A stretch of 64,000 bases of DNA from a virus (lineage: Duplodnaviria; Caudoviricetes). Below are positions 1 to 64,000 of the stretch, in pieces. Within the stretch, counting starts at the first letter, position 1, and the number at the start of each line of letters is the position of its first letter. The stretch covers positions 1 to 64,000 of IMG/VR virus record IMGVR_UViG_3300038499_000016; one strand, written 5' to 3'. The position numbers and the translations under genes are program-made. The notes below the pieces were generated by a model, which had not been told where the DNA came from, did not search any database, and saw nothing but the letters and a program-made list of their open reading frames with translations.

Positions 1-15
1 GTTCCCTCTGAGGCA

Positions 16-321
16 TCATTTCGCGGCAGGTTGTTGAGCTTTCAGTTGTTCTTCAACTTTGGCTCGGATCTGTTTTTCCTGATAATCTTTGAGGATGATT
101 TGGGTATTGGTGTCGTAGATGTAGGATGCTTTTTGGGCCTTGAGGTCTGCGACCTGTTTCTCGGCATCGGCTATGTGTTTATCAAACTCTTGGCACTTCA
201 GGGTGAATGCCACCTGAGGTTCAATAGATATCTCAATCTTTTGTCCTTCAGGCTGTGGATTATCCTTCGCAACCTCTGCCGCGGCCTGGGTCTCTTGCAA
301 CTGCTGATTCAGATCTGACAT
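16..321 (-). CDS. hypothetical protein, Gln/Glu/Lys-rich predicted coiled coil
   Basis: 101 aa ORF with GAGGAGG RBS upstream; in an operon with the GT and tail fibre genes. Confidence 0.75.
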   Translation of the reverse strand: MSDLNQQLQETQAAAEVAKDNPQPEGQKIEISIEPQVAFTLKCQEFDKHIADAEKQVADLKAQKASYIYDTNTQIILKDYQEKQIRAKVEEQLKAQQPAAK

Positions 322-344
322 GGGTCCTCCTCGTTTATGTGATT

Positions 345-992
345 CTATAAGACGGTCATTTTTTCATGTCCTACGCGGGCTTGTGGATGGACGTATATAG
401 GATATCCATTCTTACCGGCGGTCAGACAAAAAGATACATCTTCAGAGGAAAAATCTCTAACATTTCCAATTTCATGAAAAATAGGCTGGAACCAAGGATA
501 TTGCAAGGACTCAAAGACGCCTTTTTTCACCAGCATGAATCCCATCCCACAGTAAGCCGCCTTGAAAGGCTGTGATTTCTTGGCAAGGTCCTGGTCGGTC
601 ATAAACTGAAAAGACCCCGTCGTCTTGAAATGTTCTTCATTCCAATGCTCTACCACAGCCAGGTACTTACTACCCTTCATCATGTAGGGACTACAGACAA
701 TGTCTTTATCGGCATCGATGAGCATTTGGAATTGCTCGGGTTTGAAGACGATATCCGAGTCGATCCACATAACGTGGGTATAGTCTACTTCACCATTGAA
801 GGGTTTCTGATCCGGGCCTCGCAGGACATCTCCTCCGAGGCACATGGTGCGGACGTAGTAAATGACGGGGGATTCTTTGCGGGACACGGCAAAGGGAATA
901 TTTTTCCGTATGCAGTATACCAGAAGGTCTGTCCAACTGTCCAGGAAGGTTCCCGAGAAGTGGGACCCTGGCAGGCAGAAAATGATTTTCAT
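345..992 (-). CDS. GT-A fold glycosyltransferase (phage type)
   Basis: WIDSD DxD motif, GMGFMLVK, SEDVSFC and C-terminal VGHEK typical of phage GT-A proteins; directly downstream of the tail fibre. Confidence 0.8.
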   Translation of the reverse strand: MKIIFCLPGSHFSGTFLDSWTDLLVYCIRKNIPFAVSRKESPVIYYVRTMCLGGDVLRGPDQKPFNGEVDYTHVMWIDSDIVFKPEQFQMLIDADKDIVCSPYMMKGSKYLAVVEHWNEEHFKTTGSFQFMTDQDLAKKSQPFKAAYCGMGFMLVKKGVFESLQYPWFQPIFHEIGNVRDFSSEDVSFCLTAGKNGYPIYVHPQARVGHEKMTVL

Positions 993-998
993 TTTATG

Positions 999-3900
999 TT
1001 ATTTGAGTCCGAAATATACGGCAGTAAAATTTCGAGATAGTCCTGATTTGTTTTCTATGTAGTAATAACCTCCAGATACTCCGACATTTACATGAGCAGC
1101 AGTTCCTATTGCAGAACTAAAATATGTTGACACACCCATTTGTAACGTTGATGCGGTGCCATTAAAATTCCAACGTGCTGTACTTACTCCTGTCCAATTT
1201 AAAACAATAATTTCAATATAACCAACCAAAGCTGCTGTCGATAAACCTAAACCAGCAAAAATATTGTACGTTGCATCATTCCCTAACGTAAAATCAAACA
1301 TTCTCATTGTAGTGGAAGGCCCTGTAACAGATAAAGGGGCACTCCCAGAACTTACTACATCTAATGTTGCCGTAGGACTCGTACCTATACCAACAGCTCC
1401 TGTCGTTAATAGTACCATTTGAGAAGTTGATCCGGCTGCTCCTATATAACAAGTATGAGCGCTATAGGTGCCCATCCACCCTGTGCTGGACAAACTATTA
1501 GACATCATTCCAGTACGCACACCAGCAGCATCAACTATAGAATATGGAGCTCCTGAAGCTTCATAAACATGCATTTTAAACGACGGGCTAGTCCCAATAC
1601 CCACATTACCAGCAGAATCTATGCGCATCCGTTCAGTATTATTTGTCCCAAAATAAATAGGCTGTGCAGCTAAAGAATTTAAAGTCACTCCTCCAGATTG
1701 AGTATTCCAAATATACGTTCCATTACCATGTATCATTCCGCTTGATGGAAAGCCCGATCCAAACACTGATATTCCTCCAGTACCAAAACTTGCATCATTA
1801 CCCAACCTTAACGAAGATGCTGCCAGCGTACCAGCATTTGGATTGTATACTAAAATGGCACAATCACCATTAACATTTTCGTGGACATGAAATTTATATA
1901 CGGGACTGGCCGTCCCTATACCAACCTTACCTGTAGAATCTATCGTCATGCAAACAGCATTACTAGTTCCTAAATGTAAACTTCGAGGTTTATCATTAAA
2001 TATCACACTAGAATAAGCAGTGGATCCAGGGAGAATTGATGCGCCAATACTGCTTTCTTGCCCTATAAACAAATCGTTACCAGTATCGTTTATAAACACA
2101 GCATAACAGGCATTTGTAGCCGTCGTGGACTCAACCCGTACAATACCCGTAGTATTACGAATATCTAATGCAGCCCCAGGACTCGTAGTCCCGATACCAA
2201 CAAGACCCGCGGAATCTATTGTCATCTGGACCGAGCCACTGGTGGCCAATTGCATAGAATGGGCATCCTGCACGCCAATAATACCTGCGTACGCAGCCCC
2301 ATTCAAAAAATCTCCCCCAGTGCTTCTTTCACGTCCTACATACATCTGCCCAGCAGTATTATTGAATTGAATGTAAGTTGAATTTGTACCTGTAGAAGAT
2401 TCAACAAGTATAACGCCCCCAGGTGCACAAACATGCAAAGGAGTACTAGGCATCGTACCGATGCCCACAAGACCCGCGGAATCTATTGTCATCCGGATAG
2501 CACCATTGGTACCAAAATGCATGTTATATCCAGAAGCAACACTAATTACTCCAGAATATGCGCTCGTACCAGTAAGAATTTGACTCCCTACACTTGCTTC
2601 ATGGCCAACATAAAACGATCCACCAGAATTTACATAAGAAGCAAAACAAGAGTTCGTGCCCGTCGTAGATTCAGCACGAATAACACAAAGAGCACCACGA
2701 ACATCCAATGTATTTCCAGGACTGTTAGTTCCTATACCCACAAGACCCGCAGCAGAAATACGCATTCTCTCTGTGGTATTTGTACCAAATACAAGTGGAA
2801 TATTTGATTGTACTGACAAATAGCCATACCCTGCAGTCTCAATTCCTACGTCTACCGTTCCACTTGGATCTTGAAATCGAGCATACATAGAAGCAGCACT
2901 GGCAGTATACAGATGTATTGGTGATGCAGGATTCGTAGTCCCAATACCAACAAGACCCCCTGAGCCTATCGTCATATGAACAATATTGTTCGCACCCAAT
3001 CCAAGAGGAGCATTAGCCTCATTAATTAGATATCCCTGATTGGTGTTCGCCTGCTGAAGATAAACACCCAGCCCCGCTGATCCATCATCCCTCACCCGAA
3101 CAACAGGCTGATCACCATACGCATCTAATGTAGTCCCAGGATTCGTAGTTCCAATACCTACATAACCTGTAGAAGCGACCCTCACAGCCTCCGTCATGAC
3201 ACTACCACTGGTCGTGGTCTGTAAAGATAACGCAGACTGATGAGTAGTGTGATTCTGATTGATACACACAATCTGTGCGTTTACAGAAGAACTATCGGCA
3301 AACGTAACATCTTCAGTATTGTTCGTGGTTCCATTGGTGTTCTGAATAAGAATACGCGGTGAATGCCCCGCCGTCAGACCTGTATTAGCATCACCACTTC
3401 TCAGCCGAGCAGCATCAGCCGTAACCATCACAACATCTAACCCAGCAGTAGGATTCGTAGTCCCAATACCTATCCTGTCCGTTATCGTCCCCGGATACAT
3501 ATTCGGAGCAGTCCGGATCCAATAAGAAGACCCACCAACCGCCCCATCCACATACGACTTCACAGCATTCTGCGTAGACAAAATGTTATCAGAAGTACCC
3601 AAGGCCGTCGACGTCGATATCTCATTCACCCAACTACCCGTGTACAACCGCAACGACCCCTCCACATCCAACGTCGTCAACGGCTGCGTCGTACCTATAC
3701 CCACACTGCCCGTCGCATCAACCACCACCCGCTGAACCCCACCCGTCGCCAACTGTAACTGCGTAGCCTCGTAATTCCATATTTCCAAATTGTTCGCAGC
3801 ATCCAACCGCAATACCGCCCCATCCCCTGACCCTATCCCTGTCCCAGCATTCACAATCTGTATACCAGGAACATTACTCCCCGTAGAATTCACAACAAGC

Positions 3901-4247
3901 GTAGGACCCGTACCACTGTTATTCAACCCCACCACATAATCCGTACCAGCATCCGTCTTGTTCACAATAAACGCCGGCTGAGGATCACTCTGCTCAATCA
4001 TCAACTGATCGTAAACAACCATCTCAGCACTCAAAGCGTGGATTACAGCCGTACCATCCACCCTAAACCCACCACTCACCGTAGCATCCCCACCTATGTA
4101 CGCGCCTAGCCCTATAGATGCCGTCCCATCTACTACCATCGACCCCGTATTGTGAAGACCCGCGACTACATACGACGAATCCGACGGATCCAACTTCGTG
4201 TGATCTATCGCATTGTTCTCTACCCATTTCCGTGATACCTGAGACAT
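999..4247 (-). CDS. tail fibre/spike protein with GIGT repeats
   Basis: 1082 aa, Gly/Ser/Thr-rich; 10 repeats of the ..RMxIDxxGxVGIGTxxP..LxV type; GGAG RBS; no S74 chaperone domain seen. Confidence 0.85.
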   Translation of the reverse strand: MSQVSRKWVENNAIDHTKLDPSDSSYVVAGLHNTGSMVVDGTASIGLGAYIGGDATVSGGFRVDGTAVIHALSAEMVVYDQLMIEQSDPQPAFIVNKTDAGTDYVVGLNNSGTGPTLVVNSTGSNVPGIQIVNAGTGIGSGDGAVLRLDAANNLEIWNYEATQLQLATGGVQRVVVDATGSVGIGTTQPLTTLDVEGSLRLYTGSWVNEISTSTALGTSDNILSTQNAVKSYVDGAVGGSSYWIRTAPNMYPGTITDRIGIGTTNPTAGLDVVMVTADAARLRSGDANTGLTAGHSPRILIQNTNGTTNNTEDVTFADSSSVNAQIVCINQNHTTHQSALSLQTTTSGSVMTEAVRVASTGYVGIGTTNPGTTLDAYGDQPVVRVRDDGSAGLGVYLQQANTNQGYLINEANAPLGLGANNIVHMTIGSGGLVGIGTTNPASPIHLYTASAASMYARFQDPSGTVDVGIETAGYGYLSVQSNIPLVFGTNTTERMRISAAGLVGIGTNSPGNTLDVRGALCVIRAESTTGTNSCFASYVNSGGSFYVGHEASVGSQILTGTSAYSGVISVASGYNMHFGTNGAIRMTIDSAGLVGIGTMPSTPLHVCAPGGVILVESSTGTNSTYIQFNNTAGQMYVGRERSTGGDFLNGAAYAGIIGVQDAHSMQLATSGSVQMTIDSAGLVGIGTTSPGAALDIRNTTGIVRVESTTATNACYAVFINDTGNDLFIGQESSIGASILPGSTAYSSVIFNDKPRSLHLGTSNAVCMTIDSTGKVGIGTASPVYKFHVHENVNGDCAILVYNPNAGTLAASSLRLGNDASFGTGGISVFGSGFPSSGMIHGNGTYIWNTQSGGVTLNSLAAQPIYFGTNNTERMRIDSAGNVGIGTSPSFKMHVYEASGAPYSIVDAAGVRTGMMSNSLSSTGWMGTYSAHTCYIGAAGSTSQMVLLTTGAVGIGTSPTATLDVVSSGSAPLSVTGPSTTMRMFDFTLGNDATYNIFAGLGLSTAALVGYIEIIVLNWTGVSTARWNFNGTASTLQMGVSTYFSSAIGTAAHVNVGVSGGYYYIENKSGLSRNFTAVYFGLK
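2200..2493. repeat. 27 nt exact direct repeat between adjacent tail-fibre modules
   Basis: acaagacccgcggaatctattgtcatc at 2200-2226 and 2467-2493. Confidence 0.8.
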
Positions 4248-4259
4248 CTAAGTATCTCC

Positions 4260-4505
4260 TTATGAACGGTCGTAAATAATCCTGATCTTGGAACTGGCAT
4301 CAAGCATCGAATACAATCCGTATGACCCACTATCCCACTTCACATTAGTCCCATCCACGTAAAAATCCCCAGTCAATGCCTGCGAAGTACCACCAATAAT
4401 GTCCATGGCCACATTACTACTGACCAATGGCGTACCCGATAACGCAACATACCGGTTAGAACTGTCCGTGGTCGACAAAACTATGTAGTCTACCTGAAAA
4501 GCCAT
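4260..4505 (-). CDS. small putative virion structural protein
   Basis: ATG 4505 with AAGGAG RBS; Ser/Thr/Gly-rich beta-type sequence; first gene of the tail fibre operon. Confidence 0.7.
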   Translation of the reverse strand: MAFQVDYIVLSTTDSSNRYVALSGTPLVSSNVAMDIIGGTSQALTGDFYVDGTNVKWDSGSYGLYSMLDASSKIRIIYDRS

Positions 4506-4560
4506 AATCACAAGCTCCTTGGAAATACATTTTCCCCGGAAGTATCAGTACCTACGCTAT

Positions 4561-4573
4561 ATTAAGAGATTAT
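4561..4573 (-). promoter_or_regulatory. phage promoter-like motif ATAATCTCTTAAT
   Basis: copy of the recurring intergenic motif, oriented toward the tail fibre operon. Confidence 0.7.
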
Positions 4574-4589
4574 CGAAAGGACACCACCC

Positions 4590-5120
4590 ATGTTCCAAAT
4601 CCCCGACAACTACCCCTCCGGCCTCAATACCCTCGAACTAGAATACCCATGGCTCACCCCAGGAGCCATATTCTACCTCGACCGAACCATCAATAAATCC
4701 CACTCAGTACTGGAATTCGGATGCGGTGGATCTACAATGTTCTTCGCCCGTAGAACCCTCTCCGTCTCCAGCTTCGAAACAAACCCCCAATGGTACCAAA
4801 AAGTATCAGAAACCATCACCCACCGAAACCTTACCAACGTATCCCTTACCCACATAACATCACTCCCCACCCTACAGGACTCCTACGACATCATCCTCAT
4901 AGACTGCGAACCCGCCCAACTCAATCGTATCCGTGCCGCCATACACGCCCTACCACACCTCAAAGACCGAGGCATCTTCATAGTCGATAACTATGCCGCA
5001 GACTTCTGCACAGGCATCCAAGACCTATTCCCAGGCCCCTGGGGTAACCCATGGCAATACCTCACCTTCGATGACCCCGCCTGGGCAGGAAGAGGAACAA
5101 GAATATTTCATAGAAGATGA
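4590..5120 (+). CDS. class I SAM-dependent methyltransferase
   Basis: VLEFGCGGST motif I, DIILID, GIFIVDN. Confidence 0.8.
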   Translation: MFQIPDNYPSGLNTLELEYPWLTPGAIFYLDRTINKSHSVLEFGCGGSTMFFARRTLSVSSFETNPQWYQKVSETITHRNLTNVSLTHITSLPTLQDSYDIILIDCEPAQLNRIRAAIHALPHLKDRGIFIVDNYAADFCTGIQDLFPGPWGNPWQYLTFDDPAWAGRGTRIFHRR

Positions 5121-5187
5121 GAAATGGTGTATATTATATATAATAAAGTCTTAGCCAGGCACCATAAACGCCTAGAGGATATACCCA

Positions 5188-8082
5188 ATGTCAGATCGAT
5201 GGACCCCCCAAGAAGATACCACACTCAAAGATATCTATCGAACCAGCACTAAGAAGGACATCCTAGAACGCCTACAAAAGCCCTGGATGACCATCCGCAG
5301 ACGCGCCGTACGACTAGACCTACACCGAGACACCGCCCTCATAGACGAAGACAGAAAACTTAGATTCGGACCCAGATCCGATGCCTGGACCCCCGAAGAA
5401 GATACCATCCTACGGGACATCTACCCCCATAACACCAAAGAGACCATCCTGTCCAAAATTGATAGGTCCTGGGGTGCCATCCATATCCACGCCCAGTTCA
5501 TGGATCTCCACAGAGACCGAGAAATCGTAGTCCGAGAAATGATCTCCGGCGGGAAAACCGTTACCCAACGAGAAGACTTCTGGTCCGAAGAAGAAAATGA
5601 CATCCTCCGCAAAAGCTACCCGGTAGGGTCCAAAGAAGACATCACCACCCAATTACCCAAAAGAACCTGGAAATCCATCAGAGAACACGCAATACGCTGT
5701 GACCTCATAAGAAACAACGACCAAATACAACAAGAACGCATCGCAAAACAAAAAGAAACCATGCTGAAGAACTATGGCGTGGAATACTCTACCCAACTCT
5801 CCAGCATGCAGGAAAAGAGCCGGCAAACCAACCTGGACCGCCGCGGTGTAACCTACCCCACCCAGTCCGAGTCCGTAAAAGAAAAGGTCAAAGAGACCGT
5901 CAGAGCTAAGTATGGCGTCGATAACGTCTTCCAAGCACCAGAAATCAAACTAAAAGCCATACAGACAAGTCTCTTCGAGTTCGGGGTAGAACACCCAACC
6001 CAGAGCCCCGAAATACAGGCCAAGACCCAGGCCACTAATCAAGAACGATATGGTGTGGACAACACATTCCAACTACAGGATAGGGTGAAGGCAGGGATGC
6101 TTGAGAAATATGGGGTAGAGCATCCCCAACAGCACCCAGATATTAGAGAAAAAACTCAAAAAACAAATCTTCAGCGATATGGTACACCCACTCCTAGCCA
6201 GAATCCTCAAGTACGGGAAAAATTAATAGCAATACTGAATACACCGGAAGTAAAAGAAAAGAAATACCATACACTCGTACATAGGGGATCTTTAAAAGTA
6301 TCTTCTGAAGAAACGGCCTTATTTGAGTATCTGAAACAGATAGATCCAGAAACAGAGACTCAAAAACTTCATCCAATAACCCGTTCAGTCATAGACTTCT
6401 ATCTTCCAAAATACGACTTGTGGGCCCAATATGACGGGTCCTATTGGCATAATGAGGGAAAATCTGGGGATGGACCACAGGCAGAAAGCATCAAGCAAAT
6501 AGTAGAGCGTGATAAGATGCAGAATGAGATGATCCCAAATCTCATTCGATTCAAATCTGATGAAGTCACAACAGCCATTAAATCCAACACGATCGTTCCT
6601 TTCCTACAAAACTGCATAGATATCCGACTCAAAGAAATTCCCGCGGCCTACAGCTATCAGTACGCCAAGAAGTTGGAGCACTACGGAGCCGACATTGCCA
6701 CACTGCCCTTCAATCCAGAATCGCTCTCAGCTTCTGATTTTGACCTACTGAAAGAAAACTTCACCCCAGAAATCACAGAGTTCATAGAGAAGTATGAATG
6801 GCTAGGTACAATAGGAGTAAGTCCAAAATGGTGTTTTACTGCCCGCTATAAAGGCTTTTTGGGTGGGGTAGTTCTCATAAATGAGCCTACTTCATACTCC
6901 AAAATACTGGGCGAAGATACCCCTACATACGAAGCATTGATTCAACGAGGAGCAACGGTATCCTGGGCTCCAAAAAATCTTGGTAGCAGACTTATCATGT
7001 TTGCCTGTAAATGGGTAGTTCAGAATACAACTAAACGAGCTTTTGTAGGATACTCAGACATAAGCGCCAATGAACGAGGCATCATCTATCAAGCCTGTGG
7101 TTTTGATTATCTCGGAGACAAATTCGGAAATGATGCACTTTATAAGCACCCCTATTTCGGAAAAGTCTTTTCCAGTCAGAGTCTATCCCGGACATCAGTG
7201 TTCAAAAAATGGTGTCGAGAGAATAACATTCAGACGAAACCAACATGGTTCAAGGAAAACGGATTCAAAAATCTATCTGAAATTCCTGAAGATATAAGGG
7301 TCGCCTGGCAGTCGTGGAAGAAAAAGATTATCTCTGAATCAGAAAAGATATGCATCAGAAAAAAGCGGAAATATGTTCTTATTTTGGGCAAGAATAAAAG
7401 AGAAAAAAAGATCCTAATCAGTAAGAAGACCTACGAACATCTGCCCTATCCAAAAGAAACCATGATTGCGGCCCCTTCTCTTGGTCATGGAAAAACTACC
7501 AGTAGAGGAAGTGGAGTAAAGATCCAATTCCTGAAAGATAATTACGACAAGATGAGTCGAGATGAACTTGCGGAACAACTTGGGGAAAACCGAAGATGGA
7601 TAAAACGACGATTACAGAATCTTTTTGATAGTGGGGCTTTAATTCCTCACAGACCTCAGCCAGCTAAAGAAGATATGCTTTCCGAGGATAAATGGACGGA
7701 TCTTATTAAAGCTCGGGCCTTTGAACTGAGAAGGAAGTACTTAAAAACACTGAAAGAAGTATCAGAGGCTTTGAACAAAGAATTCAATTTCAAAATAGAA
7801 GCCGGATCACTTCATCTATGGCTGCACCGTCTTGGATGTCCCGCCCTCACAAAACAGGAATGGCTTAAGGAATATTTTCCGGCAGAAGAAGCTACGAAAC
7901 TTGTGCAGCAAAAATACCGCATCATTGACATATCAAAACATCTACAAACTCAGTACGGAATCCGTTTCTCAGAAGATCTGATAGGACTTCATCTATCAGC
8001 TATCGGAGTATCTACCGCTAAAAAACTCACTAAATCTGAGAAATCTCCTAACGCTGTCCAGGGTTTGTTTCCTCTGGAATAG
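5188..8082 (+). CDS. multidomain DNA-binding/endonuclease-like protein with Mom-like GNAT domain
   Basis: N-terminal WTPEED/WSEEE Myb-like repeats; ~6 YGVxxPxQ repeats; IDFYLP..QYDGSYWH Vsr/DUF559-like core; GSRLI..YSD...E.GIIYQACGF Mom-like segment; C-terminal HTH-like helices. Confidence 0.65.
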   Translation: MSDRWTPQEDTTLKDIYRTSTKKDILERLQKPWMTIRRRAVRLDLHRDTALIDEDRKLRFGPRSDAWTPEEDTILRDIYPHNTKETILSKIDRSWGAIHIHAQFMDLHRDREIVVREMISGGKTVTQREDFWSEEENDILRKSYPVGSKEDITTQLPKRTWKSIREHAIRCDLIRNNDQIQQERIAKQKETMLKNYGVEYSTQLSSMQEKSRQTNLDRRGVTYPTQSESVKEKVKETVRAKYGVDNVFQAPEIKLKAIQTSLFEFGVEHPTQSPEIQAKTQATNQERYGVDNTFQLQDRVKAGMLEKYGVEHPQQHPDIREKTQKTNLQRYGTPTPSQNPQVREKLIAILNTPEVKEKKYHTLVHRGSLKVSSEETALFEYLKQIDPETETQKLHPITRSVIDFYLPKYDLWAQYDGSYWHNEGKSGDGPQAESIKQIVERDKMQNEMIPNLIRFKSDEVTTAIKSNTIVPFLQNCIDIRLKEIPAAYSYQYAKKLEHYGADIATLPFNPESLSASDFDLLKENFTPEITEFIEKYEWLGTIGVSPKWCFTARYKGFLGGVVLINEPTSYSKILGEDTPTYEALIQRGATVSWAPKNLGSRLIMFACKWVVQNTTKRAFVGYSDISANERGIIYQACGFDYLGDKFGNDALYKHPYFGKVFSSQSLSRTSVFKKWCRENNIQTKPTWFKENGFKNLSEIPEDIRVAWQSWKKKIISESEKICIRKKRKYVLILGKNKREKKILISKKTYEHLPYPKETMIAAPSLGHGKTTSRGSGVKIQFLKDNYDKMSRDELAEQLGENRRWIKRRLQNLFDSGALIPHRPQPAKEDMLSEDKWTDLIKARAFELRRKYLKTLKEVSEALNKEFNFKIEAGSLHLWLHRLGCPALTKQEWLKEYFPAEEATKLVQQKYRIIDISKHLQTQYGIRFSEDLIGLHLSAIGVSTAKKLTKSEKSPNAVQGLFPLE

Positions 8083-8192
8083 TGCAGTGGAGACCCTGAG
8101 CAAGGGATGCTGAGAAGGACCGCATTAGCTTAGCCGTATTAAACGGCTGCCCTACAGCACGCTACTCCCAGTTTATTAAATGGACCTGATCT

Positions 8193-9752
8193 CTATACTG
8201 ACATTGGACGAGACGGTTCAATCCAGTTCCTTCTACTTTGTACACCTGGTCTATTCAAAGGTCCAAGGGCCGAAGTGATACCAATCCCGTATCTCATTTG
8301 TCTAAGTCCTTTAATAATCTTTATGGAGCGCTTAGCCGCTTCCACGAGCTTATCGTACTCGGCAATGTACTCGTCCTTCATTGATTGATACTTAGAGGAC
8401 TTCTCTATGTCAAGAGACACGCCGGATATCGAATATGTATTATGAACTAATATTCCAGAATCTGTTACGGCATTCTCTGTATCAGGAACAGACACATCGT
8501 AAGTATTCTGGCATTGATCCTGCTCTACTACACCCATAACTTTTACCGGACCAAAATTCTGATCTGGAAGGCCCACAACAAGATCTCCAAATTTTAAGCT
8601 ATCCGTTCGTATCGGTTCTTTATTGGGCCATCCAAATAAACTATGATCTTCCGTTACCACCACAGATCCAGTGTCAGTGATAATTTTAAACATTCTCTTA
8701 TGTGGAGTATTGTGCCTTAGAACATCAGCTAAGGGTCTCCATACAGGTTTGTCATCCTTATTTTCCATGGACTGTACTGTCAATTTCCCCTTCAGCATTG
8801 AGGAAATTATCTTCTGCCTGTTTACCTCTCTGCGCTTTTCCTGCAAAGTTCTAATGCATTCTATACCTGCCTTAGGATCTTGCTTTAATTCATGTTCCTT
8901 AATCCTGATTATCACCCATCCTCGATTTCTTAAAAACGATGTCTTCCTTTTATCAATATGCTTTATTCTATCTTCCCCTTGAAAACCACAGGATAAGCAT
9001 CCGTGCCAGTAACAACCATCAATTTCAATCGCAATCTTGGCCAAAGGATCCGCCTCATCTAACGAATAAGGGCCATAGGCATATTCTGATATAAACCCTG
9101 TAAGGCCTGCCTCAAGCATACGAGTCTTGTACCCTATATGCAATTTGCTTTGTTTTTCTAGAAATTTTCTAGCATTCTGAGCAGACGCTTTCAATACTTC
9201 GATATTCTCCAAAGCATAATTCTTCATTTTAGCCCTGAATTTAGGGTCACTCCACATTTTTTTACTCTGGACACTGTGTAACAATCTGACTTCAGGACGA
9301 TTATTAACTTCCCGAGATTTTTCAGACTTTCTTCTCTTAAACTCAGGATCTGCATTCATTTCCCGACTCTTCTGCCCTATAATTTTTCGGGTCTCCTCAC
9401 CAACAGAAGTCTTAAATCTTTCTATAAGTTTTCTAGACTGAGCCACTTTTTGTTCTTCCGTTTTTTGCTTTCTAGCCATATATAACGAACTATATATAGG
9501 GCTGAATCCAGAAATATTACAGCACGCATTGTGCTTCTCCGTCACGCAAGCCATCCTCTTCCCACACTTAGGGCACGAAACATAATGAACGCCCTCTTCC
9601 AACATTCCAAAAACAGAATCATCTATAAATATCCGCTTCTTAATACTCCGAGACTCAACCTTAAATTCAAGAGCACCTTCCGCACACAGAGCATCAATAA
9701 GCTGTGGTTCTATATTGTATTTCTTACAGAACTGCCTCTTTGAGATTCTCAT
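8193..9752 (-). CDS. Vsr/DUF559-like endonuclease + C-terminal split-intein fragment + 81 aa C-extein of a virion (adaptor-like) protein
   Basis: CPKC zinc finger; EIDGCYWH...GWVIIRIKE nuclease; intein block B TEDH; blocks F/G TYDVSV...GILVHN|T; own AGGAG RBS 7 nt upstream of the ATG. Confidence 0.85.
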   Translation of the reverse strand: MRISKRQFCKKYNIEPQLIDALCAEGALEFKVESRSIKKRIFIDDSVFGMLEEGVHYVSCPKCGKRMACVTEKHNACCNISGFSPIYSSLYMARKQKTEEQKVAQSRKLIERFKTSVGEETRKIIGQKSREMNADPEFKRRKSEKSREVNNRPEVRLLHSVQSKKMWSDPKFRAKMKNYALENIEVLKASAQNARKFLEKQSKLHIGYKTRMLEAGLTGFISEYAYGPYSLDEADPLAKIAIEIDGCYWHGCLSCGFQGEDRIKHIDKRKTSFLRNRGWVIIRIKEHELKQDPKAGIECIRTLQEKRREVNRQKIISSMLKGKLTVQSMENKDDKPVWRPLADVLRHNTPHKRMFKIITDTGSVVVTEDHSLFGWPNKEPIRTDSLKFGDLVVGLPDQNFGPVKVMGVVEQDQCQNTYDVSVPDTENAVTDSGILVHNTYSISGVSLDIEKSSKYQSMKDEYIAEYDKLVEAAKRSIKIIKGLRQMRYGIGITSALGPLNRPGVQSRRNWIEPSRPMSV

Positions 9753-9912
9753 TTTTTAACTCCTGTATCGATTCAATAGCATCTTTTTTGGCCTGTCGGG
9801 TAATCTCTTCTAGCTTATCCCCATACATCATGTTGAATAGTTCTCGTACTGTAACGGAGAACTCTTCCCCGTGTTCATCCTTCACAGTAAACATTTCATT
9901 TCCATCTAGACT
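8439..9912 (-). mobile_element. split intein with associated endonuclease
   Basis: Ser1 codon at 9912-9910, terminal Asn at 8441-8439, Thr+1 at 8438; the blocks lie in two reading frames. Confidence 0.8.
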
Positions 9913-10572
9913 AAACTCATCGGCGATCCAGTTCATAGCAATTGCAAAACAGGCAAATGCCGCGGCCCTGATAATGACTGTGGTTCTCCATCGTCTCTCA
10001 CTCCCCCATAGTGCCGTAAAATCAATGCCTGTTGTAGGGGGCCGGGAATTGAAATCATCCACGGCCATGTACAGGTACTCGAGCAGCTCCTCATCTTCCC
10101 AAATGAATCCGAATACCTGAGTCTGACCTTGTACAAATTTAGAAGACTCAGGTTGACGAAAGTGATAATTCCTGTCGGGATTATTGTCCCTTAGCATTAT
10201 TCGTAAACTATATAGCAGCTTATCAAGGTTCACATCTCCCGTGAAGCTGACGATCGTAGCATCGCCAACTACATTGAACTCCTGGACGGACTGATAGACG
10301 GGGTCCGCGGCCATTTCCTGGATGGTCCAGCGTATGCGCCAGTCACCGATATTACCATCGGCTGCTATTACGACTTCGGCGTAATACTTGCCCAGGGAGA
10401 TATGGACTGGGGTATTGACTGGGGATCCCATAAGGATTTCCACGCCTGTAGTAGCATCATAGACAGCGTATTCCAGGCGGAATGGGTCTATGAGGAGACC
10501 GCCGGAATCACGTACGGTGATTTGGAGGTCATTGGGACCTGTTGTTGAGCCGCGTTTGAATGCTACCGCCAT
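9724..10572 (-). CDS. 220 aa N-extein of a virion (probable head-tail adaptor) protein + 62 aa N-terminal intein fragment
   Basis: ...NWIADEF|SLDGNEMFTVKD...VTVRELF resembles intein block A; the ORF stops before block B. Confidence 0.75.
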   Translation of the reverse strand: MAVAFKRGSTTGPNDLQITVRDSGGLLIDPFRLEYAVYDATTGVEILMGSPVNTPVHISLGKYYAEVVIAADGNIGDWRIRWTIQEMAADPVYQSVQEFNVVGDATIVSFTGDVNLDKLLYSLRIMLRDNNPDRNYHFRQPESSKFVQGQTQVFGFIWEDEELLEYLYMAVDDFNSRPPTTGIDFTALWGSERRWRTTVIIRAAAFACFAIAMNWIADEFSLDGNEMFTVKDEHGEEFSVTVRELFNMMYGDKLEEITRQAKKDAIESIQELKNENLKEAVL

Positions 10573-10622
10573 ATGTTATTCCTTTTCTTGGCCAGCTTTT
10601 TCTAGTTCATGAAGGTCTCAGC

Positions 10623-11579
10623 CTACTTTATGAGTGCGTGTTGTTCCCAAAACTTCTCTGACTCACCAATCTCTTCTTCCGTATGCTGGTGACCGGATCC
10701 ACCTGAAGCAGGCCCTTTGATATTCCTTCTCATGGTAACAGGTGCTATCGGAGCGCCTTTATCAGAGATCTCAGCATTGATAGATATGATGTCAAAATCA
10801 GACCCGGTATTCTTCTCACCTTCCTTATCGAGCTGCTCTTTGGTATACAAAATCATGTCTACATGATGGGAAGGGATACCTTTAACATCCTTTGACTCAA
10901 AGAACCGGTGCTCGTATTCCTCTTCCCCTTCCCGACGTTTAGTCATCTCAGTCTTCAGTAACTCCTTATTCTGGGGAGTAATCTTGGCTATGTTGCACAA
11001 AATATCGGGTTCATTCACGGACACGATACGCACAAAATCCGCATAGCCTTTCCGGTCTTTGCCAGAATTCACGCCCTGTTCAGCTTTTTTCCTGAGATCC
11101 TCCAGCTGAGCCATGGTGACTTTGGTACCCGCAAAGTCCGGCTTCGTCTGTCTTTTCACGAAGTCATTGATGCCAACCGTTTTTTTCTCGGCAGAAGTTT
11201 TACGTAATCGGACATCTTCTTGCAGTTCACTCTTTTTCTTCGTGTAAAAATCCTTCAATTTTCTAAGGAGACCTTCCGTTTCTAAAAGGTCCGCACCATC
11301 CAACTTCTCGCGTATGTCTCTTGGGAACGTCTGAGTTATGTAGTCATCACCATAATAATCCTTGCCTTCTTCAAACTTTTCTTTTGCCAACTCAACGACA
11401 TCCTCTATAAGGCCTACAACTATATCATTGAGCTTATCAACATCGGAAATAGCTTTCTTAAATCCATCAATAGCTTTATTCACATCCCTGTACAGTTTAT
11501 TCCCGGCCTTACTGCCATCTTCGGCAAGCTTCAGATACCAATCCTGAACGATAGTCTTCTCACCTACACTGTGTATCAT
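10623..11579 (-). CDS. DUF3228-like protein with N-terminal helical extension
   Basis: C-terminal DMILYTKEQL..DIISI..PIAPVTMRRN..GGSG..FWEQHA matches my recollection of DUF3228. Confidence 0.65.
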   Translation of the reverse strand: MIHSVGEKTIVQDWYLKLAEDGSKAGNKLYRDVNKAIDGFKKAISDVDKLNDIVVGLIEDVVELAKEKFEEGKDYYGDDYITQTFPRDIREKLDGADLLETEGLLRKLKDFYTKKKSELQEDVRLRKTSAEKKTVGINDFVKRQTKPDFAGTKVTMAQLEDLRKKAEQGVNSGKDRKGYADFVRIVSVNEPDILCNIAKITPQNKELLKTEMTKRREGEEEYEHRFFESKDVKGIPSHHVDMILYTKEQLDKEGEKNTGSDFDIISINAEISDKGAPIAPVTMRRNIKGPASGGSGHQHTEEEIGESEKFWEQHALIK

Positions 11580-11868
11580 TTAAAATTCCTTGTTGAATAT
11601 CTCTTAACACATCCGCTACAGCAACCTTAGGTCCTATCCAACTGGTCTCGTCTATTTTCTTATCGTACTGAGTTATTCCGTTCTGCTTAAACAGGCCTTC
11701 TATGATCTCGGCCTTTTTCGGATCTATAACCCACAGTTCTTTATTCTCAGCATTCTTCCCATGGTCAAAATGCTCGGTCTGAATATTCTTAATGGCCTTA
11801 TCAAGCGTATCACAGGCCTTTCTGTATTCTTCATCCGTATTAAAAAAGAATCGTGTTATTGTTGTCAT
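11560..11868 (-). CDS. hypothetical protein
   Basis: 102 aa; ATGA overlap with the upstream gene. Confidence 0.7.
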   Translation of the reverse strand: MTTITRFFFNTDEEYRKACDTLDKAIKNIQTEHFDHGKNAENKELWVIDPKKAEIIEGLFKQNGITQYDKKIDETSWIGPKVAVADVLRDIQQGILNDTQCR

Positions 11869-12239
11869 ACCGAGTACCAGGACTTACCGCCATCTTTTGA
11901 GAAGTATTTTGAGTTCCGTTTGTTCTGCCAGTGAGGATACCCCGACATCTCAGACACATCATCCCACTCATCAGCACTACTTGTGATGGGGGTAAGGTTC
12001 CCATACTGGGCACACCTATTGAACAGATCCAGAGTCAGTTGGGCAGACATTCCTGAGTGTCCTTGCTTCCTAAAAGTCTCTATCAATTCCATCACTGCTG
12101 TACCCAAGAGTCCACCATAGTCCGCGTCCTTATCAAAGACTCCTGCTCTGGTCAGTTCATCCTTAGAATGCTCGTAAAGATTCCTCGCAACAAGGATAAC
12201 TGCAGCGACACGGAGTTGTTGGGAAGCTGTTCTAATCAT
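11865..12239 (-). CDS. conserved phage protein (GHSGxSA family)
   Basis: ELIETF.KQGHSGMSA...LTPIT...EW...QNKR pattern common in phage proteins; translationally coupled. Confidence 0.7.
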   Translation of the reverse strand: MIRTASQQLRVAAVILVARNLYEHSKDELTRAGVFDKDADYGGLLGTAVMELIETFRKQGHSGMSAQLTLDLFNRCAQYGNLTPITSSADEWDDVSEMSGYPHWQNKRNSKYFSKDGGKSWYSV

Positions 12240-13795
12240 TTTTTGAACTCCTGGATAATCAACTTTCGAGCTTCCTCTGGAGTCAGCTCCTTACTTTCCG
12301 TGGCATACTCATCCTGTTTATCCAACAAGAACTGCTTAACCCTTTTGACCTCAGGACCTGGGCTTAAAGACAGCAACTGCATGATCTCATGCCCATCCAA
12401 TACTGGTTCCCTAGTAACCTTCAGAGGTTTCTTTCTGACTTCTTCTATCCTCTTTACGAGGTCTGGTATCAGTTTTCGGTTTGGTAATGCACCAAGTTCA
12501 TCGGCCTGTGCCAGGCTTAAGACGGCGTCTACCATTTCATCGCCTAGTTCTCGAATAAACTTTCTGAGACCAGGTTCTCCGGCCTTGGTAAGATGATGAG
12601 GACGCATATGGTTCTTCACCATACGGACTATCTTATCCCGGGTGTCATTATCAAACTTCAGTCGGGTCAGGATGGCCTTAGCAATCTCAGCGCCGGCATT
12701 ATCGTGTTCATAGAAATGAATCTCATCCTCAAGGATAGTTTGTGTGCTAGGCTTACCAATATCGTGTAACAAGGCTGCCATCTGATTCTCAATGCCTGGT
12801 TTGGCATTATGCAGCACTTCCAGGGTATGTTTATAGACATCCCCTTCCGCATGGAACTTCTCAGGCTGTTGGACCTTTTTAAGGGCCTCTACCTCGGGCA
12901 TGATGTAATGCAGAAGGCCTGTAGTATCCATAAGACGGATGGCCCTCTTAAGTTTTCCGATTTTCGATATTTTATCAAGTTCTCCACGAATGCGTTCCGC
13001 GGACACGATCTCTATACGATGAGCATTTCTTCGTACAGCCTTAATCACAGACAGAGGAACCTTCCACCCGTACTTGGCCTCGAATCTTATTAATCGCAGC
13101 ATCCGTAAAGGATCGTTAGTGAACATCGTGTCTAAGGGTACATTTGGATGACCACGAAGGATCCCGTTCTTAATGTCTTCTTTACTTGTGCCGGTCAGAT
13201 CTTCTACTTCCCCGGTCGTAAGATCTTTGAGGAGCATATTGACTGTAAAGTCTCGACGTTCAACGTCTTCATCTATCGTTCCTGGTTCAGTTTTTCTCTG
13301 ACGCGATTCCGGATCAGGATAAGATTCCGTCATTGCGTCCGCGAACTCAATAACGGCCCCATCGGTCTTATAGACCTGACCTTTATACTTGATATCCTGT
13401 TTGAATGTTATCTGCCATATTGGGTAATCCGCACCCATCTGATGCGGATGTGTGACGGGGCTTTCCTGAGGATTCTCCAGCTTAATAAGTGTCTGGAACT
13501 TATCCCACAAAGACTTTTTGTTGAACACATCATAAATGTACTGGGTAAGATCACGGGACCCGTTCTTTTCACCCACGACGATATCGAGATCCTTGGCCTC
13601 TATGGAGGGATCATTCATAAGTTCGCTGAGATACTGATCTCTGACGTAGCCTCCAACTGCCTTGACCTTCCCTTCCCATTTGGTACCGGGCAGCAGTGCT
13701 TTCAGGAACCGTTCCACTTCTTGTTCGGATTTGGACGCGATACGGGTGTCACCGTCATTCAGGAAAGCCTGGACAATTCTTTGGGCGGAGGTCAT
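12236..13795 (-). CDS. cca: class II tRNA nucleotidyltransferase (CCA-adding enzyme) with HD domain
   Basis: VGGYVRD, DLD, EDVERRDFTVN, DPLRMLR, ERIRGEL; HD domain HAEGDVYKHT...LLHDIGK. Confidence 0.92.
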   Translation of the reverse strand: MTSAQRIVQAFLNDGDTRIASKSEQEVERFLKALLPGTKWEGKVKAVGGYVRDQYLSELMNDPSIEAKDLDIVVGEKNGSRDLTQYIYDVFNKKSLWDKFQTLIKLENPQESPVTHPHQMGADYPIWQITFKQDIKYKGQVYKTDGAVIEFADAMTESYPDPESRQRKTEPGTIDEDVERRDFTVNMLLKDLTTGEVEDLTGTSKEDIKNGILRGHPNVPLDTMFTNDPLRMLRLIRFEAKYGWKVPLSVIKAVRRNAHRIEIVSAERIRGELDKISKIGKLKRAIRLMDTTGLLHYIMPEVEALKKVQQPEKFHAEGDVYKHTLEVLHNAKPGIENQMAALLHDIGKPSTQTILEDEIHFYEHDNAGAEIAKAILTRLKFDNDTRDKIVRMVKNHMRPHHLTKAGEPGLRKFIRELGDEMVDAVLSLAQADELGALPNRKLIPDLVKRIEEVRKKPLKVTREPVLDGHEIMQLLSLSPGPEVKRVKQFLLDKQDEYATESKELTPEEARKLIIQEFKK

Positions 13796-14190
13796 GACTT
13801 TTCCTCTTCCTTTATCTGATCAAACAACTTCTTTACCTCAGAATCTTTATCCAGGGCTGTAAGTTCCGTCTTCAGCTTATTCAGAAATGCCCGATAATCC
13901 TCACCAAGAAGGGTATCCTTGATGGCATGAGATACTTCTTTGAGATCATTATCGGACCATTCTGTGTGAAGATCTCCTACGGTTCTGTAGAACTCATCCC
14001 TCATGACATCTACTAATTTTTCCTGAGTAATCTTTGAAGCCTTTGCCAGGAACTCTTTGCCGGCTGCAAGCACTATTGCCGCGGATTTATTGGACAGCAG
14101 ATCCTGCAGCTTCTTTTCAGTTTCTGATAGGGGAGCAGCTGCGAGAACTGTGTCACTCAAATCACGAGGAAGGTCTGCTATAGGAATCAT
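13792..14190 (-). CDS. hypothetical helical protein
   Basis: ORF in a coupled operon; ATG 14190 preferred as start. Confidence 0.65.
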   Translation of the reverse strand: MIPIADLPRDLSDTVLAAAPLSETEKKLQDLLSNKSAAIVLAAGKEFLAKASKITQEKLVDVMRDEFYRTVGDLHTEWSDNDLKEVSHAIKDTLLGEDYRAFLNKLKTELTALDKDSEVKKLFDQIKEEEKS

Positions 14191-14806
14191 TCGGGGCCGT
14201 CCTTTCAATAGGATATCCGTAATTCAACCATCCGGACACAGGCACACCTTTCACGGGTGACTTGCCCATACCGAACTTTAAAGCCACCACATCGTACCCT
14301 AGTAACTTCAGGATAACAAGCAACTGACTGGAAGTGTGTCCCACATAACAGTAAATCAGTATCTTCTTGTCTTTTGGTAATTGTGCGATATTCTCAGACT
14401 TCAGAATGTCCAGCCAGAAGATATTTTTGGCCCCAGGAATATGTCCTGCGTCATAGTCCTCTTTCCTACGGATGTCCAGGATGAAGAATTCCGTAGATAC
14501 GGACTTGATCTTATCGTAGAGCTCTGTGGGGGTGATGTAATTCCAATCCTTGTCGACGATGTCCAGATATTTCTGGAATACCGACAGCAGATTCTGGTCG
14601 AGTCCTTTTAGGATATCATCCCCTATCATGCGTCGGACAATCTTACGGGACAGCCTATTACTTATGACTTTCTTGATATCAGGATCTGTGTGTCTGACTA
14701 TCTCGGCGGACAGCCTGTTGTTGAGGATGTCTACCTGTTCCGCCGCGACAGGATCCGTCTTCTCAAGAGCTTCCGCGATTGCGTTGAGTTTATCCGTATG
14801 TTGCAT
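14162..14806 (-). CDS. rhodanese-domain protein with N-terminal extension
   Basis: ILDIR..EDYDAGHIPGA and active loop CYVGHTS. Confidence 0.85.
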   Translation of the reverse strand: MQHTDKLNAIAEALEKTDPVAAEQVDILNNRLSAEIVRHTDPDIKKVISNRLSRKIVRRMIGDDILKGLDQNLLSVFQKYLDIVDKDWNYITPTELYDKIKSVSTEFFILDIRRKEDYDAGHIPGAKNIFWLDILKSENIAQLPKDKKILIYCYVGHTSSQLLVILKLLGYDVVALKFGMGKSPVKGVPVSGWLNYGYPIERTAPNDSYSRPSS

Positions 14807-15332
14807 CGGACCCGATCCCCCATGAAGTGACTCTGAATGGTGATATTATTTCATGTGCAAGAGTAGCGGATTCTTTTTGATACCTCCAGCGTATTTCATA
14901 GGCCCCCGGATCATCAGGAGCACATATATTGGCATAGAACTGTCCGACAGCAGGATTCGCGGCCGTACGTAACGTAAACCCTACTGGAGAAGCCGTTCCA
15001 TCCGGTCGTTGAAGATACCATATGCTATAGTTCAACCATACGGGATTATAGGTCCGTGTCAGATAAGTACCATCCGAATAGGTACCATCAGTAAGTGTCC
15101 CACCCATGTAGGTACTATCCCAGAAGGTTACTGATAGGCTATCTGTAAGGCTTCCCTGAATGAACGTGGCATCTTGGGGGATGTAGGTACTATCGGCTAA
15201 CAGGATGCCTGAGAACGAGGCCTGATGGGGATAATCAATAACGTGGAAGGACCCTGTTCTTAGATCGCCTCCGACCAGATGGGCTTGTTGTGGGGCATCA
15301 ACGACATTCAGAGTACCTGTAATCAGGGCCAT
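14790..15332 (-). CDS. putative virion structural protein, 7 D-[GAS]-T motifs
   Basis: 180 aa, Thr/Ser/Gly-rich; C-terminal half (GQFYA..PGAYEIRW) resembles the N-terminal domain of 9724-10572 (GKYYA..GDWRIRW). Confidence 0.7.
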   Translation of the reverse strand: MALITGTLNVVDAPQQAHLVGGDLRTGSFHVIDYPHQASFSGILLADSTYIPQDATFIQGSLTDSLSVTFWDSTYMGGTLTDGTYSDGTYLTRTYNPVWLNYSIWYLQRPDGTASPVGFTLRTAANPAVGQFYANICAPDDPGAYEIRWRYQKESATLAHEIISPFRVTSWGIGSDATYG

Positions 15333-15334
15333 TG

Positions 15335-15733
15335 TTAGGGCACCACATAGTAGCCTGATGAAATGGACACGGTCGTATCGTTAGCCGTCACACTCAAGGA
15401 GCTCAGCTCCATATCTCCGCCTACACCAGGAAGGGTGACGCTTCCTCCCCAAACAAAAGTAGCATCCCTATTCAAGAACCCGAAGGATGCAATGGTACCA
15501 TCGACGAACGCTGTAGAGTCGTAGATGACTTTACCGTAGGTAACGCCGATATAGGCGGTACCATCTGCTGCGTCCGTGAATGCCGGATTAGAAAGCCTCT
15601 GCAGACTCAGGGTAGTTCCATCGGATGTATAGGTCGCAAGTCGGCCGTATGGTGTAGCACTACCGAGATCGATACGATCGACCATTAGGTTGCAATCGGC
15701 ATTTCGTGTTGCGGTGGATTTTATCAGGGCCAT
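15335..15733 (-). CDS. putative virion/tail structural protein, 5 D-[GAS]-T motifs
   Basis: MAL..STATRNA....L.NPAF..A.DG...GSV...GGDMELSS pattern typical of small phage tail proteins. Confidence 0.75.
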   Translation of the reverse strand: MALIKSTATRNADCNLMVDRIDLGSATPYGRLATYTSDGTTLSLQRLSNPAFTDAADGTAYIGVTYGKVIYDSTAFVDGTIASFGFLNRDATFVWGGSVTLPGVGGDMELSSLSVTANDTTVSISSGYYVVP

Positions 15734-15736
15734 GTA

Positions 15737-16171
15737 TTACTCCGGCATGGGTTCTGTATCCAGCACCAGTTCAAGTTCAATGACCATGGACTTGTCTTTG
15801 GGGTCTATTCTGGGCATGTAATCGAGTTGGTCGGTCCATATCACCGAGTCTTCTCCGATTTCGCTATGGTCACTGGCTGGGTATTTTTCCTGGAAATGTT
15901 TATGCAGTTCATCGACCATGACTGCATTAAGTTTCTCTTCGTGATCTTCCACCCAATCTCCAATGAGCAGATTGAGGGCTTTATAGCTTTCGGGTTCCAC
16001 GCCTTCAAAATAGACTTTCACGCCGGCCCATATCTCGACTTGATCGGGGATTGGGCTATCGGGGGATATTTCTTCGTGGGACAGGTCATCGAATTCCACG
16101 AACTCGAAGTTGTCCTTTATCGTAAAGGTCTGTTTTGCGTGGAACTGACGAACAAAATCAATGGTTTTCAT
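15737..16171 (-). CDS. acidic hypothetical protein
   Basis: start reassigned to ATG 16171 because the upstream part is occupied by a separate 51 aa ORF. Confidence 0.7.
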   Translation of the reverse strand: MKTIDFVRQFHAKQTFTIKDNFEFVEFDDLSHEEISPDSPIPDQVEIWAGVKVYFEGVEPESYKALNLLIGDWVEDHEEKLNAVMVDELHKHFQEKYPASDHSEIGEDSVIWTDQLDYMPRIDPKDKSMVIELELVLDTEPMPE

Positions 16172-16173
16172 TT

Positions 16174-16329
16174 TCAGGTGTCCCATGAACTTGATGAGTA
16201 GTCTGCGGTCACTCCGATAGGCATGAGTGTTGTGGCATCCAATATCCATCCATAGCGGACGAAATACTGACCACCTGTCGGGGATATGACGTCTTTCATA
16301 CCGAGGTATGTGTTACTGGTCGCGTCCAT
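16174..16329 (-). CDS. 51 aa small protein not in the ORF track (MDATSNTYLG...SSWDT)
   Basis: GGAG RBS; fills the gap between neighbours with 2 nt spacing to the next ATG; two DAT motifs. Confidence 0.7.
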   Translation of the reverse strand: MDATSNTYLGMKDVISPTGGQYFVRYGWILDATTLMPIGVTADYSSSSWDT

Positions 16330-16342
16330 TTAAAAACTCCAT

Positions 16343-16636
16343 TCACTTGATAGGTCCATTCATCAAATTATGGCAAAGACTTTTCAGGGACTTGATGGTA
16401 TCCGCATATGTCAGCGAATCTACTTTTGCTTCCCTTGAGAAGTACTTCACCTTGAGTTCTTGCATCAGTGTGTTCTTTTCAAATATAAAATACACCCTAC
16501 GGGTCTTGGAATCCCGTATGGACTTTACCATCTTACAGCCTGTGGAAAGAAAAAATGCCGCTAAATATAAGTCACAGGTCTGATATCCGGATTCCCCGTC
16601 ATAAAGATCACTGGTAACGATGCCTTCTGCTTCCAT
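16343..16636 (-). CDS. DUF5659-like phage protein
   Basis: YQTCDLYLAAFF..G...RVYFIF pattern. Confidence 0.6.
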   Translation of the reverse strand: MEAEGIVTSDLYDGESGYQTCDLYLAAFFLSTGCKMVKSIRDSKTRRVYFIFEKNTLMQELKVKYFSREAKVDSLTYADTIKSLKSLCHNLMNGPIK

Positions 16637-16686
16637 GCTATCCCTTTCTATCGGTATTTGTATCTAAAGACTAAGTGACTACTATT

Positions 16687-16699
16687 ATTAGAAGATTAT
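16687..16699 (-). promoter_or_regulatory. phage promoter-like motif ATAATCTTCTAAT
   Basis: motif copy just after a terminator and upstream of the 16636 start. Confidence 0.7.
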
Positions 16700-16703
16700 C
16701 GTC

Positions 16704-16741
16704 AAAAAATAAAAGGCCGCCCCCTGGTGAGGAGACGGCCT
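16704..16741 (-). terminator. rho-independent terminator
   Basis: minus strand aggccgtctcct-cacc-agggggcggcct followed by tttattttt. Confidence 0.85.
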
Positions 16742-16773
16742 ACAAGGGCTCTTATTCAAGCCTTGCAAAAGAC

Positions 16774-17052
16774 TTAAGAGTCTACAGTATTGGAGACGGT
16801 GAAGGATCCGAGGTTCTCATAGTTCTTGATGACCCCGTACATCCTGCTCATCATCACATCACTGGTGCTGAGGAAGGTACAATCCGTACCATGAGCAAGA
16901 TACCTGTCCTGCCCACGAGTAGTTCCATCAGCGTGGTACAGGTTGTAGATACTTCTGCCGCCACCAAGACCTGTCCTCTGACCAACATCACGAAGATACA
17001 CCGTTCCACGGTTTGTACCGTCGTATTTCACAATCGTGGTCCCGTATGCCAT
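16774..17052 (-). CDS. small, probably abundant virion protein
   Basis: AAGGAGG RBS, own promoter motif and own terminator; two DGT motifs. Confidence 0.75.
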   Translation of the reverse strand: MAYGTTIVKYDGTNRGTVYLRDVGQRTGLGGGRSIYNLYHADGTTRGQDRYLAHGTDCTFLSTSDVMMSRMYGVIKNYENLGSFTVSNTVDS

Positions 17053-17110
17053 AAATCCTCCTTATTGATGGGTGTTCTTAAATGGCACTTTTGATACCAC
17101 TTTTACCCTT

Positions 17111-17123
17111 ATTAGGAGATTAT
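17111..17123 (-). promoter_or_regulatory. phage promoter-like motif ATAATCTCCTAAT
   Basis: motif copy upstream of the 17052 start. Confidence 0.7.
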
Positions 17124-17154
17124 TAAGGTTTCGATCACCAGGTATTCCAGGGTA

Positions 17155-17802
17155 CTAAACTGTTGAGTCCGTAATAGCTACTCTGGTAACAGTACTCCCG
17201 GAATAGGTATAGGACACCAACTTTGCGGGGGATCCGGCCGTAGTTTTGTCACTCAGATACGTCTTTGTTGTAGCCAAGTTTGTACCATCGTACGTATACT
17301 CAGTTACGGTATTGGGCAAATAATAATCAGAAACTGCAGTTATAAGACCACCATTCGAAGAAGCGGCCGCCTTCACCCATCGATAATTTCCATCACTAAA
17401 TCCCCACATATGTCTGTTGATGGTAGGGTCATCCTTCATATACCGCGTAGTAATCCCTACTGGCGGTATCTCTACTACCGTTGATTTAGCACTTTCCGCC
17501 CCTGCGAAGTCCAGGTAGGTGATTGCCCAATACAGCAGCACATTTGAAAAGTCCACTGTAACTGGAAGACTGAGAGTGGATCTGATCAATGTGATGGGTA
17601 CATCTACGGTTACTTTTCCGCGTTCCCCAGGTAACTGACTAGCTTGGGAAGAAACCGTGCTTATGAGTGTTGTGAGGGATGCTGCGGCAGGTACGAGACC
17701 TACATATAGCCGATAGCTTGCAGCGACACGACCTGGCTCGGGATTCCATCCGAGCTTCAAGTTATCATTTGCCTTATAAAGGGCTTCAACAAAGGTAATC
17801 AT
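17155..17802 (-). CDS. putative virion structural protein (FN3-like N-terminus)
   Basis: ATG 17802 in ATGA overlap; LGWNP..AASYRLY; Thr/Ser-rich C-terminus ending DSTV. Confidence 0.65.
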   Translation of the reverse strand: MITFVEALYKANDNLKLGWNPEPGRVAASYRLYVGLVPAAASLTTLISTVSSQASQLPGERGKVTVDVPITLIRSTLSLPVTVDFSNVLLYWAITYLDFAGAESAKSTVVEIPPVGITTRYMKDDPTINRHMWGFSDGNYRWVKAAASSNGGLITAVSDYYLPNTVTEYTYDGTNLATTKTYLSDKTTAGSPAKLVSYTYSGSTVTRVAITDSTV

Positions 17803-18206
17803 GTCGCACTGTCCTTTCCGGTGTATAAACCGACTTTCATGGGAGATTTTTCTTTTGCTACCCAAGGCACATAGCTATCGGTAGGAATACTGCATTCCTT
17901 GGCCAATTTCTGAGCATCCGCCCATGTATCCGTCCGATGACCCATAACATTGGGTGCAGCTTTCATCTGATCCCCATACCGCTCTTTTTGACGCTTAGCC
18001 AAAACATCGCTGTGTTGCAGACGAGACCGTTTCTCTTTCCAATGGGATGCTTCCGTCCCACCGTGTATCCTGAATTGTGCAGTGCCTATGATCTTTTCCA
18101 TCTTGATATCACAAGACGGACATCTTATTTCCGGGGTCTCAAGCATGCCATGCACAAACTCTTCCGTCTTCAGACACTTTGAGCACCGATAGTCATACGT
18201 AGCCAT
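17799..18206 (-). CDS. FmdB-like zinc ribbon protein
   Basis: MATYDYRCSKC...H...CPSC. Confidence 0.8.
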   Translation of the reverse strand: MATYDYRCSKCLKTEEFVHGMLETPEIRCPSCDIKMEKIIGTAQFRIHGGTEASHWKEKRSRLQHSDVLAKRQKERYGDQMKAAPNVMGHRTDTWADAQKLAKECSIPTDSYVPWVAKEKSPMKVGLYTGKDSAT

Positions 18207-18218
18207 TTTGGAGAACTC

Positions 18219-18569
18219 CTATTCAATCTGATCTGATTTTATTTTGAGGGACAGCACAATACCCATGTCCATATTTGAAAAAACGATCGTATTTTCGTGC
18301 ATCCTTCTACTAGTCATAAGATCCGCGGTGCCTAACTTTCCCAAAGACGACCCGTTCGGATCCAGTATTGTATCTTTTACCTCTGATAGCACTCTGTGCA
18401 TCAATTTTGGATGGGCCACTATATGAGTTACATAACTGTCCTGGGACTCGACATAGGCAAAGCCAAAATTAACAATGTCGGTAAGAGTTCCTATTCCGGG
18501 ATATACTGCGGAAGCAACATTTCCAACATTCAGTATGTCGAATACCGTTAAATGATCCTGCGCAACCAA
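18219..18569 (-). CDS. hypothetical protein
   Basis: 116 aa ORF in a coupled operon. Confidence 0.65.
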   Translation of the reverse strand: MVAQDHLTVFDILNVGNVASAVYPGIGTLTDIVNFGFAYVESQDSYVTHIVAHPKLMHRVLSEVKDTILDPNGSSLGKLGTADLMTSRRMHENTIVFSNMDMGIVLSLKIKSDQIE

Positions 18570-20296
18570 TATTCCGCCCTTTCCGCTACATTGTCAGGCA
18601 TATCTTCTTCTGCCGCCGTTTTAGGTCCTATGTCCTTAAGTCGTTCCTCAGGCTTCCCCTGGTACTTCTTTATCTTTGATAGGTCCTTGAGCCGTTCTAT
18701 GATGGTCTCAACGACCACAGGGTTATCATGAAGCTTATGAGCGAGATAGGCCAGGAGGTCGGGGTCATTTTTGGACATGAGGGCTTTACGCTTCTCTATA
18801 TCCGCCATGCCTGGTAGCGTCTTGGCAAGACCGGTAGCGACAAGACTACGGTCCCATTTCTTGAGCTCTGCAGGTATCACTACTTCTTTGGGTATATCTT
18901 CCTTAGGGGCCTCGGGAAGGTCTGCTATGAGCTCCTGAGCTTTCTTCCTGATTGAAGGAGACAGAGCTTTATTCTTTGACATCTCTACGAGCTTCTCGGC
19001 CACGTATCCTGTAGCAGTCGCAGGGAAACGATGCCCAAAATAGGATACTTCGCTAGGGTCCTTGAGCTTCTGAATTAAACTCTTACGTAGACGGTCACTT
19101 GTCGTATCCCACTCAGATTCTATTTCTTTAATGTTAGGTCGCCGTGCAATTCCCTTGAGCTCTGGTGGTATCTTAACTTTTTCTTCAGGAATTTCTTTCT
19201 TGACCCTTATCTTAGGTGTCTTGATAATTTTATCCCGTATCTCACGAGGTATCGTAGGAAGTTTGTAGCCCTTCACGATCGGGATGCATGCCATAACATG
19301 CTTACATACAAGACATCTACCAGCAGGATCTCTCACTTTAGGAGGGGCAAACTTAGGCTGGATAGGACCATAAACATAGGACTTCATGACTGCATTGTAC
19401 TGAGGACCCCAGAAGAGCCATGACGGGCAACTACAGCTTACTCTAACATGCAGGCGTCCAGCATCACGGACCGACCCTTCAGGAATAAACTGAAAAATGG
19501 TTGTATAGGCAGGACCACCAGAAGTAGTTCTAAATACCCATTTCCCTATAGATGGGTTAGATCCGCGGCCTGGAACAACCATCACACCCTTCTTATAATT
19601 CTGATATCCTTTTTCCTTCGAATAAATCTTGGCTTTATTTAAGTCATCCAGGGTCATGGCTACTCTCATATTATCATCCAGAATCAATTCTTCCGGATAC
19701 TCTTGCATGAGATATGAGGCCACTACTCGGGATGGGCTCAAATCATCAGGATCACACACATCCTGAAGCCAGGCCCTAATAACTCTTTTTGAAGAACGAA
19801 AAGGGGATTTGCCAGTCTCGGGTATCAAGACTTTATAAGGGAACTGCATGCGGTCTATCTTGTCCTCAGACATCTCAGGAGCATCAAAAGTATCCCAACT
19901 ACGATCATAGTAGTCCCTGAGAATGTCCATGCCTGCGCCTTCTCCAGGCCTATTCGTCTCATAAAAATCATCCGCCATGTCTCTGGGATAAGGCTCTTCC
20001 TGATGCTTGAGCATCTCAGAAGGCATCGAAAAATCCAAGAGATTCTCAGAACTCGCCGCTTGCTTTTGTTGCTTCAGCTTTTCCAAAAAGTCTCCGCTAT
20101 AATCAGGACGAAGCATCAAAGGCTGAGGCCCGTAATGTTTCTCACGAAGGGTTCTCTCAGGAGCATCCCAGATACCTGAACCTGCTTCCTCCCATTCCTC
20201 AGTAAGAGTGTTGGAAGGAAACAGGTTATGCATGTCGAAGTCGACGACATAGGACTCGACAATACGCTTAATTTGCTGTTTGTTTATTGAGCTCAT
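18548..20296 (-). CDS. SWIM-like zinc finger phage protein with acidic N-terminal region
   Basis: VSCSCPSWLFWG...CLVCKH. Confidence 0.7.
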   Translation of the reverse strand: MSSINKQQIKRIVESYVVDFDMHNLFPSNTLTEEWEEAGSGIWDAPERTLREKHYGPQPLMLRPDYSGDFLEKLKQQKQAASSENLLDFSMPSEMLKHQEEPYPRDMADDFYETNRPGEGAGMDILRDYYDRSWDTFDAPEMSEDKIDRMQFPYKVLIPETGKSPFRSSKRVIRAWLQDVCDPDDLSPSRVVASYLMQEYPEELILDDNMRVAMTLDDLNKAKIYSKEKGYQNYKKGVMVVPGRGSNPSIGKWVFRTTSGGPAYTTIFQFIPEGSVRDAGRLHVRVSCSCPSWLFWGPQYNAVMKSYVYGPIQPKFAPPKVRDPAGRCLVCKHVMACIPIVKGYKLPTIPREIRDKIIKTPKIRVKKEIPEEKVKIPPELKGIARRPNIKEIESEWDTTSDRLRKSLIQKLKDPSEVSYFGHRFPATATGYVAEKLVEMSKNKALSPSIRKKAQELIADLPEAPKEDIPKEVVIPAELKKWDRSLVATGLAKTLPGMADIEKRKALMSKNDPDLLAYLAHKLHDNPVVVETIIERLKDLSKIKKYQGKPEERLKDIGPKTAAEEDMPDNVAERAEYWLRRII

Positions 20297-21500
20297 CTAT
20301 CCTCGCCTTACAGGCACTCTGCACGGCTTTGATCGTGTCTACTCTCATGATGAATTGCAAGAAACCTTTATCCGTAAGAGATTTTATGAACTTCTCTTTC
20401 TTCACCCAATGCATATCCGCCCAGTCATCAGGCAACATCTTCAGATAACTATCTGAAGATACGGACTCCTGAGGCTTAACTTCCTCAGGTTTAACTTCCT
20501 CAGGCTTGGTCTCAGGCAACTTTTCCCCAATCTTCTTAACGACTACCACGCCTTGGTCCTCTATAGACTCACTAACGGACCCTGCCTGACCAATCTTCTT
20601 CACGACTATGGCACCCTGATCACCAGAAAGGTCTGCTACAGAACTTCCCCCTGATGATACCGAGGCTTTAGTGTTGATATCAACATTCGCTGAATCAGTA
20701 CTTTTCGTTGTAACGGAGATACCTTCAGGACTCTCAACCTTCATGGATCCCCTCACCATCTTCTTCACCACAACAGCATCTTGGGACTCTTCCGAGCTTA
20801 TAACCTTCTGTGCCCTTTTCACCTCTGCCAGAGTTACATCCTCAGGAATTGCTGAAGTAAAAGCATCAACTGTGAAAGACTTCCTGGGAACAGAAACCTT
20901 CTTCTTTTTCGTGCTGATATTCATTGTATGTGATGCACCGTAGTCCTCTGACTGGCGTACATCTGAGGAATGTACTCTGGCCTTCGGAGCAACCGCCGTT
21001 GAACTATTGACCATTATCGATCTAACCTCTGCCTGATCCGGAGCTATTTCAAGCTTTTCTCCACCAAACTTTCTAACCGTACGATCTTCTTCCTTAATAA
21101 CTCCGGAAGTCTTCCTTTCAGACTTCGCCGGCTGGGCATCATTCATCTTTCCCACATACTCATCGAAATTGCCGCCAAGGAATGGGTCATATGTAGTTTC
21201 CTTAACTTTAGCACTCTGCTGCTGAATGATATCGAGTATTGTAGGCTCGGAAATAGGATCCCCATTACTTCCCTTTTTCTCCAACCATCCATTATTTATA
21301 GCGGCCTTCAGACTGAAAGTCTTTCCCTTGTACTCTTTACCCTTCTTATCTAAATAAACCGCAAACTCCCCGTCATATTTGACGATATCATCCTTAAAAA
21401 TCTTGACCGAGGGACTCTTGTCCTCAAAATTCAATGAGAACGAAATCTTAGACACGTACTCTTGCATTGTTCCATGCACGAAAGTCATCTCCTCTACCAT
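20268..21500 (-). CDS. hypothetical protein with low-complexity repeats
   Basis: ATG 21500 with AGGAGG RBS; repeats DQGxxVVKKIG and KPEEV. Confidence 0.75.
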   Translation of the reverse strand: MVEEMTFVHGTMQEYVSKISFSLNFEDKSPSVKIFKDDIVKYDGEFAVYLDKKGKEYKGKTFSLKAAINNGWLEKKGSNGDPISEPTILDIIQQQSAKVKETTYDPFLGGNFDEYVGKMNDAQPAKSERKTSGVIKEEDRTVRKFGGEKLEIAPDQAEVRSIMVNSSTAVAPKARVHSSDVRQSEDYGASHTMNISTKKKKVSVPRKSFTVDAFTSAIPEDVTLAEVKRAQKVISSEESQDAVVVKKMVRGSMKVESPEGISVTTKSTDSANVDINTKASVSSGGSSVADLSGDQGAIVVKKIGQAGSVSESIEDQGVVVVKKIGEKLPETKPEEVKPEEVKPQESVSSDSYLKMLPDDWADMHWVKKEKFIKSLTDKGFLQFIMRVDTIKAVQSACKARIDELNKQTAN

Positions 21501-21566
21501 AACCCGCCTCCTATTTGATATGGGATGTGATTTTGCACAAAACGGTCCCAAAACAATGAAAATAGT

Positions 21567-21579
21567 ATTAGGAGATTAT
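21567..21579 (-). promoter_or_regulatory. phage promoter-like motif ATAATCTCCTAAT (leftward member of a divergent pair)
   Basis: motif copy upstream of the 21500 start. Confidence 0.7.
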
Positions 21580-21597
21580 CGGACACCCCAGATTTTA

Positions 21598-21610
21598 ATA
21601 ATCTACTAAT
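21598..21610 (+). promoter_or_regulatory. phage promoter-like motif ATAATCTACTAAT (rightward member of a divergent pair)
   Basis: motif copy upstream of the + glycan operon starting at 21631. Confidence 0.7.
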
Positions 21611-21630
21611 ATCTAGTATATATTAATAAC

Positions 21631-21912
21631 ATGTCCAAAAGATATCAGAAAAAACGCCTTATTTGTTTGTCTGATAGGCAGGAAGCAGTTTTATCTGACC
21701 TATCCGAAGAGCTCGGCATTTCCATGTCGGAGCTCATAAGACGCGGGCTGGATACCTACGTAGAGGGACTCATAAAAGACGGGACTCTTGTCCGTTTTAC
21801 CTTTTCTACAGCGGATAAATCCATTGATCTGGTGTGTTCCAAGGACAAATTTAAGCAATTGTACGAGTATGTGAAACAACATCCCGAGACAATACAGGTC
21901 GCCCAAAAATGA
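21631..21912 (+). CDS. ribbon-helix-helix (CopG-like) DNA-binding protein
   Basis: RLICLSDRQEAVLSDLSEELGISMSELIRRGL. Confidence 0.75.
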   Translation: MSKRYQKKRLICLSDRQEAVLSDLSEELGISMSELIRRGLDTYVEGLIKDGTLVRFTFSTADKSIDLVCSKDKFKQLYEYVKQHPETIQVAQK

Positions 21913-22580
21913 AGCTTTCAGTAATTACGCCCACATGCCGTGGTGTCAAAAACCTGACCCAGCTTTTACGGGACTTCAAAAATCAGACCTTCAAAGACTT
22001 CGAACACATCATAGTGCACGACGGAAAAGTCCCACCTGATGTCCAGGCCTTCATGAAAGACCATGAGAACGACTATGACATCAAGTTCGTGTCTATCCCT
22101 AAAGACATGGGCAATACCAGTATCGCCCCGGGTACTAAGCCAAGAAACCACGGATTATCTCTGGCCCGCGGTGAATATGTAGTATTCTGCGATGACGACG
22201 ATAGGTATAAAGATGTGTACGCCGAAATTCTTGTCACGGGTTGTCGGGACAACATCATCAATGTCGTCCAGATGTCTGCTTCAGAGCACCGTATCAATGG
22301 TGGCAACCCCAGACATATCAAACTCATCCCAGAGGTAGGATTACCGACCTTCCCTATGATCTGTCACGTAGGAACACCCTGCTTCATCGTGAAGCGAGAA
22401 TGGGCCCTTATCGAGCCTTGGCGTGAAGAGCCTGAACACGACTTTCATTTCATCAAACGTATCTGTGACCGATTCAATCTCCTCATAAGAATCGTACCAG
22501 GCATGCTTGTCGACGTGGATGGAGAAGTCACCGTCGGAATGAAAGACTGGGTGTCAATTCCTCCTTTCTATCGGGACTAA
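21909..22580 (+). CDS. glycosyltransferase family 2
   Basis: SVITPT, IIVHDG, RNHGL, FCDDDD. Confidence 0.9.
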   Translation: MKLSVITPTCRGVKNLTQLLRDFKNQTFKDFEHIIVHDGKVPPDVQAFMKDHENDYDIKFVSIPKDMGNTSIAPGTKPRNHGLSLARGEYVVFCDDDDRYKDVYAEILVTGCRDNIINVVQMSASEHRINGGNPRHIKLIPEVGLPTFPMICHVGTPCFIVKREWALIEPWREEPEHDFHFIKRICDRFNLLIRIVPGMLVDVDGEVTVGMKDWVSIPPFYRD

Positions 22581-22583
22581 AAA

Positions 22584-23804
22584 ATGGCGGATCAAGAAAA
22601 ACCCCCAAAAGGGGAAGTCGATAATTGCAGACATCGCCTATTGAAGTATTGCAGGGGTCAAGGACTCGACCTGGGTATGGGCGTGACCAAGATCAAGCCC
22701 GATGCCATTGGCATCGACCTGTATAGCCCCTATGCTGATATGCACGAGGATGCCAGAATCCTGAAAAACTATCCCGATGACTATTTCGATTTCGTGTTCT
22801 CAAGTCATCTTCTCGAAGAGCTTCAAAATACCGAAGCCACTCTCAGAGAATGGATCCGAGTCCTGAAACCGGGCGGCAATCTAGTCCTCTATCAGGCCGA
22901 CAAAGACGTTTATTATCCTCTTGGCCATCCTCAGTGTAATAAAAGACACATTCACCATTTCGGATGGGAAGACCTATGGAGTATTTTCCAGTCGATCGGA
23001 GGCATGAGTCTCGTTCATCACGACAAGTTTAACCTGCATCCCTATAACGAATGGTCTTTTGAACTGGTAGTACGAAAAGGCACCTTATCAGAACCGGAGA
23101 TACCTATGGAAGGCATATCCCTACTCATTCCAACCCTGAACAGACCTAAGAATCTAGAAGATTTCACAATGTCCGTTGAACAAACGGCCAAAGTGCACGA
23201 TCAGATAGAGATCCTCTATGGAATACATGCGGACGATATCGTCAGTAAGACCAAGATTGAAGAACTCAAGGGAAGAGTAAAGATAAGTGTCCGGGCAGAA
23301 ATCATTGACCGACATCCTGATGGAGTACACCTATCCTTCCTTTGGAATCAGATCTATCCCCGAGCTAAATTTCCCATACTCGGATACTTTGGTGATGATG
23401 TTATTTTTCGTACCCCAGGATGGGATGAAGAAGTCCGAAAAGAGTTCGCGGCGGACAAACGACTTCTAGTCTGCTGCAATGACTGTTATCAGCACGGATC
23501 CCAAGCAACCTTGTACTTCACACACAAAATTGTACACGATGCCTTTGGATTCTATTTACCCATGAAGTTCAGACGATGGTTCATGGATACCTTCCTTGAT
23601 CGAGTATTCCGACATTCAGGTAAATTTCGATATCGAGAAGATATTGTCACTGAACACATGCATCCTGAGCGCTTCCCGGAACGTACCGATGATGTCTACC
23701 GAGCCATGAATCATCACAAACAGGCAGATCAGGCTCTTTGGGAATCACCAGAAAACATCAAAGACATTGAGAAATACATCCAAATCTTAAAGGCCATCCC
23801 GTGA
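22584..23804 (+). CDS. SAM methyltransferase + GT2-like fusion
   Basis: GLDLGMG...FSSHLLE..WIRVLKPGG, then SLLIPT..GDDVIFRT..WD. Confidence 0.85.
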   Translation: MADQEKPPKGEVDNCRHRLLKYCRGQGLDLGMGVTKIKPDAIGIDLYSPYADMHEDARILKNYPDDYFDFVFSSHLLEELQNTEATLREWIRVLKPGGNLVLYQADKDVYYPLGHPQCNKRHIHHFGWEDLWSIFQSIGGMSLVHHDKFNLHPYNEWSFELVVRKGTLSEPEIPMEGISLLIPTLNRPKNLEDFTMSVEQTAKVHDQIEILYGIHADDIVSKTKIEELKGRVKISVRAEIIDRHPDGVHLSFLWNQIYPRAKFPILGYFGDDVIFRTPGWDEEVRKEFAADKRLLVCCNDCYQHGSQATLYFTHKIVHDAFGFYLPMKFRRWFMDTFLDRVFRHSGKFRYREDIVTEHMHPERFPERTDDVYRAMNHHKQADQALWESPENIKDIEKYIQILKAIP

Positions 23805-25582
23805 AAAACCTCTGTACCCTTTCTGACTGGAATTATCTGCCAAAAGGCTTGGCCCTGTATAAGTCTTTGGTCAGTACTTCCACAGAGTCCTTCAAGCTCT
23901 ATTATCTATGCTTGGACGAGACTTCCTATAAAAAACTCATAAGACTACGTCTACCAAATATCCTACCCATCAGTCTTCAAACCATTGAACGACAGAATGA
24001 AGAACTCGGAACGGCCCGAGCAAACCGTCCCTATAACGAATACTGCTGGACTCTTGCCTCGTACTTTTGTGATTGGCTATTAAGCAAAGAAGATCTGGAA
24101 CATGTCTGCTACATTGATTCAGACATACTGTTCTACGCTGACATAGACATCCTCTACAAGGAGATAGGACCCAAAGACGTAGGTATCGTAGCCCACCGCC
24201 ACAATGCCGTAGGTGACCGGGATGGAGCCTACAACGTGGGTGTCATCTACTTCAGAGGCAGCAAAATAGGCCGTGAGTGTCTGTACTGGTGGAAAGATGC
24301 GGTACTGCTTAAAAAACATCCTGAGTACTATGGATGTGGAGATCAGAAGTACCTTGAAGGATTCATACCGAGATATGGGATAGATAACATCTGTGTCATG
24401 GACGAGACCTTTGGTCACGGAGCCCCTTGGAACTATAGACTCTATGACTGGAGCACCTACGATCAAGATCATTGCATAACCTGGAATGGTAAGAAGCAAT
24501 CTCTTGTATTCAATCACTTCTCAAGAATGTCCTATGACCTTTCCACCAATACCGTCAACTTCACATCAGGGCAGTATGCAGATCATACATTGAACTTCAC
24601 GGTCTTCAACATACCTCAAGTTCAGAAACTGTATCAAAACTACTACCTGGAGCTCAAGACCATCCATGAGACTTGGATGGTCAACGGCAAGCACATCAAG
24701 CCACTCAAGATTGCCGTAGGCATGATAGTCTTTGAAGGTGAATACATCCTCAAGCAATGCCTTGAATGCATTTACCCCTATGCATCCCAGATACTAATTG
24801 CCGAAGGTCCTGTCCGTTTCTGGCAACAAGAAGGTCGTACAACATCAACCGATGGGACCAATGATATTCTTCATTCATTCCCGGATCCCGATAACAAAAT
24901 CACTATTACTCACGGACAGTACACGGAGAAGGATGACCAGTGCCGGGCCTACATGCGTTTTCTTAGACAGGATATGGACTACATATGGAACGTTGATTCT
25001 GACGAATTATTCAGAGCAGAAGACATTGAAAAAATCATTCAACTCCTGACTGATTACCAGTATACCTCAGTAGGGCTCAAGAGCTGCAGCTTCTATGGGG
25101 GGTTCGAGAGACACATAGGCGGCTTTGAAGAGGCCTGCGATCAATTCCTACGCATCTTCAAGGTCTATCCAGGGTCCACTTGGAAGACCCATCGTCCTCC
25201 AACCATCATACATCCTGATGACGTAAAGACCTTGCCCAACAACCATCTTGATAGCGATACCCTTTGGGAAAAACATGGGGTCAGGATGATGCACTATTCC
25301 TATCTCTTCCCAAAACAGGTCAAGAACAAGATTCATTACTACAAAAATGCTCTACAGGGCAGCAAATGTATTGATAACTACTATGAGCAGGTTTATTTAC
25401 CTTGGGTATTAGGGGACTCCGGAACCCGATATGCCATAGAACAGCGATTTCAGGGCGTTCATGAATATAAACCAGAGTTCAGGACTCCTACATTTACCAA
25501 AGAGTTTGTAGGTCACCATCCAGAGTCTATTCAAAGGGATCTTGAGAAACTACAAGTCTATTTCAACGAGCAACTCAAATGA
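23801..25582 (+). CDS. tandem GT-A domain glycosyltransferase
   Basis: YIDSD..YNVG..GDQKYL domain plus a second domain with VDSDE. Confidence 0.8.
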   Translation: MKNLCTLSDWNYLPKGLALYKSLVSTSTESFKLYYLCLDETSYKKLIRLRLPNILPISLQTIERQNEELGTARANRPYNEYCWTLASYFCDWLLSKEDLEHVCYIDSDILFYADIDILYKEIGPKDVGIVAHRHNAVGDRDGAYNVGVIYFRGSKIGRECLYWWKDAVLLKKHPEYYGCGDQKYLEGFIPRYGIDNICVMDETFGHGAPWNYRLYDWSTYDQDHCITWNGKKQSLVFNHFSRMSYDLSTNTVNFTSGQYADHTLNFTVFNIPQVQKLYQNYYLELKTIHETWMVNGKHIKPLKIAVGMIVFEGEYILKQCLECIYPYASQILIAEGPVRFWQQEGRTTSTDGTNDILHSFPDPDNKITITHGQYTEKDDQCRAYMRFLRQDMDYIWNVDSDELFRAEDIEKIIQLLTDYQYTSVGLKSCSFYGGFERHIGGFEEACDQFLRIFKVYPGSTWKTHRPPTIIHPDDVKTLPNNHLDSDTLWEKHGVRMMHYSYLFPKQVKNKIHYYKNALQGSKCIDNYYEQVYLPWVLGDSGTRYAIEQRFQGVHEYKPEFRTPTFTKEFVGHHPESIQRDLEKLQVYFNEQLK

Positions 25583-26544
25583 TCCAATTGTTCAACATAC
25601 CCAACTACACAATCGATACGTCAGAGTTTAATAATCTCTTACACGATAAGGTCGTTAAGGAATTCGAACAGCGTTTCTGTGAGTATGTTGGAGCCAAATA
25701 CGGATGCTCGATCAACAGTGCCACCAATGCCATATTCCTAAGTCTGAAACTGGAACAGGCAAGCATCATTTCCATACCCAGCATTATCCCTCCCGTCGTC
25801 ATCAATGCTGCTCACCATGCTGGATGTTTCGTTAAACTGACCGATAACGTCGAATGGGTAGGCTACAGTTACATTCTGTATGAAGATCAGAACGAAAGAA
25901 TTATCGATTCTGCACAACGGGTAGACCGCAATCAATACATTCAAGATGCGAATGACGATGACTTGATGATTTTCAGTTTCTATCCTACCAAGCCTGTTGG
26001 CAGCTGTGATGGAGGGATGGTCGTATCAAATAATGGGGATATGATCAACTGGATAAGGAAAGCCACGATAAACGGCACAAGTTGTTCCGAGAACAGCTGG
26101 AATCGATCCCCTCTATTCCCTGGATGGAAGATGTATATGAACTCCATTCAGGCATGGATAGCCCTTAGGAATCTAGAGAAGCTTGATGCCAAGAAGATTA
26201 GACTCAAAGAAATTCGTGATGCCTATAACGACGCTTTAGGATACAAAAACATAAGTGATCATCTCTATCGGATACAGACTAAAAACAACGAAAAATTCAT
26301 AGAAGAAATGAAGAACAGAGGCATCACATGTGGCCGGCATTATGAAGCCACTCATAGAATGCCTGTGTACAACCCGGATAACAGATTCTATTGTCCGCAG
26401 GCGGATTTCACATCTCAAACGACCGTATCAATACCTTTTCACGAAGCTCTGACAGACGAAGATGTTCAGACCGTCATAAAGAACGTGAGGGACCTCCATG
26501 AGCCATGCAGATTCTTGGAAAAATGGACAGCATGTCTTCGATAA
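25579..26544 (+). CDS. DegT/DnrJ family sugar aminotransferase
   Basis: NSATNA, IDSAQ, SFYPTK, DGGM. Confidence 0.9.
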   Translation: MIQLFNIPNYTIDTSEFNNLLHDKVVKEFEQRFCEYVGAKYGCSINSATNAIFLSLKLEQASIISIPSIIPPVVINAAHHAGCFVKLTDNVEWVGYSYILYEDQNERIIDSAQRVDRNQYIQDANDDDLMIFSFYPTKPVGSCDGGMVVSNNGDMINWIRKATINGTSCSENSWNRSPLFPGWKMYMNSIQAWIALRNLEKLDAKKIRLKEIRDAYNDALGYKNISDHLYRIQTKNNEKFIEEMKNRGITCGRHYEATHRMPVYNPDNRFYCPQADFTSQTTVSIPFHEALTDEDVQTVIKNVRDLHEPCRFLEKWTACLR

Positions 26545-27100
26545 GCAGCTTGATCTCAATCTTGAATATTTCAAAACCAATGAGTATCCTTCCCACTGGA
26601 AGACCTTCATCGAACTCATGTCTGCTGCCTGTCGACTAATGCCCAATATCAAAAAGATGCTCGATATAGGATGTGGGTGTGGAGCCTACTTTGAGCTCTG
26701 TCGAAGGGTATTCCCTACCATAGAGTACTCCGGATATGACTACTCTTCACGTGCCATCGCACTGGCAAAGAACTATTGGGGATGTGAGAGATTTTATGAA
26801 AAGGACTTCTGGAAACTACAACAGGCAGATATAGAGGGCTTTGATATTATTAACATCGATGCGTTGTTCGCAATCATGAACAATGCAGATGAAGCCATTG
26901 CCTATTTGATGTCCCTAAAGCCTAAGGTGATCATCTTAAACCGCATAGACGTGCATAGTGGCGATAGCAATTACGACGTCTACAAGGCCTACGATGAAAT
27001 ATACACCTACCAATTTTGGCATAACCAAAACAAATTCTTTGCAATGCTCAAAGGATACAATGTCCGCCAAGCAGGAAAAACATATCTCATATGGCTGTGA
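26498..27100 (+). CDS. class I SAM methyltransferase
   Basis: LDIGCGCG. Confidence 0.85.
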   Translation: MSHADSWKNGQHVFDKQLDLNLEYFKTNEYPSHWKTFIELMSAACRLMPNIKKMLDIGCGCGAYFELCRRVFPTIEYSGYDYSSRAIALAKNYWGCERFYEKDFWKLQQADIEGFDIINIDALFAIMNNADEAIAYLMSLKPKVIILNRIDVHSGDSNYDVYKAYDEIYTYQFWHNQNKFFAMLKGYNVRQAGKTYLIWL

Positions 27101-27675
27101 ATGGACATACTTTTAACGAGTCGGCTATCACGTCCGACAGCATAGTTCTCGACATAGGCGGGAACCACGGTGACTTCTCCCGAGAAGTCCTGGAAAGGTT
27201 CAAGTGCTATGTAGAGTGCTTTGAACCGGATCAAGATGGCTGTAGCCATATCCGTCAGATGATCAACGACCCCAAGTTCACACTGATAAATAAAGCTGTC
27301 GCTGGCATCTCTGGTAGACGATCCTTCTACCGAGTAGGACCAATCAATGGCGGGAACAGCCTACTTCCCGGATCCCGGGAATATGGTAAAGACCCCGGGA
27401 ACACAATCTTTGACGTAGACGTTGTAAGCTTAGATTCCATCCTGGATAAATATCAAACGGTAGACCTGATAAAGATGGATTGTGAGGGAGCGGAGATAGA
27501 AATCATAGAAAAGACTCAGCAGTGGTCAAAAGTCAAACAGATCACCATAGAGTTTCATGACTTCTGTTTCAAAAGCATAACGCTTAAAGACGTCGAGCGA
27601 TGTGAAGATATCCTCAAATCCTATGGATTCAATTCCCAATATCAGAAGCACGAAGACCATCTATTCTACAGGTGA
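27091..27675 (+). CDS. FkbM family methyltransferase
   Basis: DIGGNHG, FEP, KMDCEGAE, EFH. Confidence 0.9.
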   Translation: MAVNGHTFNESAITSDSIVLDIGGNHGDFSREVLERFKCYVECFEPDQDGCSHIRQMINDPKFTLINKAVAGISGRRSFYRVGPINGGNSLLPGSREYGKDPGNTIFDVDVVSLDSILDKYQTVDLIKMDCEGAEIEIIEKTQQWSKVKQITIEFHDFCFKSITLKDVERCEDILKSYGFNSQYQKHEDHLFYR

Positions 27676-28316
27676 TCATGTTTAAAAAAGATCTTGATTT
27701 GGTTATGTCCTTACACGGCAAATACAGCTTCAAGTCTCCACTATTGGATGCTGGAGGACTCAATAATCCCACCATTGCCGATTATGAAATTTCGGCAAAA
27801 AAGGCCGTCGAGATTACAGTCACCGATAGTGAAGGAACCAGAGTCATAAAGGTTCCTCATAGCAACCAATCGGACAGATATCTGAAAATAAGCCGGCCTT
27901 GGTCCTTTATTGATCACAACTATACTACCCTTAATCCTCAGGATGGAGACCCCTATATAGAAGATCTCCCTGAAAAATATCCGGAAGCATTTTCCACCAT
28001 CATTATGGTATCTGTTTTTGAACACGTGAATAATCCGTATGAAGTATCGGATGCCATATTCAAAATTCTAAAGCCTGGCGGATACTTCTTCAACTCTACC
28101 CCATTTCTATTTCCCTATCATCCTTCTCCCGAAGATAACTTCCGTTTCTCTCCATTGGCCTTAAGAAGGATCCACGAAAAAAGCGGATTTCACTGGCTGG
28201 AAGGAGACTTCCACATAAATCATTCAACAAAAGAAGGTATCGGAGACACTAATCCTGCCAATTACGGAGCACCTCAGGCTATAATGGCCTCCTACGCGCT
28301 ATGTAAAAAAGATTGA
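27672..28316 (+). CDS. SAM methyltransferase-like protein
   Basis: SVFEHV..LKPGG..TPFLFPYHPSPEDNFRF. Confidence 0.8.
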   Translation: MIMFKKDLDLVMSLHGKYSFKSPLLDAGGLNNPTIADYEISAKKAVEITVTDSEGTRVIKVPHSNQSDRYLKISRPWSFIDHNYTTLNPQDGDPYIEDLPEKYPEAFSTIIMVSVFEHVNNPYEVSDAIFKILKPGGYFFNSTPFLFPYHPSPEDNFRFSPLALRRIHEKSGFHWLEGDFHINHSTKEGIGDTNPANYGAPQAIMASYALCKKD

Positions 28317-28323
28317 GGAAAAA

Positions 28324-29115
28324 ATGGCAATACCTGTTGTTTTCATTCACAGAGGCGACCAAGACTATTTCAAGGCGGTTGTGAAACAAACAAGATCCAA
28401 AAACCGGACCATAGTTATAGGAAGCAACAAGGTATCGGACGAATACTTTATCCCTATAGAAGACTATAACACAGAAGCTCGTAAGTTCGAACAAATCTAC
28501 GAGCACCTGAGCACGAATCCTCATACAGCAGAGCTCTTATGCTTTACCAGATGGTTTACCCTCTTAGACTTCATGAAAAAAGAAGCCCTTCCTGTATGCC
28601 TCTATCTTGATTCAGATGTACTATTCTTTGGAGACGCTTCCCAAGAATTCAAAAAGTTTGACCAATTTGATTTCACACTAAGTCACAGATGCTGCGGCAG
28701 CAACTCCTTCTTCACCCTAAAAGGTCTAGAAGGATTCTGTGACTTCCTAATGGCCTTCTATCAAAACAGAACATCCTACGACTACGAACGAGTAGCCGCC
28801 CACTATCACATACGAAATAAACATGGACTCGGAGGCGGGGTATGCGACATGACCCTGCTTGAATTCTACGCTTACAAAATCTGCCCGGGAAAAGTCGGAG
28901 AGATGATGTATATCGTAGACGGGTCAACTTATGATCACAACATCAATACCTCGGATCAGTATTATGAAATGGACCCGTATAAGGGCATCAAAAATATTCA
29001 ATGGATAGACGGTCTCCCCCATTGCAAACAGCTATCCAGCGATAAACTTATTCGGTTCAATACCCTACACTTTCAAGGGCAAGCAAAGCAGTACATAACA
29101 GGATACGCTCGATGA
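28324..29115 (+). CDS. GT-A-like glycosyltransferase
   Basis: CFTRWF, YLDSDVL, DMT, LHFQG. Confidence 0.7.
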   Translation: MAIPVVFIHRGDQDYFKAVVKQTRSKNRTIVIGSNKVSDEYFIPIEDYNTEARKFEQIYEHLSTNPHTAELLCFTRWFTLLDFMKKEALPVCLYLDSDVLFFGDASQEFKKFDQFDFTLSHRCCGSNSFFTLKGLEGFCDFLMAFYQNRTSYDYERVAAHYHIRNKHGLGGGVCDMTLLEFYAYKICPGKVGEMMYIVDGSTYDHNINTSDQYYEMDPYKGIKNIQWIDGLPHCKQLSSDKLIRFNTLHFQGQAKQYITGYAR

Positions 29116-30050
29116 TTCCCCTCAAGTTCAAAATATGCCACATTGATGAGATATCAGAGCTACTAAAAATAGACCTGATAGCCATCCCAACCTTTCAGGA
29201 ATACATACGGATTCGTCCCGATATATTTGAATGGGTAGACATCCTCTGCGAGAACAGCAGAAGTGTACGCCAGATATACAAGAATTTCGACCTGTTCGAA
29301 GAAGTCACAGACCTTACCACAGATACCATCATCTTCTGTTCTCTGTATCTAGAAGTACTCGAGTTCATAGGACAGAGCCATCTCGCCCGACCTCTGGTGA
29401 ACGCTCTTATAACGAAATACCCCAACAACAAAATCCTGTTTCACTGGAACCATGATATTGATTTTTACAGCAAATACTCTTGGTTTCAGGAGTTCAAACA
29501 GGCCTACGTCATTCAGTTCAATACCAGCAAAAGGCTGCCCAACGATATCGTTGTTCCAATATGGAATATCAACACAGCACCTATTAACGAAGCTAAAGTC
29601 TATCGTGGAGGATTTCTAGGGCAGATCAACAATCCTTTAAGAGCAACCCTGTACACCTGTCTAAATAATAGAGAAGGATTTCTCGTTGAAGATACAACAG
29701 CCGGTAAAAAATATGATGAGATGACTTTTCTGAAGAAATTGAGCTCCTGCCAATTCGTTTTCTGTCCCAGAGGACAAGGACTATCAAGTTATCGATTCTT
29801 CGAGACTTTTCACATCAACAGTATCCCTGTTCTGATAGCGGATGATGTAGAATTACCTTATGAGGACACTCTATTCTACACAGACTTCAGCATACGCATC
29901 CCGGAAGAAAAAGCAGGCGATTTCAAGTACATAGAATCCCAACTCATATACTCGGAAGATAAACTTACACAACTCAATTCCGTGAAGGAAAAGTTTAGCT
30001 TAAAGGGTGTTCAAGAGCTCATATACAAAACCTTAAAGGAATCACTGTGA
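29112..30050 (+). CDS. exostosin-like (GT47) glycosyltransferase
   Basis: FCPRGQGLSSYRFFE...IPVLIADD..LP. Confidence 0.85.
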   Translation: MIPLKFKICHIDEISELLKIDLIAIPTFQEYIRIRPDIFEWVDILCENSRSVRQIYKNFDLFEEVTDLTTDTIIFCSLYLEVLEFIGQSHLARPLVNALITKYPNNKILFHWNHDIDFYSKYSWFQEFKQAYVIQFNTSKRLPNDIVVPIWNINTAPINEAKVYRGGFLGQINNPLRATLYTCLNNREGFLVEDTTAGKKYDEMTFLKKLSSCQFVFCPRGQGLSSYRFFETFHINSIPVLIADDVELPYEDTLFYTDFSIRIPEEKAGDFKYIESQLIYSEDKLTQLNSVKEKFSLKGVQELIYKTLKESL

Positions 30051-30916
30051 TCAGAGTTCATTACAACGGTCGACTAGGTAACAAACTATTCCAATATGCC
30101 ATGGGCCGTCTACTTGCCGAAGATCTGGGATATGAATTAAGGGCAGATGCCATTAATGGTTTCCCAGCAACCACGGACACTATCAAAGGCCTCGTAGTAG
30201 ATACCTCAATGGACCTTCTTTTAGGCCAAACTTTGGACCTAGAAAAGATACACAAAAATAAGATAGGCTATGTTCTGAATGGCTGGTTCCAACGGTACGA
30301 ATACTATGCCCCACACAAACAACGTATTCGATCATGGTTCAACAGAGACAAAGGTCCTAACCTTCCTGACAGCACCGCGGTAGTACACCTCCGCCGTACC
30401 CAACTATCAGTAGAAGACACAAAAACCGTGTATAACGTAGGTAAAGACAGAATTTTTATTCACCCTGATGACAATATCACCTACAATGACCGTGTTATCA
30501 AACATCTGGGAAGACTTGGATACAAAGACGGAAATACCCTGATGGCCAATAGTGATATCCTACCTTTTGAATGGTACGAAAACATTCTTAATGGCCTATC
30601 CTTTTCTCGTTTAATAATCTGTACGGACTGTCCGGATGATCCCTATCTTGAGTATTTCGATAAATACAAGCCTGAAATAATTCACTCAAGTGTTGAGAAT
30701 GACTTCTACATCCTCCGTAATGCCCCTGTTCTACTCTCTTCCATCAGCACTATGGGATGGTGGGCAGGATTCCTGTCAGATGGTAGGGTCTATCTACCGC
30801 AGCCTAATTACGGCTGCTGGGGCCATCCTAAAGAAGAAATGGACATTGCCCTGACTATTGAAGACGATGACCGATTCACCATCATTAAAGCTACCCGAAA
30901 CGGGACCTTCTTTTGA
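30047..30916 (+). CDS. GT11-like (alpha-1,2-fucosyltransferase family) protein
   Basis: GRLGNKLFQYA, VHLRR, STMGWWAGFL. Confidence 0.85.
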   Translation: MIRVHYNGRLGNKLFQYAMGRLLAEDLGYELRADAINGFPATTDTIKGLVVDTSMDLLLGQTLDLEKIHKNKIGYVLNGWFQRYEYYAPHKQRIRSWFNRDKGPNLPDSTAVVHLRRTQLSVEDTKTVYNVGKDRIFIHPDDNITYNDRVIKHLGRLGYKDGNTLMANSDILPFEWYENILNGLSFSRLIICTDCPDDPYLEYFDKYKPEIIHSSVENDFYILRNAPVLLSSISTMGWWAGFLSDGRVYLPQPNYGCWGHPKEEMDIALTIEDDDRFTIIKATRNGTFF

Positions 30917-31299
30917 ATATCTACAATCTGAAGACCTTTGATGACGAACGTGGAAGGCTGAGCCCCCTGGAGTTCAAGGATCTACCTTTTATACCGAAAC
31001 GAGTATTCTTCGTTACGCAGGTTCCTGAAGGCACCGCCCGAGGCGGGCACGCCCACTACAACACTCAGCAGTTTCTAATATGCCTCAGCGGAAAGATTAC
31101 CGTGGTTCTGCACAATGGCCGGTGGTCAGAAGAACAAGTCATTTATCCCAACCAAGCTGTGTTCGTAGATAAGATGATATGGGACTATCAGATTTTTGAA
31201 ACTGGGCAGGATCACTTAGCAGTACTCTGTTCCACGGAATACGATCAAGCGGATTACATCATGGATTTCAAATATTTCCAACAACTGAACGTTGAGTAA
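30913..31299 (+). CDS. FdtA/QdtA-like sugar 3,4-ketoisomerase (cupin)
   Basis: DERGRL..PF.PKRVF...RGGHAH...YDxxDYI. Confidence 0.9.
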   Translation: MNIYNLKTFDDERGRLSPLEFKDLPFIPKRVFFVTQVPEGTARGGHAHYNTQQFLICLSGKITVVLHNGRWSEEQVIYPNQAVFVDKMIWDYQIFETGQDHLAVLCSTEYDQADYIMDFKYFQQLNVE

Positions 31300-32137
31300 G
31301 TTGATGCTGATCAAAATCGCCTGAAGACTCTACCAAAATGCTCTTGTACGTTCGATGATAAAAGTTAGAACGCACAAGAGTAACTGCGTCTCCCAGAAGA
31401 TGAGCAGCATATCCAAAAGAACTATTAGCCAACACCAATACATCGGCATGAATCATGTGATACATGGATATCACAGGATATTCTTCGACATGAAGAACAA
31501 TATTTGGGAATAGTGCCATCAAGAAATCATAGTCACTTGGAATCCCTTGAGAATAAATGTGAATTTTGGAAGAGCATCCCTTTAGGGCGTCAGAGATTCT
31601 AGAAATGAGGTTTGTGTAAAACCCCTTCTTGCTTATGTCGTAATTTTCTCGGTTGGGAGCATTATCTGTTGCAGTTGATGTGACCCTTCTGATATGGATG
31701 GCAATGTTGATCACCCCGCTGTCGAAATACATATCCGACTTATCAAAATTCAATCCCGCCTTCACTTGATCAAGAAAGCGGCCTTCCTTTATTCTGGTCA
31801 GCAAACCCGCATCATTCATACAAACGAAGGCGCACCAATCCAAAATAGCAATCTGGTCCCCCTTGAGGGACGAGAGATCCCTCACATCTCTAATGTAGGT
31901 GCATGGTAGATTCTCTTCAACGGGATCAGACTTGAAGTTGAAAAGCTTTGTTGAATCCATACCAAACACTTCCTGAGAAACCCCCGTATGCTGCCAATGA
32001 TGCAGATTTCTGAACCCATCGAATAGAAAACCAAAACCATGCATCTTGGCAAGGGCATAGCAGTATAGCTGATATTGAACCAAAGCTCCCAGCCCTTCCG
32101 TTGATCCACCATTACTATTAGTCTTCAAATAGACCAT
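31268..32137 (-). CDS. GT11/GT23-like fucosyltransferase-fold protein
   Basis: EGLGA, IAIHIRR, ADVLVLANSSFGYAA. Confidence 0.7.
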   Translation of the reverse strand: MVYLKTNSNGGSTEGLGALVQYQLYCYALAKMHGFGFLFDGFRNLHHWQHTGVSQEVFGMDSTKLFNFKSDPVEENLPCTYIRDVRDLSSLKGDQIAILDWCAFVCMNDAGLLTRIKEGRFLDQVKAGLNFDKSDMYFDSGVINIAIHIRRVTSTATDNAPNRENYDISKKGFYTNLISRISDALKGCSSKIHIYSQGIPSDYDFLMALFPNIVLHVEEYPVISMYHMIHADVLVLANSSFGYAAHLLGDAVTLVRSNFYHRTYKSILVESSGDFDQHQLTQRSVVGNI

Positions 32138-32152
32138 AACCGCCGCTGCTCC

Positions 32153-33064
32153 TTAAAACATTGACCTATAGGTTTTATAGAAATTCCGAGTTTCCTCTGA
32201 GACGAACGGAAGATCCAAAGATGCTTTTCCCTTCACAAAATTAAGCGTGTTTCGATAACCGATGGTTTCGTTTTCAAGATTCTTAATCAAGTCTTGTTCA
32301 TTCCTCGCCTGATAGACAGAAGCCCTGTTGAATATCAGACTATTGGGGAATCTATTCTGTAGAATATATCCACCCCAGATATCATCCATTCTTCCAGCAT
32401 AAGGAAGAACAGTATAGTACGGAATGACTTCTCGAGCCAAGAAAGTATTCTGACTATTGAATGGGGCTATTGTATTGAAGAAATAAGGATGAGTCACATT
32501 GAACTTCACGGTCTCATTCTGGGTCAATCGGGCCATGGCATCTATATCTGGATCCCCATCCCATAAATCGGCTTGAATCAAAGGAGTTATAGTCTTTTTA
32601 CCACTATATGTGACTTCATGTCGTCTTTTTATTAGTTCAAGAGGATACCCTCTGTGCCACAACTGTTTCACATTAGTAACAGCCAAGGGATCCGCAACCA
32701 GCAGCTCTGTCTCATAGTAGTCACAGACTGTTGGGACGCCTATGCAGAGATCCTCACCCCAACCTTCATAAGGAATATTATCATCATCAACAGTAGCAAT
32801 GATATCCGCTTTGAGTTCGTGATAGGCGTAGACGAATCCAATATTTCGTCTCATTATCTTGTTCCATCCGATCGCGGCACTCAAATCCCCATATCTACGG
32901 GTCTGTTCCTCGGGCGTCAGATAAACACAATTCATTCCACAATATTCAGAATGCGGAGTTTTCAGGTCTCCCACAATAACCAGGGACCATCCATTCATTT
33001 TACTAAATATTTTTGTGGCTTTGGACGGTGGGTAGATAGTAGTTGTAACGATCACCTTATTCAT
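32153..33064 (-). CDS. STELLO/DUF288-like glycosyltransferase
   Basis: VTTTI..P, VGDLKTP, RRNIG, DDDN, DPDIDA, NSQNT, RMDDIW; start at ATGA overlap 33064. Confidence 0.85.
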   Translation of the reverse strand: MNKVIVTTTIYPPSKATKIFSKMNGWSLVIVGDLKTPHSEYCGMNCVYLTPEEQTRRYGDLSAAIGWNKIMRRNIGFVYAYHELKADIIATVDDDNIPYEGWGEDLCIGVPTVCDYYETELLVADPLAVTNVKQLWHRGYPLELIKRRHEVTYSGKKTITPLIQADLWDGDPDIDAMARLTQNETVKFNVTHPYFFNTIAPFNSQNTFLAREVIPYYTVLPYAGRMDDIWGGYILQNRFPNSLIFNRASVYQARNEQDLIKNLENETIGYRNTLNFVKGKASLDLPFVSEETRNFYKTYRSMF

Positions 33065-34362
33065 ATGCGGTAGATTTCCTTTGCGGTCAAATCCCAACGA
33101 TACTTCTGAATCTGGTCCCTTGTATCGTCTGACAGATCTTGCATCAATAGGATTCTCAGGAATTCTGTAGGAAACTTGTACCTAACAGCGAAATACCACC
33201 ACTTATGGAGATTGTTGATCTCTTTCCTGTTCTGAATTCTGAGAGGAGTAGTCTCATAAAAATTCAAACAATCATCATCAGGATTCAAGAGCCCTCTATC
33301 TAGACAGTGCTTCCAGATATCCGTTCCGTAAAAAGGCTGCAGAATTGCTACCCAAGAGTCCGTCGGATTCAAATATCTATTGAACTCGAACGTCTCCAGA
33401 GCATCTCCTAACGGGTCATCTACTGGCAATCCAATGATATTCTGAAGCCTAACTTTTATTCCAACGCCCTCTAGACTCCGTGTAGCATCTTCCACCTGCT
33501 TATTGCTAATATTACCCCTTCGCAGCATTCTCTGAGTTTGGGGATTGGCTGATTCTAAAGCAATATTTAGAAAGATACAACCTGCGTTTTTCAAATTAAG
33601 AACCAACTCTGGGTCCAAGTTGTTTGCTCTCACCGATCCGCAGAAGGGTAATCCGATCTGACTTTGGTATAAAGAGAGAAACGTCAATAGCCAATCACGG
33701 TCGGTCGCCAGATCGTCATCATTGAAATACACAGTTCTTAAAGGATAACTATCCCTCACATGACCTATTTCAGCGACCATTTTAGCAGGAGATCTTCTCT
33801 GAAAGAACTTCGACTTCTGGTCAGAAAATATCTTGTGGTACACATGATTAAAACAATAGGTACAAGCATTGGGACAATCCCGACCTGCAATGAATCTCTT
33901 CATTCCTGCATTACCAAATTCCTCATATCGATAGAGGATGGATCGATCCGGCTCAGGTAGTGCTTCTACGTCAGGAAGAGTTCCTTTAATTACTTTACTG
34001 GATCCTCTATCCTCAAGAATATCAAGGACAGCTTTCTCTCCAGGCCCAATCACGACAAAATCAACGTCCGGATCACGTTCCCCTTGCTCTGGAAAAAAGG
34101 TGAAGTGAGGACCCCCCATTACAGACTTGAACTTGAATCTTGCCTTCAGTTCCTTATTTCTTTTCAGATACCACCTATGTTCTCCGCTCATCACGGAGTA
34201 CATCACAAAATCAACTGAATTATTTTCCAAATAGGCCTCAGCATTATCGACGTCATCTTGAATAAGCGTTACAGCATGCCCGCTTCTTCTCATAACTGCG
34301 GACAAGTACAGGATGCCTAGTTTATCAATCCTGAGCTTCTTTTCTACGAAGATTATTTTCAC
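33061..34362 (-). CDS. B12-binding radical SAM protein
   Basis: LGILYLSA, GGPHFT, GPGE, CPNACTYC. Confidence 0.9.
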   Translation of the reverse strand: MKIIFVEKKLRIDKLGILYLSAVMRRSGHAVTLIQDDVDNAEAYLENNSVDFVMYSVMSGEHRWYLKRNKELKARFKFKSVMGGPHFTFFPEQGERDPDVDFVVIGPGEKAVLDILEDRGSSKVIKGTLPDVEALPEPDRSILYRYEEFGNAGMKRFIAGRDCPNACTYCFNHVYHKIFSDQKSKFFQRRSPAKMVAEIGHVRDSYPLRTVYFNDDDLATDRDWLLTFLSLYQSQIGLPFCGSVRANNLDPELVLNLKNAGCIFLNIALESANPQTQRMLRRGNISNKQVEDATRSLEGVGIKVRLQNIIGLPVDDPLGDALETFEFNRYLNPTDSWVAILQPFYGTDIWKHCLDRGLLNPDDDCLNFYETTPLRIQNRKEINNLHKWWYFAVRYKFPTEFLRILLMQDLSDDTRDQIQKYRWDLTAKEIYRI

Positions 34363-35432
34363 GATAGTCTATTTAAAGCATCGAGGACAACATTCTGCTG
34401 TTCTTCAGAGATGAACTCAGAAATTGGCAAAGACATCACTCTTTTAGAAAGAAAATCCGTCATGGGAAGTTCTTCATAAAAATCGACAAAGGGTTGTCTG
34501 TGACAAGGGACTGAATAATGGGTTCTACAATCCACCCCCATTCGCTTCATGTCTTCAACAGCTTTAAGATTATCTTTAACCGTCACAACAAAAAGATGAT
34601 AGGTGCTTATTGCATTGATGGGAGGATATAATACTCCTATATGATCCGGAAGATTATCTCGATAAAATTTAGCTCTTTTCTCTCTTTCATATATCCACCA
34701 ATCCAATAGCTTCAACTTATGAGAAAGGACTAACGCCTGTATCTCATCAAGTCTGGTGTTAGTTCCCAAAGAACTAAAAGTTTCTCTTCCGGTCTTTCCA
34801 AAATCCCTCAACAGCAAAAGACTCTTGTAGACATCTTCATTATCAGTTAAAATTGCCCCGCCATCTCCCAGAGCTCCGAGATTTTTGGTTGGAAAAAAAC
34901 TAAAGCACCCTGTATAACCAAAGGATCCCGTCTTCTTTCCTGCATAGGAGGCACCAGCAGCCTGGCAAGCATCTTCAATAACGGGAATACCATGACTATT
35001 TGCTACACCCATTATTTCGCCCATATTACATGGATGACCCATAAAATGAACAGGAATTACTGCCACAGTATTTTCATCTATCTTTTTTTCAAAATCTTTA
35101 GGATCCATTGTCCCTAATGAATTTACATCAACAAATTTAGGACGATACCCCGCTGCTAAAATTGCCATTACCGTAGCAGGAAAGGTAAAACTTACCGTAA
35201 GAACATCCCCATGTTTCACTTTTAAGGTTCTAAGGGACAGTATCAAGGCATCCGTCCCAGAGTTCACCCCCACACAGTAACGTGTCCCACAGTAACTGGC
35301 AAAAGATCGTTCAAATTCCTTCAAATGCCTGCCAAGAATGTATTGACCGGATTCAATCAAAGACCTCAACTCTGGCATGATCTCAGGAAGAAGATCTTTG
35401 TTATGCTTGGATACATCGATAAAGTCTATCAT
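34359..35432 (-). CDS. DegT/DnrJ family sugar aminotransferase (FdtB-like)
   Basis: NSGTDAL, EDACQA, SFFPTKNLGALGDGG, RLDEIQA. Confidence 0.92.
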   Translation of the reverse strand: MIDFIDVSKHNKDLLPEIMPELRSLIESGQYILGRHLKEFERSFASYCGTRYCVGVNSGTDALILSLRTLKVKHGDVLTVSFTFPATVMAILAAGYRPKFVDVNSLGTMDPKDFEKKIDENTVAVIPVHFMGHPCNMGEIMGVANSHGIPVIEDACQAAGASYAGKKTGSFGYTGCFSFFPTKNLGALGDGGAILTDNEDVYKSLLLLRDFGKTGRETFSSLGTNTRLDEIQALVLSHKLKLLDWWIYEREKRAKFYRDNLPDHIGVLYPPINAISTYHLFVVTVKDNLKAVEDMKRMGVDCRTHYSVPCHRQPFVDFYEELPMTDFLSKRVMSLPISEFISEEQQNVVLDALNRLS

Positions 35433-36001
35433 TTTTTACCTACGACTCCGTGACAGACATAAACACCCTTGGCATCGAATCCCAACACTTTCTTCATATC
35501 AACATCTAAAAATCTATCGTAAGATACTATAGTCATCCCTGCTTCTTCCAACAATAAATAATAGCCTCGTTTGCAGAATCTCCAATAATCTTCTCCCATA
35601 TGACCATCAGTGTAGGCATATGGTGTCCACACAAAAAGATGTCCCCCAGGTTCTATGGATTCAGAAAGATTCCGAATCATTGAGAAAGGATTCTTGCAAT
35701 GTTCTAGTATACTCATGCACAATATTGTATTGAATTTACCACTATATGGCAGACAAAAATCATGAACGATATCCGCTGTAGAGCGACGACCCATTTTTTC
35801 AACAAGGTTGTCTGAAAGATTGCTTATAGACACTCTATCAGCAATACCGTAAACAAATTCATGAAAATATCTCGGAGTAGACATGTCCAGTACATGTCCA
35901 GAAATGTACCCTCTATTTTTCCATAACCATTGTTCCTCATACGTCCCAACAAGACTCCCGCACCTTTCGTAATTCCCCACAAATGTTGATTCCTTATCCA
36001 T
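35429..36001 (-). CDS. SAM methyltransferase-like protein
   Basis: SILEH..PGG..P...H..DYWRF. Confidence 0.75.
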   Translation of the reverse strand: MDKESTFVGNYERCGSLVGTYEEQWLWKNRGYISGHVLDMSTPRYFHEFVYGIADRVSISNLSDNLVEKMGRRSTADIVHDFCLPYSGKFNTILCMSILEHCKNPFSMIRNLSESIEPGGHLFVWTPYAYTDGHMGEDYWRFCKRGYYLLLEEAGMTIVSYDRFLDVDMKKVLGFDAKGVYVCHGVVGKK

Positions 36002-36881
36002 CGATTAACCCCAAAGCCTCTTGATGGCATTGTTGAACGGATATTTTGTCTACATCATCTTTTCCAAAAAGATACTTCAATTTTTGATTATATCGACTTC
36101 TCCATACTTCATGTAGTCGAAAATACTCGTTCTGAGAAGCCAACAAATATACCGTAGGTGTTTCTGTAAGATAACCCAACATCACAGCCCCACACACAGT
36201 GGTAACCATACACGCGGACAGATTCAAACAAGCTATCTGAAGATCAACGAAATTTTCTGCATTACCAAAAAGTTTCCATAGACTAATACTTGTGCTGTTT
36301 AGAAAATTTGGTTTTGAAGGATACTCCGCCAATAACAAAATTGTGCAGTATCCTTCTGAATCAAATTTGCGTGCGATTTCTTCCCACTTAGATTCAGGCC
36401 ATGCATGTATTTTATTCTCAAGAAACAAATTTCTGCACAACAGAGAAACAATCGGCCGCCCTTTCGAAACGTCTTTAATTGTCTGTAAGGCTTGCTCACT
36501 CGCCGTCAATTTCTTAATCTTTTGAAAGTCTACTGATTTTTGTATTTGACTATGACCATGATCTCCGCCCAATATCAGTCCTTCATAATTCTGAGCCGGC
36601 CGTATGCGTACATCAGAATCTCTGGCATATCTTCCTGCATCTGGATGCAACACTATCCCAGTAGAATGGGCCATAAACGTGTTAGTGGAACTGTATATCG
36701 AATTAGTATCATGAGGCAGATAAATATCAGCAAAGTCATATAAACGGGATCGGCCATAATAAGAAGAAGCAATAGCCTCATGATTAGGGTATTTCTCTCG
36801 AATAGCCCTGCATTCCCCTATCCAATAGGATAACTCATAGCCAAATTCCCCAATCCACGGCCCAAAAAAAATGGTGCTCAT
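35994..36881 (-). CDS. putative GT-B (GT9-like) glycosyltransferase
   Basis: GPWIGEFGYEL N-terminus; WPESKWEE...; TETPT. Confidence 0.6.
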   Translation of the reverse strand: MSTIFFGPWIGEFGYELSYWIGECRAIREKYPNHEAIASSYYGRSRLYDFADIYLPHDTNSIYSSTNTFMAHSTGIVLHPDAGRYARDSDVRIRPAQNYEGLILGGDHGHSQIQKSVDFQKIKKLTASEQALQTIKDVSKGRPIVSLLCRNLFLENKIHAWPESKWEEIARKFDSEGYCTILLLAEYPSKPNFLNSTSISLWKLFGNAENFVDLQIACLNLSACMVTTVCGAVMLGYLTETPTVYLLASQNEYFRLHEVWRSRYNQKLKYLFGKDDVDKISVQQCHQEALGLIDG

Positions 36882-37855
36882 TTCAGGTGCATTTCTTTCA
36901 TGATCTTAATGTTAGAGTACACAGGATTCGTCATTGAATCCTCAAAGACTCCTTCTGCAAATTTATTCTTGAGGTCTCGCACGGCATCCTGTACCGTATG
37001 TCGTGTAGAAAATCCCAATACTTTTTGAATACTCTCTGAATTGATCCTATAAGACCTGGTATCGTCAGATTGAGTTGTGGTCAAAACTATCTTTTCCGGA
37101 AGCAATTCCCGGCATACCGTCTGAGCAATCTGACTGACAGTAAGATTTTCACCCCCTACATTAAAAACTCTCCCACGAATCAATTCCAAAGGTACTTGAA
37201 GCATCAACACATAAGCTCTGACCATATCCGCAATGTGTATGTTTGGACGGCCTTGATCCCCTCCATATACTTCAATCTTCTTATTCCGTATAGCTTGGTT
37301 CACAAAAATATTGACTACCAAATCAAATCTCTGTCTAGGGGAATATCCACAAACAGTTGCAGGTCTCAAAATAACCGGACTAAACGTGCTACTCATATGA
37401 GCTAAAAGTACCTTCTCGCACTCAGCCTTATACTTCGAATAGTCTGTTAGGGGTTCCAACAAAGAATCTTCTATTACCTCAGGCTCCTTCTTGATTCCAT
37501 ATACGCTACTGGAGGACGCATAAATGAACCTGCGGATGCCTGCCCTTACAGAAGCATCCACAAGAGGCTCAAAACAATCAAAATTGATACTCTTTCCCAG
37601 TTCAGGATCTAAATCAAAGCTAGGATCATTTGATATGCAGGCCAGATGAATGACCGCATCACAACCCTCTAAAGACGCCTTAACCATTAAAGGGTCCCTT
37701 ATATCCCCTTTTATCTTAATCAGGTTGGGATGGCCTGTAAGACGGTCTCCGTAGATAAATAGGTCTAGTACTCGTACTGTATGCCCCATAGCGATAAGCT
37801 CAGGCACTAGAACCGATCCGACATACCCAGCTCCCCCTGTCACTAAAATATTCAT
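36878..37855 (-). CDS. NAD-dependent epimerase/dehydratase (SDR)
   Basis: TGGAGYVG, SSSSVYG, YSKYK. Confidence 0.92.
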   Translation of the reverse strand: MNILVTGGAGYVGSVLVPELIAMGHTVRVLDLFIYGDRLTGHPNLIKIKGDIRDPLMVKASLEGCDAVIHLACISNDPSFDLDPELGKSINFDCFEPLVDASVRAGIRRFIYASSSSVYGIKKEPEVIEDSLLEPLTDYSKYKAECEKVLLAHMSSTFSPVILRPATVCGYSPRQRFDLVVNIFVNQAIRNKKIEVYGGDQGRPNIHIADMVRAYVLMLQVPLELIRGRVFNVGGENLTVSQIAQTVCRELLPEKIVLTTTQSDDTRSYRINSESIQKVLGFSTRHTVQDAVRDLKNKFAEGVFEDSMTNPVYSNIKIMKEMHLK

Positions 37856-38517
37856 GTTGGCTCCGATATCAGTACGTTATAATGAACATCCCCAGGATAG
37901 TGAAGATCTTCAAGAAACCTGTCCCACCATTGAGGAGTTTCAATAACCGTATGGGTCTTGTCCCATTTTTTCATATAATCAAGTTCTAGAGGAGTCCGGC
38001 CACACTGTATCTCAAAAAAAAGTTTACCTCTCGAAACCCTAATGCATTCCCTTATAGACTTTTCCAAGACATTTCTTGGTATATGCGGCAAGACCTCTTT
38101 CACAATAACAAAATCAAAATTCCTATCCTCATATGGAAGATCGTCCATGCTTCCTTGGCACAAAAACTGTTTCACGTAGGGATGAGCCCTAGCTAAGGCA
38201 TATTCACTATAATCTAGGCCTCGAACCTCCAACCCCTGTTTAAAAAACTCCACAAGTAAAAAAGCTTTTGCACATCCTATCTCTAAAACAGACATCCCTT
38301 TCGTTAATCCATAATGACTAATCATTTTTTCCGCGACTTTTTGGTATCTCCCATCATACCTATATCCGCCATACCCTATACGTAGTTGTGGATTGTCAAA
38401 ATAATCCTCAGAAAAATTCATGTAGCTGTCCGTAAAATTGGCATCAGTGACCTGCTGAAGGATCTTCAATCTTTCCTCAGATCCGCGTTTTTTATGGTCA
38501 AAAAAATCAATGATCAT
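37852..38517 (-). CDS. class I SAM methyltransferase
   Basis: GYGGYRYDGR, LEIGCAK. Confidence 0.85.
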   Translation of the reverse strand: MIIDFFDHKKRGSEERLKILQQVTDANFTDSYMNFSEDYFDNPQLRIGYGGYRYDGRYQKVAEKMISHYGLTKGMSVLEIGCAKAFLLVEFFKQGLEVRGLDYSEYALARAHPYVKQFLCQGSMDDLPYEDRNFDFVIVKEVLPHIPRNVLEKSIRECIRVSRGKLFFEIQCGRTPLELDYMKKWDKTHTVIETPQWWDRFLEDLHYPGDVHYNVLISEPT

Positions 38518-39296
38518 ATTTTTTTCAATACCCTAAGCTGTATTGGGGAATAGTTCAAAATAGGAGGAAAGTGCTTAAACATCTCGATGAAGGGATTGTT
38601 ATATTTCAGTTCTAAACGCCCCTCAATTAATGCCGGATACAAGATTCTAGCCCCATAATAGTACGTACTGAGAAAGTTTTCATCATTGCCTTCCAACAAA
38701 TCACTCTTGATAAATTTGTCACTAAGATATCGATCAAATTCATCGTCATCAAAAGGCTGACTCTGCCACGGAATAGGTATTTCTTCTACACCAACCACGT
38801 TCCTACTTTCATTGAGCATTTTCCAACCGGATTTGAAGGTCTCAATCAAGAGTAGAGTCCCGCCTATCTTCATAACACGACAGATCTCATCCAGAGCCCT
38901 CTTCTGATCCTCCCATGACACCAAGTTCATCAAACATCTTTCTGTGTACACAATATCGAATTCTTTCAAATTCTCAGGAATAAATTTAACGGATGCCGTT
39001 TCAAAGCAGACATTACTAAGAGAGGATCTCTGCTTACATAACCCTATCATGCTCTCATTCACATCAATGGCATAAAAAGATACCTCAGGAAACATTCGTG
39101 AAATAGTAGAGACTACATAACCATTCCCACATCCTACTTCAAGTATCCTTTTATTAGGCGCTATTGAAATATACTTACACAGGATTTTTATCTCTAAATC
39201 CCTCACCCCATTATCCGGCATGGTGCAGCTGGAAGCCATCCCCTTCTCAGATGATTCTTTCTCATACAGCCTATAAATATCCTTTTCGTTTATCAT
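38514..39296 (-). CDS. class I SAM methyltransferase
   Basis: LEVGCGNG, TERCLMNL. Confidence 0.85.
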   Translation of the reverse strand: MINEKDIYRLYEKESSEKGMASSCTMPDNGVRDLEIKILCKYISIAPNKRILEVGCGNGYVVSTISRMFPEVSFYAIDVNESMIGLCKQRSSLSNVCFETASVKFIPENLKEFDIVYTERCLMNLVSWEDQKRALDEICRVMKIGGTLLLIETFKSGWKMLNESRNVVGVEEIPIPWQSQPFDDDEFDRYLSDKFIKSDLLEGNDENFLSTYYYGARILYPALIEGRLELKYNNPFIEMFKHFPPILNYSPIQLRVLKKI

Positions 39297-40123
39297 ATTT
39301 TTGGAATAAAAATTGGATACGTAGTTCTGTAAGTCTCTTCATCAAGTAGAATCAAAGGCTTTCCTTTTGATTCTACAATCCCACTGTGCCACAGCCGACC
39401 ATAAGATCCCCCTATGAATGCGTATCTCTTTTTTCTGTTGTCAATAATATAACCAGGCTCAAAAGGTACAAAATCAAGCGCTCTAGCATGTTTCCTGATA
39501 TCTGCCACTTTGCTTAAATCCTTCATAAGAGCAAGAGAGGATCTTTTCTTTATCGATTCATTTTCTACACTAATAGGAATGGCTTTCAAATCTCCTTTGG
39601 ATATTTTTTCCAAATTTCTTCTAAACACTATATCCGATACCATTTTTGTTCTTTCATACAGCTCTCTTGCGGTCTCGTCCTGATAAATAGGGAAAATTTC
39701 CTGGTCAATTATACTTCCACTATCGAGCTCTTCCCCTAATAACTGAAGAGTAGTTCCGTATGTAGGAGAGTCTTCTAAAATTGCATGAGAACATCCATTA
39801 CATCCTCTATAGTGTGGTAACGGTGATTCATGTAAATTAATTCCAAACCATTTTGCTTTTCTTATCAATTCAGGCTCTATGATATACCCATACATCAATG
39901 ACCATATAATGTCATAATCAATTTTCTTCAGTTCTTCCCGTTTCAACACAGGAATGTCGTAATGTCTTAGTAAGAATTCAAACTCATCAGAATCCCACCA
40001 AGCATTCCTGTACCCATACCTTGGAACTCCACCAACAATACCAAAAAGATTGGAGTGGAAAAGCATTTTAAGCCAAGAAACACCCTGAGGCTTTTCCCCC
40101 AACACTATTACTCTAGGCTTCAT
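39293..40123 (-). CDS. sugar N-formyltransferase
   Basis: INLHESPLPHYRG, GTTL, LDSG.II; start ATG 40123. Confidence 0.88.
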   Translation of the reverse strand: MKPRVIVLGEKPQGVSWLKMLFHSNLFGIVGGVPRYGYRNAWWDSDEFEFLLRHYDIPVLKREELKKIDYDIIWSLMYGYIIEPELIRKAKWFGINLHESPLPHYRGCNGCSHAILEDSPTYGTTLQLLGEELDSGSIIDQEIFPIYQDETARELYERTKMVSDIVFRRNLEKISKGDLKAIPISVENESIKKRSSLALMKDLSKVADIRKHARALDFVPFEPGYIIDNRKKRYAFIGGSYGRLWHSGIVESKGKPLILLDEETYRTTYPIFIPKI

Positions 40124-40931
40124 ACAACTTTTCGAAAAGGGTAAATACATCCTCCGAACTTAATGTCTCCAAAGATGTTACCTGTAGATAATGTTTAAGC
40201 CCAGAAACTTCGTCTGCTAAAGAAGGACCAAACAGCCCTAATACAGGGATCCCTAAAGCTATAGCAATATGTAGACCTAGACTGTCTGTTGAGATCATGA
40301 ACTCAGATCGTGAAATCTCATCTACAAAATCCTCAATAGCTATACTCTTTTGACTTTCAGTCTCTAATCCGATTGCCTCAATCTTATCTCGAAGACTTGC
40401 CCATCTATCCCATCTTTTTTCAGGAAGCTTAGGCCCTACTCCCTTATTCAAAAAAATAAGCCCTTTTTCCTTCTTTATAAGTCGATGGGGTAAGAGAAGA
40501 GGCTGATCATTCCACTTCTCTCCAAACAAAGAAAAAAGTTTCTCCGACCAGCTGTTTCCAGAATAAGGAGAACTGATATGTATTTCTTCCCTATCGTAGT
40601 AATATCCCACAAACTTTGAATGTGGTTGCATCAATTTTTTTGCTAACTGGCAAGCTCCACGAGAACTCTCAAGATTAACAATTCTATCCCACTGATAAGT
40701 TTCCAACCCAAGTACATCCAGAGTATTCACCAGATGTATTTTCGAGATCTCTTTAAGCCCATATAACAAAGGGACCGCTTTGATATCAGTAAGCCAATGT
40801 ACTTCTTGATCCCTAAATAAATGCAGAATAGGAGTAGTCCTCAAAACATCTCCAAAACTAACCGCAGCATATGTAAGATCTGGACGGAATGTTTCACAAT
40901 ATCCCGTCTTAATTATCAAAACCCTCTGCAT
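40113..40931 (-). CDS. GT9-like glycosyltransferase
   Basis: GDVLRTTP, KRW, DSLGLHIAIALG..LFGP. Confidence 0.88.
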   Translation of the reverse strand: MQRVLIIKTGYCETFRPDLTYAAVSFGDVLRTTPILHLFRDQEVHWLTDIKAVPLLYGLKEISKIHLVNTLDVLGLETYQWDRIVNLESSRGACQLAKKLMQPHSKFVGYYYDREEIHISSPYSGNSWSEKLFSLFGEKWNDQPLLLPHRLIKKEKGLIFLNKGVGPKLPEKRWDRWASLRDKIEAIGLETESQKSIAIEDFVDEISRSEFMISTDSLGLHIAIALGIPVLGLFGPSLADEVSGLKHYLQVTSLETLSSEDVFTLFEKLYEA

Positions 40932-41769
40932 TTTTTTCAATCTCCACAGAACAATAACCCCATTCCTGAAACCTATTGTTCTTAATCTTCACATCACACG
41001 GATTACACTTAGTTGGATAGGAGCACTTAACCCACACAGGACTCAGCGACGCAGGCGACTCCCTACGAATATCTATAATAGCATCCCTACCCGTATACAG
41101 GTCATAATGGCACTTGTAGACCCTTAAATCTGGACCAACTATTAAATCATTATTACGACACATCACTGAAACATCTTTGTCATAGTGATATTTAAACATA
41201 TCGGGACTGACGGATCTATCAAGATACTCTTTAAGTCTGAAATCTATTCTATATTGGGCGCACACCTCTCTTGTAGCTTTAATCTCTTCTGCCCATTTCG
41301 GATGATCCAGCATATATAAACCAATATTGTATCCACGCTCGACCAAGTACCTCATCCGATCAATGAGAATACTCCTTCCGACTTGCCCTACATGATAACT
41401 GACTCGTATAGAAGGGAATGGTGCCTTTCTATTGAACATTTCTGGAGGAACTTTATCTGAGAATTCCACGACATCAAAATTCAAATTGGTCATCAAATTA
41501 AAGGATTTGCCCTCTAAATTGACCCCTGAAATTATGTCATAAAATTCTGGATGTGTTGTAGGTTCACCACCCTGAAGGGTTATAGGCACGTCCCCAGAAA
41601 TGTTCAGAGAATTGAAAAAAGATATCCAATCAGATGCAGAGACCGTACGCTTACCACTTAATCCATCCAAACGCGTGATACAATAAGGGCAGCTAAGGTT
41701 GCATGAAAAAGTCAAAAAAACAGCTATATAGTTATACCCATCTATTTTCACGTGGTCACAACTCCACAT
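40909..41769 (-). CDS. radical SAM protein
   Basis: CNLSCPYC, GGEPT, C-terminal Cys cluster. Confidence 0.88.
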   Translation of the reverse strand: MWSCDHVKIDGYNYIAVFLTFSCNLSCPYCITRLDGLSGKRTVSASDWISFFNSLNISGDVPITLQGGEPTTHPEFYDIISGVNLEGKSFNLMTNLNFDVVEFSDKVPPEMFNRKAPFPSIRVSYHVGQVGRSILIDRMRYLVERGYNIGLYMLDHPKWAEEIKATREVCAQYRIDFRLKEYLDRSVSPDMFKYHYDKDVSVMCRNNDLIVGPDLRVYKCHYDLYTGRDAIIDIRRESPASLSPVWVKCSYPTKCNPCDVKIKNNRFQEWGYCSVEIEKNAEGFDN

Positions 41770-42517
41770 AGGGCCATTTATTGATCCGGGAAGATCCGTA
41801 TCTCAAAAAAGTACCCTCGTATAGTCGGATATTATGTACAGCGGAAGGAGCCCGCCGGCCTGGAAGGCCTTCTTGTCTTTCTATATGCTCTATTGAATGC
41901 ACACAATGAAGAGTCGGAAGGACCTTCGTACAGTTGTACTTCTCTTTGATGTTGATCTCTGCATAGGTGTGTATCCAGTTATCCCAAGCATATCTACCCA
42001 TAATGAAATTAGGCATGGCATCAGCCATCTTAGCATAGAACTCTTTCGAAGCTATGAAAATATCTGCACTGGACATCTCATCATAAATTCGACGTTCCTC
42101 TCCCTGTATCCTTGCATAGCTCTCTGGCGAATCCACTTCATACGGCAGCTTAATCTGATATCGGGTTCCGGTCATGAAAATATCCGGCCCGTATTTAAGG
42201 ACTATCTGGGCTATCTTATCCGCGAAGTCTTCCAAAATAATGATATCAGAGTTTATGAAACCGACCAGCGGTGTGCTAATCTTTGGTAGGGCCTGTTTGA
42301 TGAGATCATTTATCAAAGGGGAAGATGTTTTGAATTTCAAATCTCGGCCGGTCTTCACGCCCTCAAGAGTTGTCAGACCTGCGTACGTATATAGTTCATC
42401 CGAAATCGCGTAGACAGGTACGGCATTAGCCCCCCAGGAGTATAGAGCGCTACGCTGAATAGGCCCAAACTCTTCATCGAATTTCTTCAGAGCGGTTATG
42501 AAAGATATACAGGACAC
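41756..42517 (-). CDS. GT-A-like glycosyltransferase
   Basis: FINSDII, GRYAWDNW, HxxH. Confidence 0.65.
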   Translation of the reverse strand: MSCISFITALKKFDEEFGPIQRSALYSWGANAVPVYAISDELYTYAGLTTLEGVKTGRDLKFKTSSPLINDLIKQALPKISTPLVGFINSDIIILEDFADKIAQIVLKYGPDIFMTGTRYQIKLPYEVDSPESYARIQGEERRIYDEMSSADIFIASKEFYAKMADAMPNFIMGRYAWDNWIHTYAEINIKEKYNCTKVLPTLHCVHSIEHIERQEGLPGRRAPSAVHNIRLYEGTFLRYGSSRINKWPYVEL

Positions 42518-42526
42518 AGAATCACC

Positions 42527-43486
42527 TTAAATAAATTCCCATTTTTTATCATATGTTCCTGTCTTTCCTGTGAGGGCGTGATTAACTGCCTCCACAATAA
42601 TATCTGCCTTATCTGTTATCGACCAAATACTGGGATTTAAACAGTTATATGTTTCAGCTCTTTGCATACCTTGTTTATACAAAAAATTAGTCTCAACATA
42701 AGGAGCTGAACCGTTTGCCCTGATACCATATCCCGGAACCACCATCACATAAGGTTTATTATACCCCATAGATAAAGTAAAACTACCACTCCAGCCGTGG
42801 ACTCCTGCTCGACACTGAGAGACTAAAGCAAAAAATTTACCCAATGCAGTACCTGACTCATCGTTAAAACAATTATAATCCTCCCACAATAACCGAACTC
42901 CTGCATCTTCCATTCTTTTTAGATCATCTATTGGAAGAAATTTCCTTCCTCCATAAACGACAATGACCCCCTCTAATTTTTTAGAGCATTCTATAACTAA
43001 ATCAAAATTCATGTTTCTAGATTCTTCCTTTACATCACTAGATAAAGGATGAATTAAAATAGAATTCATCATTTTTAAGTTTTCAATATATTTGAATTCT
43101 TTTTCAGTGAAATACCATTCAGGTTTTGTTAAAGGGGGAATCTCGACCCCTTTAATAATCTGACTTACACCGGCACCTTGAAAAAGATGCACATTATCCA
43201 TGTCTTTTGTCGCTTCAATAACCTCTTTAACACCTCCACAGGTAGAATTGGGAATCAAAATATAATCATAAAAAGAATTCTCAATTACACCTCTAATCTT
43301 TTTTGACGCCTCCATAGCCATTTCAACAAAGATTTTTCCTACATACGGATTAGCATGAAAAGGATTCCCTGTATACTTCATTAAAAACATATCTACTTCA
43401 TAACCCTTCTCAACAAATAGACGTGGCCAAGAGGTCGTCCATGAACTATCTCCAAAACCACAACAAGCAATGAGTAATATTTTCAT
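42527..43486 (-). CDS. GT9-like GT-B protein
   Basis: CGFGD N-terminus, ILIHP, SG..LS..YNKP; ATG 43486 with GAGGTG RBS. Confidence 0.6.
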   Translation of the reverse strand: MKILLIACCGFGDSSWTTSWPRLFVEKGYEVDMFLMKYTGNPFHANPYVGKIFVEMAMEASKKIRGVIENSFYDYILIPNSTCGGVKEVIEATKDMDNVHLFQGAGVSQIIKGVEIPPLTKPEWYFTEKEFKYIENLKMMNSILIHPLSSDVKEESRNMNFDLVIECSKKLEGVIVVYGGRKFLPIDDLKRMEDAGVRLLWEDYNCFNDESGTALGKFFALVSQCRAGVHGWSGSFTLSMGYNKPYVMVVPGYGIRANGSAPYVETNFLYKQGMQRAETYNCLNPSIWSITDKADIIVEAVNHALTGKTGTYDKKWEFI

Positions 43487-43566
43487 AATCACCTCTTTCA
43501 TACTTTAAGAAAAGAAAAATTGGATGTGACGTCTGCTGACCACAGGTCTCCAAGCTACCAACTACA

Positions 43567-44292
43567 TTACGTCAGCCACTTGTGGTAGAAAACACTCACA
43601 CTGTCGGTCATATAACCGGCCCGTTGATATGTCCTCAGGGCCGCAATGTTGTGTCCCTGAGTTACAATTTTAACCACAGAAAATCCCATAGAAGCAGCCT
43701 GTTGCTCAACTGACTGGATGAGGGCACTTCCTATGCCCTTGCCCTGCTCACTTTCCGAGACACCGAGCAGATCAATGAATCCTACCCGTTCTTTCGTTTT
43801 CAAGGTGGCAAACCCAACAGGCCGGTCATCCCTCAAGTATGTTAGGAAATGTTGGCAGTATCCCTCATAGAAAGACTTTCTGAACCACTCTCTGTATAAC
43901 TCCTGACTCTTGGCATATCCGAAATGTGGGTCGAGCGAGAATCTACTCTTCCTTGATAACAAATCAACAATAGGAATCAGATCCACAAAATAATGCTCAA
44001 ACGGTTTGTAACATATTCGATTGTTTTGCACTTGTGGCTTAACAGGGTCAATTGGCTTGGAAAGCGTTGTCTTGAAATCAACAAGTAAGAACTGATTGGA
44101 GGAACAGTACTCCAGAAGTTTTAACTGGCTGAAAGATATCTCGACATACAAACATTCAATATGACTCATCCGAGCTTGCTCCAGTGCCTTGTCAAGGTCT
44201 TGCAATCCTACCTGTTCTTCTGAGACTACCAGCCGCCCGATACTGTGACCTAAAAAATCGGTGTCCCACGGAAGTGCCACAATGTTCCCCAT
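43567..44292 (-). CDS. WecD/RffC-like GNAT sugar N-acetyltransferase
   Basis: LPWDTDF, SRF..D, QGKGIG, TQ..N.AALR.Y. Confidence 0.88.
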   Translation of the reverse strand: MGNIVALPWDTDFLGHSIGRLVVSEEQVGLQDLDKALEQARMSHIECLYVEISFSQLKLLEYCSSNQFLLVDFKTTLSKPIDPVKPQVQNNRICYKPFEHYFVDLIPIVDLLSRKSRFSLDPHFGYAKSQELYREWFRKSFYEGYCQHFLTYLRDDRPVGFATLKTKERVGFIDLLGVSESEQGKGIGSALIQSVEQQAASMGFSVVKIVTQGHNIAALRTYQRAGYMTDSVSVFYHKWLT

Positions 44293-44436
44293 GTGTTCCC
44301 TCACACATCCTTCCAGCAAATGATAATACTACGCACACGCATTTATGTTAAATGTTCTTATTGAATTAGAGCTTATTGACACACTACCCGAATCCTGTGG
44401 AGAGTTACGCCTGAGGCATGCCGGTTGAATGCCTCA

Positions 44437-45084
44437 TTAACGATTAGCTCCTGTAAAAAACTTATATTGTGACAAATCTGTATACGGGTCCGGTTCTAAA
44501 AGATTAAAATCAGACAACCATTGCATTAATACCAACCCCCGAGAAGCCTGCTCAGGAGTCATGTAACAATTCCAGCCGGGCATTACCAAAGTATCGTCCT
44601 GTAAGGGCTTTTCATGTCTTCCATCAAATCGAGCCGCACGGAACCATTCAACACTTTCTTTATCATTAGTAAGTATTGCACCTCCTCTTCCAATGGGAAC
44701 AGACTTTTTTGCATGAAAACTCAGACATATGTATACATATGCTTGTTTCGACTCATTTTTAATTTCCATAAACATATTTCTAGATAAGTACTTGGCAGAA
44801 TCGATAATCCCCGTAGGATTCAATTCATACCATCCCTTTTCCTGCCAACACATTTCTTTACAGAATTTTATTCTACCTCCGGCATGCACAATTGCTGAGG
44901 CCACGCTTGGATATGTTATGGAAGGAATTTCTACCTCAGGGAGGACTCTTACACGTAATGGAGGATAATTGCAGCAGAGAACCAAAGCATTGCTACAACT
45001 ATCTACGGTTACAACATGAGGTGCCCCTGTATATTCCGCAATATATCTTTCAAACTCCCGTACACTGCCATATGCATCCATCAT
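44437..45084 (-). CDS. short DegT/DnrJ family aminotransferase
   Basis: DSCSNAL, IDSAK, SFHAKK, GRGGAIL. Confidence 0.85.
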   Translation of the reverse strand: MMDAYGSVREFERYIAEYTGAPHVVTVDSCSNALVLCCNYPPLRVRVLPEVEIPSITYPSVASAIVHAGGRIKFCKEMCWQEKGWYELNPTGIIDSAKYLSRNMFMEIKNESKQAYVYICLSFHAKKSVPIGRGGAILTNDKESVEWFRAARFDGRHEKPLQDDTLVMPGWNCYMTPEQASRGLVLMQWLSDFNLLEPDPYTDLSQYKFFTGANR

Positions 45085-45380
45085 AACACCCTTGTTTTTA
45101 TTTCATCCCAACCATATTTTTTTAGCTCAGCCCAATCGTGTTCTTCTATTTTTTCCCAATCATATTTCTTTTCTCTTATAATTGAAATGAGAGTTTCGTT
45201 TAGTTCGTTCCATGAATCGTGCCTTATTTCATTGTTTTTTCTCGTCAAAAAATCTGCTTGTGTAATTCTTTTAAAATCTGGATTTTCTAAAGAAAATTCA
45301 TCCATTTTGAAATGCTCTTCCTTACACATTTCAAAACACGCCCTGATAAGCTCACACACTATTTCTGACACTCTTCTCAT
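45081..45380 (-). CDS. small helical protein (DUF4254-like)
   Basis: NEIRHDSWNELN, similar to the neighbour's NEERHSLCNALD. Confidence 0.55.
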   Translation of the reverse strand: MRRVSEIVCELIRACFEMCKEEHFKMDEFSLENPDFKRITQADFLTRKNNEIRHDSWNELNETLISIIREKKYDWEKIEEHDWAELKKYGWDEIKTRVL

Positions 45381-45396
45381 ATTATGTTACAGCTCT

Positions 45397-45702
45397 TCAT
45401 TTTAATGTTTCGAAAGTTCTTACGTCTTCTCTGAATTTATAGTCATTTTTCTCAACAATTATTTTTAGTTTAGCATCGAGAGCGTTACACAAAGAGTGCC
45501 TTTCTTCATTTGCTAATCGAGCTTTTTCCATAATTTTACTAATTTTTTCTTCATCCGGATTGTCTTTAGACTGTTCTGCGTGTTTGTCCCAATCAAATTT
45601 AGTCAGCTTAATACAGGCAGAGATAAGTCGATCCAATAAATAAGCAAATGAATCATTATCCGCTATTAATTCAAGCATGTTGATATAATCTTTATTATCC
45701 AT
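45397..45702 (-). CDS. small helical protein (DUF4254-like)
   Basis: LLDRL...IKL...NEERHSL.NALD. Confidence 0.6.
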   Translation of the reverse strand: MDNKDYINMLELIADNDSFAYLLDRLISACIKLTKFDWDKHAEQSKDNPDEEKISKIMEKARLANEERHSLCNALDAKLKIIVEKNDYKFREDVRTFETLK

Positions 45703-46300
45703 TCCAGCATACTCCTATATAAGTCCACACAGCTTTATAGTTACCAATAGTGATTATTTCATCGGTCTGAGAGAATATCACAGGTCTTTCAAAAAAGACA
45801 CCTAAGAGATCTACAAAATCTTCATATGTATACTCATGCAAATGAACTTCAGCCCTACCCCTGGATAATTCTTCTTTAGGTAACTTTTTGGGTGTCGAAA
45901 TAAATAACAATCCTTTAGGCTTAAGACATTTCTTAAGATTTTCTAAAGCTAGGATTCCCTCTTCTTTACTAACATGCTCTATCGTTTCATAACAAACAAT
46001 TACGTCATACTGTCCTTTGACAGTAAGAATATTACCTTGTTGAAAGTCCCTATTTTCACCCCCATAATTTTTAGTTGCGTAATCTACCGTATCATGATTA
46101 ATATCCACACCTGTAACACTTTTACAAAAATCACTTAACATTCTGGCACCATAGCCTGTGCCACAAGCTATGTCTAGCACACTATCGGTTGATTTGAGAA
46201 ACCCCTTAACGAATTTATATCTAACTAAATGATATATTATATGAGGAAGATGCCCAGCCCCATTAAGAATATCAATACCATGAGACGGCGCTGTTATCAT
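45695..46300 (-). CDS. class I SAM methyltransferase
   Basis: H..RY.F, LDIACGTGYG, ETIEH, ISTP; ATG 46300 with AAGGA RBS. Confidence 0.88.
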   Translation of the reverse strand: MITAPSHGIDILNGAGHLPHIIYHLVRYKFVKGFLKSTDSVLDIACGTGYGARMLSDFCKSVTGVDINHDTVDYATKNYGGENRDFQQGNILTVKGQYDVIVCYETIEHVSKEEGILALENLKKCLKPKGLLFISTPKKLPKEELSRGRAEVHLHEYTYEDFVDLLGVFFERPVIFSQTDEIITIGNYKAVWTYIGVCWNG

Positions 46301-46325
46301 ATTCCTTCTCCTAATTATTTCAAAC

Positions 46326-47009
46326 TCATAATTTAATCCATACAATAGAAGTTTGAGGAACTGCATTAATTTCAAGTTTTCTTTCATTAGCCCATTTGAT
46401 AATTTCTGAACATTCCTTAAACCCAGAATAATTCTGTCCACTGAAATGTCTAGCAGTAACTCTAGGATAGTTGGGATCAATCTGAGTCACGACATAAGAA
46501 TCAGAAGTCACCGAGACATCATGAAATACAAGAACCGGATTATGTAACAAAGAAACCCACTCGTTTAAAAATTTAGCGGAAAAAGAATAGATGGCCGGAT
46601 CATGTATATCATAAAAAATAAAATATCTTGAATCGTCCACAATCACTGTCTTAGGATCGATGAGTTTAAAATCACTGCAAATAGTTTTAATATCCCCCAT
46701 ATTGATATCATACTGTAAAAGAAGTTCTTTTTGAATAACTGGCGTAGCATTATTCCAATGTTGATGAGAAATATCTATTGTTGTAAGTCTATTCACTTTT
46801 CTGTTCAAACTTTTTAAGCCATAGGCAAGGGATAAAGTAGAAGCACCAAAATTAGTCCCTATATCGATGACAAAATCTGGATCTGTTTCCACACACAAAT
46901 CGTACAGAAACTTACACGAAACATGATTTTGATTAGGATATCTTGGTTGATTGTATGTTTTATTGAAATGTTCCGTAAAATTCTGGATCAGGGCCTCAAA
47001 AAAATCCAT
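46326..47009 (-). CDS. SAM methyltransferase (Methyltransf_24-like)
   Basis: IDIGTNFGAST, LVFHD. Confidence 0.75.
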   Translation of the reverse strand: MDFFEALIQNFTEHFNKTYNQPRYPNQNHVSCKFLYDLCVETDPDFVIDIGTNFGASTLSLAYGLKSLNRKVNRLTTIDISHQHWNNATPVIQKELLLQYDINMGDIKTICSDFKLIDPKTVIVDDSRYFIFYDIHDPAIYSFSAKFLNEWVSLLHNPVLVFHDVSVTSDSYVVTQIDPNYPRVTARHFSGQNYSGFKECSEIIKWANERKLEINAVPQTSIVWIKL

Positions 47010-47024
47010 GGCATCTCCTATACA

Positions 47025-47654
47025 TTAGATTTTTATAAGCATCAGGATTCGCGGATCATCAACTCCAAATATTCTTGTCAAAGTCTTCTTATAGTTTGGA
47101 CTACCTACAAACGCCATCTCTACCATCTCCTCAGGAGACCATTGAGTATACGTCCCATCTTCTTCTAAGACCAATTTTCGAGCATCAGAAGAATACTCAG
47201 AACAAAATCGATCAAATTTTCTATCCTGAATTAGATTCATAAGATCTCTGAATGGAAGCGGAAACCCATCTCTATGCACATAGTGCGCAGCAAAATAGGG
47301 ATCCATAAAGAACTCAATACCGTCATACTCAACTATAATTCCAATGTGCGTCAACCCGTAAAACGAAACACCGTAATTGTACGGCCTCGTCCTAATTCCA
47401 TACCAATACATAAGTAAGTCAAAAAAAGTTGCATTAAGACCGCACCAACCTCCCGCCTTATATTGCTTAAAATCCCAATAAAGATTAAGAACATTGTTGG
47501 TATGAAAATTCATACGAAGATCAGTTGGTTCCTTAAACCAGGGCACTGTCGAAAAAACAAAATCCCGTACTTTCAAGATATCCTGAAACGTTCGTATTTC
47601 AGGAACATCCTGCAGCTCAGGAATCAACTTAGGCAGGTCATTAACAAGCGGCAT
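47025..47654 (-). CDS. transglutaminase/arylamine N-acetyltransferase-fold protein
   Basis: GGWC...THI...MDPYF suggests a Cys-His-Asp triad. Confidence 0.6.
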   Translation of the reverse strand: MPLVNDLPKLIPELQDVPEIRTFQDILKVRDFVFSTVPWFKEPTDLRMNFHTNNVLNLYWDFKQYKAGGWCGLNATFFDLLMYWYGIRTRPYNYGVSFYGLTHIGIIVEYDGIEFFMDPYFAAHYVHRDGFPLPFRDLMNLIQDRKFDRFCSEYSSDARKLVLEEDGTYTQWSPEEMVEMAFVGSPNYKKTLTRIFGVDDPRILMLIKI

Positions 47655-47698
47655 CTTTCCTCACCTGTTGTTCGATCCAGTTGTAGAGCGACTCACGA

Positions 47699-48709
47699 TC
47701 AATTCGTCCAAGCATAGTCCTCTTTGCCCTCCCGAACCTGCTGCTCTATCCAAGCATAGGCCTTCACAAGACCCTTCCTCAAAGGATAGTCCGGAGCCCA
47801 CCCAAGTTTCTCCTTGATAAGCCTGTTGTCGGACGTCCTCCCCCGCACACCCAAAGGTCCAGAAACATGCTTAATGCGTATGCCTGGCTTCCCAGCGATA
47901 TCCTTAACCATTTCTACCAATTGATTGATGGACACCATCTCATCAGACCCTATATTAAGAGGCCCCATGAAATCAGAATCCATAAACTTTCTAATACCAT
48001 CGAGACACTCGCTGATATACAAAAATGAACGGGTCTGATTACCATCCCCCCAAACCTCTATCTCCCCACCATCAGAAGCCTGAGCTACCTTCCGACACAT
48101 GGCCGCAGGAGACTTCTCACGACCATTACCCCAGGCACCCTCTGTTCCAAAAACATTATGAAAACGAGCAATCCTGATATCTAATCCACGATTCCGATGG
48201 CAGGCCTGATAGACGCGCTCACTCATGATCTTCTCAAAACCATAGTCACTGTCTGGGTATGCCGGATACGCCGAATCTTCCGCTGTCGTAGGATTATCAA
48301 CAGATTCCTGCTTCAACTGATTGTATACGCAGGCTGAGCTACTAAAAAACAACTTCCCCACCTTAGTCCTACAAGCCATTTCTGAGGCATTGATATTCAA
48401 CAGCAGGGAATCATGAACAATCTTTGAATCATTGTCCCCCACAAAGATCACGCCCGCGCCTCCCATCCAGGCACTGAGCTGATAAACCTCATCAAAAGGC
48501 TTACCACTCAATCCACGAAACACAGACCTACAAACATCAAAATCCCTGAGATCCCCTATCACATAATCATCTACCTCATTCTTAAAAGTATCACTGTAGG
48601 GAAACTCCTTAATATCCACCGTCCTTACCCAAAATCCCATACACTTAAGATCCCGGGCAAGATGATGCCCTATAAAACCATGCCCACCAAGTACCAATGC
48701 CGTTTTCAT
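47699..48709 (-). CDS. GDP-mannose 3,5-epimerase-like SDR
   Basis: GGHGFIG, AWMGGAG, SSACVY, YGFEK, RFHNVFG..G.W..GREKSPAAMCRK, GVRGR.SDN. Confidence 0.88.
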   Translation of the reverse strand: MKTALVLGGHGFIGHHLARDLKCMGFWVRTVDIKEFPYSDTFKNEVDDYVIGDLRDFDVCRSVFRGLSGKPFDEVYQLSAWMGGAGVIFVGDNDSKIVHDSLLLNINASEMACRTKVGKLFFSSSACVYNQLKQESVDNPTTAEDSAYPAYPDSDYGFEKIMSERVYQACHRNRGLDIRIARFHNVFGTEGAWGNGREKSPAAMCRKVAQASDGGEIEVWGDGNQTRSFLYISECLDGIRKFMDSDFMGPLNIGSDEMVSINQLVEMVKDIAGKPGIRIKHVSGPLGVRGRTSDNRLIKEKLGWAPDYPLRKGLVKAYAWIEQQVREGKEDYAWTN

Positions 48710-48722
48710 AACAAACGCTCCT

Positions 48723-49532
48723 TTACTCCAACCATATGATTCCATTCCGATTTATTTCCTGAACCCCTCCCAAACCCCAATCCGACCCATTCTTGGTATA
48801 CCCACTCGTTTTGAAATTCCAACGAATATCCCCGCAGTCAGTCCGCTTAAACCCATTTGACCATGACGAAGCATGCCGCCAATGAGTAAAACACCCCAAA
48901 TTCACAACAGGCATCCTCAACAAATCCGCCATGATGTACACCATAAACGCATCCTTATGAAGCTTCTGATCTGGAAATGCCTCACAATATCCAGTAGTCT
49001 CAAACCACGTACCCCTGTCAGCGAGCAGGAAATCACCGGAAGCATTCATGTATCCCTTATTCTCTTCTATCTTGTATTTAGCATCCAAAGGGAACGCCAC
49101 ACGCAAATAATCCGACTTAATATCTATTCGATTGGCACGATACACCGTCCGCTTAGAAAGCTCTCCCTTCAGCTTACTTACCAGTTCCGGATCAAAAATC
49201 ACATCCGAATTAGTGCAAAGTACGAACTCTCCTAAACACCTGCGAATAGCCGCATTCTTGGCTGCCCACTCCCCAAACATCTCCGGCGTTGAACAATACT
49301 TGCATTGAAACTTAGGATGAATAACATAGTACTTCACCCTACCACCAAAAATGTTTCTCAAAAAATCACAAGTCAGGGGCTTATCCAGAATAGGGTTCCA
49401 CTCTACGAAAATGAGCTCCGAATAAGGCATACTCTCAATATGCCGAGCCAGGCTTATCGCTAACCGCTCATTGAAATCACCATCATAGTTGTCATTCCGA
49501 CCAGTAGTTATGATGGATAGACTGAATCCCAT
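48723..49532 (-). CDS. GT-A-like glycosyltransferase
   Basis: GRNDNYDG, KNAAIRR, TNSDVIF, SGDF. Confidence 0.7.
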   Translation of the reverse strand: MGFSLSIITTGRNDNYDGDFNERLAISLARHIESMPYSELIFVEWNPILDKPLTCDFLRNIFGGRVKYYVIHPKFQCKYCSTPEMFGEWAAKNAAIRRCLGEFVLCTNSDVIFDPELVSKLKGELSKRTVYRANRIDIKSDYLRVAFPLDAKYKIEENKGYMNASGDFLLADRGTWFETTGYCEAFPDQKLHKDAFMVYIMADLLRMPVVNLGCFTHWRHASSWSNGFKRTDCGDIRWNFKTSGYTKNGSDWGLGGVQEINRNGIIWLE

Positions 49533-49583
49533 GAATTTTTCCAGTGTTGCTGCTGTTGCCGAAAATACATAAAGAAAAAGAGT

Positions 49584-49596
49584 ATCAGTAGATTAT
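49584..49596 (-). promoter_or_regulatory. phage promoter-like motif ATAATCTACTGAT (leftward)
   Basis: left arm of an 18/20 inverted repeat (49581-49600 / 49611-49630); heads the 18 kb minus-strand glycan operon. Confidence 0.75.
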
Positions 49597-49614
49597 TAGG
49601 TATGGGACGGCCTA

Positions 49615-49627
49615 ATAATCTCTTGAT
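49615..49627 (+). promoter_or_regulatory. phage promoter-like motif ATAATCTCTTGAT (rightward)
   Basis: right arm of the inverted repeat; upstream of 49668. Confidence 0.75.
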
Positions 49628-49667
49628 ACTTCCTATAAGGAATACGCAAACACCAAAAAGCAGAAGC

Positions 49668-50954
49668 ATGACAATGCACAAAGATCTACTAAATCCCACT
49701 TACGTAGCCTGGAAAGCCTTCCTGAAGGATACTGATACCTGGTCCTTAGAACAGATCCAAACCTATCAACTCTCAGAACTCCAAAGAATCATTGCCCACG
49801 CCTATACCCACACTACAGGATACCGAAACCTCTACAACACCCCTCCAGATATCAAATCCCTAGAAGACCTCCAATCCTTACCCACCATAGATAAAGAAAC
49901 CCTCAGAGACAATCTTGAAGCATTCTCAATCGATATGCCCAATAGGTCCTACGTCACCACCGGTGGCAGTACAGGCATTCCTCTAGGCCTATACCGAGAC
50001 TCAGAAGCCTTTCCCAAAGAACTAGCATCAAAAGCCCACCAATATCACCGCATAGGATGGAAGGAAGAAGATCCTCAACTAGTCTTCCGCGGACTACCAA
50101 TAGATACACCAGACCACACGACCTTTGTCCCAGAGTTCAATGAGCTACGATGCTCATCTTACCACCTCACCCCGGAATGGATGGAAGTCTTCAGGAAAAA
50201 AGCCTGGGAATACAAACCCAAATGGATCCGATGCTACCCATCCAGTGGTTATCTCTTCGCCCGATGGCTTGAAGATTCCGACAGACCCTTCCCCAAAATA
50301 GAAGGCATCCTATGTGCCTCTGAGAACCTCTACGACTTCCAAAGGGACCTTCTAAGACGGGTATTCAATGCCAGGGTGTTCTCGCACTACGGACACTATG
50401 AACTGGCCGTACTGGCAGGCTTCTGCGAGCATACAGACTTCTATCACGTTCTCCCACAGTATGGCTACGCGGAACTCCTATATCCCGACGGAAAACCGGT
50501 CACAGAACCCGGACAAATGGGTGAAATCGTAGGCACGTCCTTTATCACGTATGCCACACCCATCATCCGATATCATACCCGGGATTACGCCATATTGAAA
50601 GACTGGTCCTGTCCGGACTGCGGTAGACCTTATCAGATATGGAAAAGGGTAGAAGGAAGACTTCAGGAGTTTATAATAACGGGTACCGGCCGATACATCT
50701 CAATGACCGCAATAAACTTTCACGATGATATCTTCGATCAAGTCTTCCAGTTCCAGTTTCATCAGAATGCCCAAGGTATCGTAACCTTCCGATACATCCC
50801 CAGGGAAGGATTCAACGAAGCAGATATACGACAAAGATTAATGGTCAAACTCGGATCAGATACCCAACTTTTCTTCCAACCGGTAACGGAAATACCTCCT
50901 ACCAGTCGTGGAAAACACAGATTCCTCATTCAGGAGTTATCCATTGGCCTATAA
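49668..50954 (+). CDS. phenylacetate-CoA ligase-like (CapK-like) adenylating enzyme
   Basis: TTGGSTG P-loop, YGHYE, PIIRYHTRD, EGR; start moved downstream of the promoter motif. Confidence 0.88.
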   Translation: MTMHKDLLNPTYVAWKAFLKDTDTWSLEQIQTYQLSELQRIIAHAYTHTTGYRNLYNTPPDIKSLEDLQSLPTIDKETLRDNLEAFSIDMPNRSYVTTGGSTGIPLGLYRDSEAFPKELASKAHQYHRIGWKEEDPQLVFRGLPIDTPDHTTFVPEFNELRCSSYHLTPEWMEVFRKKAWEYKPKWIRCYPSSGYLFARWLEDSDRPFPKIEGILCASENLYDFQRDLLRRVFNARVFSHYGHYELAVLAGFCEHTDFYHVLPQYGYAELLYPDGKPVTEPGQMGEIVGTSFITYATPIIRYHTRDYAILKDWSCPDCGRPYQIWKRVEGRLQEFIITGTGRYISMTAINFHDDIFDQVFQFQFHQNAQGIVTFRYIPREGFNEADIRQRLMVKLGSDTQLFFQPVTEIPPTSRGKHRFLIQELSIGL

Positions 50955-52353
50955 AGTTGCCGTCTGTTCCAAAATCCAGGACTACCCGACAGGTCTCTTT
51001 GACCCTGCCGAGACCTATCCAGAGTACCCCTTCATGTCCCTATCCATGAGTAATGAGGTCTACAAAGCCGTACGAGACCTTTTCCATCTCCTAAATCTAG
51101 ACGATGAGAACTGGAACACACCTAAATGGAATCCTCTTGGATATCTAATCAAGCCTGGAATGACCGTTGTCATAAAGCCCAATTTCGTTCTCAGTCAGCA
51201 TAATAATGGCGGTAATCTATTCTCAATAATCACCCACCCATCAGTCATCAGAGCGATAACAGACTACTGCTACATAGCCATGAAGGGGGCAGGCCGGGTG
51301 ATTGTAGCGGATGCCCCACAATACGACTGTCATTGGGAACAACTTATATGGGCCACCGATCTTAAAACCGTTCAAAAATTCTACAACAGTAAGACATTCA
51401 CCTTCGAGATTCAGGATCTACGTTCCTATTGGTCGAGAAAGAAACATTTCGAGTCCATGCTCGAGCCCTTGCCAGGAGACCCTCTAGGCTCCTTACCAAT
51501 AAACATAAAAACCAACAGCATGATCTGGATCAACGAAGATCTCTACGGAGCCTGCTACAACCGCAAAGAGCTCCTACGCTACCATCACGACAACACCCAT
51601 AAATACGTCGTATCAAAAACCATTATGAATGCCGACGTAGTGATTTCAGTACCAAAACTGAAAGTACACAAAAAGGTCGGCGTAACTCTGAACATCAAAG
51701 GACTAGTAGGCACCGTCACAAACAAAAACTGTCTTGCTCACTACACCCTGAAATCCGCCCTAAGAATGGGTGATCAATATCCGGACGGATTATTAACCTG
51801 CACAGAACGCTTCCTCATAGGTCTAGAACGATGGATGTACGACCACCTATTGTGCAGAGGCTTCTTCCTGGAACACCTGCACCACAGTATCTATTGGCTG
51901 CACAATCACACCACAAAACTACTCGGTCTGAAAGTAGATCCCCTGAAAAGACTTCTGGATGCCGGCAACTGGTATGGGAATGACACGGCCTGGAGAATGG
52001 CTGATGACCTCTACAAGATTTTCATGTTTGTAGACCGTCATGGACAGCTACAAGAAAAACCACAAAGAAAAGTTTTCACCATCATCGACGGCGTGATAGG
52101 AGGGGAAAATAACGGTCCCCTTACCCCCACACCGGTGAAAGCAGGAGTCCTCATAGCCAGCGACAACTTACTTACCGCGGACCTGGTAGCCACACAGCTC
52201 ATGGGTTTTGACCCTATGAGACTTCGTATGTACTCAAATCTCATGACCGGAGAATACGGTCCCCATACGCTTGAAGACATTCAGGTTTTGTCCAATGAAC
52301 CGATCGTCTGTCCAACATTCAAACCACATCCCGGATGGATAGGGCACATATGA
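50908..52353 (+). CDS. DUF362 family protein
   Basis: VVIKPN, THPSVI, PKLKVHKKVGVT..IK, IIDG..G...GP; exact start uncertain. Confidence 0.85.
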   Translation: MENTDSSFRSYPLAYKVAVCSKIQDYPTGLFDPAETYPEYPFMSLSMSNEVYKAVRDLFHLLNLDDENWNTPKWNPLGYLIKPGMTVVIKPNFVLSQHNNGGNLFSIITHPSVIRAITDYCYIAMKGAGRVIVADAPQYDCHWEQLIWATDLKTVQKFYNSKTFTFEIQDLRSYWSRKKHFESMLEPLPGDPLGSLPINIKTNSMIWINEDLYGACYNRKELLRYHHDNTHKYVVSKTIMNADVVISVPKLKVHKKVGVTLNIKGLVGTVTNKNCLAHYTLKSALRMGDQYPDGLLTCTERFLIGLERWMYDHLLCRGFFLEHLHHSIYWLHNHTTKLLGLKVDPLKRLLDAGNWYGNDTAWRMADDLYKIFMFVDRHGQLQEKPQRKVFTIIDGVIGGENNGPLTPTPVKAGVLIASDNLLTADLVATQLMGFDPMRLRMYSNLMTGEYGPHTLEDIQVLSNEPIVCPTFKPHPGWIGHI

Positions 52354-53663
52354 CATCAATATCTGTTATAGGACTTGGTAAGTTAGGACTCTGCCTGGCA
52401 GTTTGTTATGCGGAACGGGGATTCAAGGTCATTGGAGTAGACATCAATGATGAAGTCATAGACAAGGTGAATGCCGGCAAAGCCCCTTGGTTCGAACCTC
52501 GTCTTGCTGAGCTCTTGGCAAAACACGGTGGAACCAACCTTCAAGCCACTAATCAGCACTATAGAGCCATCAACGAGACAGACATCACCATCATTCTGAC
52601 GGCTACTCCAAGTAATCCTGATGGCAGCTTCTCAAATTGTTACATAGAGGATGCTCTGAAAGCTTTAGCCGAGTCTTTCAAGGACAAAAAGGCATACCAC
52701 CTGTTCGTGATATCCTCCACGGTTATGCCAGGATCTATTGGAGGATTCATCGATATCCTAGAAAAACATTCTGGTAAAGCCTATAACGAGCAATTCGGGG
52801 TAGCATATGACCCTGATTTCGTGGCACTGGGTAATGTCATCAAGGGCTTTCTGGAACCCGACCTGGTAGTCATTGGTCAGTCCCGTCCTGAAGTAGGAGA
52901 CAGGATAGAGGCCCTGCACCACGAGCTCTGCATCAACAAGCCGGCCATCAACAGGATGTCTCTTATCTCTGCGGAGATGGCCAAGGTCTGCCTGAATGCT
53001 TACATAACCATGAAGATTTCTTTCGCAAACACCATTGGGAATCTTTGTGAGAAGATACCCAATACGGATCCCGATGCCATCACAAGAGCTATAGGAGCGG
53101 ACAGACGTATTTCTCCGTACTACCTGCAGAGTGGATTAAGTTTTGGTGGTACGTGTTTTGGAAGAGATGTTAAAGCTTTTACGGCATTGACTCAGAAATA
53201 CGATGTTGATACCGGGGCCGTACTGATGAAGACGGTGAACGCCATCAATCGTTATCAGGACAAACGCCTGGCGGAAATTGTAGAAGGTCTAGCAGGAAAG
53301 AAGTCGACTGTAGGGATATTGGGTCTTTCATTCACGGACAACACCCCGGTCATTGTTGAGTCCCCGGCCGTTAAACTTATCAAAATCCTTCTCGATAGCG
53401 AGATCTCGGTTACGGTTTACGACCCTCTAGCTATGGACAATACCCGGGCCCTGTTTGAGAACTCGGTCATATATGCCCGGTCCATGCAGGAGTGTCTGTC
53501 CGCGGATGTATGTGTTGTCACTCTGAGGTCTCAAAAATACAAAGAGGCCGTAGAGACTTTTATTCCCAAGAAGTCATTGACCGTGGTGGATTGCTGGAGG
53601 ATTCTGAATCCTGCTGTGCTGCGGGACAATAAAATCAGGCTGATTCGACTGTGGGCCTCTTGA
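52350..53663 (+). CDS. UDP-glucose/GDP-mannose 6-dehydrogenase family
   Basis: IGLGKLG, AEMAK...N...KISFAN, GGTCF.RD, ESP. Confidence 0.92.
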   Translation: MTSISVIGLGKLGLCLAVCYAERGFKVIGVDINDEVIDKVNAGKAPWFEPRLAELLAKHGGTNLQATNQHYRAINETDITIILTATPSNPDGSFSNCYIEDALKALAESFKDKKAYHLFVISSTVMPGSIGGFIDILEKHSGKAYNEQFGVAYDPDFVALGNVIKGFLEPDLVVIGQSRPEVGDRIEALHHELCINKPAINRMSLISAEMAKVCLNAYITMKISFANTIGNLCEKIPNTDPDAITRAIGADRRISPYYLQSGLSFGGTCFGRDVKAFTALTQKYDVDTGAVLMKTVNAINRYQDKRLAEIVEGLAGKKSTVGILGLSFTDNTPVIVESPAVKLIKILLDSEISVTVYDPLAMDNTRALFENSVIYARSMQECLSADVCVVTLRSQKYKEAVETFIPKKSLTVVDCWRILNPAVLRDNKIRLIRLWAS

Positions 53664-53916
53664 GGATCGCGTATCTGCTAAGCCCAGGCTGTCGGATTTC
53701 TCGGAATGCGTCCAGAAAATCCGACAGGTCTTTTAAGCATTTGAATGTAATCATTTGATGGACATCGGAAAACTTTAAAGAAACAGAATATTTTGGCTCG
53801 AGCTCAGTGACGAGACTTTTAATAATGTGATCAAGATCAATCTTAAGGAATTTCCTAAGAATATATTCTTGATCTTCTGCGCGCAATCCCTCTAAGACAT
53901 CACAATACTTGTTCAC
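53635..53916 (-). CDS. hypothetical protein
   Basis: GTGA-coupled start at 53916. Confidence 0.55.
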   Translation of the reverse strand: MNKYCDVLEGLRAEDQEYILRKFLKIDLDHIIKSLVTELEPKYSVSLKFSDVHQMITFKCLKDLSDFLDAFREIRQPGLSRYAILKRPTVESA

Positions 53917-54101
53917 TTTTCTTTCTTCCGAGCAAACTGTTCCAGAACTTTTTTGATTTTCTTGATGTTCCAAAAACGAGGGGACCGCTTAAAATCACAG
54001 GCGCACCACTTACCTTCTACCGTTAGCTTACACGCAGTGCATTTTGTAGCCTTGCAGAACTCTACCAACAATTCAAAATCACTTTTTTTCTTGTTCACCA
54101 C
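53913..54101 (-). CDS. small Cys-rich protein
   Basis: C..KCTAC...CAC...P..W; coupled to neighbours. Confidence 0.6.
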   Translation of the reverse strand: MVNKKKSDFELLVEFCKATKCTACKLTVEGKWCACDFKRSPRFWNIKKIKKVLEQFARKKEK

Positions 54102-54342
54102 TTTTTATATTCCATCGAATTAAGTTATCGATTTCTTGTTTCAGGTCAGACCGACGGTAATCCTCTTTAACAGGATCACCTAAAAAAATGTAAACATCAC
54201 ATAGAGTTGTCACAAGATTTCTGTTACGTTCCTCTGATTCCAGATACATTTTAATATATCGCTGTCTGTCAACATACCATAAAACACAATAAAGACTCCC
54301 AAGTACTAATCCTGCCAATGTCCATAATACTACATCAGACAT
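54079..54342 (-). CDS. small membrane protein
   Basis: N-terminal hydrophobic helix; GGAG RBS. Confidence 0.65.
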   Translation of the reverse strand: MSDVVLWTLAGLVLGSLYCVLWYVDRQRYIKMYLESEERNRNLVTTLCDVYIFLGDPVKEDYRRSDLKQEIDNLIRWNIKSGEQEKK

Positions 54343-57196
54343 GGAACAACTCCTCTTTCCAACGCCGAGCTACATCTGCCCAGCTATACTTCTCAGTATT
54401 CTTGAATCCTCTCTCAGACCACTCTCTCCAGTAGTACTGATCAGTCATCAGTTTAATGGCCTGATCTAAAAATTGCTCCCGACCTTCTTTCGAATAAGGC
54501 CAGTAAGCTTCACCATTCCCAAGAAGGATACCACTATCCCCTATAGTAGTGATCGTTCCCGCGTACTTATTGGCAAGAACAGGCACCCCAGACCTCTGAC
54601 ACTCAATTCCGGTTATCCCGAACGTCTCTGAAAAAGCAGATGCATATAGCCATAAAGAAGCCTTTTTAGTCTCTATGGCCAAATCCTTCTGCCCTACCCG
54701 ACCGTGATAATATACGCCCTCCTGACACATCGCCTGCTCAAGTTCATCAATCTTCTTGAGCCCCTCCTTATCCCCTTTCTGCTCACAAGACTTCCTATAA
54801 TTCAGAGTGCCATAAAAAATGTGCAGCTCTAAATCAGGAACCGCCTTCTTTATAAACGGAAAGAGATACAAAACATTATCCAAACCCCTATCCAGAGAAG
54901 ACGACCAGTGCAATCTGTGTGGATGCCGTTCAACCTGTATCGAATCAAACTTTTCAAAACAGATCCCATTCGATGTCAGAGCCCACTTATCCTCAGGAAT
55001 CTTATGGTAGTCTTTCACAAAATCCCAATGCCACTTACTCAAAACACAGAACTTGTCCACCTTATCGAGAAAAAGCTGGGTCTTCTCTGAAAGCAGCCAC
55101 ACATCATGGATCATCACAAAGACTTTACCCGCCCTTATAGGGAACCGCAAAGTATCCGTAGTTCTGGACGATATGAAATAATCTATCCAGTGCTGTTCTA
55201 TGTATTGAGGATACTCGGTATAATGGAGATAGGGTATGTCCCCATCACTCAATCCTCGTTGTGGGCAATCAGCAAAAACCGTGACCCTATAGTCCAACTT
55301 CTGAAGTTCCCTGGCAAGCATCACCGCCCATGTCTCAGATCCTCCTATACCTCCCTCATCAACATTCCTGAAATCCCACGGCTGCCACATAGGCCCTGTG
55401 TAAATGACAACACTCTTCCTACCCCACAATGCATTGAGATGCTCATTAGTCTTCTTGTCTGCAGCATGATAGGATCCAGGGTCCTCAGCCTCAAGCAATT
55501 TTCTTGATACGGCACCCTGATGAAAGACGAATGACCTGTATGTCTGAAGGACCTTATACCCCTGCTGACGTATCCTCCGACATAGGTCTACATCTTCTCC
55601 ACTGTTCGTGAATTCCTCATTCAGAAGCCCTGCCTTATCTAAAGCCTCCCTCCGAATAAGAGTGCAATAGAACGCTACCCATTCCAAATCCTTTTCATTG
55701 GTATAAGGAGACTGATAAGCATATATCTGAGGTATGATAGGAATAATCTGCTCAAAAGTATTCACCCCAGGAAGTAACTCTACTCCACCGATATTGAAAG
55801 ACAGATTATGGGTCCATCCACGATCGCAATTAGAAAGAGGTCCTACAACCCCAACCTTGCCCTTACAGGCATCCACCATATGTCTCAACCAACCCTTACT
55901 AACAATCACATCATCATTCAGGATCATCACGTAAGGATTCTTACCCGCCTTAATACCTGCATTCACAGCCTGAGCAAAATTGCACCGATCCCGCTTTATG
56001 TATGTGATATCCCCCTGTTCCGAGAGATACTTATGTAACTCTTCATCGAGTCCATTGTTCACCACAATAGTCCGATACATCACATCAGTACAAGCCCTGA
56101 TGCTATCAAGACACAGCTTCAGACCCCGTAGATTTTTGTAGGTCGGTATGACTATGTCGACCTTCTTGGTATCCTGAAACGCGGATAGCCACTTAGATCC
56201 GATAGCCTCTAAAGAATAGCCCTTAGCAGCTATCAAAGCCCTCTGACCGAGTTCTCTTCGGATCTCTAGATCCTTAAGACTCTCCAGATGCTGTTTCCAT
56301 TCATCCTGGTCAGTAGCTATGAGGCAGCATCCTGGATGCTTCTCTAAGACTTGTAGATAGGCATACAGAGGTGAACAGATGACAGGTTTCCCTAATGATA
56401 GGGCTTGGGTCAAACGGTTATTGGACTTGGCGGGCTGGGTCTGATAGTTTGCCGGAACGATGATGATGTCAGCCCTCTTTAGATGCCCAAGCCAGGTATT
56501 ACGGTCCCACTTGATATCAGCGTTGTCCCACTCATGGATCGTAGTCAGAGTCATACCAAGTTCAGTAATCATAGGGCGGAGTTCTTCAGCCGAAACCGAG
56601 TTACCCCCGTAGCCTATCCAGTAGACTTTCAGAGGTCCCGCCTTCTCATAGGCAACTAACCATGAATGAGGGTTTTCCACTATAGTTACCCCAGGAAGGA
56701 CTTCTTCAAATTCTTTCCTGCCTATGTATCTAAGATGGAGCTCATTATCATCCGGTTTTGCCGGCGTAGTCGCCAATAGAGTTCCGCCTGGTTTAAGGAC
56801 ACGTAGGATCTCTTTAAGGGCCTTATCCAGATCAAGCACATGTTCTAAGATCTCACCAGCTATGACCACATCAAATAAGGCGTCTTCAAACTCAGTATCT
56901 TCTATGGGACGAACAAAGCACTCGGCCTTAGGAGCGTTCTTCTTCGTGTTCTCAACGAAGAAGGTAGCGATATCTATGGCTGTGACGTGGCATCCGACCT
57001 GTTCGGTCAGATACTTAGCTAGACCTCCGTTAGAGCACCCACAATCGAGGACTTTGTCTGTAGGCCTGATGTACTTGAGGTAGAACTCGGTACGATGCCA
57101 GTGAGGCCCTTCAGGACCAAACTTATCCAGATAAGGATAAGCAGGGGCATGGTCCTCGTGCCATTGTCGGTACTCTTCAAAAGTTTTTGGAGCCAT
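54335..57196 (-). CDS. multidomain enzyme: methyltransferase + C-terminal half of a GT-B + GT2 + GT4-like GT-B
   Basis: LDCGC..GEILEH; VYWIG..KSNNR..GKPVICSP; IVIPT..LNDD..GEDVD; GGSET..SSLDRGL..ETFGI..E. Confidence 0.88.
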   Translation of the reverse strand: MAPKTFEEYRQWHEDHAPAYPYLDKFGPEGPHWHRTEFYLKYIRPTDKVLDCGCSNGGLAKYLTEQVGCHVTAIDIATFFVENTKKNAPKAECFVRPIEDTEFEDALFDVVIAGEILEHVLDLDKALKEILRVLKPGGTLLATTPAKPDDNELHLRYIGRKEFEEVLPGVTIVENPHSWLVAYEKAGPLKVYWIGYGGNSVSAEELRPMITELGMTLTTIHEWDNADIKWDRNTWLGHLKRADIIIVPANYQTQPAKSNNRLTQALSLGKPVICSPLYAYLQVLEKHPGCCLIATDQDEWKQHLESLKDLEIRRELGQRALIAAKGYSLEAIGSKWLSAFQDTKKVDIVIPTYKNLRGLKLCLDSIRACTDVMYRTIVVNNGLDEELHKYLSEQGDITYIKRDRCNFAQAVNAGIKAGKNPYVMILNDDVIVSKGWLRHMVDACKGKVGVVGPLSNCDRGWTHNLSFNIGGVELLPGVNTFEQIIPIIPQIYAYQSPYTNEKDLEWVAFYCTLIRREALDKAGLLNEEFTNSGEDVDLCRRIRQQGYKVLQTYRSFVFHQGAVSRKLLEAEDPGSYHAADKKTNEHLNALWGRKSVVIYTGPMWQPWDFRNVDEGGIGGSETWAVMLARELQKLDYRVTVFADCPQRGLSDGDIPYLHYTEYPQYIEQHWIDYFISSRTTDTLRFPIRAGKVFVMIHDVWLLSEKTQLFLDKVDKFCVLSKWHWDFVKDYHKIPEDKWALTSNGICFEKFDSIQVERHPHRLHWSSSLDRGLDNVLYLFPFIKKAVPDLELHIFYGTLNYRKSCEQKGDKEGLKKIDELEQAMCQEGVYYHGRVGQKDLAIETKKASLWLYASAFSETFGITGIECQRSGVPVLANKYAGTITTIGDSGILLGNGEAYWPYSKEGREQFLDQAIKLMTDQYYWREWSERGFKNTEKYSWADVARRWKEELFHV

Positions 57197-57203
57197 TACA
57201 AGG

Positions 57204-57240
57204 TTCGGAAGCCCTATTTCTAAGGCCTCCGAAATCTCCT
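57204..57240 (-). promoter_or_regulatory. SD sequence separated from the start codon by a 30 nt hairpin
   Basis: aggag-at-[ttcggaggcc ttagaaatag ggcttccgaa]-ccttgta-ATG. Confidence 0.5.
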
Positions 57241-57241
57241 C

Positions 57242-58087
57242 TTAATTGATGATTTCCAGATCCTCAAAACCAAAGGCTGAGAGTTTATTGAGGTCCAGTT
57301 TATAGATTCTGAGAGGCTCGATATTACGTCTGATGAGGCCCAGCCTCCGAGATTCTTCTTCAAGATTCTTGATGGTCTGCTTCAGTGTATCAAGCTTTTT
57401 CACGTATTTCTGCAGCAGACTTCTCAGAGTACCTATCCGAGCTATCGCGGCATCTTCTTTTGTGCTATCAAGAGTATCCTCTATATCAAGAATAGCATCA
57501 GGAGAAGAAGTCCCAAGTCCAATACTTCCCGAAACTCCACAAGGGTCTGTTGTGCCACACAAACCTTGGATCCCTGTTGTACCTTGAAAACTGTTCATCG
57601 TGTAGCACGCAGAGGCTCCTACAATACCTTGAACTATTGACTCTTCCTTTTTCATGAACTCATCAAGTTCATCAAAACACGGCTTAAAGGCATCAAAGCC
57701 TTCCTCGAAACTAACGGCATGACCTCCTAGTTTTTGTGTCGTTACTTTATTGAAATCAAAAACAACATCACCACATTTTTTGACTATCTCATCTATCTGT
57801 CTTTGGAAAGGCTTGAGAAGGGTTTCCTTCTCATCATGACGCTCCACATAGAACAAATCCATTTCTCGAAGAATTTGTCTCTTCTTCTCAATGAACTCCT
57901 CTATCTTCGTCGCTATGCCTCTGTATTCCAGGACCTTCTGGATGATCGACTTTACCCGAGCATCAATGGCCTGCTGTACTTCAGAGCCTTTCTTCTCAAA
58001 CAGGATACCGATAATAGTGCCCTCAATGCCCGAAGCTGTGCAGAGAGGATCGTCAGCACTGATTCGCAACTGAGATCTGTAATCCAT
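57242..58087 (-). CDS. hypothetical coiled-coil protein
   Basis: 281 aa, AAGGAG RBS, short Gly-x-y stretch. Confidence 0.7.
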   Translation of the reverse strand: MDYRSQLRISADDPLCTASGIEGTIIGILFEKKGSEVQQAIDARVKSIIQKVLEYRGIATKIEEFIEKKRQILREMDLFYVERHDEKETLLKPFQRQIDEIVKKCGDVVFDFNKVTTQKLGGHAVSFEEGFDAFKPCFDELDEFMKKEESIVQGIVGASACYTMNSFQGTTGIQGLCGTTDPCGVSGSIGLGTSSPDAILDIEDTLDSTKEDAAIARIGTLRSLLQKYVKKLDTLKQTIKNLEEESRRLGLIRRNIEPLRIYKLDLNKLSAFGFEDLEIIN

Positions 58088-58163
58088 CTGGTACTCCTTC
58101 TGATGGGTATTCGTACTTATTTTGCGAATCGTGCCTTATGTAGGTCTATCGACTCTGTCTTCG

Positions 58164-58358
58164 TCAATCTATCAACAATTTTTCAAATGTCTTAGCAACA
58201 GGCTTTAGAAGTTTTGTGAGCACTTTTGTATTCACTTCTTTTATAGATAGCATACCCAAAACAGCATTAACACTAGCTCTGCTATCACAAATCTCTTCCT
58301 GCTGTTTCTTAGTCAGCTTCTTCCACACGTGCCAACCGAGATATTCTTTAGGGAGCAT
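58164..58358 (-). CDS. hypothetical protein
   Basis: 64 aa, GGAG RBS. Confidence 0.6.
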   Translation of the reverse strand: MLPKEYLGWHVWKKLTKKQQEEICDSRASVNAVLGMLSIKEVNTKVLTKLLKPVAKTFEKLLID

Positions 58359-58387
58359 ATTATTTTTCTCCCGGAATTAAGACGACT

Positions 58388-58795
58388 TTAACACCGTTTT
58401 TCAAGCAACCAAGCAAGATACCGTAACCATTCCGGAATGCACTTAGTTACATAATAGGAGTTCGGCGTACTGTCTACTAAGCGCATTTTAGATATGATAT
58501 ATTCTAAACACTGAGATATTGTCACTCCACTACTCAACAATTCTTTCATCTCCTTCGCATTTTTCTCGCTGTAGTAATCCTCACTAGGACCTATACCAGT
58601 ACTTCCAGATACAAGAGGCGGTATTTCCAAACACTTAGCATTTCCAACTCCTTGAATACCTCGAACTGCTTGAATATTATGCAGAGCCTCATGTACTTCT
58701 ATTATTCGTTCCAATTCCCCAAAGCCAGCCGTACAGGTTTGAGCTACAGGATTTTGCGCTACACCTGCTTTTTCCATCGTGGGGTCTGAACTCAT
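58388..58795 (-). CDS. hypothetical protein
   Basis: ATG 58795 with AAGGAG RBS in ATGA overlap. Confidence 0.6.
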   Translation of the reverse strand: MSSDPTMEKAGVAQNPVAQTCTAGFGELERIIEVHEALHNIQAVRGIQGVGNAKCLEIPPLVSGSTGIGPSEDYYSEKNAKEMKELLSSGVTISQCLEYIISKMRLVDSTPNSYYVTKCIPEWLRYLAWLLEKRC

Positions 58796-59016
58796 ACAAA
58801 CTCCTTCTGAATGTTTATTGGGTCCGTCTTCGGGAAATGATAAGTCCATCCATGTCCTCTAGGACATACGAGATCATAATAGACCCCATGCCAGCCGTAC
58901 AGTATCTTCGATTTGGGAAACCCACACACATGGCAAGGACCGTACTCCTCAATAGGAGCAACATTCAATTCCTGATAGGGATTATGATTCCCAGGCGTCT
59001 TCGATGACTTCAACAT
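58792..59016 (-). CDS. small zinc-ribbon protein
   Basis: CHVC...CPRGH; start uncertain. Confidence 0.55.
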   Translation of the reverse strand: MLKSSKTPGNHNPYQELNVAPIEEYGPCHVCGFPKSKILYGWHGVYYDLVCPRGHGWTYHFPKTDPINIQKEFV

Positions 59017-60991
59017 TTGGATTCACCACCCTCGTCTGTTCAGCTAAGACATGAGAACAACATAATACTTTATCACAGAGTCCCAAAGTCTCTTTGACCC
59101 ATGGAAATTCAAAGATAGACTCACAGAGATCGGCATACACCGTCTTACCATTCTTCTTAAGATCACGAACAGCGTTATAGTCCCCTTCCGAGAAGGACTT
59201 ACCCACAATCGCAATGTCATACCCATCCCTGAGTATGGCCTGATAGTCCACTATCTTTGACCAATACCCCTGCGACTTGAGCCACCGGTCAACATTCAAA
59301 ACACGTATCCGAGTCTGAGCAGCATCCCAATTCTCAACAGAAATCCACCCTATCTTAGGCCCAACTTGCGCCTTAATAGCCTTGACACTGATAGAAGGCG
59401 TTCCCCATCCATCATAATTCTCAATGCTGTGTACGAGAAACCCCGCATCTGTTAAGAGTATATTAATCTCACTATTCGAGAACCCTGAACGATGAAACTG
59501 CGCCTCATCAGGCTCCCCAGCCTGCCCCTTCTGAATCCCATAAATAGTACACTTGAACCAATGACGGGTCTTAAAGAAATTCTGATGATTAATAGGAGCA
59601 TCCAAATAACTCCTACAGCATTGCTCAAGATCAGGGATCTTCAACAGAAGCTCTCCACCCGGCTTCAATACCCGATACCATTCCTTCAACGTATCCCTGA
59701 CATCATCAAACGGCAGGTGCTCAAGGGCATGCTCTGAATGAATAGCAGCAATAGTTCCGGACTTATAAGGGATGTCACTGAGATCGAATACTTCATCTAC
59801 AATCTTACCCCTGAAGATATCGACGTTCACATAACCCGGGACAGACTTATCACCACAGCCTAAATTCAGCTTCTTACCTTCACCATCCTTACGATATCGA
59901 TCACCCGTGATAGTTGGTAAGAGAATATTACGATTGTTGATTGCCCGGGAATCCTTAGGCCGAGCTCTCAATACCTCATCGTTGTGCTCAAAAGCCTTCC
60001 GAACATTGCCTATGTTGTTGTAACACACGCAGAGCTGTAGATGTGGCAGCCAGCCATAATACTCAGGCTGATAGGATGCCAGCAATTCACCAGGCTTTTC
60101 CACAGAAAGACACATTTCAAACCAGTGTATAGCCTTATTCCACTGCTGCCTGCCTATATAATAGTCTCCCAACTGATAGTAGGGCTCTGCACGGCGGGGC
60201 TCTATTTTTATGGACTCGAAGATACAACGAAAGAACTCTGCATCATTATGAATCTGCAGATTACAGAGTGCCAACCGATACCAAGCATAATAGATGTCTT
60301 CCCAAAACCCATTTGACAGTCGTACGAACTCGGTCAGGCACTGAATAGCCTTATCAGTTTTCCCGAAATCCGCGTACTCTTTCCCGAGATAATAAATGTT
60401 CCTGGAATTGATGCCCTCTTTAATCTTTCCTTCCCCATCTAGTACAATACGCTCTAGAATTTCTAGATTACGTTCAGACGTCCCCCGCTGCTTATGGTGC
60501 TGGATAGGAATGTTCTCTATCCTCTGCCGGTCCCGAAGCGGCACACATTCATGAATGGACTCTTCCCACTTCCTGTTCAAGGACCGGCGTATGAACCGTT
60601 CCCGAGGAACCACACTGATAACTGCGCCAAACTCATCCCGGGCATAGTTATAGGGCATGATAACCATGTCCACATCAGATAGCTTGATACGCTTTATCTT
60701 CTCAACATCCTCAGGATTAATGGTATCATCCGAATCCATCCAGAAGATGAAGTCTCCGATCGTACATAGGCTAAAAGAGTAGTTTCTAGCCGCGGAAAAA
60801 TCGTGAATCCATGTGAAGGTATGTACGACCGGAGTGTACTCTTTAGCTATCTCGATAGATCGGTCCTTAGAACCCGTGTCGACTATCACATACTCATCGA
60901 CAAAGCCTTTGACGCTGTCTAGGCATGCCTTGAGGGTCTTCTCGGCATCCCGTACGATTATCGCGAAGCTAATCTTGTGCCCGTCTATCAT
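58982..60991 (-). CDS. GT2 + TPR + methyltransferase + N-terminal half of a GT-B
   Basis: IIVRD..VDTGSKD..DFSAARN..DSDD..IHE; TPR helices; LNLGCG..HALEH..LKPGG; C-terminal AAQTRIR..ADLCE..VIEDAWE. Confidence 0.88.
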   Translation of the reverse strand: MIDGHKISFAIIVRDAEKTLKACLDSVKGFVDEYVIVDTGSKDRSIEIAKEYTPVVHTFTWIHDFSAARNYSFSLCTIGDFIFWMDSDDTINPEDVEKIKRIKLSDVDMVIMPYNYARDEFGAVISVVPRERFIRRSLNRKWEESIHECVPLRDRQRIENIPIQHHKQRGTSERNLEILERIVLDGEGKIKEGINSRNIYYLGKEYADFGKTDKAIQCLTEFVRLSNGFWEDIYYAWYRLALCNLQIHNDAEFFRCIFESIKIEPRRAEPYYQLGDYYIGRQQWNKAIHWFEMCLSVEKPGELLASYQPEYYGWLPHLQLCVCYNNIGNVRKAFEHNDEVLRARPKDSRAINNRNILLPTITGDRYRKDGEGKKLNLGCGDKSVPGYVNVDIFRGKIVDEVFDLSDIPYKSGTIAAIHSEHALEHLPFDDVRDTLKEWYRVLKPGGELLLKIPDLEQCCRSYLDAPINHQNFFKTRHWFKCTIYGIQKGQAGEPDEAQFHRSGFSNSEINILLTDAGFLVHSIENYDGWGTPSISVKAIKAQVGPKIGWISVENWDAAQTRIRVLNVDRWLKSQGYWSKIVDYQAILRDGYDIAIVGKSFSEGDYNAVRDLKKNGKTVYADLCESIFEFPWVKETLGLCDKVLCCSHVLAEQTRVVNPNVEVIEDAWES

Positions 60992-61221
60992 GCAACAAGC
61001 CCGGTGGAGGATACCGAGTCTGTGCGAAGGATATCTGACACAGGTTTATTCACGGCCGGCTTCTTACGCTCTTTTTTAATTATTCCGGTGAGTCCTGTCA
61101 CTCCATGACACTCTGGACACAGTAGCTCGCCACAAGAACACTCGTGGGTATCATTAATCGAAAACAAGGACTGACACGCCTGACACTGCAGCTTAACGCC
61201 TACCGCTTTCATCATGATCAA
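60988..61221 (-). CDS. small zinc finger protein
   Basis: CQAC...CSC...CPEC. Confidence 0.65.
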   Translation of the reverse strand: MIMMKAVGVKLQCQACQSLFSINDTHECSCGELLCPECHGVTGLTGIIKKERKKPAVNKPVSDILRTDSVSSTGLVA

Positions 61222-61538
61222 CTCCTTGGTATTTGAGATAGAGCCTTCTGTATACGATCACTTATCTTAGTTTCATCTTCCGTACTACTGCCTTTATGCA
61301 AAAGGATGTCAAAATCGCACAACAAATCCCGCACAGACTTAACATCGAATCCTTGTTGGGCAAGACGAGGACATTCCTGAGGTATGGGCGTTCTTTCATC
61401 TTTCCCAGGAATAATCACAGAAGGTATCACAGGATACCCAGGCATAGCTCCGCAAGCGGTCCCATTACCGTAGGTATCGGCTGGGCACCAATCTACACAC
61501 TGCCGGCAGTCATCGACTAATAAATAGTTTGGTCTCAT
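61218..61538 (-). CDS. Cys-rich phage protein
   Basis: CRQC..C...C...IP.ECP; ATG 61538 preferred as start. Confidence 0.6.
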   Translation of the reverse strand: MRPNYLLVDDCRQCVDWCPADTYGNGTACGAMPGYPVIPSVIIPGKDERTPIPQECPRLAQQGFDVKSVRDLLCDFDILLHKGSSTEDETKISDRIQKALSQIPRS

Positions 61539-61625
61539 ACTGATGATATGAAACCAAAACATAAAGATAAAGCCCGCCGCATAGAAATTTCTACGAGACA
61601 GGCTTTAAGGGCAGGAAAACAGGCC

Positions 61626-61748
61626 TTAGGCCTTAGGCTCTACCTTCTCCGGTGGGACTTCAGGTGCTTTTGCAGGCTCTACTTTGAGCTTCTTCTTGGG
61701 AAGGAACCACTTCAAGAACTTCCAAATAGCCTTCAGGATTTTCTTCAC
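61626..61748 (-). CDS. 40 aa cationic amphipathic peptide not in the ORF track (MKKILKAIWKFLKWFLPKKKLKVEPAKAPEVPPEKVEPKA)
   Basis: GTG start overlapping the upstream TGA; AAGGAG RBS 6 nt upstream. Confidence 0.7.
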   Translation of the reverse strand: MKKILKAIWKFLKWFLPKKKLKVEPAKAPEVPPEKVEPKA

Positions 61749-62458
61749 GGAACGCTCCTTTCAAAGGTTCGGTAATATTGCCCTAATCTTTGATTTAGAT
61801 ATGATGCTTTTGAAGCCGGCACTCGTTCCCGAAGCCCTCCTATGTAGAATGCCATTGAATCAGCTATGTCATCCCATGGATTACGGCTGGCATAAAACCT
61901 TGTGAACTCTGCCATATCTGGGTCATAAAACCATTCCCCAATAACCTCTGGAACATCCTTCTCCCTGATAATGAGTCGCTTCAAGCCTGGTTTAGGTACA
62001 GGACTCCAACCAGATAAGGATAACCATTCAGGCTGAAGAGATAACTGTCCCTGCTCGGCATCGAATCCGTGAGCCAATTCATGATAAAGCGTCTGTTCAG
62101 GCCGTGTCAGGAAATAGCCGTGGTAGTCGTAAAAATCCTTTGGGCAGTCAGGATTTATGTAGGTATCCGCATTCATGTGTACTTCGCGATTAACGTAATA
62201 GCCGTGGTTAGGGTAGAATTCACGACTCGGACCCAGGTCCCCCCGAAGAACGAGCTTATCGACTCCACAGGCTTTTACCAAGGGAGGTGGAAGGATAGAA
62301 AGGATCTGGTAGGTTTGCCGGATAAGGGTAGAGGGGTCTGGAACCCCCTGCTGGACCTCAAGGTCCATGCCATATTCCCGCTTGATCTTACCTTCCCAAT
62401 CCTGTGCAGAAAAAATGGTCCGTAGGGCCTGGGATAGTGAATGCATGTTAGAATACAT
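61745..62458 (-). CDS. HExxH zinc metallopeptidase-like protein
   Basis: LYHELAHGFD...YASRNPWDDIADS; start may be 62446. Confidence 0.75.
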   Translation of the reverse strand: MYSNMHSLSQALRTIFSAQDWEGKIKREYGMDLEVQQGVPDPSTLIRQTYQILSILPPPLVKACGVDKLVLRGDLGPSREFYPNHGYYVNREVHMNADTYINPDCPKDFYDYHGYFLTRPEQTLYHELAHGFDAEQGQLSLQPEWLSLSGWSPVPKPGLKRLIIREKDVPEVIGEWFYDPDMAEFTRFYASRNPWDDIADSMAFYIGGLRERVPASKASYLNQRLGQYYRTFERSVP

Positions 62459-62461
62459 GAA

Positions 62462-62474
62462 TTTAAGAGATTAT
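62462..62474 (-). promoter_or_regulatory. phage promoter-like motif ATAATCTCTTAAA
   Basis: motif copy immediately upstream of the peptidase gene. Confidence 0.6.
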
Positions 62475-62638
62475 TAGGAGTCTAAATCTACGCTAGGAGG
62501 CCTGTTGCGTCGATTGTCCGTAATGCGCTTAGGAGAGCCATTGGAACTATGCGTTCGACGATGATGGGCGTAGTACAGCAAAAAACTAAAGATAAGCACC
62601 ACGAGAACGATTCCATAGCCCAAAAGCCATAGCCACAT
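62474..62638 (-). CDS. 54 aa single-pass membrane protein not in the ORF track
   Basis: MWLWLLGYGIVLVVLIFSFLLYY followed by a basic tail; fills the intergenic gap; weak RBS. Confidence 0.5.
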   Translation of the reverse strand: MWLWLLGYGIVLVVLIFSFLLYYAHHRRTHSSNGSPKRITDNRRNRPPSVDLDS

Positions 62639-62659
62639 AACGGTAAAATACTAAATTAG

Positions 62660-63457
62660 CTACACATAGCCCAACTCTTCAAGAACATCCCCTGTCACGA
62701 ATAGTGGTTCTTTAATGGGAATTGGGTTATTGTTGAGCAGGGCCTTGAGACTACCAAAAGACTTCCCTATACTCTTCTCCTGCTCAGGAGTCATCAAAGG
62801 GGCCTTCCACTTAATGGTAGGTTTAGCCATACTGGGAGCTAGGAAAGTTTTGGCTACATAGAACTCCTGAAAATCTTCCAGAACTAGAATTCCGATTCCT
62901 ATATTCAAATGACAGAAATTGTCCTCAATGCCGTATTCGAGCTGTCCACAATTCAGCATAACTGCATGCATCAACACATCCGCGGCAGTAGGGTCCGTAT
63001 AGTAGTTCTTTTGAACTATGTTACCAAAGAACTCATAGGTCTTCGGATCCACGCGTTCCTCAAAACGTTCAAAACAATGATGGGTGAAAAAAACCGATTC
63101 ATAAACTTTATTGTACGAAGGTATACCAAATAGGGTTCCGAACTCGGTCTTGTAGACTTCACTGAAATTGGTGATAAACTTGATATCAGCGGGATCCTTG
63201 GCCTTAAAATCCAAAAGATTGATGTATTTACCATAGCAGCTTCTCAGACGATTCACTATGGCCTCGTATAACTTCTTCTGCTTACGCTGACTGATGCGCT
63301 TCTTAGCAAAATCCTTCCCAAGCACCCTAGTCATGGCCTGGTCAAAGATTATTGAGAGCATGGCCTTGGGATGCTTCTCAAAAGACGTGGTCCTGAAATA
63401 CCTATTGAGCATCTTCAGGGTCTCGTCGTGATACTGTATTGGCATTGTTACCGGCAT
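62660..63457 (-). CDS. hypothetical protein
   Basis: 265 aa; THHCFERFEER motif. Confidence 0.7.
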   Translation of the reverse strand: MPVTMPIQYHDETLKMLNRYFRTTSFEKHPKAMLSIIFDQAMTRVLGKDFAKKRISQRKQKKLYEAIVNRLRSCYGKYINLLDFKAKDPADIKFITNFSEVYKTEFGTLFGIPSYNKVYESVFFTHHCFERFEERVDPKTYEFFGNIVQKNYYTDPTAADVLMHAVMLNCGQLEYGIEDNFCHLNIGIGILVLEDFQEFYVAKTFLAPSMAKPTIKWKAPLMTPEQEKSIGKSFGSLKALLNNNPIPIKEPLFVTGDVLEELGYV

Positions 63458-63458
63458 A

Positions 63459-64000
63459 TCACCGCCATGATACTTTTCTTGGGGATATCGCTTCCATTGA
63501 ACTTTCTATATTTCTTTGAAAGATACACATAGAATCATGGATTCCAGGCCAACAAAGAAGCGAAATATACTCTTTTACAGACCATTCTTTTTCCAAGAGA
63601 TCAAAAAAGGCATCATCCGCAGTACATCCACCTGCACTCTCTCCTACAAAAATGAAATACTTCCCTTTGTATTCTTTCAAGGCCTCAGTTATCCAAGATT
63701 CCCCCAGAGTTGGCCAACTAACAAAAAGAGTCCGGTCAGGATACTTCCTAACCGCATCAATAGCCGAAAGGGCTTCTACATGGGTCCATATTTTAGAAAA
63801 CTCATACTGATTACTCATGGGCTCAGGACTGATATCGGTCGCAATGACATCGATGGTCTTTTTCCGCATCTCGTAAGCCCAGTAGCCTGTCCCTGCTCCT
63901 ACTTCCAACAACGGGTTGTACAATCTGATTTTATCCAAGGACTCTTCGGTAGGTATAGAAAAGCTGTGCGTTTTTACGGTTGTTTGCCGATGGTTCCAAC
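63459..64000 (-). CDS. class I SAM methyltransferase (5' end beyond the window)
   Basis: LEVGAGTGYW, SWP, GE..GGCTADD; the frame stays open to the window edge. Confidence 0.8.
   Translation of the reverse strand, partial: WNHRQTTVKTHSFSIPTEESLDKIRLYNPLLEVGAGTGYWAYEMRKKTIDVIATDISPEPMSNQYEFSKIWTHVEALSAIDAVRKYPDRTLFVSWPTLGESWITEALKEYKGKYFIFVGESAGGCTADDAFFDLLEKEWSVKEYISLLCWPGIHDSMCIFQRNIESSMEAISPRKVSWR

Follow-up and report, generated by a model that had tools for sequence, protein, structure and literature searches.

Two overlapping reading frames on the minus strand of a huge phage genome each encode part of an intein joined to part of a host protein, and the downstream frame also encodes a nuclease. 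The question raised by this locus is whether the break is genuine or whether the two frames are really one. We consider it highly probable that the locus carries a naturally split class 1 intein with Ser1 and Thr+1 in a probable neck gene, broken between blocks A and B by the gene of an EDxHD endonuclease.

Organization of the locus

The window, that is, the whole 64,000-nt stretch analyzed, belongs to a phage record that is a 108.7-kb fragment with an estimated completeness of 23%, so a second, intact copy of the gene may exist elsewhere in the genome. ORF1 (positions 9724 to 10572, minus strand, 282 aa) reads ...NWIADEF and then SLDGNE..., and it consists of a 220-aa N-extein and a 62-aa IntN in which block A stands alone. 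The N-extein (residues 1 to 220; 9913 to 10572), assigned from its fold and from its identity to the intein-less protein P0005 described below, appears to comprise an Ig-like β-sandwich and the first helices of a probable neck/adaptor protein. Within IntN, sequence and alignment define a core that begins with Ser1 and extends for about 29 aa (SLDGNE...RELFNMM; 9826 to 9912); of the HINT fold, it contains block A, the first β-hairpin, and one short helix. Alignments of the HINT part of ORF2 to solved inteins start only at about residue 23 to 49 of the latter, so this core is the piece that ORF2 lacks. The core is followed by a tail of about 33 aa (9727 to 9825), which the charges seen in relatives suggest to be an acidic, probably amphipathic helix, and by the stop codon (9724 to 9726).

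ORF2 (8193 to 9752, minus strand, 519 aa) overlaps ORF1 by 29 nt in the +1 frame. Its ATG lies at 9752 to 9750, the A belonging to an A6 run (9752 to 9757), and a TAA in the ORF2 frame one codon 5' of it makes this ATG the earliest possible start. An AGGAG Shine-Dalgarno sequence (9760 to 9764) precedes the ATG with a 7-nt spacer, and both lie within codons of the IntN tail. The encoded protein begins with a Vsr-like/EDxHD homing endonuclease module (residues 1 to 295; 8868 to 9752), delimited by conservation, a structure model, and fold matches. It continues with a basic linker helix (residues 296 to 322; 8787 to 8867; model and charge), IntC with blocks B, F, and G (residues 323 to 438; 8439 to 8786; motifs and fold matches), and an 81-aa C-extein from Thr+1 (TYSISGVSLD...; 8196 to 8438; identity to P0005), ending at the stop codon (8193 to 8195). 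The original prediction had described two overlapping ORFs, the second at +1 with its own AGGAG 7 nt before the ATG, and all of the coordinates proved right. No promoter or terminator excess was found, a blastn search against the phage collection gave no match, and no RNA family, introns included, was matched in Rfam at the locus. The reading in which the nuclease resides in a group I intron was rejected because Rfam gave no match and the locus has no noncoding room for one.

A natural split

Each half is encoded by an ORF of its own, complete with start and stop codons, and this layout is kept in relatives. Among 15 metagenome loci with DNA available, all of the fused type, the two-ORF layout is retained in every one, with ORF2 consistently at +1. 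In these loci, a Shine-Dalgarno sequence and ATG fall within the IntN tail codons, and most have an AAGGAG/AGGAG-type motif 7 to 8 nt before the ATG. At the protein level, about 35 ORF1-type proteins of 272 to 285 aa share the same end point, and about 55 protein clusters of 467 to 549 aa (45 to 62% identity) contain nuclease, IntC, and C-extein in one frame. Neither the homologue matches of 285 to 909 aa nor the top 150 of 1.84 billion representatives include an in-frame maxi-intein protein of about 790 aa. The natural split that had been predicted is thus borne out by the conserved layout and by the absence of the in-frame form from both homologue searches.

The competing explanation, that an A6-for-A5 homopolymer error or a programmed +1 frameshift conceals a single uninterrupted maxi-intein that includes the nuclease in frame, can hardly be correct and is already largely refuted. 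Deletion of one base in A6 would indeed join the frames, and the invariable +1 offset of the related loci would also suit such a reading. However, the A-run varies (GAAAATG, GAGAATG, and CTTGATG), and relatives without it (GAGAATG and CTTGATG) hold the same offset; a stop in the ORF2 frame directly precedes the ATG not only in the window but in several relatives; and re-pairing in the +1 frame is impossible for the codons that precede the ORF1 stop (ATC-TAA and CTG-TAA). Moreover, the ORF2 N terminus, M-[KR]-x-S-K-R-x-F, also starts the free-standing homologues L099 and L100. The variable A-run and the absence of a form of about 790 aa from both searches therefore largely rule out A6 as a sequencing error or frameshift site, and the frame-joining refutations envisaged beforehand, an A5 run and dominant +1 frameshifting, fail.

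The host protein and its intein-less alleles

The exteins of 220 and 81 aa sum to 301 aa, which is the length of the intein-less protein P0005. P0005 is 93% identical over residues 1 to 220 and 96% identical over residues 221 to 301, with no gap and no overlap, and is colinear with both exteins exactly at F220|T221.

The host protein had been suspected to be structural, and its fold matches point the same way. Residues 106 to 270 match KHP30 (7wmp_m; Z, 8.2), Pa223 (9nwi_A; Z, 7.9), and T4 gp13/gp14 (9lu4_D; Z, 7.7), followed by the P1 connector (Z, 7.6), the A4 portal-tail structure (Z, 7.6), and the phage 812 neck (Z, 7.5). With scores in this middling range of 7.5 to 8.2, the protein is probably a neck (head-to-tail adaptor) protein. 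Foldseek returned nothing at an E value of ≤1e-3; its matches are dominated by Ig-like domains and include a portal-adaptor structure (8gtd_M; E value, 2e-3). There was no Pfam or PHROG family match, and the ESM Atlas contained only viral "hypothetical protein" clusters with a weak BppU_N lead.

Motifs, fold, and class of the intein

Ser1 of the intein is ORF1 Ser221. On ORF2, block B (N3) is T367-E-D-H370, with T367 and H370 invariant in 21 homologues. The NX motif, defined as [R/K]-His upstream of block B (PMC10189870), corresponds to R346-H347, of which H347 is invariant and R346 at least 90% conserved. Block G is H437-N438, both invariant, followed by T439 (Thr+1). Across 93 nonredundant loci, all 31 intein-bearing alleles have Ser1, HN, and Ser or Thr at +1, and the +1 site of the 62 intein-less loci is Asp (44), Ser (7), Asn (6), Gly (3), or Glu (2) and never Thr. 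IntC (residues 323 to 438) has a HINT fold matching the NpuDnaB intein (Z, 14.3; root mean square deviation, 1.7; 110 residues aligned), with the TFIIB Mvu mini-intein (5o9i) as a Foldseek match (E value, 2.4e-8), and it aligns to solved inteins minus their first 23 to 49 residues. By these features of sequence and fold, the intein qualifies as class 1 with Ser1 (oxyester), and splicing is putative.

The break falls after motif N1 (block A) and before N3 (block B): IntN has block A only, and ORF2 has NX, B, F, and G. In this respect the original prediction, which placed the break between A and B, blocks B (TEDH), F, and G (VHN then T) and an 81-aa extein on ORF2, and the nucleophiles Ser1 and Thr+1, agrees with the motifs found. 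It had also called the split a short atypical one, which is true of the N-proximal break site and not of the fragment length. Atypically split inteins have a short IntN of 15 to 37 aa (PMC13014065); IntN here is 62 aa and, with only about 29 aa of it in the intein fold, is not short as it stands. Other aligned fused-type relatives have an IntN of 51 to 62 aa, and in three-ORF relatives it is 31 to 44 aa.

Charged helices flanking the break

The IntN tail carries a net charge of −2 in the window and the helix before IntC one of +6, in keeping with the complementary charges that had been proposed. In 10 of 10 relatives, the tail is acidic (−1 to −7) and the linker helix basic (+1 to +6), making every one of the 10 pairs complementary. 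In the structure model, the linker helix (residues 297 to 320) runs uninterrupted from the nuclease into IntC with a pLDDT of about 90.

The nuclease module and its fusion to IntC

The module consists of a winged helix-turn-helix (residues 1 to 50), a CCHC zinc ribbon (57 to 78), helical repeats that by eye are NUMOD-like (89 to 214), and a Vsr-like/EDxHD core (216 to 295). Residues 1 to 55 resemble the Xis/BldC-type helix-turn-helix (Z, about 7), and the zinc site, C-x2-C-x10-H-x3-C (C60, C63, H74, and C78), is invariant in 21 homologues. The nuclease motif DEADP..E.DGCYWHGC is invariant among homologues; the EDxHD residues, mapped onto the published motif by eye, are E243, D245, and H250, which are invariant, and D267, which is at least 90% conserved. 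Pfam matches of ORF2 to DUF559, MTES_1575, and Vsr all fall under the cutoffs. The nuclease fold (about residues 200 to 309) matches the DUF559-like 3hrl_A (Z, 11.8), Vsr (1cw0_A; Z, 11.4), and I-Bth0305I (3r3p_B; Z, 11.4 over 97/98 residues). Thus, the zinc finger and Vsr/DUF559-like nuclease anticipated on ORF2 are recognizable, the catalytic fold being C-terminal to the DNA-binding region, and the module is a putative EDxHD (Vsr-like) homing endonuclease. I-Bth0305I (PMC3239194; 3R3P) likewise has its Vsr-like catalytic domain at the C terminus, behind an N-terminal DNA-binding region, and shares the invariant E..D..H..D-type residues; unlike the ORF2 module, it is free-standing and group I intron encoded (PMC3239194), and its sequence similarity to ORF2 is weak (E value, 0.1 to 0.4).

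The expected position of the nuclease, in the gap between A and B and fused ahead of IntC, recurs in the single frame of the roughly 55 clusters described above. The N-terminal nuclease junction is a stop and a new start, which sets the element apart from a maxi-intein. In a nuclease tree, 22 of 23 fused nucleases fall in one clade (SH-aLRT, 99); the tree is unrooted, and by parsimony the fusion would be the derived state. Shorter fused members are in-frame deletions that keep the N terminus and the fusion to IntC. The dN/dS values of 0.11 to 0.33, although rough because dS is saturated, suggest purifying selection in every module.

Proposed mechanism and alternatives

At its 5' end, the endonuclease gene would give the upstream fragment its stop codon and bring its own Shine-Dalgarno sequence and ATG; at its 3' end, it would be fused in frame to IntC. 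Both ORFs are probably read from a single transcript, yielding N-extein-IntN (282 aa) and nuclease-helix-IntC-C-extein (519 aa). These fragments may then pair through the acidic helix of the IntN tail and the basic linker helix, and the missing part of the HINT fold would come from the IntN hairpin. Trans-splicing via Ser1, Thr+1, and Asn438 would produce the 301-aa protein reading ...NWIADEF-TYSISGVSLD..., and the excised IntN with the nuclease-IntC fragment would amount to a noncovalently rebuilt bifunctional intein. During coinfection, the nuclease may cut intein-less or nuclease-less alleles. Frameshift or nonsense mutations in the nuclease would be lethal to the phage, since the essential C-extein is translated from the nuclease start codon; the nuclease could therefore decay by in-frame deletion only. 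Tentatively, the nuclease-IntC fusion could be a stable strategy that shields the nuclease from such decay, with the charged helices acting as a zipper of high fragment affinity in a large cysteine-free N-proximal family, although we regard this broader reading as more doubtful than probable.

The nuclease-IntC fragment of 438 aa is far larger than any characterized atypical IntC and could hinder docking. That a bulky nuclease might obstruct splicing lends some support to the view that the halves no longer splice and serve as a noncovalent clasp joining the fragments or belong to a decaying pseudogene. We give this view little credence: Ser1, block B T..H, the NX His, HN, and Ser/Thr+1 are intact in all intein-bearing alleles, the +1 residue of the intein-less alleles is mostly Asp, and every module shows apparent purifying selection (with dS saturated). 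It also seems very unlikely that a separate IntC-C-extein, made from ORF2 by internal initiation or proteolysis, is the working precursor without the nuclease. Met319 (SSMLKGKL) in the window stands just ahead of IntC, where the IntC genes of three-ORF relatives begin; yet it has no preceding Shine-Dalgarno sequence and is replaced in homologues (ESFFSGSL and ASFLKGEL), and the linker is predicted as a single, continuous, confident helix. A conserved internal start for IntC was rejected, no conserved Met preceding IntC among homologues. An additional precursor of this kind is compatible with trans-splicing, and the probabilities of the alternatives need not sum to one.

Comparison with known systems

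In the fractured genes described in 2009 by Dassa et al., a phage gene contains a split intein with a Vsr-like homing endonuclease gene between the halves on one strand; the endonuclease is free-standing, follows a noncoding spacer of 27 to 51 nt, and runs into the start of IntC in a different frame (PMC2677866). The present locus shares the intein halves flanking an endonuclease coding region on the same strand. In contrast to those genes, it has no spacer but a 29-nt overlap with the Shine-Dalgarno sequence and ATG inside IntN codons, its nuclease is in frame with IntC in one 519-aa protein, and its host is probably a structural, neck-like protein rather than a DNA enzyme. The terminase fractured gene, later GOS-TerL, had an unusual break point after motif N1 (PMC2677866), and the break follows motif N1 here as well.

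AceL-TerL, GOS-TerL, Cat-TerL, and VidaL are broken in the same region of the HINT fold, and superposition of the IntC part gives a Z of 12.7 with VidaL and of 11.3 with the Cat IntC chain. AceL-TerL and Cat-TerL are Cys1/Cys+1 and GOS-TerL is Ser1/Cys+1 (PMC11766414), and VidaL is cysteine dependent (PMC13014065). Whereas these inteins use catalytic Cys, the present one has Ser1/Thr+1; their IntN is 16 to 37 aa, with no helical tail or fused nuclease in the accessible descriptions. PolB16 is a published cysteine-less atypical split intein that similarly combines an N-terminus-proximal natural split, Ser1, a hydroxyl nucleophile at +1, and an NX motif of [RK]-His. It is only a distant sequence relative (profile E value, about 1e-3), with an IntN of 15 aa and an IntC of 168 aa without a nuclease domain; here, IntN is composed of a 29-aa core and a 33-aa helix, and IntC bears a nuclease of about 300 aa. 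As in maxi-inteins such as PI-SceI, PI-PfuI, and PI-PkoII, the excised, assembled element would carry a homing endonuclease in covalent linkage with its HINT domain. Maxi-inteins have their LAGLIDADG or HNH domains between motifs N4 and C2, with both junctions in frame, whereas the EDxHD nuclease here lies between N1 and N3 with a broken N-terminal junction.

Precedents exist for fractured genes with Vsr-like nucleases, for atypical splits, and for cysteine-less splits; what is new is that the nuclease is in frame with IntC and that charged helices flank the break. A full-text search, with incomplete coverage of the literature, returned no paper in which a Vsr-like nuclease is fused to a split intein. 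The gene-breaking model of 2009 has two outcomes, in which the nuclease either stands free or has become an in-frame domain; the locus would represent a conserved state of half integration between them, and it places a nuclease domain at a position of the intein fold for which the 2009 paper (PMC2677866) knew none. For protein engineering, only one natural cysteine-less atypically split intein is named in the literature examined. The dozens of diverged Ser1/Ser-or-Thr+1 pairs seen here, in fused and three-gene forms and some in tandem on one protein, may be natural starting points for oxidation-tolerant ligation tools. With regard to phage biology, one conserved, probable neck gene is a hotspot for inteins, which occupy at least two sites in it.

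Two overlapping ORFs encode an atypically split intein

ORF1 (window 9724-10572, minus strand; 282 amino acids [aa]) reads ...NWIADEF followed by 62 residues beginning SLDGNE, while ORF2 (8193-9752, minus strand; 519 aa) ends in ...ILVHN followed by 81 aa beginning TYSISGVSLD. ORF2 overlaps ORF1 by 29 nt in the +1 frame; its ATG, whose A is part of an A6 run, is preceded by AGGAG 7 nt upstream and by an in-frame TAA one codon upstream. The coordinates, frame, and AGGAG spacing are thus as first read from the sequence. An intein splicing domain was found at ORF2 residues 404-438 (Pfam; E 4e-6), with weak DUF559/MTES_1575/Vsr matches around residues 226-301 (Pfam), a region classed as endonuclease by PHROGs. 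Both ORFs occur once in the record, a 108.7-kb fragment estimated to be 23% complete. The two-ORF feature is real, and its original interpretation is supported.

Homologues of ORF1 fell into three length classes: intein-less proteins of ~300 aa reading ...ADEF-[S/T/D]-YSISGVSL..., proteins of 467 to 494 aa with a contiguous, nuclease-free mini-intein at the same site, and many proteins of 272 to 285 aa, ~70% identical to ORF1, that end at ORF1's place in the intein. Residues 1 to 220 of the intein-less 301-aa protein P0005 are 93% identical to the N-extein and residues 221 to 301 are 96% identical to the C-extein, with neither gap nor overlap between the matches; a natural allele is thus colinear with the protein that splicing is predicted to yield. 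ORF2 homologues include ~55 clusters (467 to 549 aa; 88 to 99% query cover; 45 to 62% identity), and thus the nuclease-IntC-extein fusion is conserved.

The same two-ORF layout was found in 15 metagenome loci with DNA, with ORF2 in the +1 frame in every one. In most of these fused-type loci, Lys-Glu codons in the IntN tail supply an AAGGAG/AGGAG-type motif that lies 7 to 8 nt before the ORF2 ATG; the overlap is usually 14 nt, and conserved Ser-Lys codons of the nuclease N terminus create the ORF1 stop. A homopolymer error at the A6 run, or programmed frameshifting, would instead make the two ORFs one in-frame protein of ~790 aa. The A-run before the ORF2 ATG is variable in relatives (GAAAATG, GAGAATG, CTTGATG), the codons preceding the ORF1 stop permit no +1 re-pairing, and no in-frame ~790-aa protein was present among ORF2 homologue matches of 285 to 909 aa or in the best 150 of 1.84 billion representatives with no length limit set. 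Both explanations were therefore rejected, and the ORFs are naturally split, as proposed. No RNA family, including group I introns, matched the ORF1/ORF2 region, where promoter-like and terminator-like sites did not exceed chance.

Domain architecture of ORF2

The AlphaFold model of ORF2 (mean pLDDT, 78) comprises a small HTH-like domain (residues 1-50), a zinc ribbon (57-78), helical repeats (89-214), an alpha/beta nuclease core (221-291), a single long confident helix (297-320), the beta-strands of a HINT domain (325-437), and a low-confidence C-extein (439-519). The invariance of C60, C63, H74, and C78 agrees with the zinc finger of the original prediction. Residues ~200-309 matched I-Bth0305I (3r3p; Z 11.4, 97/98 residues), Escherichia coli Vsr (1cw0; Z 11.4), and a DUF559-like protein (3hrl; Z 11.8); this nuclease lies ahead of intein blocks B, F, and G. 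Because of this Vsr-like fold and the motif DEADP...E-x-D-G-C-Y-W-H-G-C, invariant in ORF2 homologues, we assign ORF2 the architecture of the EDxHD family, an N-terminal DNA-binding part and a C-terminal Vsr-like part (PMC3239194).

The HINT part aligned with the NpuDnaB intein (Z 14.3; rmsd 1.7; 110 residues), VidaL (Z 12.7), and the Cat atypical IntC (Z 11.3), but alignment to solved inteins begins only at about their residue 23-49. The first HINT hairpin and a short helix, which have no counterpart in ORF2, are what the first ~29 IntN residues encode. Aligned fused homologues have no conserved Met ahead of IntC, and hence the 519-aa protein is likely the IntC precursor.

Catalytic residues and pairing of the halves

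Junctions were compared in 93 nonredundant loci with both junctions, 62 intein-less and 31 intein bearing (21 with nuclease and 10 cis mini-inteins). Ser1 and a terminal His-Asn are present in 31/31 intein-bearing alleles, and the +1 residue is Ser (21/31) or Thr (10/31), in keeping with the predicted Cys-free nucleophiles. The intein-less alleles carry Asp (44), Ser (7), Asn (6), Gly (3), or Glu (2) at the junction; as Asp stands where intein-bearing alleles have Ser or Thr, most empty alleles lack the +1 nucleophile that an invading intein would need. Among 21 fused homologues there is no variation at T367 and H370 (block B), at H437 and N438, or at H347, which follows an Arg and so fits the [R/K]-His "NX" motif, a reported signature of Ser1 inteins (PMC10189870). 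Rough dN/dS values were 0.11 to 0.33, with dS saturated, for the nuclease N-terminal part, catalytic core, linker helix, IntC, IntN, and C-extein. Together, the junctions, conserved residues, and dN/dS values argue that the intein and the nuclease are probably active.

Across 10/10 ORF1/ORF2 pairs, net charge is negative in the IntN tail (-1 to -7) and positive in the helix that runs into IntC (+1 to +6), extending to relatives the charge difference first noted in the window. In aligned sequences, the IntN tail has, as judged by eye, heptad-like spacing of hydrophobic residues. Cis mini-intein relatives carry at this point an insert of ~50 aa, helical looking from sequence, and the nuclease lies within the equivalent region. 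The halves may recognize each other through these charged helices.

A 2009 paper on fractured genes that contain Vsr-like nucleases included a terminase locus with its break after motif N1 and stated that all other natural breaks, and all known nuclease domains, lie between N4 and C2 (PMC2677866). AceL-TerL, GOS-TerL, VidaL, and PolB16 are natural atypical splits with an IntN of 15 to 37 aa, PolB16 being the only known natural cysteine-less one according to a 2026 paper (PMC13014065). Within the part of the published literature covered, we found neither an in-frame IntC-nuclease fusion with a broken N-terminal junction nor charged helical extensions at an intein break. The window intein merits the attention of intein specialists and may be of practical use as a cysteine-free split-intein source.

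Fused, free-standing, and decaying nucleases

The classic three-ORF fractured gene occurs in more distant loci (L017, L020, L071, L099, L100, and L106-L113), with an N-extein plus a 31- to 44-aa IntN, a free-standing nuclease of 289 to 336 aa, and an IntC-C-extein of 205 to 217 aa, in varying frames. In an unrooted nuclease tree, 22/23 fused nucleases form one clade (SH-aLRT, 99); we infer the direction of change solely from the greater diversity of the free-standing nucleases.

Shorter members of the fused group have in-frame deletions that keep the nuclease N terminus and the IntC fusion. The DNA-binding part is missing from P0177 and P0181, the catalytic motif from P0184, and the catalytic domain from P0185; the four make up a decay series of in-frame deletions only. 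With the essential C-extein translated from the start codon of the nuclease, decay by frameshift or nonsense mutation would be forbidden, and the in-frame deletions fit such a dependence. P0182, a 336-aa truncated-nuclease-IntC-extein protein labeled "Candidatus Altiarchaeales archaeon" MAG at NCBI, probably belongs to a phage contig that was placed in an archaeal bin.

Host protein and neighboring genes

No sequence family was assigned to the host protein. In the predicted structure of the intein-less allele (pLDDT, 71), helices come after an Ig-like sandwich (1-102), and both intein sites lie in conserved low-confidence loops. The helical part gave repeated middling matches (Z 7.5 to 8.2) to tailed-phage neck, connector, or adaptor proteins, as did Foldseek to the portal adaptor 8gtd_M (E 2e-3); neighboring genes include a tail fiber and a virion structural protein. 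The fold matches and neighbors favor the structural host originally suggested and make a neck/adaptor label reasonable but unproven.

A second intein site lies after ...NPDRNY (P0024, P0039, P0119; L082, L083, L101, L102, L105), where cis mini-inteins are found, or split inteins that bring a Vsr-like nuclease of their own; it is empty in the window copy. In L082 (1274-5129; also L083), the 300-aa host gene is divided into three protein pieces over four ORFs: a 172-aa N-extein part with IntN-a, a 275-aa piece of IntC-a, middle extein, and IntN-b, and a 512-aa nuclease-IntC-b with C-extein, besides a free-standing Vsr-like nuclease of 336 aa. Such an arrangement would require two split inteins working in tandem.

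A weak paralogue of the host N-terminal Ig-like domain (26 to 35% identity) occurs in many related phages (L002, L006, L020, L024, L025, and other loci), usually ~450 to 1000 nt and in a few up to ~2.6 kb upstream of the host gene; none was detected in the window. Between the tail fiber gene and ORF2, on the opposite (plus) strand to ORF2, a 964-aa ORF (window 5188-8082) contains homing-endonuclease-like repeats (DUF7487, E 6e-32; PHROG "homing endonuclease," E 1e-31), a Mom-like domain (E 1e-6; PHROG, E 6e-15), and HTH motifs, and probably represents a further mobile nuclease gene, one whose cargo is unusual.

Follow-up and report, generated by a model that had tools for sequence, protein, structure and literature searches.

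Why do the small structural-type proteins encoded between positions 14,790 and 17,802 of this phage DNA repeat the tripeptide D-[GAS]-T so often, and is the repetition tied to the sugar-modifying genes of the same genome? The initial annotation of the window (64,000 nucleotides, the first part of a 108.7-kb phage fragment, here G000) had read the tripeptide as a candidate glycosylation sequon that saturates the virion proteins and, through enzymes of a glycan island, gives a virion glycan coat.

Excess and specificity of the motif

The counts behind that proposal proved exact on recount, including the 18 copies in the 670 residues of p180, p132, p51, p92 and p215 together; the expectation, roughly put at one to two copies, computes to 1.6, and the CCA enzyme and the SWIM protein contain none, as stated. 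ORF 9724-10572 has two. Against 20,000 composition-preserving shuffles per protein the excess is strong in p180 (180 aa; 14790..15332, minus strand), where 7 of the 13 Asp residues belong to the motif and the shuffles average 0.39 copies without once reaching 7, and in p132 (132 aa; 15335..15733, minus strand), whose six D-x-T sites comprise five D-[GAS]-T and one DTT (shuffle mean 0.44, P=5e-5). It is marginal (P 0.01-0.05) in p51, p92 and p215, which have two copies each. Both p51 (16174..16329) and p92 (16774..17052), small conserved genes on the minus strand, are real genes, as they are also called in the syntenic relative L061; the L061 homologue of p51 has no copy, and the two of p92 are unconserved, one D-G-T being N-G-T in L061.

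Over the whole 108.7-kb record 73 copies stand against 28.8 expected, and in an unbiased scan with collagen-like ORFs removed DGT ranks first among ~7,900 tripeptides (31 vs 9.3, z=7.1); its rank is 1158 in T4 and 210 in Vibrio phage K354. Structural ORFs contain 57 copies (13.9 expected) in G000 and 138 (43.2 expected) in the complete 470-kb relative G001, and DGT alone, the strongest member of the motif, occurs 29 times in those of G000 (4.8 expected). In the outer neck, tail and fibre proteins of the clade to which these phages belong, D-[GAS]-T is present at 3-6 times chance.

Only the combination of Asp with Thr is in excess. In G000 and G001 taken together the ratio of observed to expected copies is 2.19 for D-[GAS]-T, 1.03 for N-[GAS]-T, 0.87 for E-[GAS]-T, 1.17 for D-[GAS]-S and 1.10 for D-[GAS]-V, so that Ser does not stand in for Thr, nor Asn or Glu for Asp. 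For [ST]-[GA]-S the structural ORFs show no enrichment in G000 (1.05x) and a mild one in G001 (1.63x). Since codon use within the motif is unbiased, selection acts at the level of the protein.

Such selection need not involve a modification. D-x-T might be purely structural, an Asx-turn or beta-hairpin cap in which the Asp side chain bonds the i+2 amide and the Thr hydroxyl and to which nothing is attached; we regard this as a real possibility, if on balance a doubtful one. The clade would then use it heavily in its beta-rich tail proteins, as in Asp-box-like D-G-T-W hairpins, and the choice of Asp over Asn would reflect chemistry, such as a need to keep long-lived particles free of Asn-Gly deamidation. 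In keeping with this, N-G is low in the structural ORFs of G000 (0.70), the structural proteins of T4 prefer Asn in the first position (N-[GAS]-T at 1.7x), Trp is enriched 2.5x directly after the motif, and PKD-type GDGT is found among the copies. Then again, a cap would not readily explain why neither Ser nor Asn or Glu substitutes, and (D+N)-x-T, at ~2.6x in the structural ORFs of G000 as compared to ~1.2x in T4, is too abundant for a simple Asn-to-Asp swap.

Distribution among virion proteins and phages

The claim that the virion proteins are saturated was too sweeping. No D-[GAS]-T occurs in the major capsid protein (77476-78351 of the record), in the portal (102627-104504) or in five further ORFs of the head-gene region, and a 1017-aa scaffold/protease-like ORF of that region has two; the excess is confined to neck, tail-accessory and fibre proteins, and capsid, portal and enzymes are at zero or chance level. 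A virion glycan coat is likewise too broad a term, because the motif-free capsid would stay uncovered. The lack of the motif from capsid and portal counts against a role as glycan acceptor, as does the finding that it is not depleted in phage enzymes (ratios ~1.1-1.2). Among the carriers is the 1082-aa tail-fibre protein (999..4247, minus strand; PHROG 18345 and 9942, tail fibre), with 6 copies as compared to 1.65 expected (shuffle P=0.006), and fibre-type ORFs of relatives contain 11-21. The adjoining p83 (4260..4511, minus strand) has one copy and its relatives 2-3, its G001 counterpart (347696-347941) having three where 0.16 are expected.

The excess is common to G001 and ~13 metagenomic relatives, and only a single clade of phages of ~450 kb shows it: no excess was seen in T4 (observed/expected 0.92), Vibrio phage K354 (1.29), 41 unrelated viral contigs (1.25) or the three related huge phages G002, G003 and G004. 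These last three possess several GT2 genes, which also speaks against an acceptor role. In fibre-type ORFs the ratio is graded by relatedness (3.2, 1.75, 1.4, 0.8), in line with a purely structural motif. However, the excess spans unrelated folds within the same genomes, namely the alpha/beta p132, p180 with its meander and Ig-like domain, p215, a PKD-like protein, three small paralogues and several fibres, yet is restricted to a single clade. This distribution over many unrelated folds points to a reader that acts in trans.

The arguments for such a reader hold equally for a factor other than a glycosyltransferase. D-x-T might be phosphorylated by an acidophilic Ser/Thr kinase, methylated by a methyltransferase of the island, recognised by an assembly chaperone as a docking tag, or bind metal. 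The complete G001 encodes a Hanks-type kinase domain (154953-155459), and the island has over ten methyltransferase domains as well as two radical-SAM enzymes. That kinase gene is distant from the structural block, however, none was seen in the 108.7 kb of G000, and it is a GT2 and a methyltransferase gene that are tied to the block, both physically and phyletically; to our knowledge, moreover, D-x-T alone is no known metal site. We consider a reader of this other kind quite unlikely.

Conservation and structural context of the sites

Within the motif Asp is more conserved than other Asp residues (0.80 vs 0.53) and Thr more than other Thr residues (0.76 vs 0.30; P=8e-6), while the middle position does not depart from the protein average (0.47). 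Fixed Asp and Thr around a free residue resemble the grammar of a sequon.

The clearest history is that of p132, a small outer virion protein assigned to PHROG 3758 ('virion structural protein'). Its AlphaFold2 model (pLDDT 90.7) best matches 9rkv_A of the phage 7-7-1 tail-fibre complex (PMC12796354; TM 0.73, E 7e-6), which, judging by chain size, is probably the garland protein gp014, followed by neck chains of Bas63 and Sf14. The fold is thus shared with garland or neck accessory proteins of myoviruses at an identity of merely 19%, and together with the PHROG assignment it suggests that p132 is an outer, multi-copy virion accessory protein. All six D-x-T sites are kept in 11 clade members and absent in 16 outgroup members of the family, which have S-G-T, G-G-T or D-T-S at these positions; homologues average 6.4 D-x-T in the clade and 1.0 in the outgroup (P=1e-5). 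D-[GAS]-T numbers 4-7 in the clade and 0-2 in distant homologues outside it, and the equal density in homologues that generic Asx-turn usage would entail was thus not seen. The six sites converged on the same tripeptide from differing ancestral states, which a structural cap does not readily explain, although the G-T part of two of them is ancestral to the whole family, as such a cap would allow.

In p180, whose family has 130 copies in 40 representatives (12.9 expected), a disordered N-terminus precedes a D-x-T-rich beta-meander and an Ig-like C-terminal domain with weak matches to the T5 and DT57C tail-tip proteins. Sites 72, 82 and 87 are kept in 18-22 of 24 homologues; D82-G83-T84 is invariant in a 13-sequence alignment, and 22 of the 24 homologues have D-x-T in that column. 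In the AlphaFold2 model (pLDDT 69) D82-G83 and D87-G88 form two-residue hairpin turns and Thr opens the next strand. Indeed, all modelled sites of p180 and p132 lie at turn-to-strand junctions, D-x in the turn and Thr opening the strand, a placement equally expected of a purely structural motif. The invariance of D82-G83-T84 agrees with such a motif; that several sites are tight D-G hairpins of invariant position, and that most sites of p132 and p215 are positionally fixed with no turnover, counts against an acceptor.

Copies also lie within disordered tails, and p180 ends in DATYG. The block protein p215 (17155..17802, minus strand) has three conserved D-x-T sites: among eight aligned orthologues Y-D-G-T is found in 7 and S-D-x-T (x being K, A, S or Q) in all, and the extreme C-terminus, T-D-S-T-V/I followed by the stop, retains TDST in 8 of 8. 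A hairpin cap is hard to reconcile with copies that lie in disordered tails or form an invariant terminus. We read D-x-T, its middle residue mostly Gly, Ser or Ala, as a short surface motif under selection, located in exposed turns and at chain ends.

The glycan island and a co-inherited glycosyltransferase

Domain searches (Pfam, NCBIfam) bear out the glycan island. A small soluble GT2 of 223 aa with a DDDD metal motif (21909..22580, plus strand; Pfam GT2, 8.9e-15) and a 406-aa SAM methyltransferase-domain protein (22584..23804, plus strand; Pfam) lie divergent from the D-x-T block. The rest of the island (23801..60991, no strand assigned) encodes GT2, GT4, GT9-like and GT47-like domains, many methyltransferases, three DegT aminotransferases, two epimerase/dehydratases, a UDP-sugar dehydrogenase, formyl- and acetyltransferases and the radical-SAM enzymes, and includes a MT-GT2-GT4 protein (54335-57196) and a GT2-TPR-MT protein (58982-60991). 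In G000 and the complete G001, searches for Bac_transf, WecA, Wzx and Wzy_C found no initiating phosphoglycosyltransferase, no Wzx flippase and no Wzy_C/PglL-type ligase. The lack of these lipid-carrier initiation, flippase and ligase genes fits a soluble acceptor.

Which of these enzymes could read the motif? The GT2-TPR-MT protein (669 aa; an N-terminal GT2, then TPR repeats and an extra methyltransferase domain), proposed in the initial annotation, is unlikely to, as it is a core gene of a far wider group of huge phages, with more than 1000 homologues at ~50% identity, and G002, G003 and G004 have orthologues without motif excess. What tracks with the motif is the small GT2: orthologues with 56-65% identity are found at the corresponding position in G001, L064, L067, L073 and L074, the co-inherited methyltransferase is syntenic in all five, G002-G004 have no match, and G001 holds the sole other true orthologue within IMG/VR. 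The divergent pair adjoins the block in 6 of 6 relatives with sequence that far and is missing in sister phages without the excess. The co-inheritance suggests that D-x-T may be a sugar-attachment signal; as it derives from one clade, it does not separate shared ancestry from function.

Alternatively, the island may act on something else and the motif be an incidental trait of fast-evolving paralogous tail proteins. The GT2-TPR-MT and MT-GT2-GT4 proteins would then glycosylate Thr of collagen-like (G-x-T / G-x-Q)n fibres, in the manner of BclA-type spore glycoproteins, or the host envelope or DNA. The GT2-TPR-MT carriers G000, G001, G003 and G004 do have collagen-like proteins with Thr in ~40-50% of Y positions, a possible target that weighs against D-x-T as acceptor, and the collagen-like glycoprotein BclA3 of C. 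difficile is glycosylated by SgtA (PMC7157674). The spread of GT2-TPR-MT far beyond the clade, a Mom-like DNA-modification domain (5188-8082) and three small paralogues (85530, 91448, 96794) with common motif positions point the same way. We consider this explanation unlikely, as it leaves the Asp/Thr specificity, the gains in p132 and the contrast in conservation unexplained, and it is compatible with a clade-specific GT2 that serves D-x-T beside core enzymes that serve collagen repeats.

Relation to known glycosylation systems

The N-X-S/T sequon of OST/PglB and of the cytoplasmic NGT/HMW1C adopts an Asx-turn, and D-x-T resembles it in its fixed i and i+2 positions, free middle and location in exposed turns. 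It differs in that Asp replaces Asn, N-x-T being unenriched here (1.03x), and in that the acceptor would be Thr (O-linked) or Asp. The general O-glycosylation motif of Bacteroidota, D-(S/T)-(A/I/L/V/M/T), likewise has Asp as recognition residue near a hydroxy-amino-acid acceptor, which directly follows it; that system is periplasmic and lipid-linked, whereas lipid-carrier genes are absent from G000 and G001. The two motifs had been called different, which is true of DGT, but DST and DTT fit both. We know of no precedent for Asp as glycan acceptor, of no short D-x-T sequon in mycobacteriophage glycosylation, and of no O-glycosylation system that uses D-x-T, the last of which counts against an acceptor role.

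The GT2-TPR-MT protein has the architecture of soluble protein- or peptide-directed glycosyltransferases such as GmaR, the Listeria flagellin O-GlcNAc transferase with a GT domain and TPR (PMC9638930), and the SunS-family peptide S-glycosyltransferases. Unlike these it has the additional methyltransferase domain, and its best NCBIfam match, SunS (TIGR04195; residues 6-245, 4e-13), scores 49 bits, far under the family cut-off of 350. Mycobacteriophages offer a further parallel, in that their virions are glycosylated by glycosyltransferases that the phage itself encodes (Freeman et al. 2023, Cell Host Microbe, as cited in PMC12619734). As far as that citing account goes, these enzymes are soluble and cytoplasmic and modify virion proteins including their C-termini, comparable to the TDSTV and DATYG tails of p215 and p180; their targets are the capsid and tail tube, whereas the capsid here is motif-free and the candidate targets are neck, accessory and fibre proteins.

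A tentative model

Taken together, what stands of the original interpretation is an enrichment that is protein-level, Asp/Thr-specific and not generic, beside a genuine island; the TPR-GT2 as its enzyme and the cover of the capsid do not. Tentatively, and knowing that it may well be wrong, we favour D-x-T as an acceptor signal, a candidate glycosylation sequon read by a soluble phage glycosyltransferase. We infer that an enzyme reads the motif, that it is a glycosyltransferase, the best candidate being the co-inherited 223-aa GT2 rather than the TPR-GT2, and that the modification falls on Thr. This enzyme would act in the cytoplasm, on virion proteins already folded or still folding, and join a sugar to the Thr hydroxyl, with the Asp two residues upstream as recognition element, and other enzymes of the island would extend and decorate the glycan.

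The phage and its motif-bearing gene block

The window corresponds to positions 1-64,000 of the viral record G000, which comprises 108,693 bp with an estimated completeness of 23% (CheckV), and the closest complete relative that we found, G001, has 469,617 bp with terminal repeats; the G000 phage is thus a piece of a ~450-kb megaphage. The two share 89% identity in the major capsid protein and 68% in the portal. Their outer proteins diverge fast, identity being 54% in p215, 41% in p132, 35% in p180 and 25% in the fibre.

On the minus strand of the window a conserved block encodes, in order, a 427-aa protein, a SWIM protein, a 116-aa protein, a Zn-ribbon protein, p215 (17155-17802), p92 (16774-17052), a DUF5659 protein, p51 (16174-16329), p170, p132 (15335-15733) and p180 (14790-15332). 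Beyond p180 lie variable inserts (a rhodanese protein and a CCA enzyme), an intein-bearing adaptor, a Mom-like protein, p83 (4260-4511) and the tail fibre (999-4247). The gene order of the block is common to G001 and to the metagenomic relatives L061, L064, L067, L068 (20.5 kb examined of a 441,848-bp metagenome contig) and L073. No blastn match to the block was found among GenBank phages, and a pattern scan of IMG/VR for p180 relatives likewise gave no match; G001 surfaced instead through a glycosyltransferase search.

Several neighbouring genes deserve mention in their own right. The rhodanese-domain protein (14162-14806), immediately downstream of p180, is conserved in G001, L073 and two further relatives (L074, L076) and is missing at that site in L061 and L068. 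The adaptor gene (8193-10572) is split and interrupted, with ORFs of 282 aa and 519 aa, and that of L061 (4839-7188) is likewise split, with faint Intein_splicing matches in both ORFs. The G001 adaptor (340410-341315) is a single 301-aa ORF with 74% and 79% identity to the two flanks and so looks like the uninterrupted form. Beside the adaptor, in G001, L061, L068 and L073 as well, is kept a gene for a 964-aa protein (5188-8082, plus strand) in which a Mom-like DNA-modification domain is joined to homing-endonuclease and HNH segments. G000 furthermore encodes an RNA-repair set, consisting of the CCA-adding enzyme (12236-13795) and of an RtcB ligase, a polynucleotide kinase and an RNA ligase with an HNH insert (67806-71113 of the record; PHROGs).

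Size and specificity of the D-[GAS]-T excess

The initial annotation had drawn attention to the tripeptide D-[GAS]-T in the small structural-type proteins of this block, and each of its counts proved exact on recount. Against the shuffled controls that it had proposed, here preserving composition, p180 carries 7 copies where 0.39 are expected and p132 carries 5 where 0.44 are expected (P=5e-5); the three proteins with two copies each (p51, p92 and p215) are marginal in such shuffles (P 0.01-0.05). All G000 ORFs together contain 73 copies as compared to 28.8 expected. When ~7,900 tripeptides were scored without bias after removal of collagen-like ORFs, DGT was the most over-represented (31 against 9.3, z=7.1); the same tripeptide holds rank 1158 in T4 and rank 210 in Vibrio phage K354.

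The motif codons are unbiased and follow overall usage, which places the signal at the protein level, and the 73 copies are spread over many different nonamers; a DNA-level cause is thereby excluded. A composition artefact is excluded by the per-protein shuffles together with analytic expectations, and collagen repeats as the source by the persistence of the excess after masking of G-x-y runs.

Could the tripeptide be purely structural, an Asx-turn that stabilises hairpins? Such a motif would be expected to tolerate exchange of Asn for Asp and of Ser for Thr, but the excess is not shared by the Asn, Glu or Ser versions: in G000 and G001 combined the ratio of observed to expected copies is 2.19 for D-[GAS]-T as opposed to 1.03 for N-[GAS]-T, 0.87 for E-[GAS]-T and 1.17 for D-[GAS]-S. 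The ratio for D-[GAS]-V is 1.10. [ST]-[GA]-S, another tripeptide with a small middle residue, shows no enrichment in G000 (1.05). The structural proteins of T4 favour N-[GAS]-T (1.7-fold) and disfavour the Asp form (0.7-fold), yet the combined Asx-x-T excess of the G000 structural ORFs is far above that of T4, which also speaks against a purely structural role.

Nor is the excess a generic trait of phage structural proteins. For D-[GAS]-T the ratio is 0.92 in T4, 1.29 in K354, a phage with a p132 homologue and without any family-2 glycosyltransferase (GT2), and 1.25 in 41 viral contigs carrying distant p132 homologues (~150,000 aa); in the related huge phages G002, G003 and G004 it is 1.33, 1.14 and 1.07, respectively. 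In the metagenomic relatives that carry p180 (33-50% identity, GC 0.36-0.54) the neighbouring proteins are enriched in every one, by 1.75-13-fold, and by 4-13-fold in all but L064. L061, for instance, has 28 copies as against 4.7 expected, and in L068 the homologues of p132 and p180 contain 6 and 5 copies, respectively, and a 971-aa fibre contains 15.

Restriction to tail, neck and fibre proteins

Structural ORFs carry 3.2-4.1 times the expected number of D-[GAS]-T copies, as compared to ~1.1-1.2 times in non-structural ORFs and 0.9-1.3 times in the controls, and the excess is restricted to structural ORFs of tail, neck and fibre type. All three forms contribute in G000 structural ORFs (DGT 29 versus 4.8 expected, DST 18 versus 5.1, DAT 10 versus 4.0). 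Along the G001 genome copies exceed expectation at 220-260 kb and 320-420 kb, and ~300 kb of other genes stay at the expected level. The earlier statement that the motif saturates the virion proteins is therefore too broad: not a single D-[GAS]-T occurs in the major capsid protein, in the portal or in five further ORFs of the head-gene region, and a 1017-aa scaffold/protease-like ORF contains two.

Motif-rich ORFs beyond the window comprise three small paralogues, a PKD-like protein, a 1112-aa protein and the non-collagen parts of collagen-like fibres. The paralogues (128-158 aa; G000 85530-86006, 91448-91840 and 96794-97180) lie among tail genes, have in common P-D-T-Y-F-D-S-T, a GRQ(T/Q)K stretch and D-G-T-W-x-K, and gave neither a PHROG match nor a blastp match in G001-G004. 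The PKD-like protein (92100-92747, 215 aa) has two 'G-D-G-T' segments followed by three near-exact tandem 19-aa units (GDVGDWNSGEIVPSLGVDI).

Conservation and structural context of the sites

By profile match (PHROG 3758, E 2.4e-6) and by a fold shared with virion components resolved by cryo-EM, p132 is a virion structural protein; it is 31% identical to a K354 'virion structural protein'. Foldseek matches its AF2 model (pLDDT 90.7) best to 9rkv_A (TM 0.73, E 7e-6), a chain of 139 aa from the tail-fibre complex of phage 7-7-1, and next to chains from the necks of Bas63 and Sf14. Since the fibres of 7-7-1 are decorated by small 'garland' proteins belonging to that complex (PMC12796354), p132 is predicted to be an outer, multi-copy accessory protein.

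Alignment of 27 p132 sequences reveals six D-x-T sites common to the 11 members from the clade, that is, the ~450-kb phages with the motif excess, at which the 16 outgroup members have S-G-T, G-G-T, D-T-S, S-G-D-V or G-D-T. The comparison of homologues suggested in the initial annotation thus shows that the density is not shared: homologues outside the clade have about one D-x-T each (mean 1.0, range 0-3) as opposed to 6.4 within it (range 4-8; P=1e-5), with similar Asp and higher Thr content in the outgroup. Convergence of six sites of one protein on D-x-T is not readily explained by hairpin stabilisation, and neither is the finding that unrelated folds of the same genomes carry the motif while their homologues elsewhere do not.

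The p180 family is motif-rich throughout (130 copies versus 12.9 expected in 40 representatives at <=50% identity), and proteins that have only its Ig-like C-terminal domain in common contain the motif at about the expected level (~1x). Besides the conserved sites p180 has ~25 sporadic ones, indicating some turnover. In p215, Y-D-G-T is present in 7 of 8 orthologues and S-D-x-T in all 8 (x being K, A, S or Q), and T-D-S-T-V/I is invariant at the extreme C-terminus of the eight. When the three families are pooled, motif Asp is more conserved than other Asp (0.80 versus 0.53, P=0.006) and motif Thr than other Thr (0.76 versus 0.30, P=8e-6), and the middle residue, which at conserved sites ranges over G, S, A, N, T, Q and K, is conserved at 0.47 as compared to a protein mean of 0.49. 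Fixed Asp and Thr around a free x is a grammar of the sequon type. The D-x-T residues have been retained in the outer proteins despite their evolving much faster than the capsid protein.

In the p132 model the D-x of all six sites lies within a turn or loop and the Thr opens a strand or stands just ahead of one. In the p180 model (pLDDT 69) a disordered N-terminal segment precedes a beta-meander, with D82-G83 and D87-G88 as two-residue hairpin turns; an Ig-like domain follows, and the C-terminal tail, which bears DATYG, is again disordered. The p180 PDB matches are weak and Ig-like, including tail-tip proteins of T5 and DT57C. At the level of secondary structure, DSSP on the AF2 models assigns D-x to turns, loops or disordered tails. 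Asx-turn geometry is found at all six p132 sites and at p180 sites 54, 82 and 87, where Asx is first in the turn and the i+2 residue starts a strand. A turn followed by Thr at a strand start fits an exposed acceptor site and a hairpin-stabilising Asx-turn equally well; the copies in disordered tails and at the invariant p215 C-terminus run counter to a purely structural role. On balance we regard such a role as a serious candidate, short of an even chance and only slightly less likely than a glycosylation acceptor.

Enzymes of the glycan island and candidate motif readers

The glycan island is borne out by searches against Pfam and NCBIfam. It encodes GT2, GT4, GT9-like and GT47-like domains, three DegT aminotransferases, two epimerase/dehydratases, a UDP-sugar dehydrogenase, formyl- and acetyltransferases, two radical-SAM enzymes and many methyltransferases. 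In neither G000 nor the complete G001 did we find an initiating enzyme of the Bac_transf/WecA type, a Wzx flippase or an enzyme of the Wzy_C/PglL type, which fits a soluble cytoplasmic acceptor.

The enzyme first proposed to read the motif, GT2-TPR-MT (58982-60991, 669 aa), shares its combination of glycosyltransferase and TPR with GmaR (PMC9638930), and its best NCBIfam match is SunS, but far under the cut-off; by such likeness it resembles a protein- or peptide-directed glycosyltransferase. More than 1000 proteins are homologous to it at ~50% identity, many of them encoded on contigs of 250-590 kb, and its gene belongs to the core set of a very large group of huge phages. Among these homologues, which include P0056, P0067, P0092 and P0096, several of ~1050-1075 aa carry Hint/intein Pfam domains; inteins are often seen in essential conserved genes. 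As a reader of D-x-T the enzyme fails the test of co-occurrence across genomes, its orthologues being present in G002, G003 and G004, which lack the excess.

The genes that do track with the motif are those of the 223-aa GT2 (21909-22580, plus strand) and the adjacent methyltransferase (22584-23804, plus strand), which are transcribed divergently from the motif block. Judged by its PF00535 match (55.5 bits, cut-off 23.3) and by an F-C/A-D-D-D-D-R stretch of the DxD metal-binding type that is invariant in five orthologues, the former is a predicted family-2 glycosyltransferase of GT-A fold. It is 56-65% identical in G001, L064, L067, L073 and L074, absent from G002-G004, and occurs in only one other IMG/VR record, that of G001. 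The gene adjoins the block in 6 of 6 informative relatives, but as all carriers belong to one clade the association with the motif is not phylogenetically independent.

The island might instead serve another target and be unrelated to the motif, a reading that overlaps with the others. Collagen-like tail fibres with alternating G-x-T and G-x-Q triplets are encoded at G000 98416-101697 and 108022-108621, and such fibres occur in all four examined carriers of a GT2-TPR-MT orthologue (G000, G001, G003, G004), with Thr in ~40-50% and Gln in 31-48% of Y positions. BclA3 of C. difficile, a collagen-like glycoprotein glycosylated by SgtA, provides a precedent (PMC7157674), and by analogy the fibres are a possible target of the conserved glycosyltransferases. 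That the motif stands apart from the island altogether nonetheless appears unlikely to us. Comparably improbable is that D-x-T is read by some other factor, although a single kinase domain in G001 leaves room for phosphorylation. The Bacteroidota D-(S/T)-x motif is no candidate, as DGT cannot fit it.

Taken together, these patterns suggest, tentatively and at somewhat short of an even chance, that D-x-T is a protein glycosylation acceptor motif. More tentative is the specific proposal of a genuine cytoplasmic O-glycosylation sequon, in which D-x-T on outer tail, neck and fibre proteins would be read in the cytoplasm by the small soluble GT2 and the O-linked sugar would then be extended by the ~39-kb glycan factory of the phage. 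Against a sequon count the positional fixation of most sites, the failure of phage enzymes to avoid the motif, the bare capsid, the confounding of the glycosyltransferase association by ancestry, and the alternative target offered by the collagen-like fibres.

The large glycosyltransferase sets of huge phages raise the question of what they modify, and a three-residue motif that singles out precisely the outer tail and fibre proteins, paired with a candidate enzyme, opens this question to direct test. If D-x-T is structural, it is an unusually clean lineage-specific turn motif spreading over unrelated folds. If it is a sequon, it would be the first acceptor motif, short and defined, for the glycosylation of bacteriophage particles by virus-encoded enzymes and a portable tag of minimal size for glycosylating proteins in the cytoplasm, and it would explain why Asp and Thr are retained in proteins that evolve as fast as these (35-54% identity between G000 and G001, where the capsid protein has 89%). 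The self-made glycans of megaphages would then serve to shield or tune the apparatus of host recognition and not the capsid.

Follow-up and report, generated by a model that had tools for sequence, protein, structure and literature searches.

A megaphage island of soluble sugar enzymes that probably glycosylates the virus's own particle

Genome context and gene content of the island

The window (the whole stretch of DNA analysed, 64,000 nucleotides) is part of a contig of 108.7 kb. The first-pass annotation had spoken of a phage; the contig is a 23%-complete piece of a megaphage of about 470 kb. It is viral and neither a chimera nor a piece of a host chromosome, as portal, protease-like and tail-fibre genes flank the island on both sides and as the contig is collinear with a complete, DTR-bounded relative of 469,617 bp (G001), which has an island at the same site.

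The island had been described as a single unit of 39 kb. Instead, it consists of a hypervariable accessory block (22-54 kb) and a widely conserved two-gene core (54-61 kb). The features at the left edge and in the first transcription unit are as follows.

21565..21612, two promoter-like motifs arranged back to back at the left edge, directed at the virion gene 20268-21551 (-) and at island unit 1 (+), respectively
21631..21912 (+), ribbon-helix-helix protein of 93 aa that opens unit 1 and may be a regulator (Pfam RHH_3, E 1.4e-4, above cut-off)
21909..22580 (+), GT2 (Pfam E 8.9e-15; 62% identity in G001 by tblastn, kept at the island edge)
22584..23804 (+), SAM methyltransferase (Pfam) with an unassigned C-terminus of ~270 aa; N-terminal part 65% identical in G001
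23801..25582 (+), two-domain GT (Pfam) with GT8-like N-terminus (below cut-off) and GT2 C-terminus
25579..26544 (+), shortened DegT aminotransferase lacking profile positions ~58-163
26498..28316 (+), three consecutive methyltransferases: class I, FkbM-type, class I (Pfam)
28324..29115 (+), ORF with weak GT8 hint (Pfam E 0.06)
29112..30050 (+), GT47, exostosin-like (Pfam E 2.8e-17)
30047..30916 (+), ORF with weak GT11 hint (Pfam E 0.035)
30913..31299 (+), FdtA/WxcM-type cupin, NDP-4-keto-6-deoxyhexose 3,4-ketoisomerase family (Pfam E 4.4e-32)

The remainder of the variable block is made up of units 2 and 3.

31268..32137 (-), dark ORF at the end of unit 2, no Pfam or PDB match
32153..33097 (-), STELLO/RGP-like putative GT of a mostly viral family (Atlas feature score 0.99 to viral clusters with STELLO/RGP)
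33061..34362 (-), B12-binding radical SAM enzyme, class-B methylase-like, CX3CX2C at residue 163
34359..35432 (-), full-length DegT sugar aminotransferase (Pfam E 1.5e-97), nearest to PseC/LegC and 4-aminotransferases, with NCBIfam matches below equivalog cut-offs
35429..36001 (-), SAM methyltransferase (Pfam)
35994..36881 (-), ORF with weak GT9 hint (Pfam E 0.049)
36878..37855 (-), SDR epimerase/reductase-type NDP-sugar enzyme; by manual reading, Ser...YxxxK is kept and the T-D-E dehydratase motif is lacking
37852..39296 (-), two SAM methyltransferases (Pfam)
39293..40150 (-), N-formyltransferase, H-x-S-x-L-P-x-x-R-G motif kept
40113..40940 (-), GT9 (Pfam E 3.7e-6, above cut-off)
40909..41769 (-), radical SAM enzyme with PqqE/SPASM-like N-terminus, CX3CX2C at residue 23
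41756..42517 (-), dark ORF with 45% identity to its counterpart in the G001 island; the family is rare, with only 3 homologues in a search of 5.8 billion proteins
42527..43501 (-), GT9-like fold, mostly viral family (Atlas structure TM 0.71 to a GT9 cluster)
43567..44319 (-), GNAT acetyltransferase (Pfam E 1.3e-17)
44437..45084 (-), DegT remnant of 215 aa with about half of the fold missing (Pfam)
45397..45702 (-), 101-aa ORF of unit 2 with weak DUF4254 hint (E 0.008, below cut-off)
45695..47009 (-), two methyltransferases, class I and borderline Methyltransf_24/CmcI-like (Pfam)
47025..47654 (-), dark ORF with a 27%-identical homologue in the G001 island
47699..48745 (-), SDR, GDP-fucose synthase/GalE-like, 54% identical in G001
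48723..49532 (-), GT2 that opens the ~18-kb unit 2 (55% identity in G001)
49582..49629, two perfect outward-facing promoter-like motifs between units 2 and 3
49602..53663 (+), unit 3: PaaK/CapK-like adenylating ligase (start 49602), DUF362 protein (50908), NDP-sugar 6-dehydrogenase (52335)

Two of the dark ORFs carry motifs that were noticed upon manual reading. The H-I-R-R motif of ORF 31268 recalls GT11/GT23 fucosyltransferases, and the G-G-W-C motif of ORF 47025 resembles arylamine N-acetyltransferases.

In G001, the island with its variable block occupies the corresponding site and has conserved ends, but about 28 of 40 genes differ. The G001 island carries a NeuB/PseB-type (nonulosonic-acid) pathway, which is typical of flagellin glycans. 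The variable block (32 kb) is thus swapped between related megaphages.

Enzyme inventory

A Pfam profile search was performed on the 40 ORFs of the island (21.9-61.0 kb). It returned exactly the 11 SAM-methyltransferase domains that had been counted before (ORF starts 22584, 26498, 27091, 27672, 35429, 37852, 38514, 45695, 46326, 54335 and 58982), the one at 46326 being borderline with 25.3 bits against a cut-off of 26.3. The earlier number of about 18 GT-like domains is a fair upper estimate rather than a firm count, as nine are firm, three are supported and about five are weak or motif-only. The nine Pfam domains are GT2 (21909), GT8-like below cut-off plus GT2 (23801), GT47 (29112), GT9 (40113), GT2 (48723), GT2 plus GT4 (54335) and GT2 (58982). 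The supported ones are the GT9-like fold (42527), the STELLO/RGP-like protein (32153) and a GT-B that is split across the 669-aa and 953-aa core proteins. Three hints are below threshold (28324 GT8, 30047 GT11, 35994 GT9; Pfam E 0.035-0.06), while ORFs 31268 and 41756 are GT-like by manual motif reading only. Besides the domains of the core pair, the variable block contains about ten more GTs and nine more methyltransferases.

The other enzymes listed in the first-pass annotation were recovered: the FdtA-like isomerase (30913), the formyltransferase (39293) and the acetyltransferase (43567), both SDRs (36878, 47699), the nucleotide-sugar dehydrogenase (52335, above the NCBIfam cut-off) and both radical SAM enzymes (33061, with B12 domain, and 40909), in which CX3CX2C is kept. 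The three DegT aminotransferases are all present, one being full-length (34359) and two shortened (25579, 44437). The CapK-like ligase (49602) is of the PaaK/CapK/F390 type (E 1e-30) but scores below the equivalog cut-off. Unit 3, from which the NDP-sugar dehydrogenase adjoins the core in G001 and in L013, is inferred to be a candidate pathway towards a uronic acid and an amide/acyl derivative of this acid. Neither a nucleotidyltransferase nor a clear 4,6-dehydratase was found among the island ORFs, and pathway reconstructions are therefore incomplete. Enzymes of the GT9, GT2 and GT4 families and DegT/FdtA pathways are just as characteristic of loci for LPS and capsule; peripheral enzymes of this sort need no phage membrane protein in order to modify lipid-linked intermediates of the host.

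A promoter-like motif shared with virion genes

The motif ATAATC(T/A)NNT(A/G)ATA occurs in 10 copies on the contig, compared to 0.1 in shuffled sequences. All copies are intergenic and co-oriented, mostly 42-53 nt upstream of the start codon (full range 15 to 474). They precede virion genes and island units 1-3, while unit 4 has only a weaker variant with four mismatches; a weaker promoter-like motif is located at 62460-62478, upstream of the HExxH gene. There is no copy in the RtcB/nucleotidyltransferase block of the contig. The motif is conserved in G001, including a copy before an island unit. Its late timing is assumed from the association with virion genes.

The conserved core

The core region contains the following genes.

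54335..57196 (-), core protein 2, 953 aa, with a methyltransferase domain, a GT-B represented by its C-terminal half, a GT2 resembling chondroitin synthase, and a GT4 (Pfam; profile against PDB)
57242..58087 (-), coiled-coil protein, Gly-rich and collagen-like in its central stretch, 41% in G001, where it is also beside the core
58388..58849 (-), 153-aa protein with a short G-I-Q-G stretch
58982..60991 (-), core protein 1, 669 aa: SunS/ThuS/GmaR-type GT2 plus TPR, methyltransferase, Rossmann-like C-terminus
61745..62478 (-), HExxH metallopeptidase-like gene, upstream of the core also in G001, L020, L051 and L055

We interpret the Rossmann-like C-terminus of core protein 1 as the other, N-terminal half of the split GT-B. 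The pair together comprises a GT2-TPR head, three further GT units (split GT-B, GT2, GT4) and two methyltransferase domains. When the profile of the 669-aa family was compared to PDB, GmaR (E 3e-35) and SunS (E 5e-28) were matched, with other GT2 structures at 5e-10 or worse. In a Foldseek search with the AlphaFold model (pLDDT 88), the best six matches are SunS and ThuS (E ~1e-17 to 5e-15), aligned over ~385 columns across the GT2 and the helical domain, and TPR-bearing protein O-GTs come next. The family has more than 1100 homologues, its DXD residues are invariant, and its search directly matched SPbeta yolJ (SunS). Core protein 1 is a candidate protein-priming enzyme. Phages PaBG, Tunturi_5 and HRDY3 are among those with a stand-alone GT2-TPR homologue.

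More than 550 loci from viruses keep the core next to virion genes. A homologue of core protein 2 occurs in 50 of 79 related loci and is fused to core protein 1 in eight distant relatives, where both make up a single ORF (1294-1474 aa). Flanking homologues were mapped for five of the eight (L048, L051, L056, L058, L061), and in these the fused ORF lies inside a virion operon, between homologues of 17799 and 17155/16343/15737.

Membrane and lipid-linked steps

As stated in the first-pass annotation, no multi-pass flippase, polymerase or undecaprenyl-phosphate transferase was detected. In a 19-residue Kyte-Doolittle scan, no ORF on the whole 108.7-kb contig has more than two hydrophobic segments. 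Pfam profiles Bac_transf, Glycos_transf_4, Polysacc_synt (Wzx) and Wzy_C gave no match in the contig or in two relatives (100% and 98% complete), while control genomes gave matches; Wzx/Wzy-type genes are thus not found.

Candidate acceptors

The fibre encoded at 98416-101697 contains 145 collagen triplets, 72 of which are G-x-T; in the contig, this gene is 37 kb away from the core. G-x-T/G-x-Q collagen-like ORFs are found within 10 kb at 33 of 79 viral GT2-TPR loci, a set with several near-duplicates, compared to none of 19 control loci, which are bacterial and not a phage-wide background. Collagen genes also occur at 3 of 8 portal loci of the same lineage. SgtA, which combines GT-A and TPR, O-GlcNAcylates Thr of GPT repeats in BclA3 (PMC7157674). 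Proteins encoded outside the island show a 3-fold enrichment of the motif D-(G/A/S)-T that the island enzymes do not share. The enrichment is limited to the two genomes that have an island (n = 2).

Proposed function and alternative explanations

We propose, with a probability of about 0.6, that the island is a phage-encoded, fully cytoplasmic, two-layer system that glycosylates virion proteins. As about 40 soluble sugar genes are anchored by an enzyme of protein-glycosylating type, a complex glycan with methyl groups is probably placed on the phage's own particle, the collagen-like fibres being the most plausible site. A cytoplasmic acceptor, likely the assembling virions, had already been suggested; the SunS/GmaR kinship, the fusions in virion operons, the shared motif and the absent membrane steps point the same way, acceptor and glycan being predictions from sequence.

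All four transcription units would be switched on late in infection, at the same time as the virion genes. From nucleotide-sugars of the host, the accessory enzymes would make unusual donors (amino, deoxy, uronic and methylated), and the GT2-TPR head would add the first sugar to Ser/Thr of virion proteins. The most plausible targets would be the G-x-T triplets of collagen-like fibres, while D-(G/A/S)-T sites of proteins of the neck and tail may be further ones. The remaining GTs and methyltransferases would extend and then cap the chain. A lipid carrier, flippase or exporter would not be required, since finished particles exit by lysis. The variable block would act as a serotype-like locus for the virion surface.

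The main rival, which we regard as unlikely, is remodelling of host envelope glycans at the cytoplasmic face, on precursors of LPS core, O-antigen or capsule, with host MsbA, Wzx or ABC transporters exporting the altered glycan so that other phages or grazers are excluded. GT2, GT4, GT9, DegT, FdtA, SDR, UDP-sugar dehydrogenase and CapK-like ligase are all families of O-antigen and capsule loci, and hypervariable content within conserved flanks resembles an O-antigen locus. GT9 enzymes, which are not membrane proteins, normally act on lipid A-core. The same explanation has been proposed for cyanophage and other jumbo-phage sugar clusters, those of 15-22 genes in jumbo phages having been interpreted as envelope remodelling (Iyer et al. 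2021, PMC7824862; PMC12801897). However, the conserved anchor enzyme belongs with SunS and GmaR, which are directed at peptides and proteins, and is not a polysaccharide GT2; it is fused to partners inside virion operons, and the island units share their motif with virion genes. A priming transferase or exporter was not found even in complete relatives, and a lytic megaphage would gain little by re-coating a cell that is about to lyse. That a host protein (flagellin, pilin, or a precursor of an S-layer or adhesin) is glycosylated in the cytoplasm, for receptor block or host take-over, seems quite improbable to us. While GmaR- and FlmG-type enzymes modify flagellin, and the nonulosonic-acid pathway of the G001 island would make a classic flagellin glycan, the core gene is found within virion operons, in many relatives beside phage collagen-like fibre genes, and has the promoter-like motif in common with virion genes. 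Some 40 genes would be hard to justify for a transient change of the host.

Slightly less probable again is a glycosylated small product, be it a glycocin-like peptide, an aminoglycoside-like or glycolipid metabolite, or a cytoplasmic polymethylated polysaccharide. Prophage SPbeta has SunS for making sublancin, and the closest folds as well as the direct yolJ match would fit, as would the small Cys-rich ORFs in unit 4. The B12-radical SAM enzyme, DegT and the many methyltransferases recall aminoglycoside pathways, and mycobacterial methylated polysaccharides provide a precedent for synthesis by soluble GTs and methyltransferases. But there is no exporter, peptidase-ABC transporter, immunity gene, PKS/NRPS or multi-pass protein, the small ORFs are not conserved together with the core (tblastn survey), and the location of the core beside virion genes in so many viral loci is unlike bacteriocin cargo. 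DNA hypermodification, with sugars on hydroxymethylated or otherwise activated phage bases, had been considered as well and is, in our judgement, the least probable of all. Phage GTs are able to assemble glycans of diverse kinds on DNA (bioRxiv 10.1101/2023.12.21.572611; PMC13326640), and a Mom-like domain is present in ORF 5188-8082, outside the island. It is disfavoured because no ThyA-family pyrimidine hydroxymethylase was found in the contig or in the complete relative G001, with positive controls (the control for a Tet_JBP search gave no match). The anchor enzyme, with its TPR protein-binding domain and its SunS/GmaR kinship, also argues against DNA, as does the location of the island in the structural and not the replication module.

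Comparison with known systems

For the glycosylation of virion proteins, which we prefer, the closest counterparts are SunS, ThuS and GmaR, which glycosylate peptides or proteins in the cytoplasm, GmaR being the flagellin O-GlcNAc transferase of Listeria. It is to these enzymes, and not to the GT2 enzymes of polysaccharide synthesis, that the GT2-TPR head of the 669-aa protein is most similar.

Viral origin of the contig

The window covers positions 1 to 64,000 of one linear contig (108,693 bp), which is rated by IMG/VR and CheckV as a virus record that is 23% complete, so that the full genome should comprise roughly 470 kb. The left flank of the glycan-enzyme island codes for a tail fibre, a virion structural protein and a tRNA nucleotidyltransferase, while RtcB, a protease-like giant protein, a collagen-like fibre and the portal are encoded to its right. 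The portal shows 45% sequence identity to its counterpart in an uncultured huge phage of 485 kb, 40% to the one of Tunturiibacter phage Tunturi_5 and 26% to the one of Bacillus phage G, and portals with 65-70% identity are present on IMG/VR fragments. The entire contig is collinear with a complete megaphage genome of 469,617 bp that has direct terminal repeats (G001). Given phage genes on both flanks and this collinearity, the contig is neither a chimera nor host DNA, and the viral origin assumed in the first-pass annotation is thus confirmed. The contig carries no tRNA genes, and megablast detected no close DNA relatives among isolated phages. A host could not be assigned by a scan of genome contigs with DegT, which returned only uninformative Ignavibacteriaceae matches of about 34% identity.

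Features of the contig that are referred to repeatedly
999-4247, tail fibre, left flank of the island
21631 onward, plus strand, unit 1 of the island
about 18 kb up to 49532, minus strand, unit 2
49602-53663, plus strand, unit 3 (ligase, DUF362 protein, dehydrogenase)
54335-57196, minus strand, 953-aa protein, second core protein (unit 4)
58982-60991, minus strand, 669-aa protein, first core protein (unit 4)
98416-101697, collagen-like fibre, right of the island
102627-104504, portal, right of the island

Two further ORFs were noted in the left part of the window. ORF 345-992, which lies outside the island and adjoins the tail fibre gene, codes for a small GT-like protein (phrog_1574; weak GT2/Anp1 hints). 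ORF 5188-8082 (964 aa, 43% identical in G001) has homing-endonuclease segments mixed with D5-like and Mom-like DNA-modification segments and thus probably hosts an intein or endonuclease insertion.

A conserved core and a variable accessory block

The first-pass annotation had treated about 39 kb as a single island. The identical site is occupied in G001, between homologues of 61745 and the 669-aa protein on one side and of 20268 on the other, by an island of about 42 kb (285.9-327.8 kb) with about 50 ORFs and without a multi-pass protein. Rather than being one unit, the island splits into a conserved core at 54-61 kb and a variable accessory part of 32 kb (21.9-53.7 kb). The ends of the island are conserved in G001, with identities given for 21909 (62%), the N-terminus of 22584 (65%), 48723 (55%), 47699 (54%), 41756 (45%) and the dehydrogenase (35-39%), and about 28 of the 40 island genes are without counterpart in the G001 island. 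The cargo of the latter includes NeuB, two PseB-like dehydratases, one DegT, CMP-transferase-like proteins, a PIG-L deacetylase, a sulfotransferase and a thymidylate-kinase-like gene and, judged from these genes, is a nonulosonic-acid-type pathway. This syntenic island with its different cargo was noted for G001 and the loci L012, L091 and L092. A 424-kb relative (98% complete) has nothing but the core and lacks DegT. The pattern is that of a conserved anchor with a swappable sugar cassette. The GC content is 0.38-0.41 across 34-48 kb of the window, within the accessory block, compared to 0.43-0.49 in most other window DNA. Recent duplication within the island could be ruled out, as all pairs of island paralogues are less than 35% identical; the gene set is thus not a recent amplification.

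Enzyme inventory

All ORFs between 21.9 and 61.0 kb were analyzed with Pfam, NCBIfam and two Atlas look-ups, and the enzyme list of the first-pass annotation was recovered almost item for item. The count of 11 SAM-methyltransferase domains is exact. An FdtA cupin, a formyltransferase, a GNAT protein, two SDRs, an NDP-sugar dehydrogenase (the sole enzyme above an NCBIfam cut-off), a PaaK/CapK-type ligase and two radical SAM enzymes, one of them a B12-radical SAM and both with the CX3CX2C motif kept, were all found. A DUF362 protein is also encoded. All three DegT genes that had been listed are present, but only 34359-35432 is full length. The other two (25579-26544, 321 aa; 44437-45084, 215 aa) are internally shortened, miss large portions of the fold and may be decaying copies or non-catalytic partners. 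The earlier figure of about 18 GT-like domains proved to be an upper estimate. Nine are identified by Pfam and three others are supported, namely 42527 with a GT9-like fold, 32153 with a STELLO/RGP-like assignment, and a split GT-B of the core pair; the remaining candidates are three sub-threshold hints and two found by motif reading alone. The dark ORFs 31268, 41756 and 47025 have no PDB match, and only three homologues were found for 41756.

Together, FdtA, DegT and a formyl- or acetyltransferase could produce a 3-acylamido-3,6-dideoxyhexose, while unit 3 could yield a uronic acid and then an amidated or acylated derivative of it. A 4,6-dehydratase role is unsupported for either SDR, as the T-D-E dehydratase motif is missing upon motif reading, and the island has no nucleotidyltransferase. 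Hence, the NDP-sugars at the start of the pathway have to be supplied by the host or by genes in the 77% of the genome that the contig lacks.

The head enzyme of the core pair

The 669-aa protein has more than 1100 homologues, many of which are 50-56% identical over their full length; they are encoded on contigs of 200-590 kb, and some have inteins. Both core proteins and two flank proteins, each used as a single query against IMG/VR, returned no matches, and only an alignment-based scan, which detected more than 550 relatives of the 669-aa protein, was successful. We had considered that the whole island might be lineage-specific, since DegT and GT2 are absent in LR745208 and LR756508. In view of the homologues on 200-590 kb contigs this is rejected for the core, while lineage restriction still holds for the accessory block outside the subclade formed by the contig and G001. 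Cultured phages also code for homologues: gp263 of Pseudomonas phage PaBG is a stand-alone GT2-TPR protein encoded between tail-fibre and head-protease genes, another stand-alone homologue is gp35 of Tunturi_5, and Pseudomonas phage HRDY3 has a homologue as well.

The N-terminus of the 669-aa protein is a GT-A (GT2) domain (Pfam Glycos_transf_2, E 8.6e-17, residues 8-147), directly followed by TPR repeats (residues 200-297 according to Pfam, helices 196-362 in the predicted model). The DXD residues D86, D88 and D89 are invariant among 22 homologues, as is the SAM-binding glycine motif. The protein is soluble, with a maximum 19-residue hydropathy of 0.91 and no transmembrane candidate. When compared to PDB, the family profile matches GmaR (E 3e-35), SunS (5e-28) and a ThuS-like structure (9e-21), while other GT2 structures score 5e-10 or worse. 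An AlphaFold model based on the 22 homologues has a mean pLDDT of 88; its top six Foldseek matches are SunS/ThuS (E about 1e-17 to 5e-15, about 385 columns, TM up to 0.68 on the target), followed by TPR-bearing protein O-GTs such as SPINDLY and OGT. By profile and fold comparison, the head enzyme is nearer to characterised polypeptide GTs than to polysaccharide GT2s.

SunS and ThuS S-glycosylate peptides and, like GmaR and SgtA, act on polypeptides in the cytoplasm. GmaR, which has a GT-TPR layout, O-GlcNAcylates flagellin (PMC9638930). SgtA of C. difficile (GT-A plus TPR) is encoded beside bclA3 and O-GlcNAcylates threonines in the GPT collagen repeats of BclA3 (PMC7157674). All four enzymes are soluble and share the layout of residues 1-360 of the 669-aa protein, a GT-A with DXD and then TPR; SunS, ThuS and GmaR were compared by sequence profile or fold, SgtA by its published description. 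The head enzyme shows every testable feature of the SunS/GmaR/SgtA type; transfer of a sugar to Ser, Thr or Cys of a polypeptide would be its putative activity. The genes sunS and sgtA are encoded beside those of their substrates (sunA, bclA3). As a possible parallel, relatives of the 669-aa gene often have genes with G-x-T collagen-like repeats nearby; on this contig the fibre gene is 37 kb away. There are also differences. The four enzymes stand alone and add one sugar, whereas the head of the 669-aa protein is joined to a methyltransferase and half a GT-B, and its 953-aa partner carries three more GT units. The antirepressor domain of GmaR is missing from the 669-aa protein.

A glycosyltransferase split between two proteins

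The 953-aa protein, which consists of a methyltransferase, a GT-B half, a GT2 and a GT4, accompanies the 669-aa homologue at 50 of 79 loci that were fetched. The pair forms a single ORF of 1294-1474 aa in eight distant relatives, and in this ORF the C-terminus of the 669-aa protein (about 546-668) continues directly into residue ~180 of the 953-aa protein. A profile of this junction region matches the C-terminal half of GT4 enzymes. From the fused relatives and this match we infer that one GT-B is split between the two proteins: the 669-aa protein contributes one half with its C-terminus and the 953-aa protein the other with residues ~186-340, and the break has a methyltransferase domain on either side. 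In the eight fused relatives, the GT-B halves are contiguous and the methyltransferases are absent or moved. In the five of them with mapped neighbours (L048, L051, L056, L058, L061), the fused gene is found within a virion operon, between homologues of 17799 and of 17155/16343/15737. At another locus, L026, three tandem copies follow the fusion.

Several further ORFs accompany the core. Two of them, 57242-58087 and 58388-58849, are unassigned and located between the core genes. A short collagen-like stretch rich in Gly (G-I-Q-G) is present in both, and 57242-58087, which codes for the larger protein, is a coiled coil and is conserved in G001. The two proteins may act as scaffolds or substrates or be parts of a fibre. 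Three small Cys-rich ORFs (53913-54101, 58792-59016, 60988-61221; 62-77 aa) are interleaved with the core, one having a weak FYVE-type zinc-finger match, and were not seen adjoining the core in other loci. ORF 61745-62458 is HExxH metallopeptidase-like (weak Peptidase_M91 match); its place directly upstream of the GT2-TPR gene is conserved in four relatives, some of them distant.

A promoter-like motif common to virion and island genes

A promoter-like motif, TAATAATC(T/A)NNT(G/A)ATA, with the longer form (T/G)AATAATC(T/A)NNT(A/G)ATA, has 10 copies on the contig compared to 0.1 in shuffles, about 100-fold over chance. All copies are intergenic and co-oriented with the genes, mostly 42-53 nt upstream of the start codon. 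The exceptions are two copies at shorter distance (15 nt and 20 nt), a single copy at 474 nt, and another that overlaps the annotated ATG at 49602.

Positions of the promoter-like motif (weaker copies: 62460 and 101730)
Window: 4560, 16686, 17110, 21566, 21598, 49583, 49615, 62460
Whole contig: 79921, 85182, 85529, 101730, 105359

The motif occurs upstream of the tail-fibre operon and of several virion genes, and a weaker copy precedes the collagen-like fibre. Units 1-3 of the island are preceded by back-to-back pairs at 21565-21612 and 49582-49629, and unit 4 only by the weaker copy at 62460, which has four mismatches. Within the contig the motif is confined to virion and island units and is missing from the RtcB/nucleotidyltransferase block. 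G001 has 11 copies in 100 kb, always gene-oriented, with one at 296,803 before an island unit. We infer that the island may be co-regulated with the virion genes. Since an inverted motif pair encloses the ATG at 49602 in its spacer, translation of the ligase probably starts at a codon downstream of it.

Candidate acceptors

The fibre encoded at 98416-101697, 37 kb away from the core, contains 145 collagen-like triplets in (G-Q-T)(G-V-Q) arrangement, of which 72 are G-x-T, and ORF 108022-108621 contributes 15 more triplets. ORFs with G-x-T/G-x-Q repeats, some with more than 100 Thr positions, occur within 10 kb in 33 of the 79 viral GT2-TPR loci (some being near-duplicates) and in none of 19 control loci, all of which are bacterial, so that the comparison is a limited one. 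Locus L015 (IMG/VR, 210,938 bp, classified there as provirus) has the core pair and, 6 kb upstream, a collagen-like ORF with 294 G-x-T/G-x-Q triplets.

The tripeptide D-(G/A/S)-T occurs 66 times in non-island proteins (21.9 expected) and 7 times in island enzymes (6.8 expected). The corresponding numbers for G001 are 40 (16.5 expected) and 4 (5.8 expected). As this contrast was not seen in ten other loci, core-only relatives included, the tripeptide seems to track the two island-bearing genomes, which with n=2 is suggestive. In a group of small virion-region proteins (14790-15332 and 15335-15733 in the window; 85530-86006, 96794-97180 and 108022-108621 on the whole contig) it reaches 10-20 times expectation; such enrichment was also observed in G001 and not in relatives with the core GT alone or with no GT.

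Biological role of the island

We consider it likely, with a probability of roughly 60%, that the island serves to glycosylate virion proteins in the cytoplasm, with a hypervariable sugar cassette that feeds a conserved multi-GT core of the protein-modifying type. The cytoplasmic virion acceptor proposed in the first-pass annotation, though still a reading of sequence data, is favoured by the SunS/GmaR-type head, the fusion within a virion operon, the shared motif and the absence of genes for a lipid-linked route. Clusters of O-antigen or capsule type, which work by lipid-linked export, also combine NDP-sugar modifying enzymes with several GTs in one locus, as is the case here. However, an initiating phosphoglycosyl transferase (WbaP/Bac_transf or WecA/Glycos_transf_4), a flippase (Polysacc_synt) and a polymerase (Wzy_C) were not found by Pfam searches of the contig, the complete G001 and the 98% complete relative, while the controls were positive (for Bac_transf and Glycos_transf_4 in 9 and 12 of 14 genomes). 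Neither does a hydropathy scan show more than two hydrophobic segments in any protein of the entire contig. The first-pass annotation had likewise seen no such membrane proteins. Remodelling of the host surface with the carriers and exporters of the host, which is the published reading of jumbo-phage sugar clusters (PMC7824862; PMC12801897), seems unlikely to us but retains a small share of the probability because GT9, GT2 and GT4 enzymes can act peripherally.

Two other products were considered. Glycosylation of DNA is disfavoured by the protein-binding layout of the anchor and because no ThyA-family enzyme was found in the contig or in the complete G001, with positive controls; the control of a parallel Tet_JBP search was silent, and 77% of the genome is missing from the contig. 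A glycocin-like or secondary-metabolite product does not fit, as no exporter is evident on the contig and the conservation beside virion genes speaks against it.

Returning to the glycosylation of virion proteins, a more specific version is put forward tentatively, at a little less than an even chance. The ~450-kb megaphage lineage would carry a self-contained, hypervariable virion serotype locus of about 40 genes that, without a membrane step, equips collagen-like fibres and further proteins on the outside of the virion with long heteroglycans that are heavily methylated and N-acylated. The priming step would be carried out by a SunS/GmaR-type GT2-TPR assembly-line enzyme, the fused form of which is common to hundreds of phages. 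If this is true, no protein-glycosylation system known from a prokaryotic virus would come close to it in size, and it would be a bacterial-virus counterpart of Mimivirus fibril glycosylation, and many jumbo-phage sugar clusters, so far read as host-surface modifiers, would be virion-coating systems. The SunS/GmaR-type GT2-TPR enzyme, present at more than 550 IMG/VR loci, would then be a searchable marker. Variable "serotype" glycans would then be a property of phage particles themselves, with consequences for their adsorption, their stability in the environment, the binding of decoys and the immune recognition of therapeutic phages. Multi-GT assembly-line proteins and a soluble-only pathway are possible tools for cytoplasmic glycoengineering, and the cultured phages PaBG, Tunturi_5 and HRDY3 provide an experimental entry point.

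Comparison with known systems

In the literature searched, neither this megaphage island nor the fused GT2-TPR multi-GT protein is described. To our knowledge, virion glycosylation encoded by the phage itself has been shown only for mycobacteriophages, with few genes. Their virion glycans were reportedly shown chemically by Freeman et al. in 2023 (Cell Host Microbe), and their soluble GTs are said to act in the cytoplasm on capsid and tail proteins of the phage that encodes them. The GTs of the island are likewise phage-encoded and soluble, and their virion glycan is a predicted one. The mycobacteriophage loci consist of few genes (PMC11256854; PMC12619734), while the island has about 40, which include sugar-modifying pathways of its own and code for 11 methyltransferase domains.

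Sugar clusters of jumbo phages have been annotated as LPS/capsular polysaccharide modification, with 15 genes in P-SSM2 and 22 genes including 13 GTs in S-SCSM2R (PMC7824862, PMC12801897). They are also large sets of SDR epimerases/dehydratases, cupin isomerases and many GTs that are polymorphic among relatives. The island is larger, is located in the virion module, has a protein-type GT anchor and has a motif in common with virion genes; the jumbo-phage clusters have nucleotidyltransferases and kinases, both of which are missing from this fragment.

Bacterial islands for flagellin glycosylation and the BclA anthrose-rhamnose system of Bacillus anthracis use soluble-only machinery as well. The G-P-T collagen repeats of BclA carry a methylated, N-acylated 4-amino-4,6-dideoxy sugar, and methylated sugars are also common in the glycans of giant eukaryotic viruses, chloroviruses included. 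The flagellin islands (Campylobacter/Aeromonas Pse/Leg loci; Caulobacter FlmG, PMC7591256) and the BclA system resemble the island in their hypervariable content of amino-sugar, nonulosonic-acid and methyl-/acyltransferase genes, and in them a TPR-bearing protein GT modifies the subunit of a surface filament before export. However, these are cellular systems and FlmG and Maf are not GT2 enzymes, whereas here the presumed filament is a phage fibre and there are far more GT and methyltransferase domains. Among eukaryotic viruses, the fibril glycans of Mimivirus/Megavirinae and the capsid glycans of chloroviruses are made by autonomous, virus-encoded clusters (PMC10117803, PMC8456856, PMC9614988). 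These likewise combine rare bacterial-type amino- and deoxy-sugar pathways with GTs, have clade-specific content and decorate surface fibrils of a very large virion; they differ in their eukaryotic hosts, in belonging to the unrelated Nucleocytoviricota and in priming enzymes other than the SunS/GmaR-type GT2-TPR found here. Taken as a whole, the system appears most like the virion glycosylation of mycobacteriophages, the fibril clusters of Megavirinae (PMC10117803) and the flagellin and exosporium islands of bacteria.
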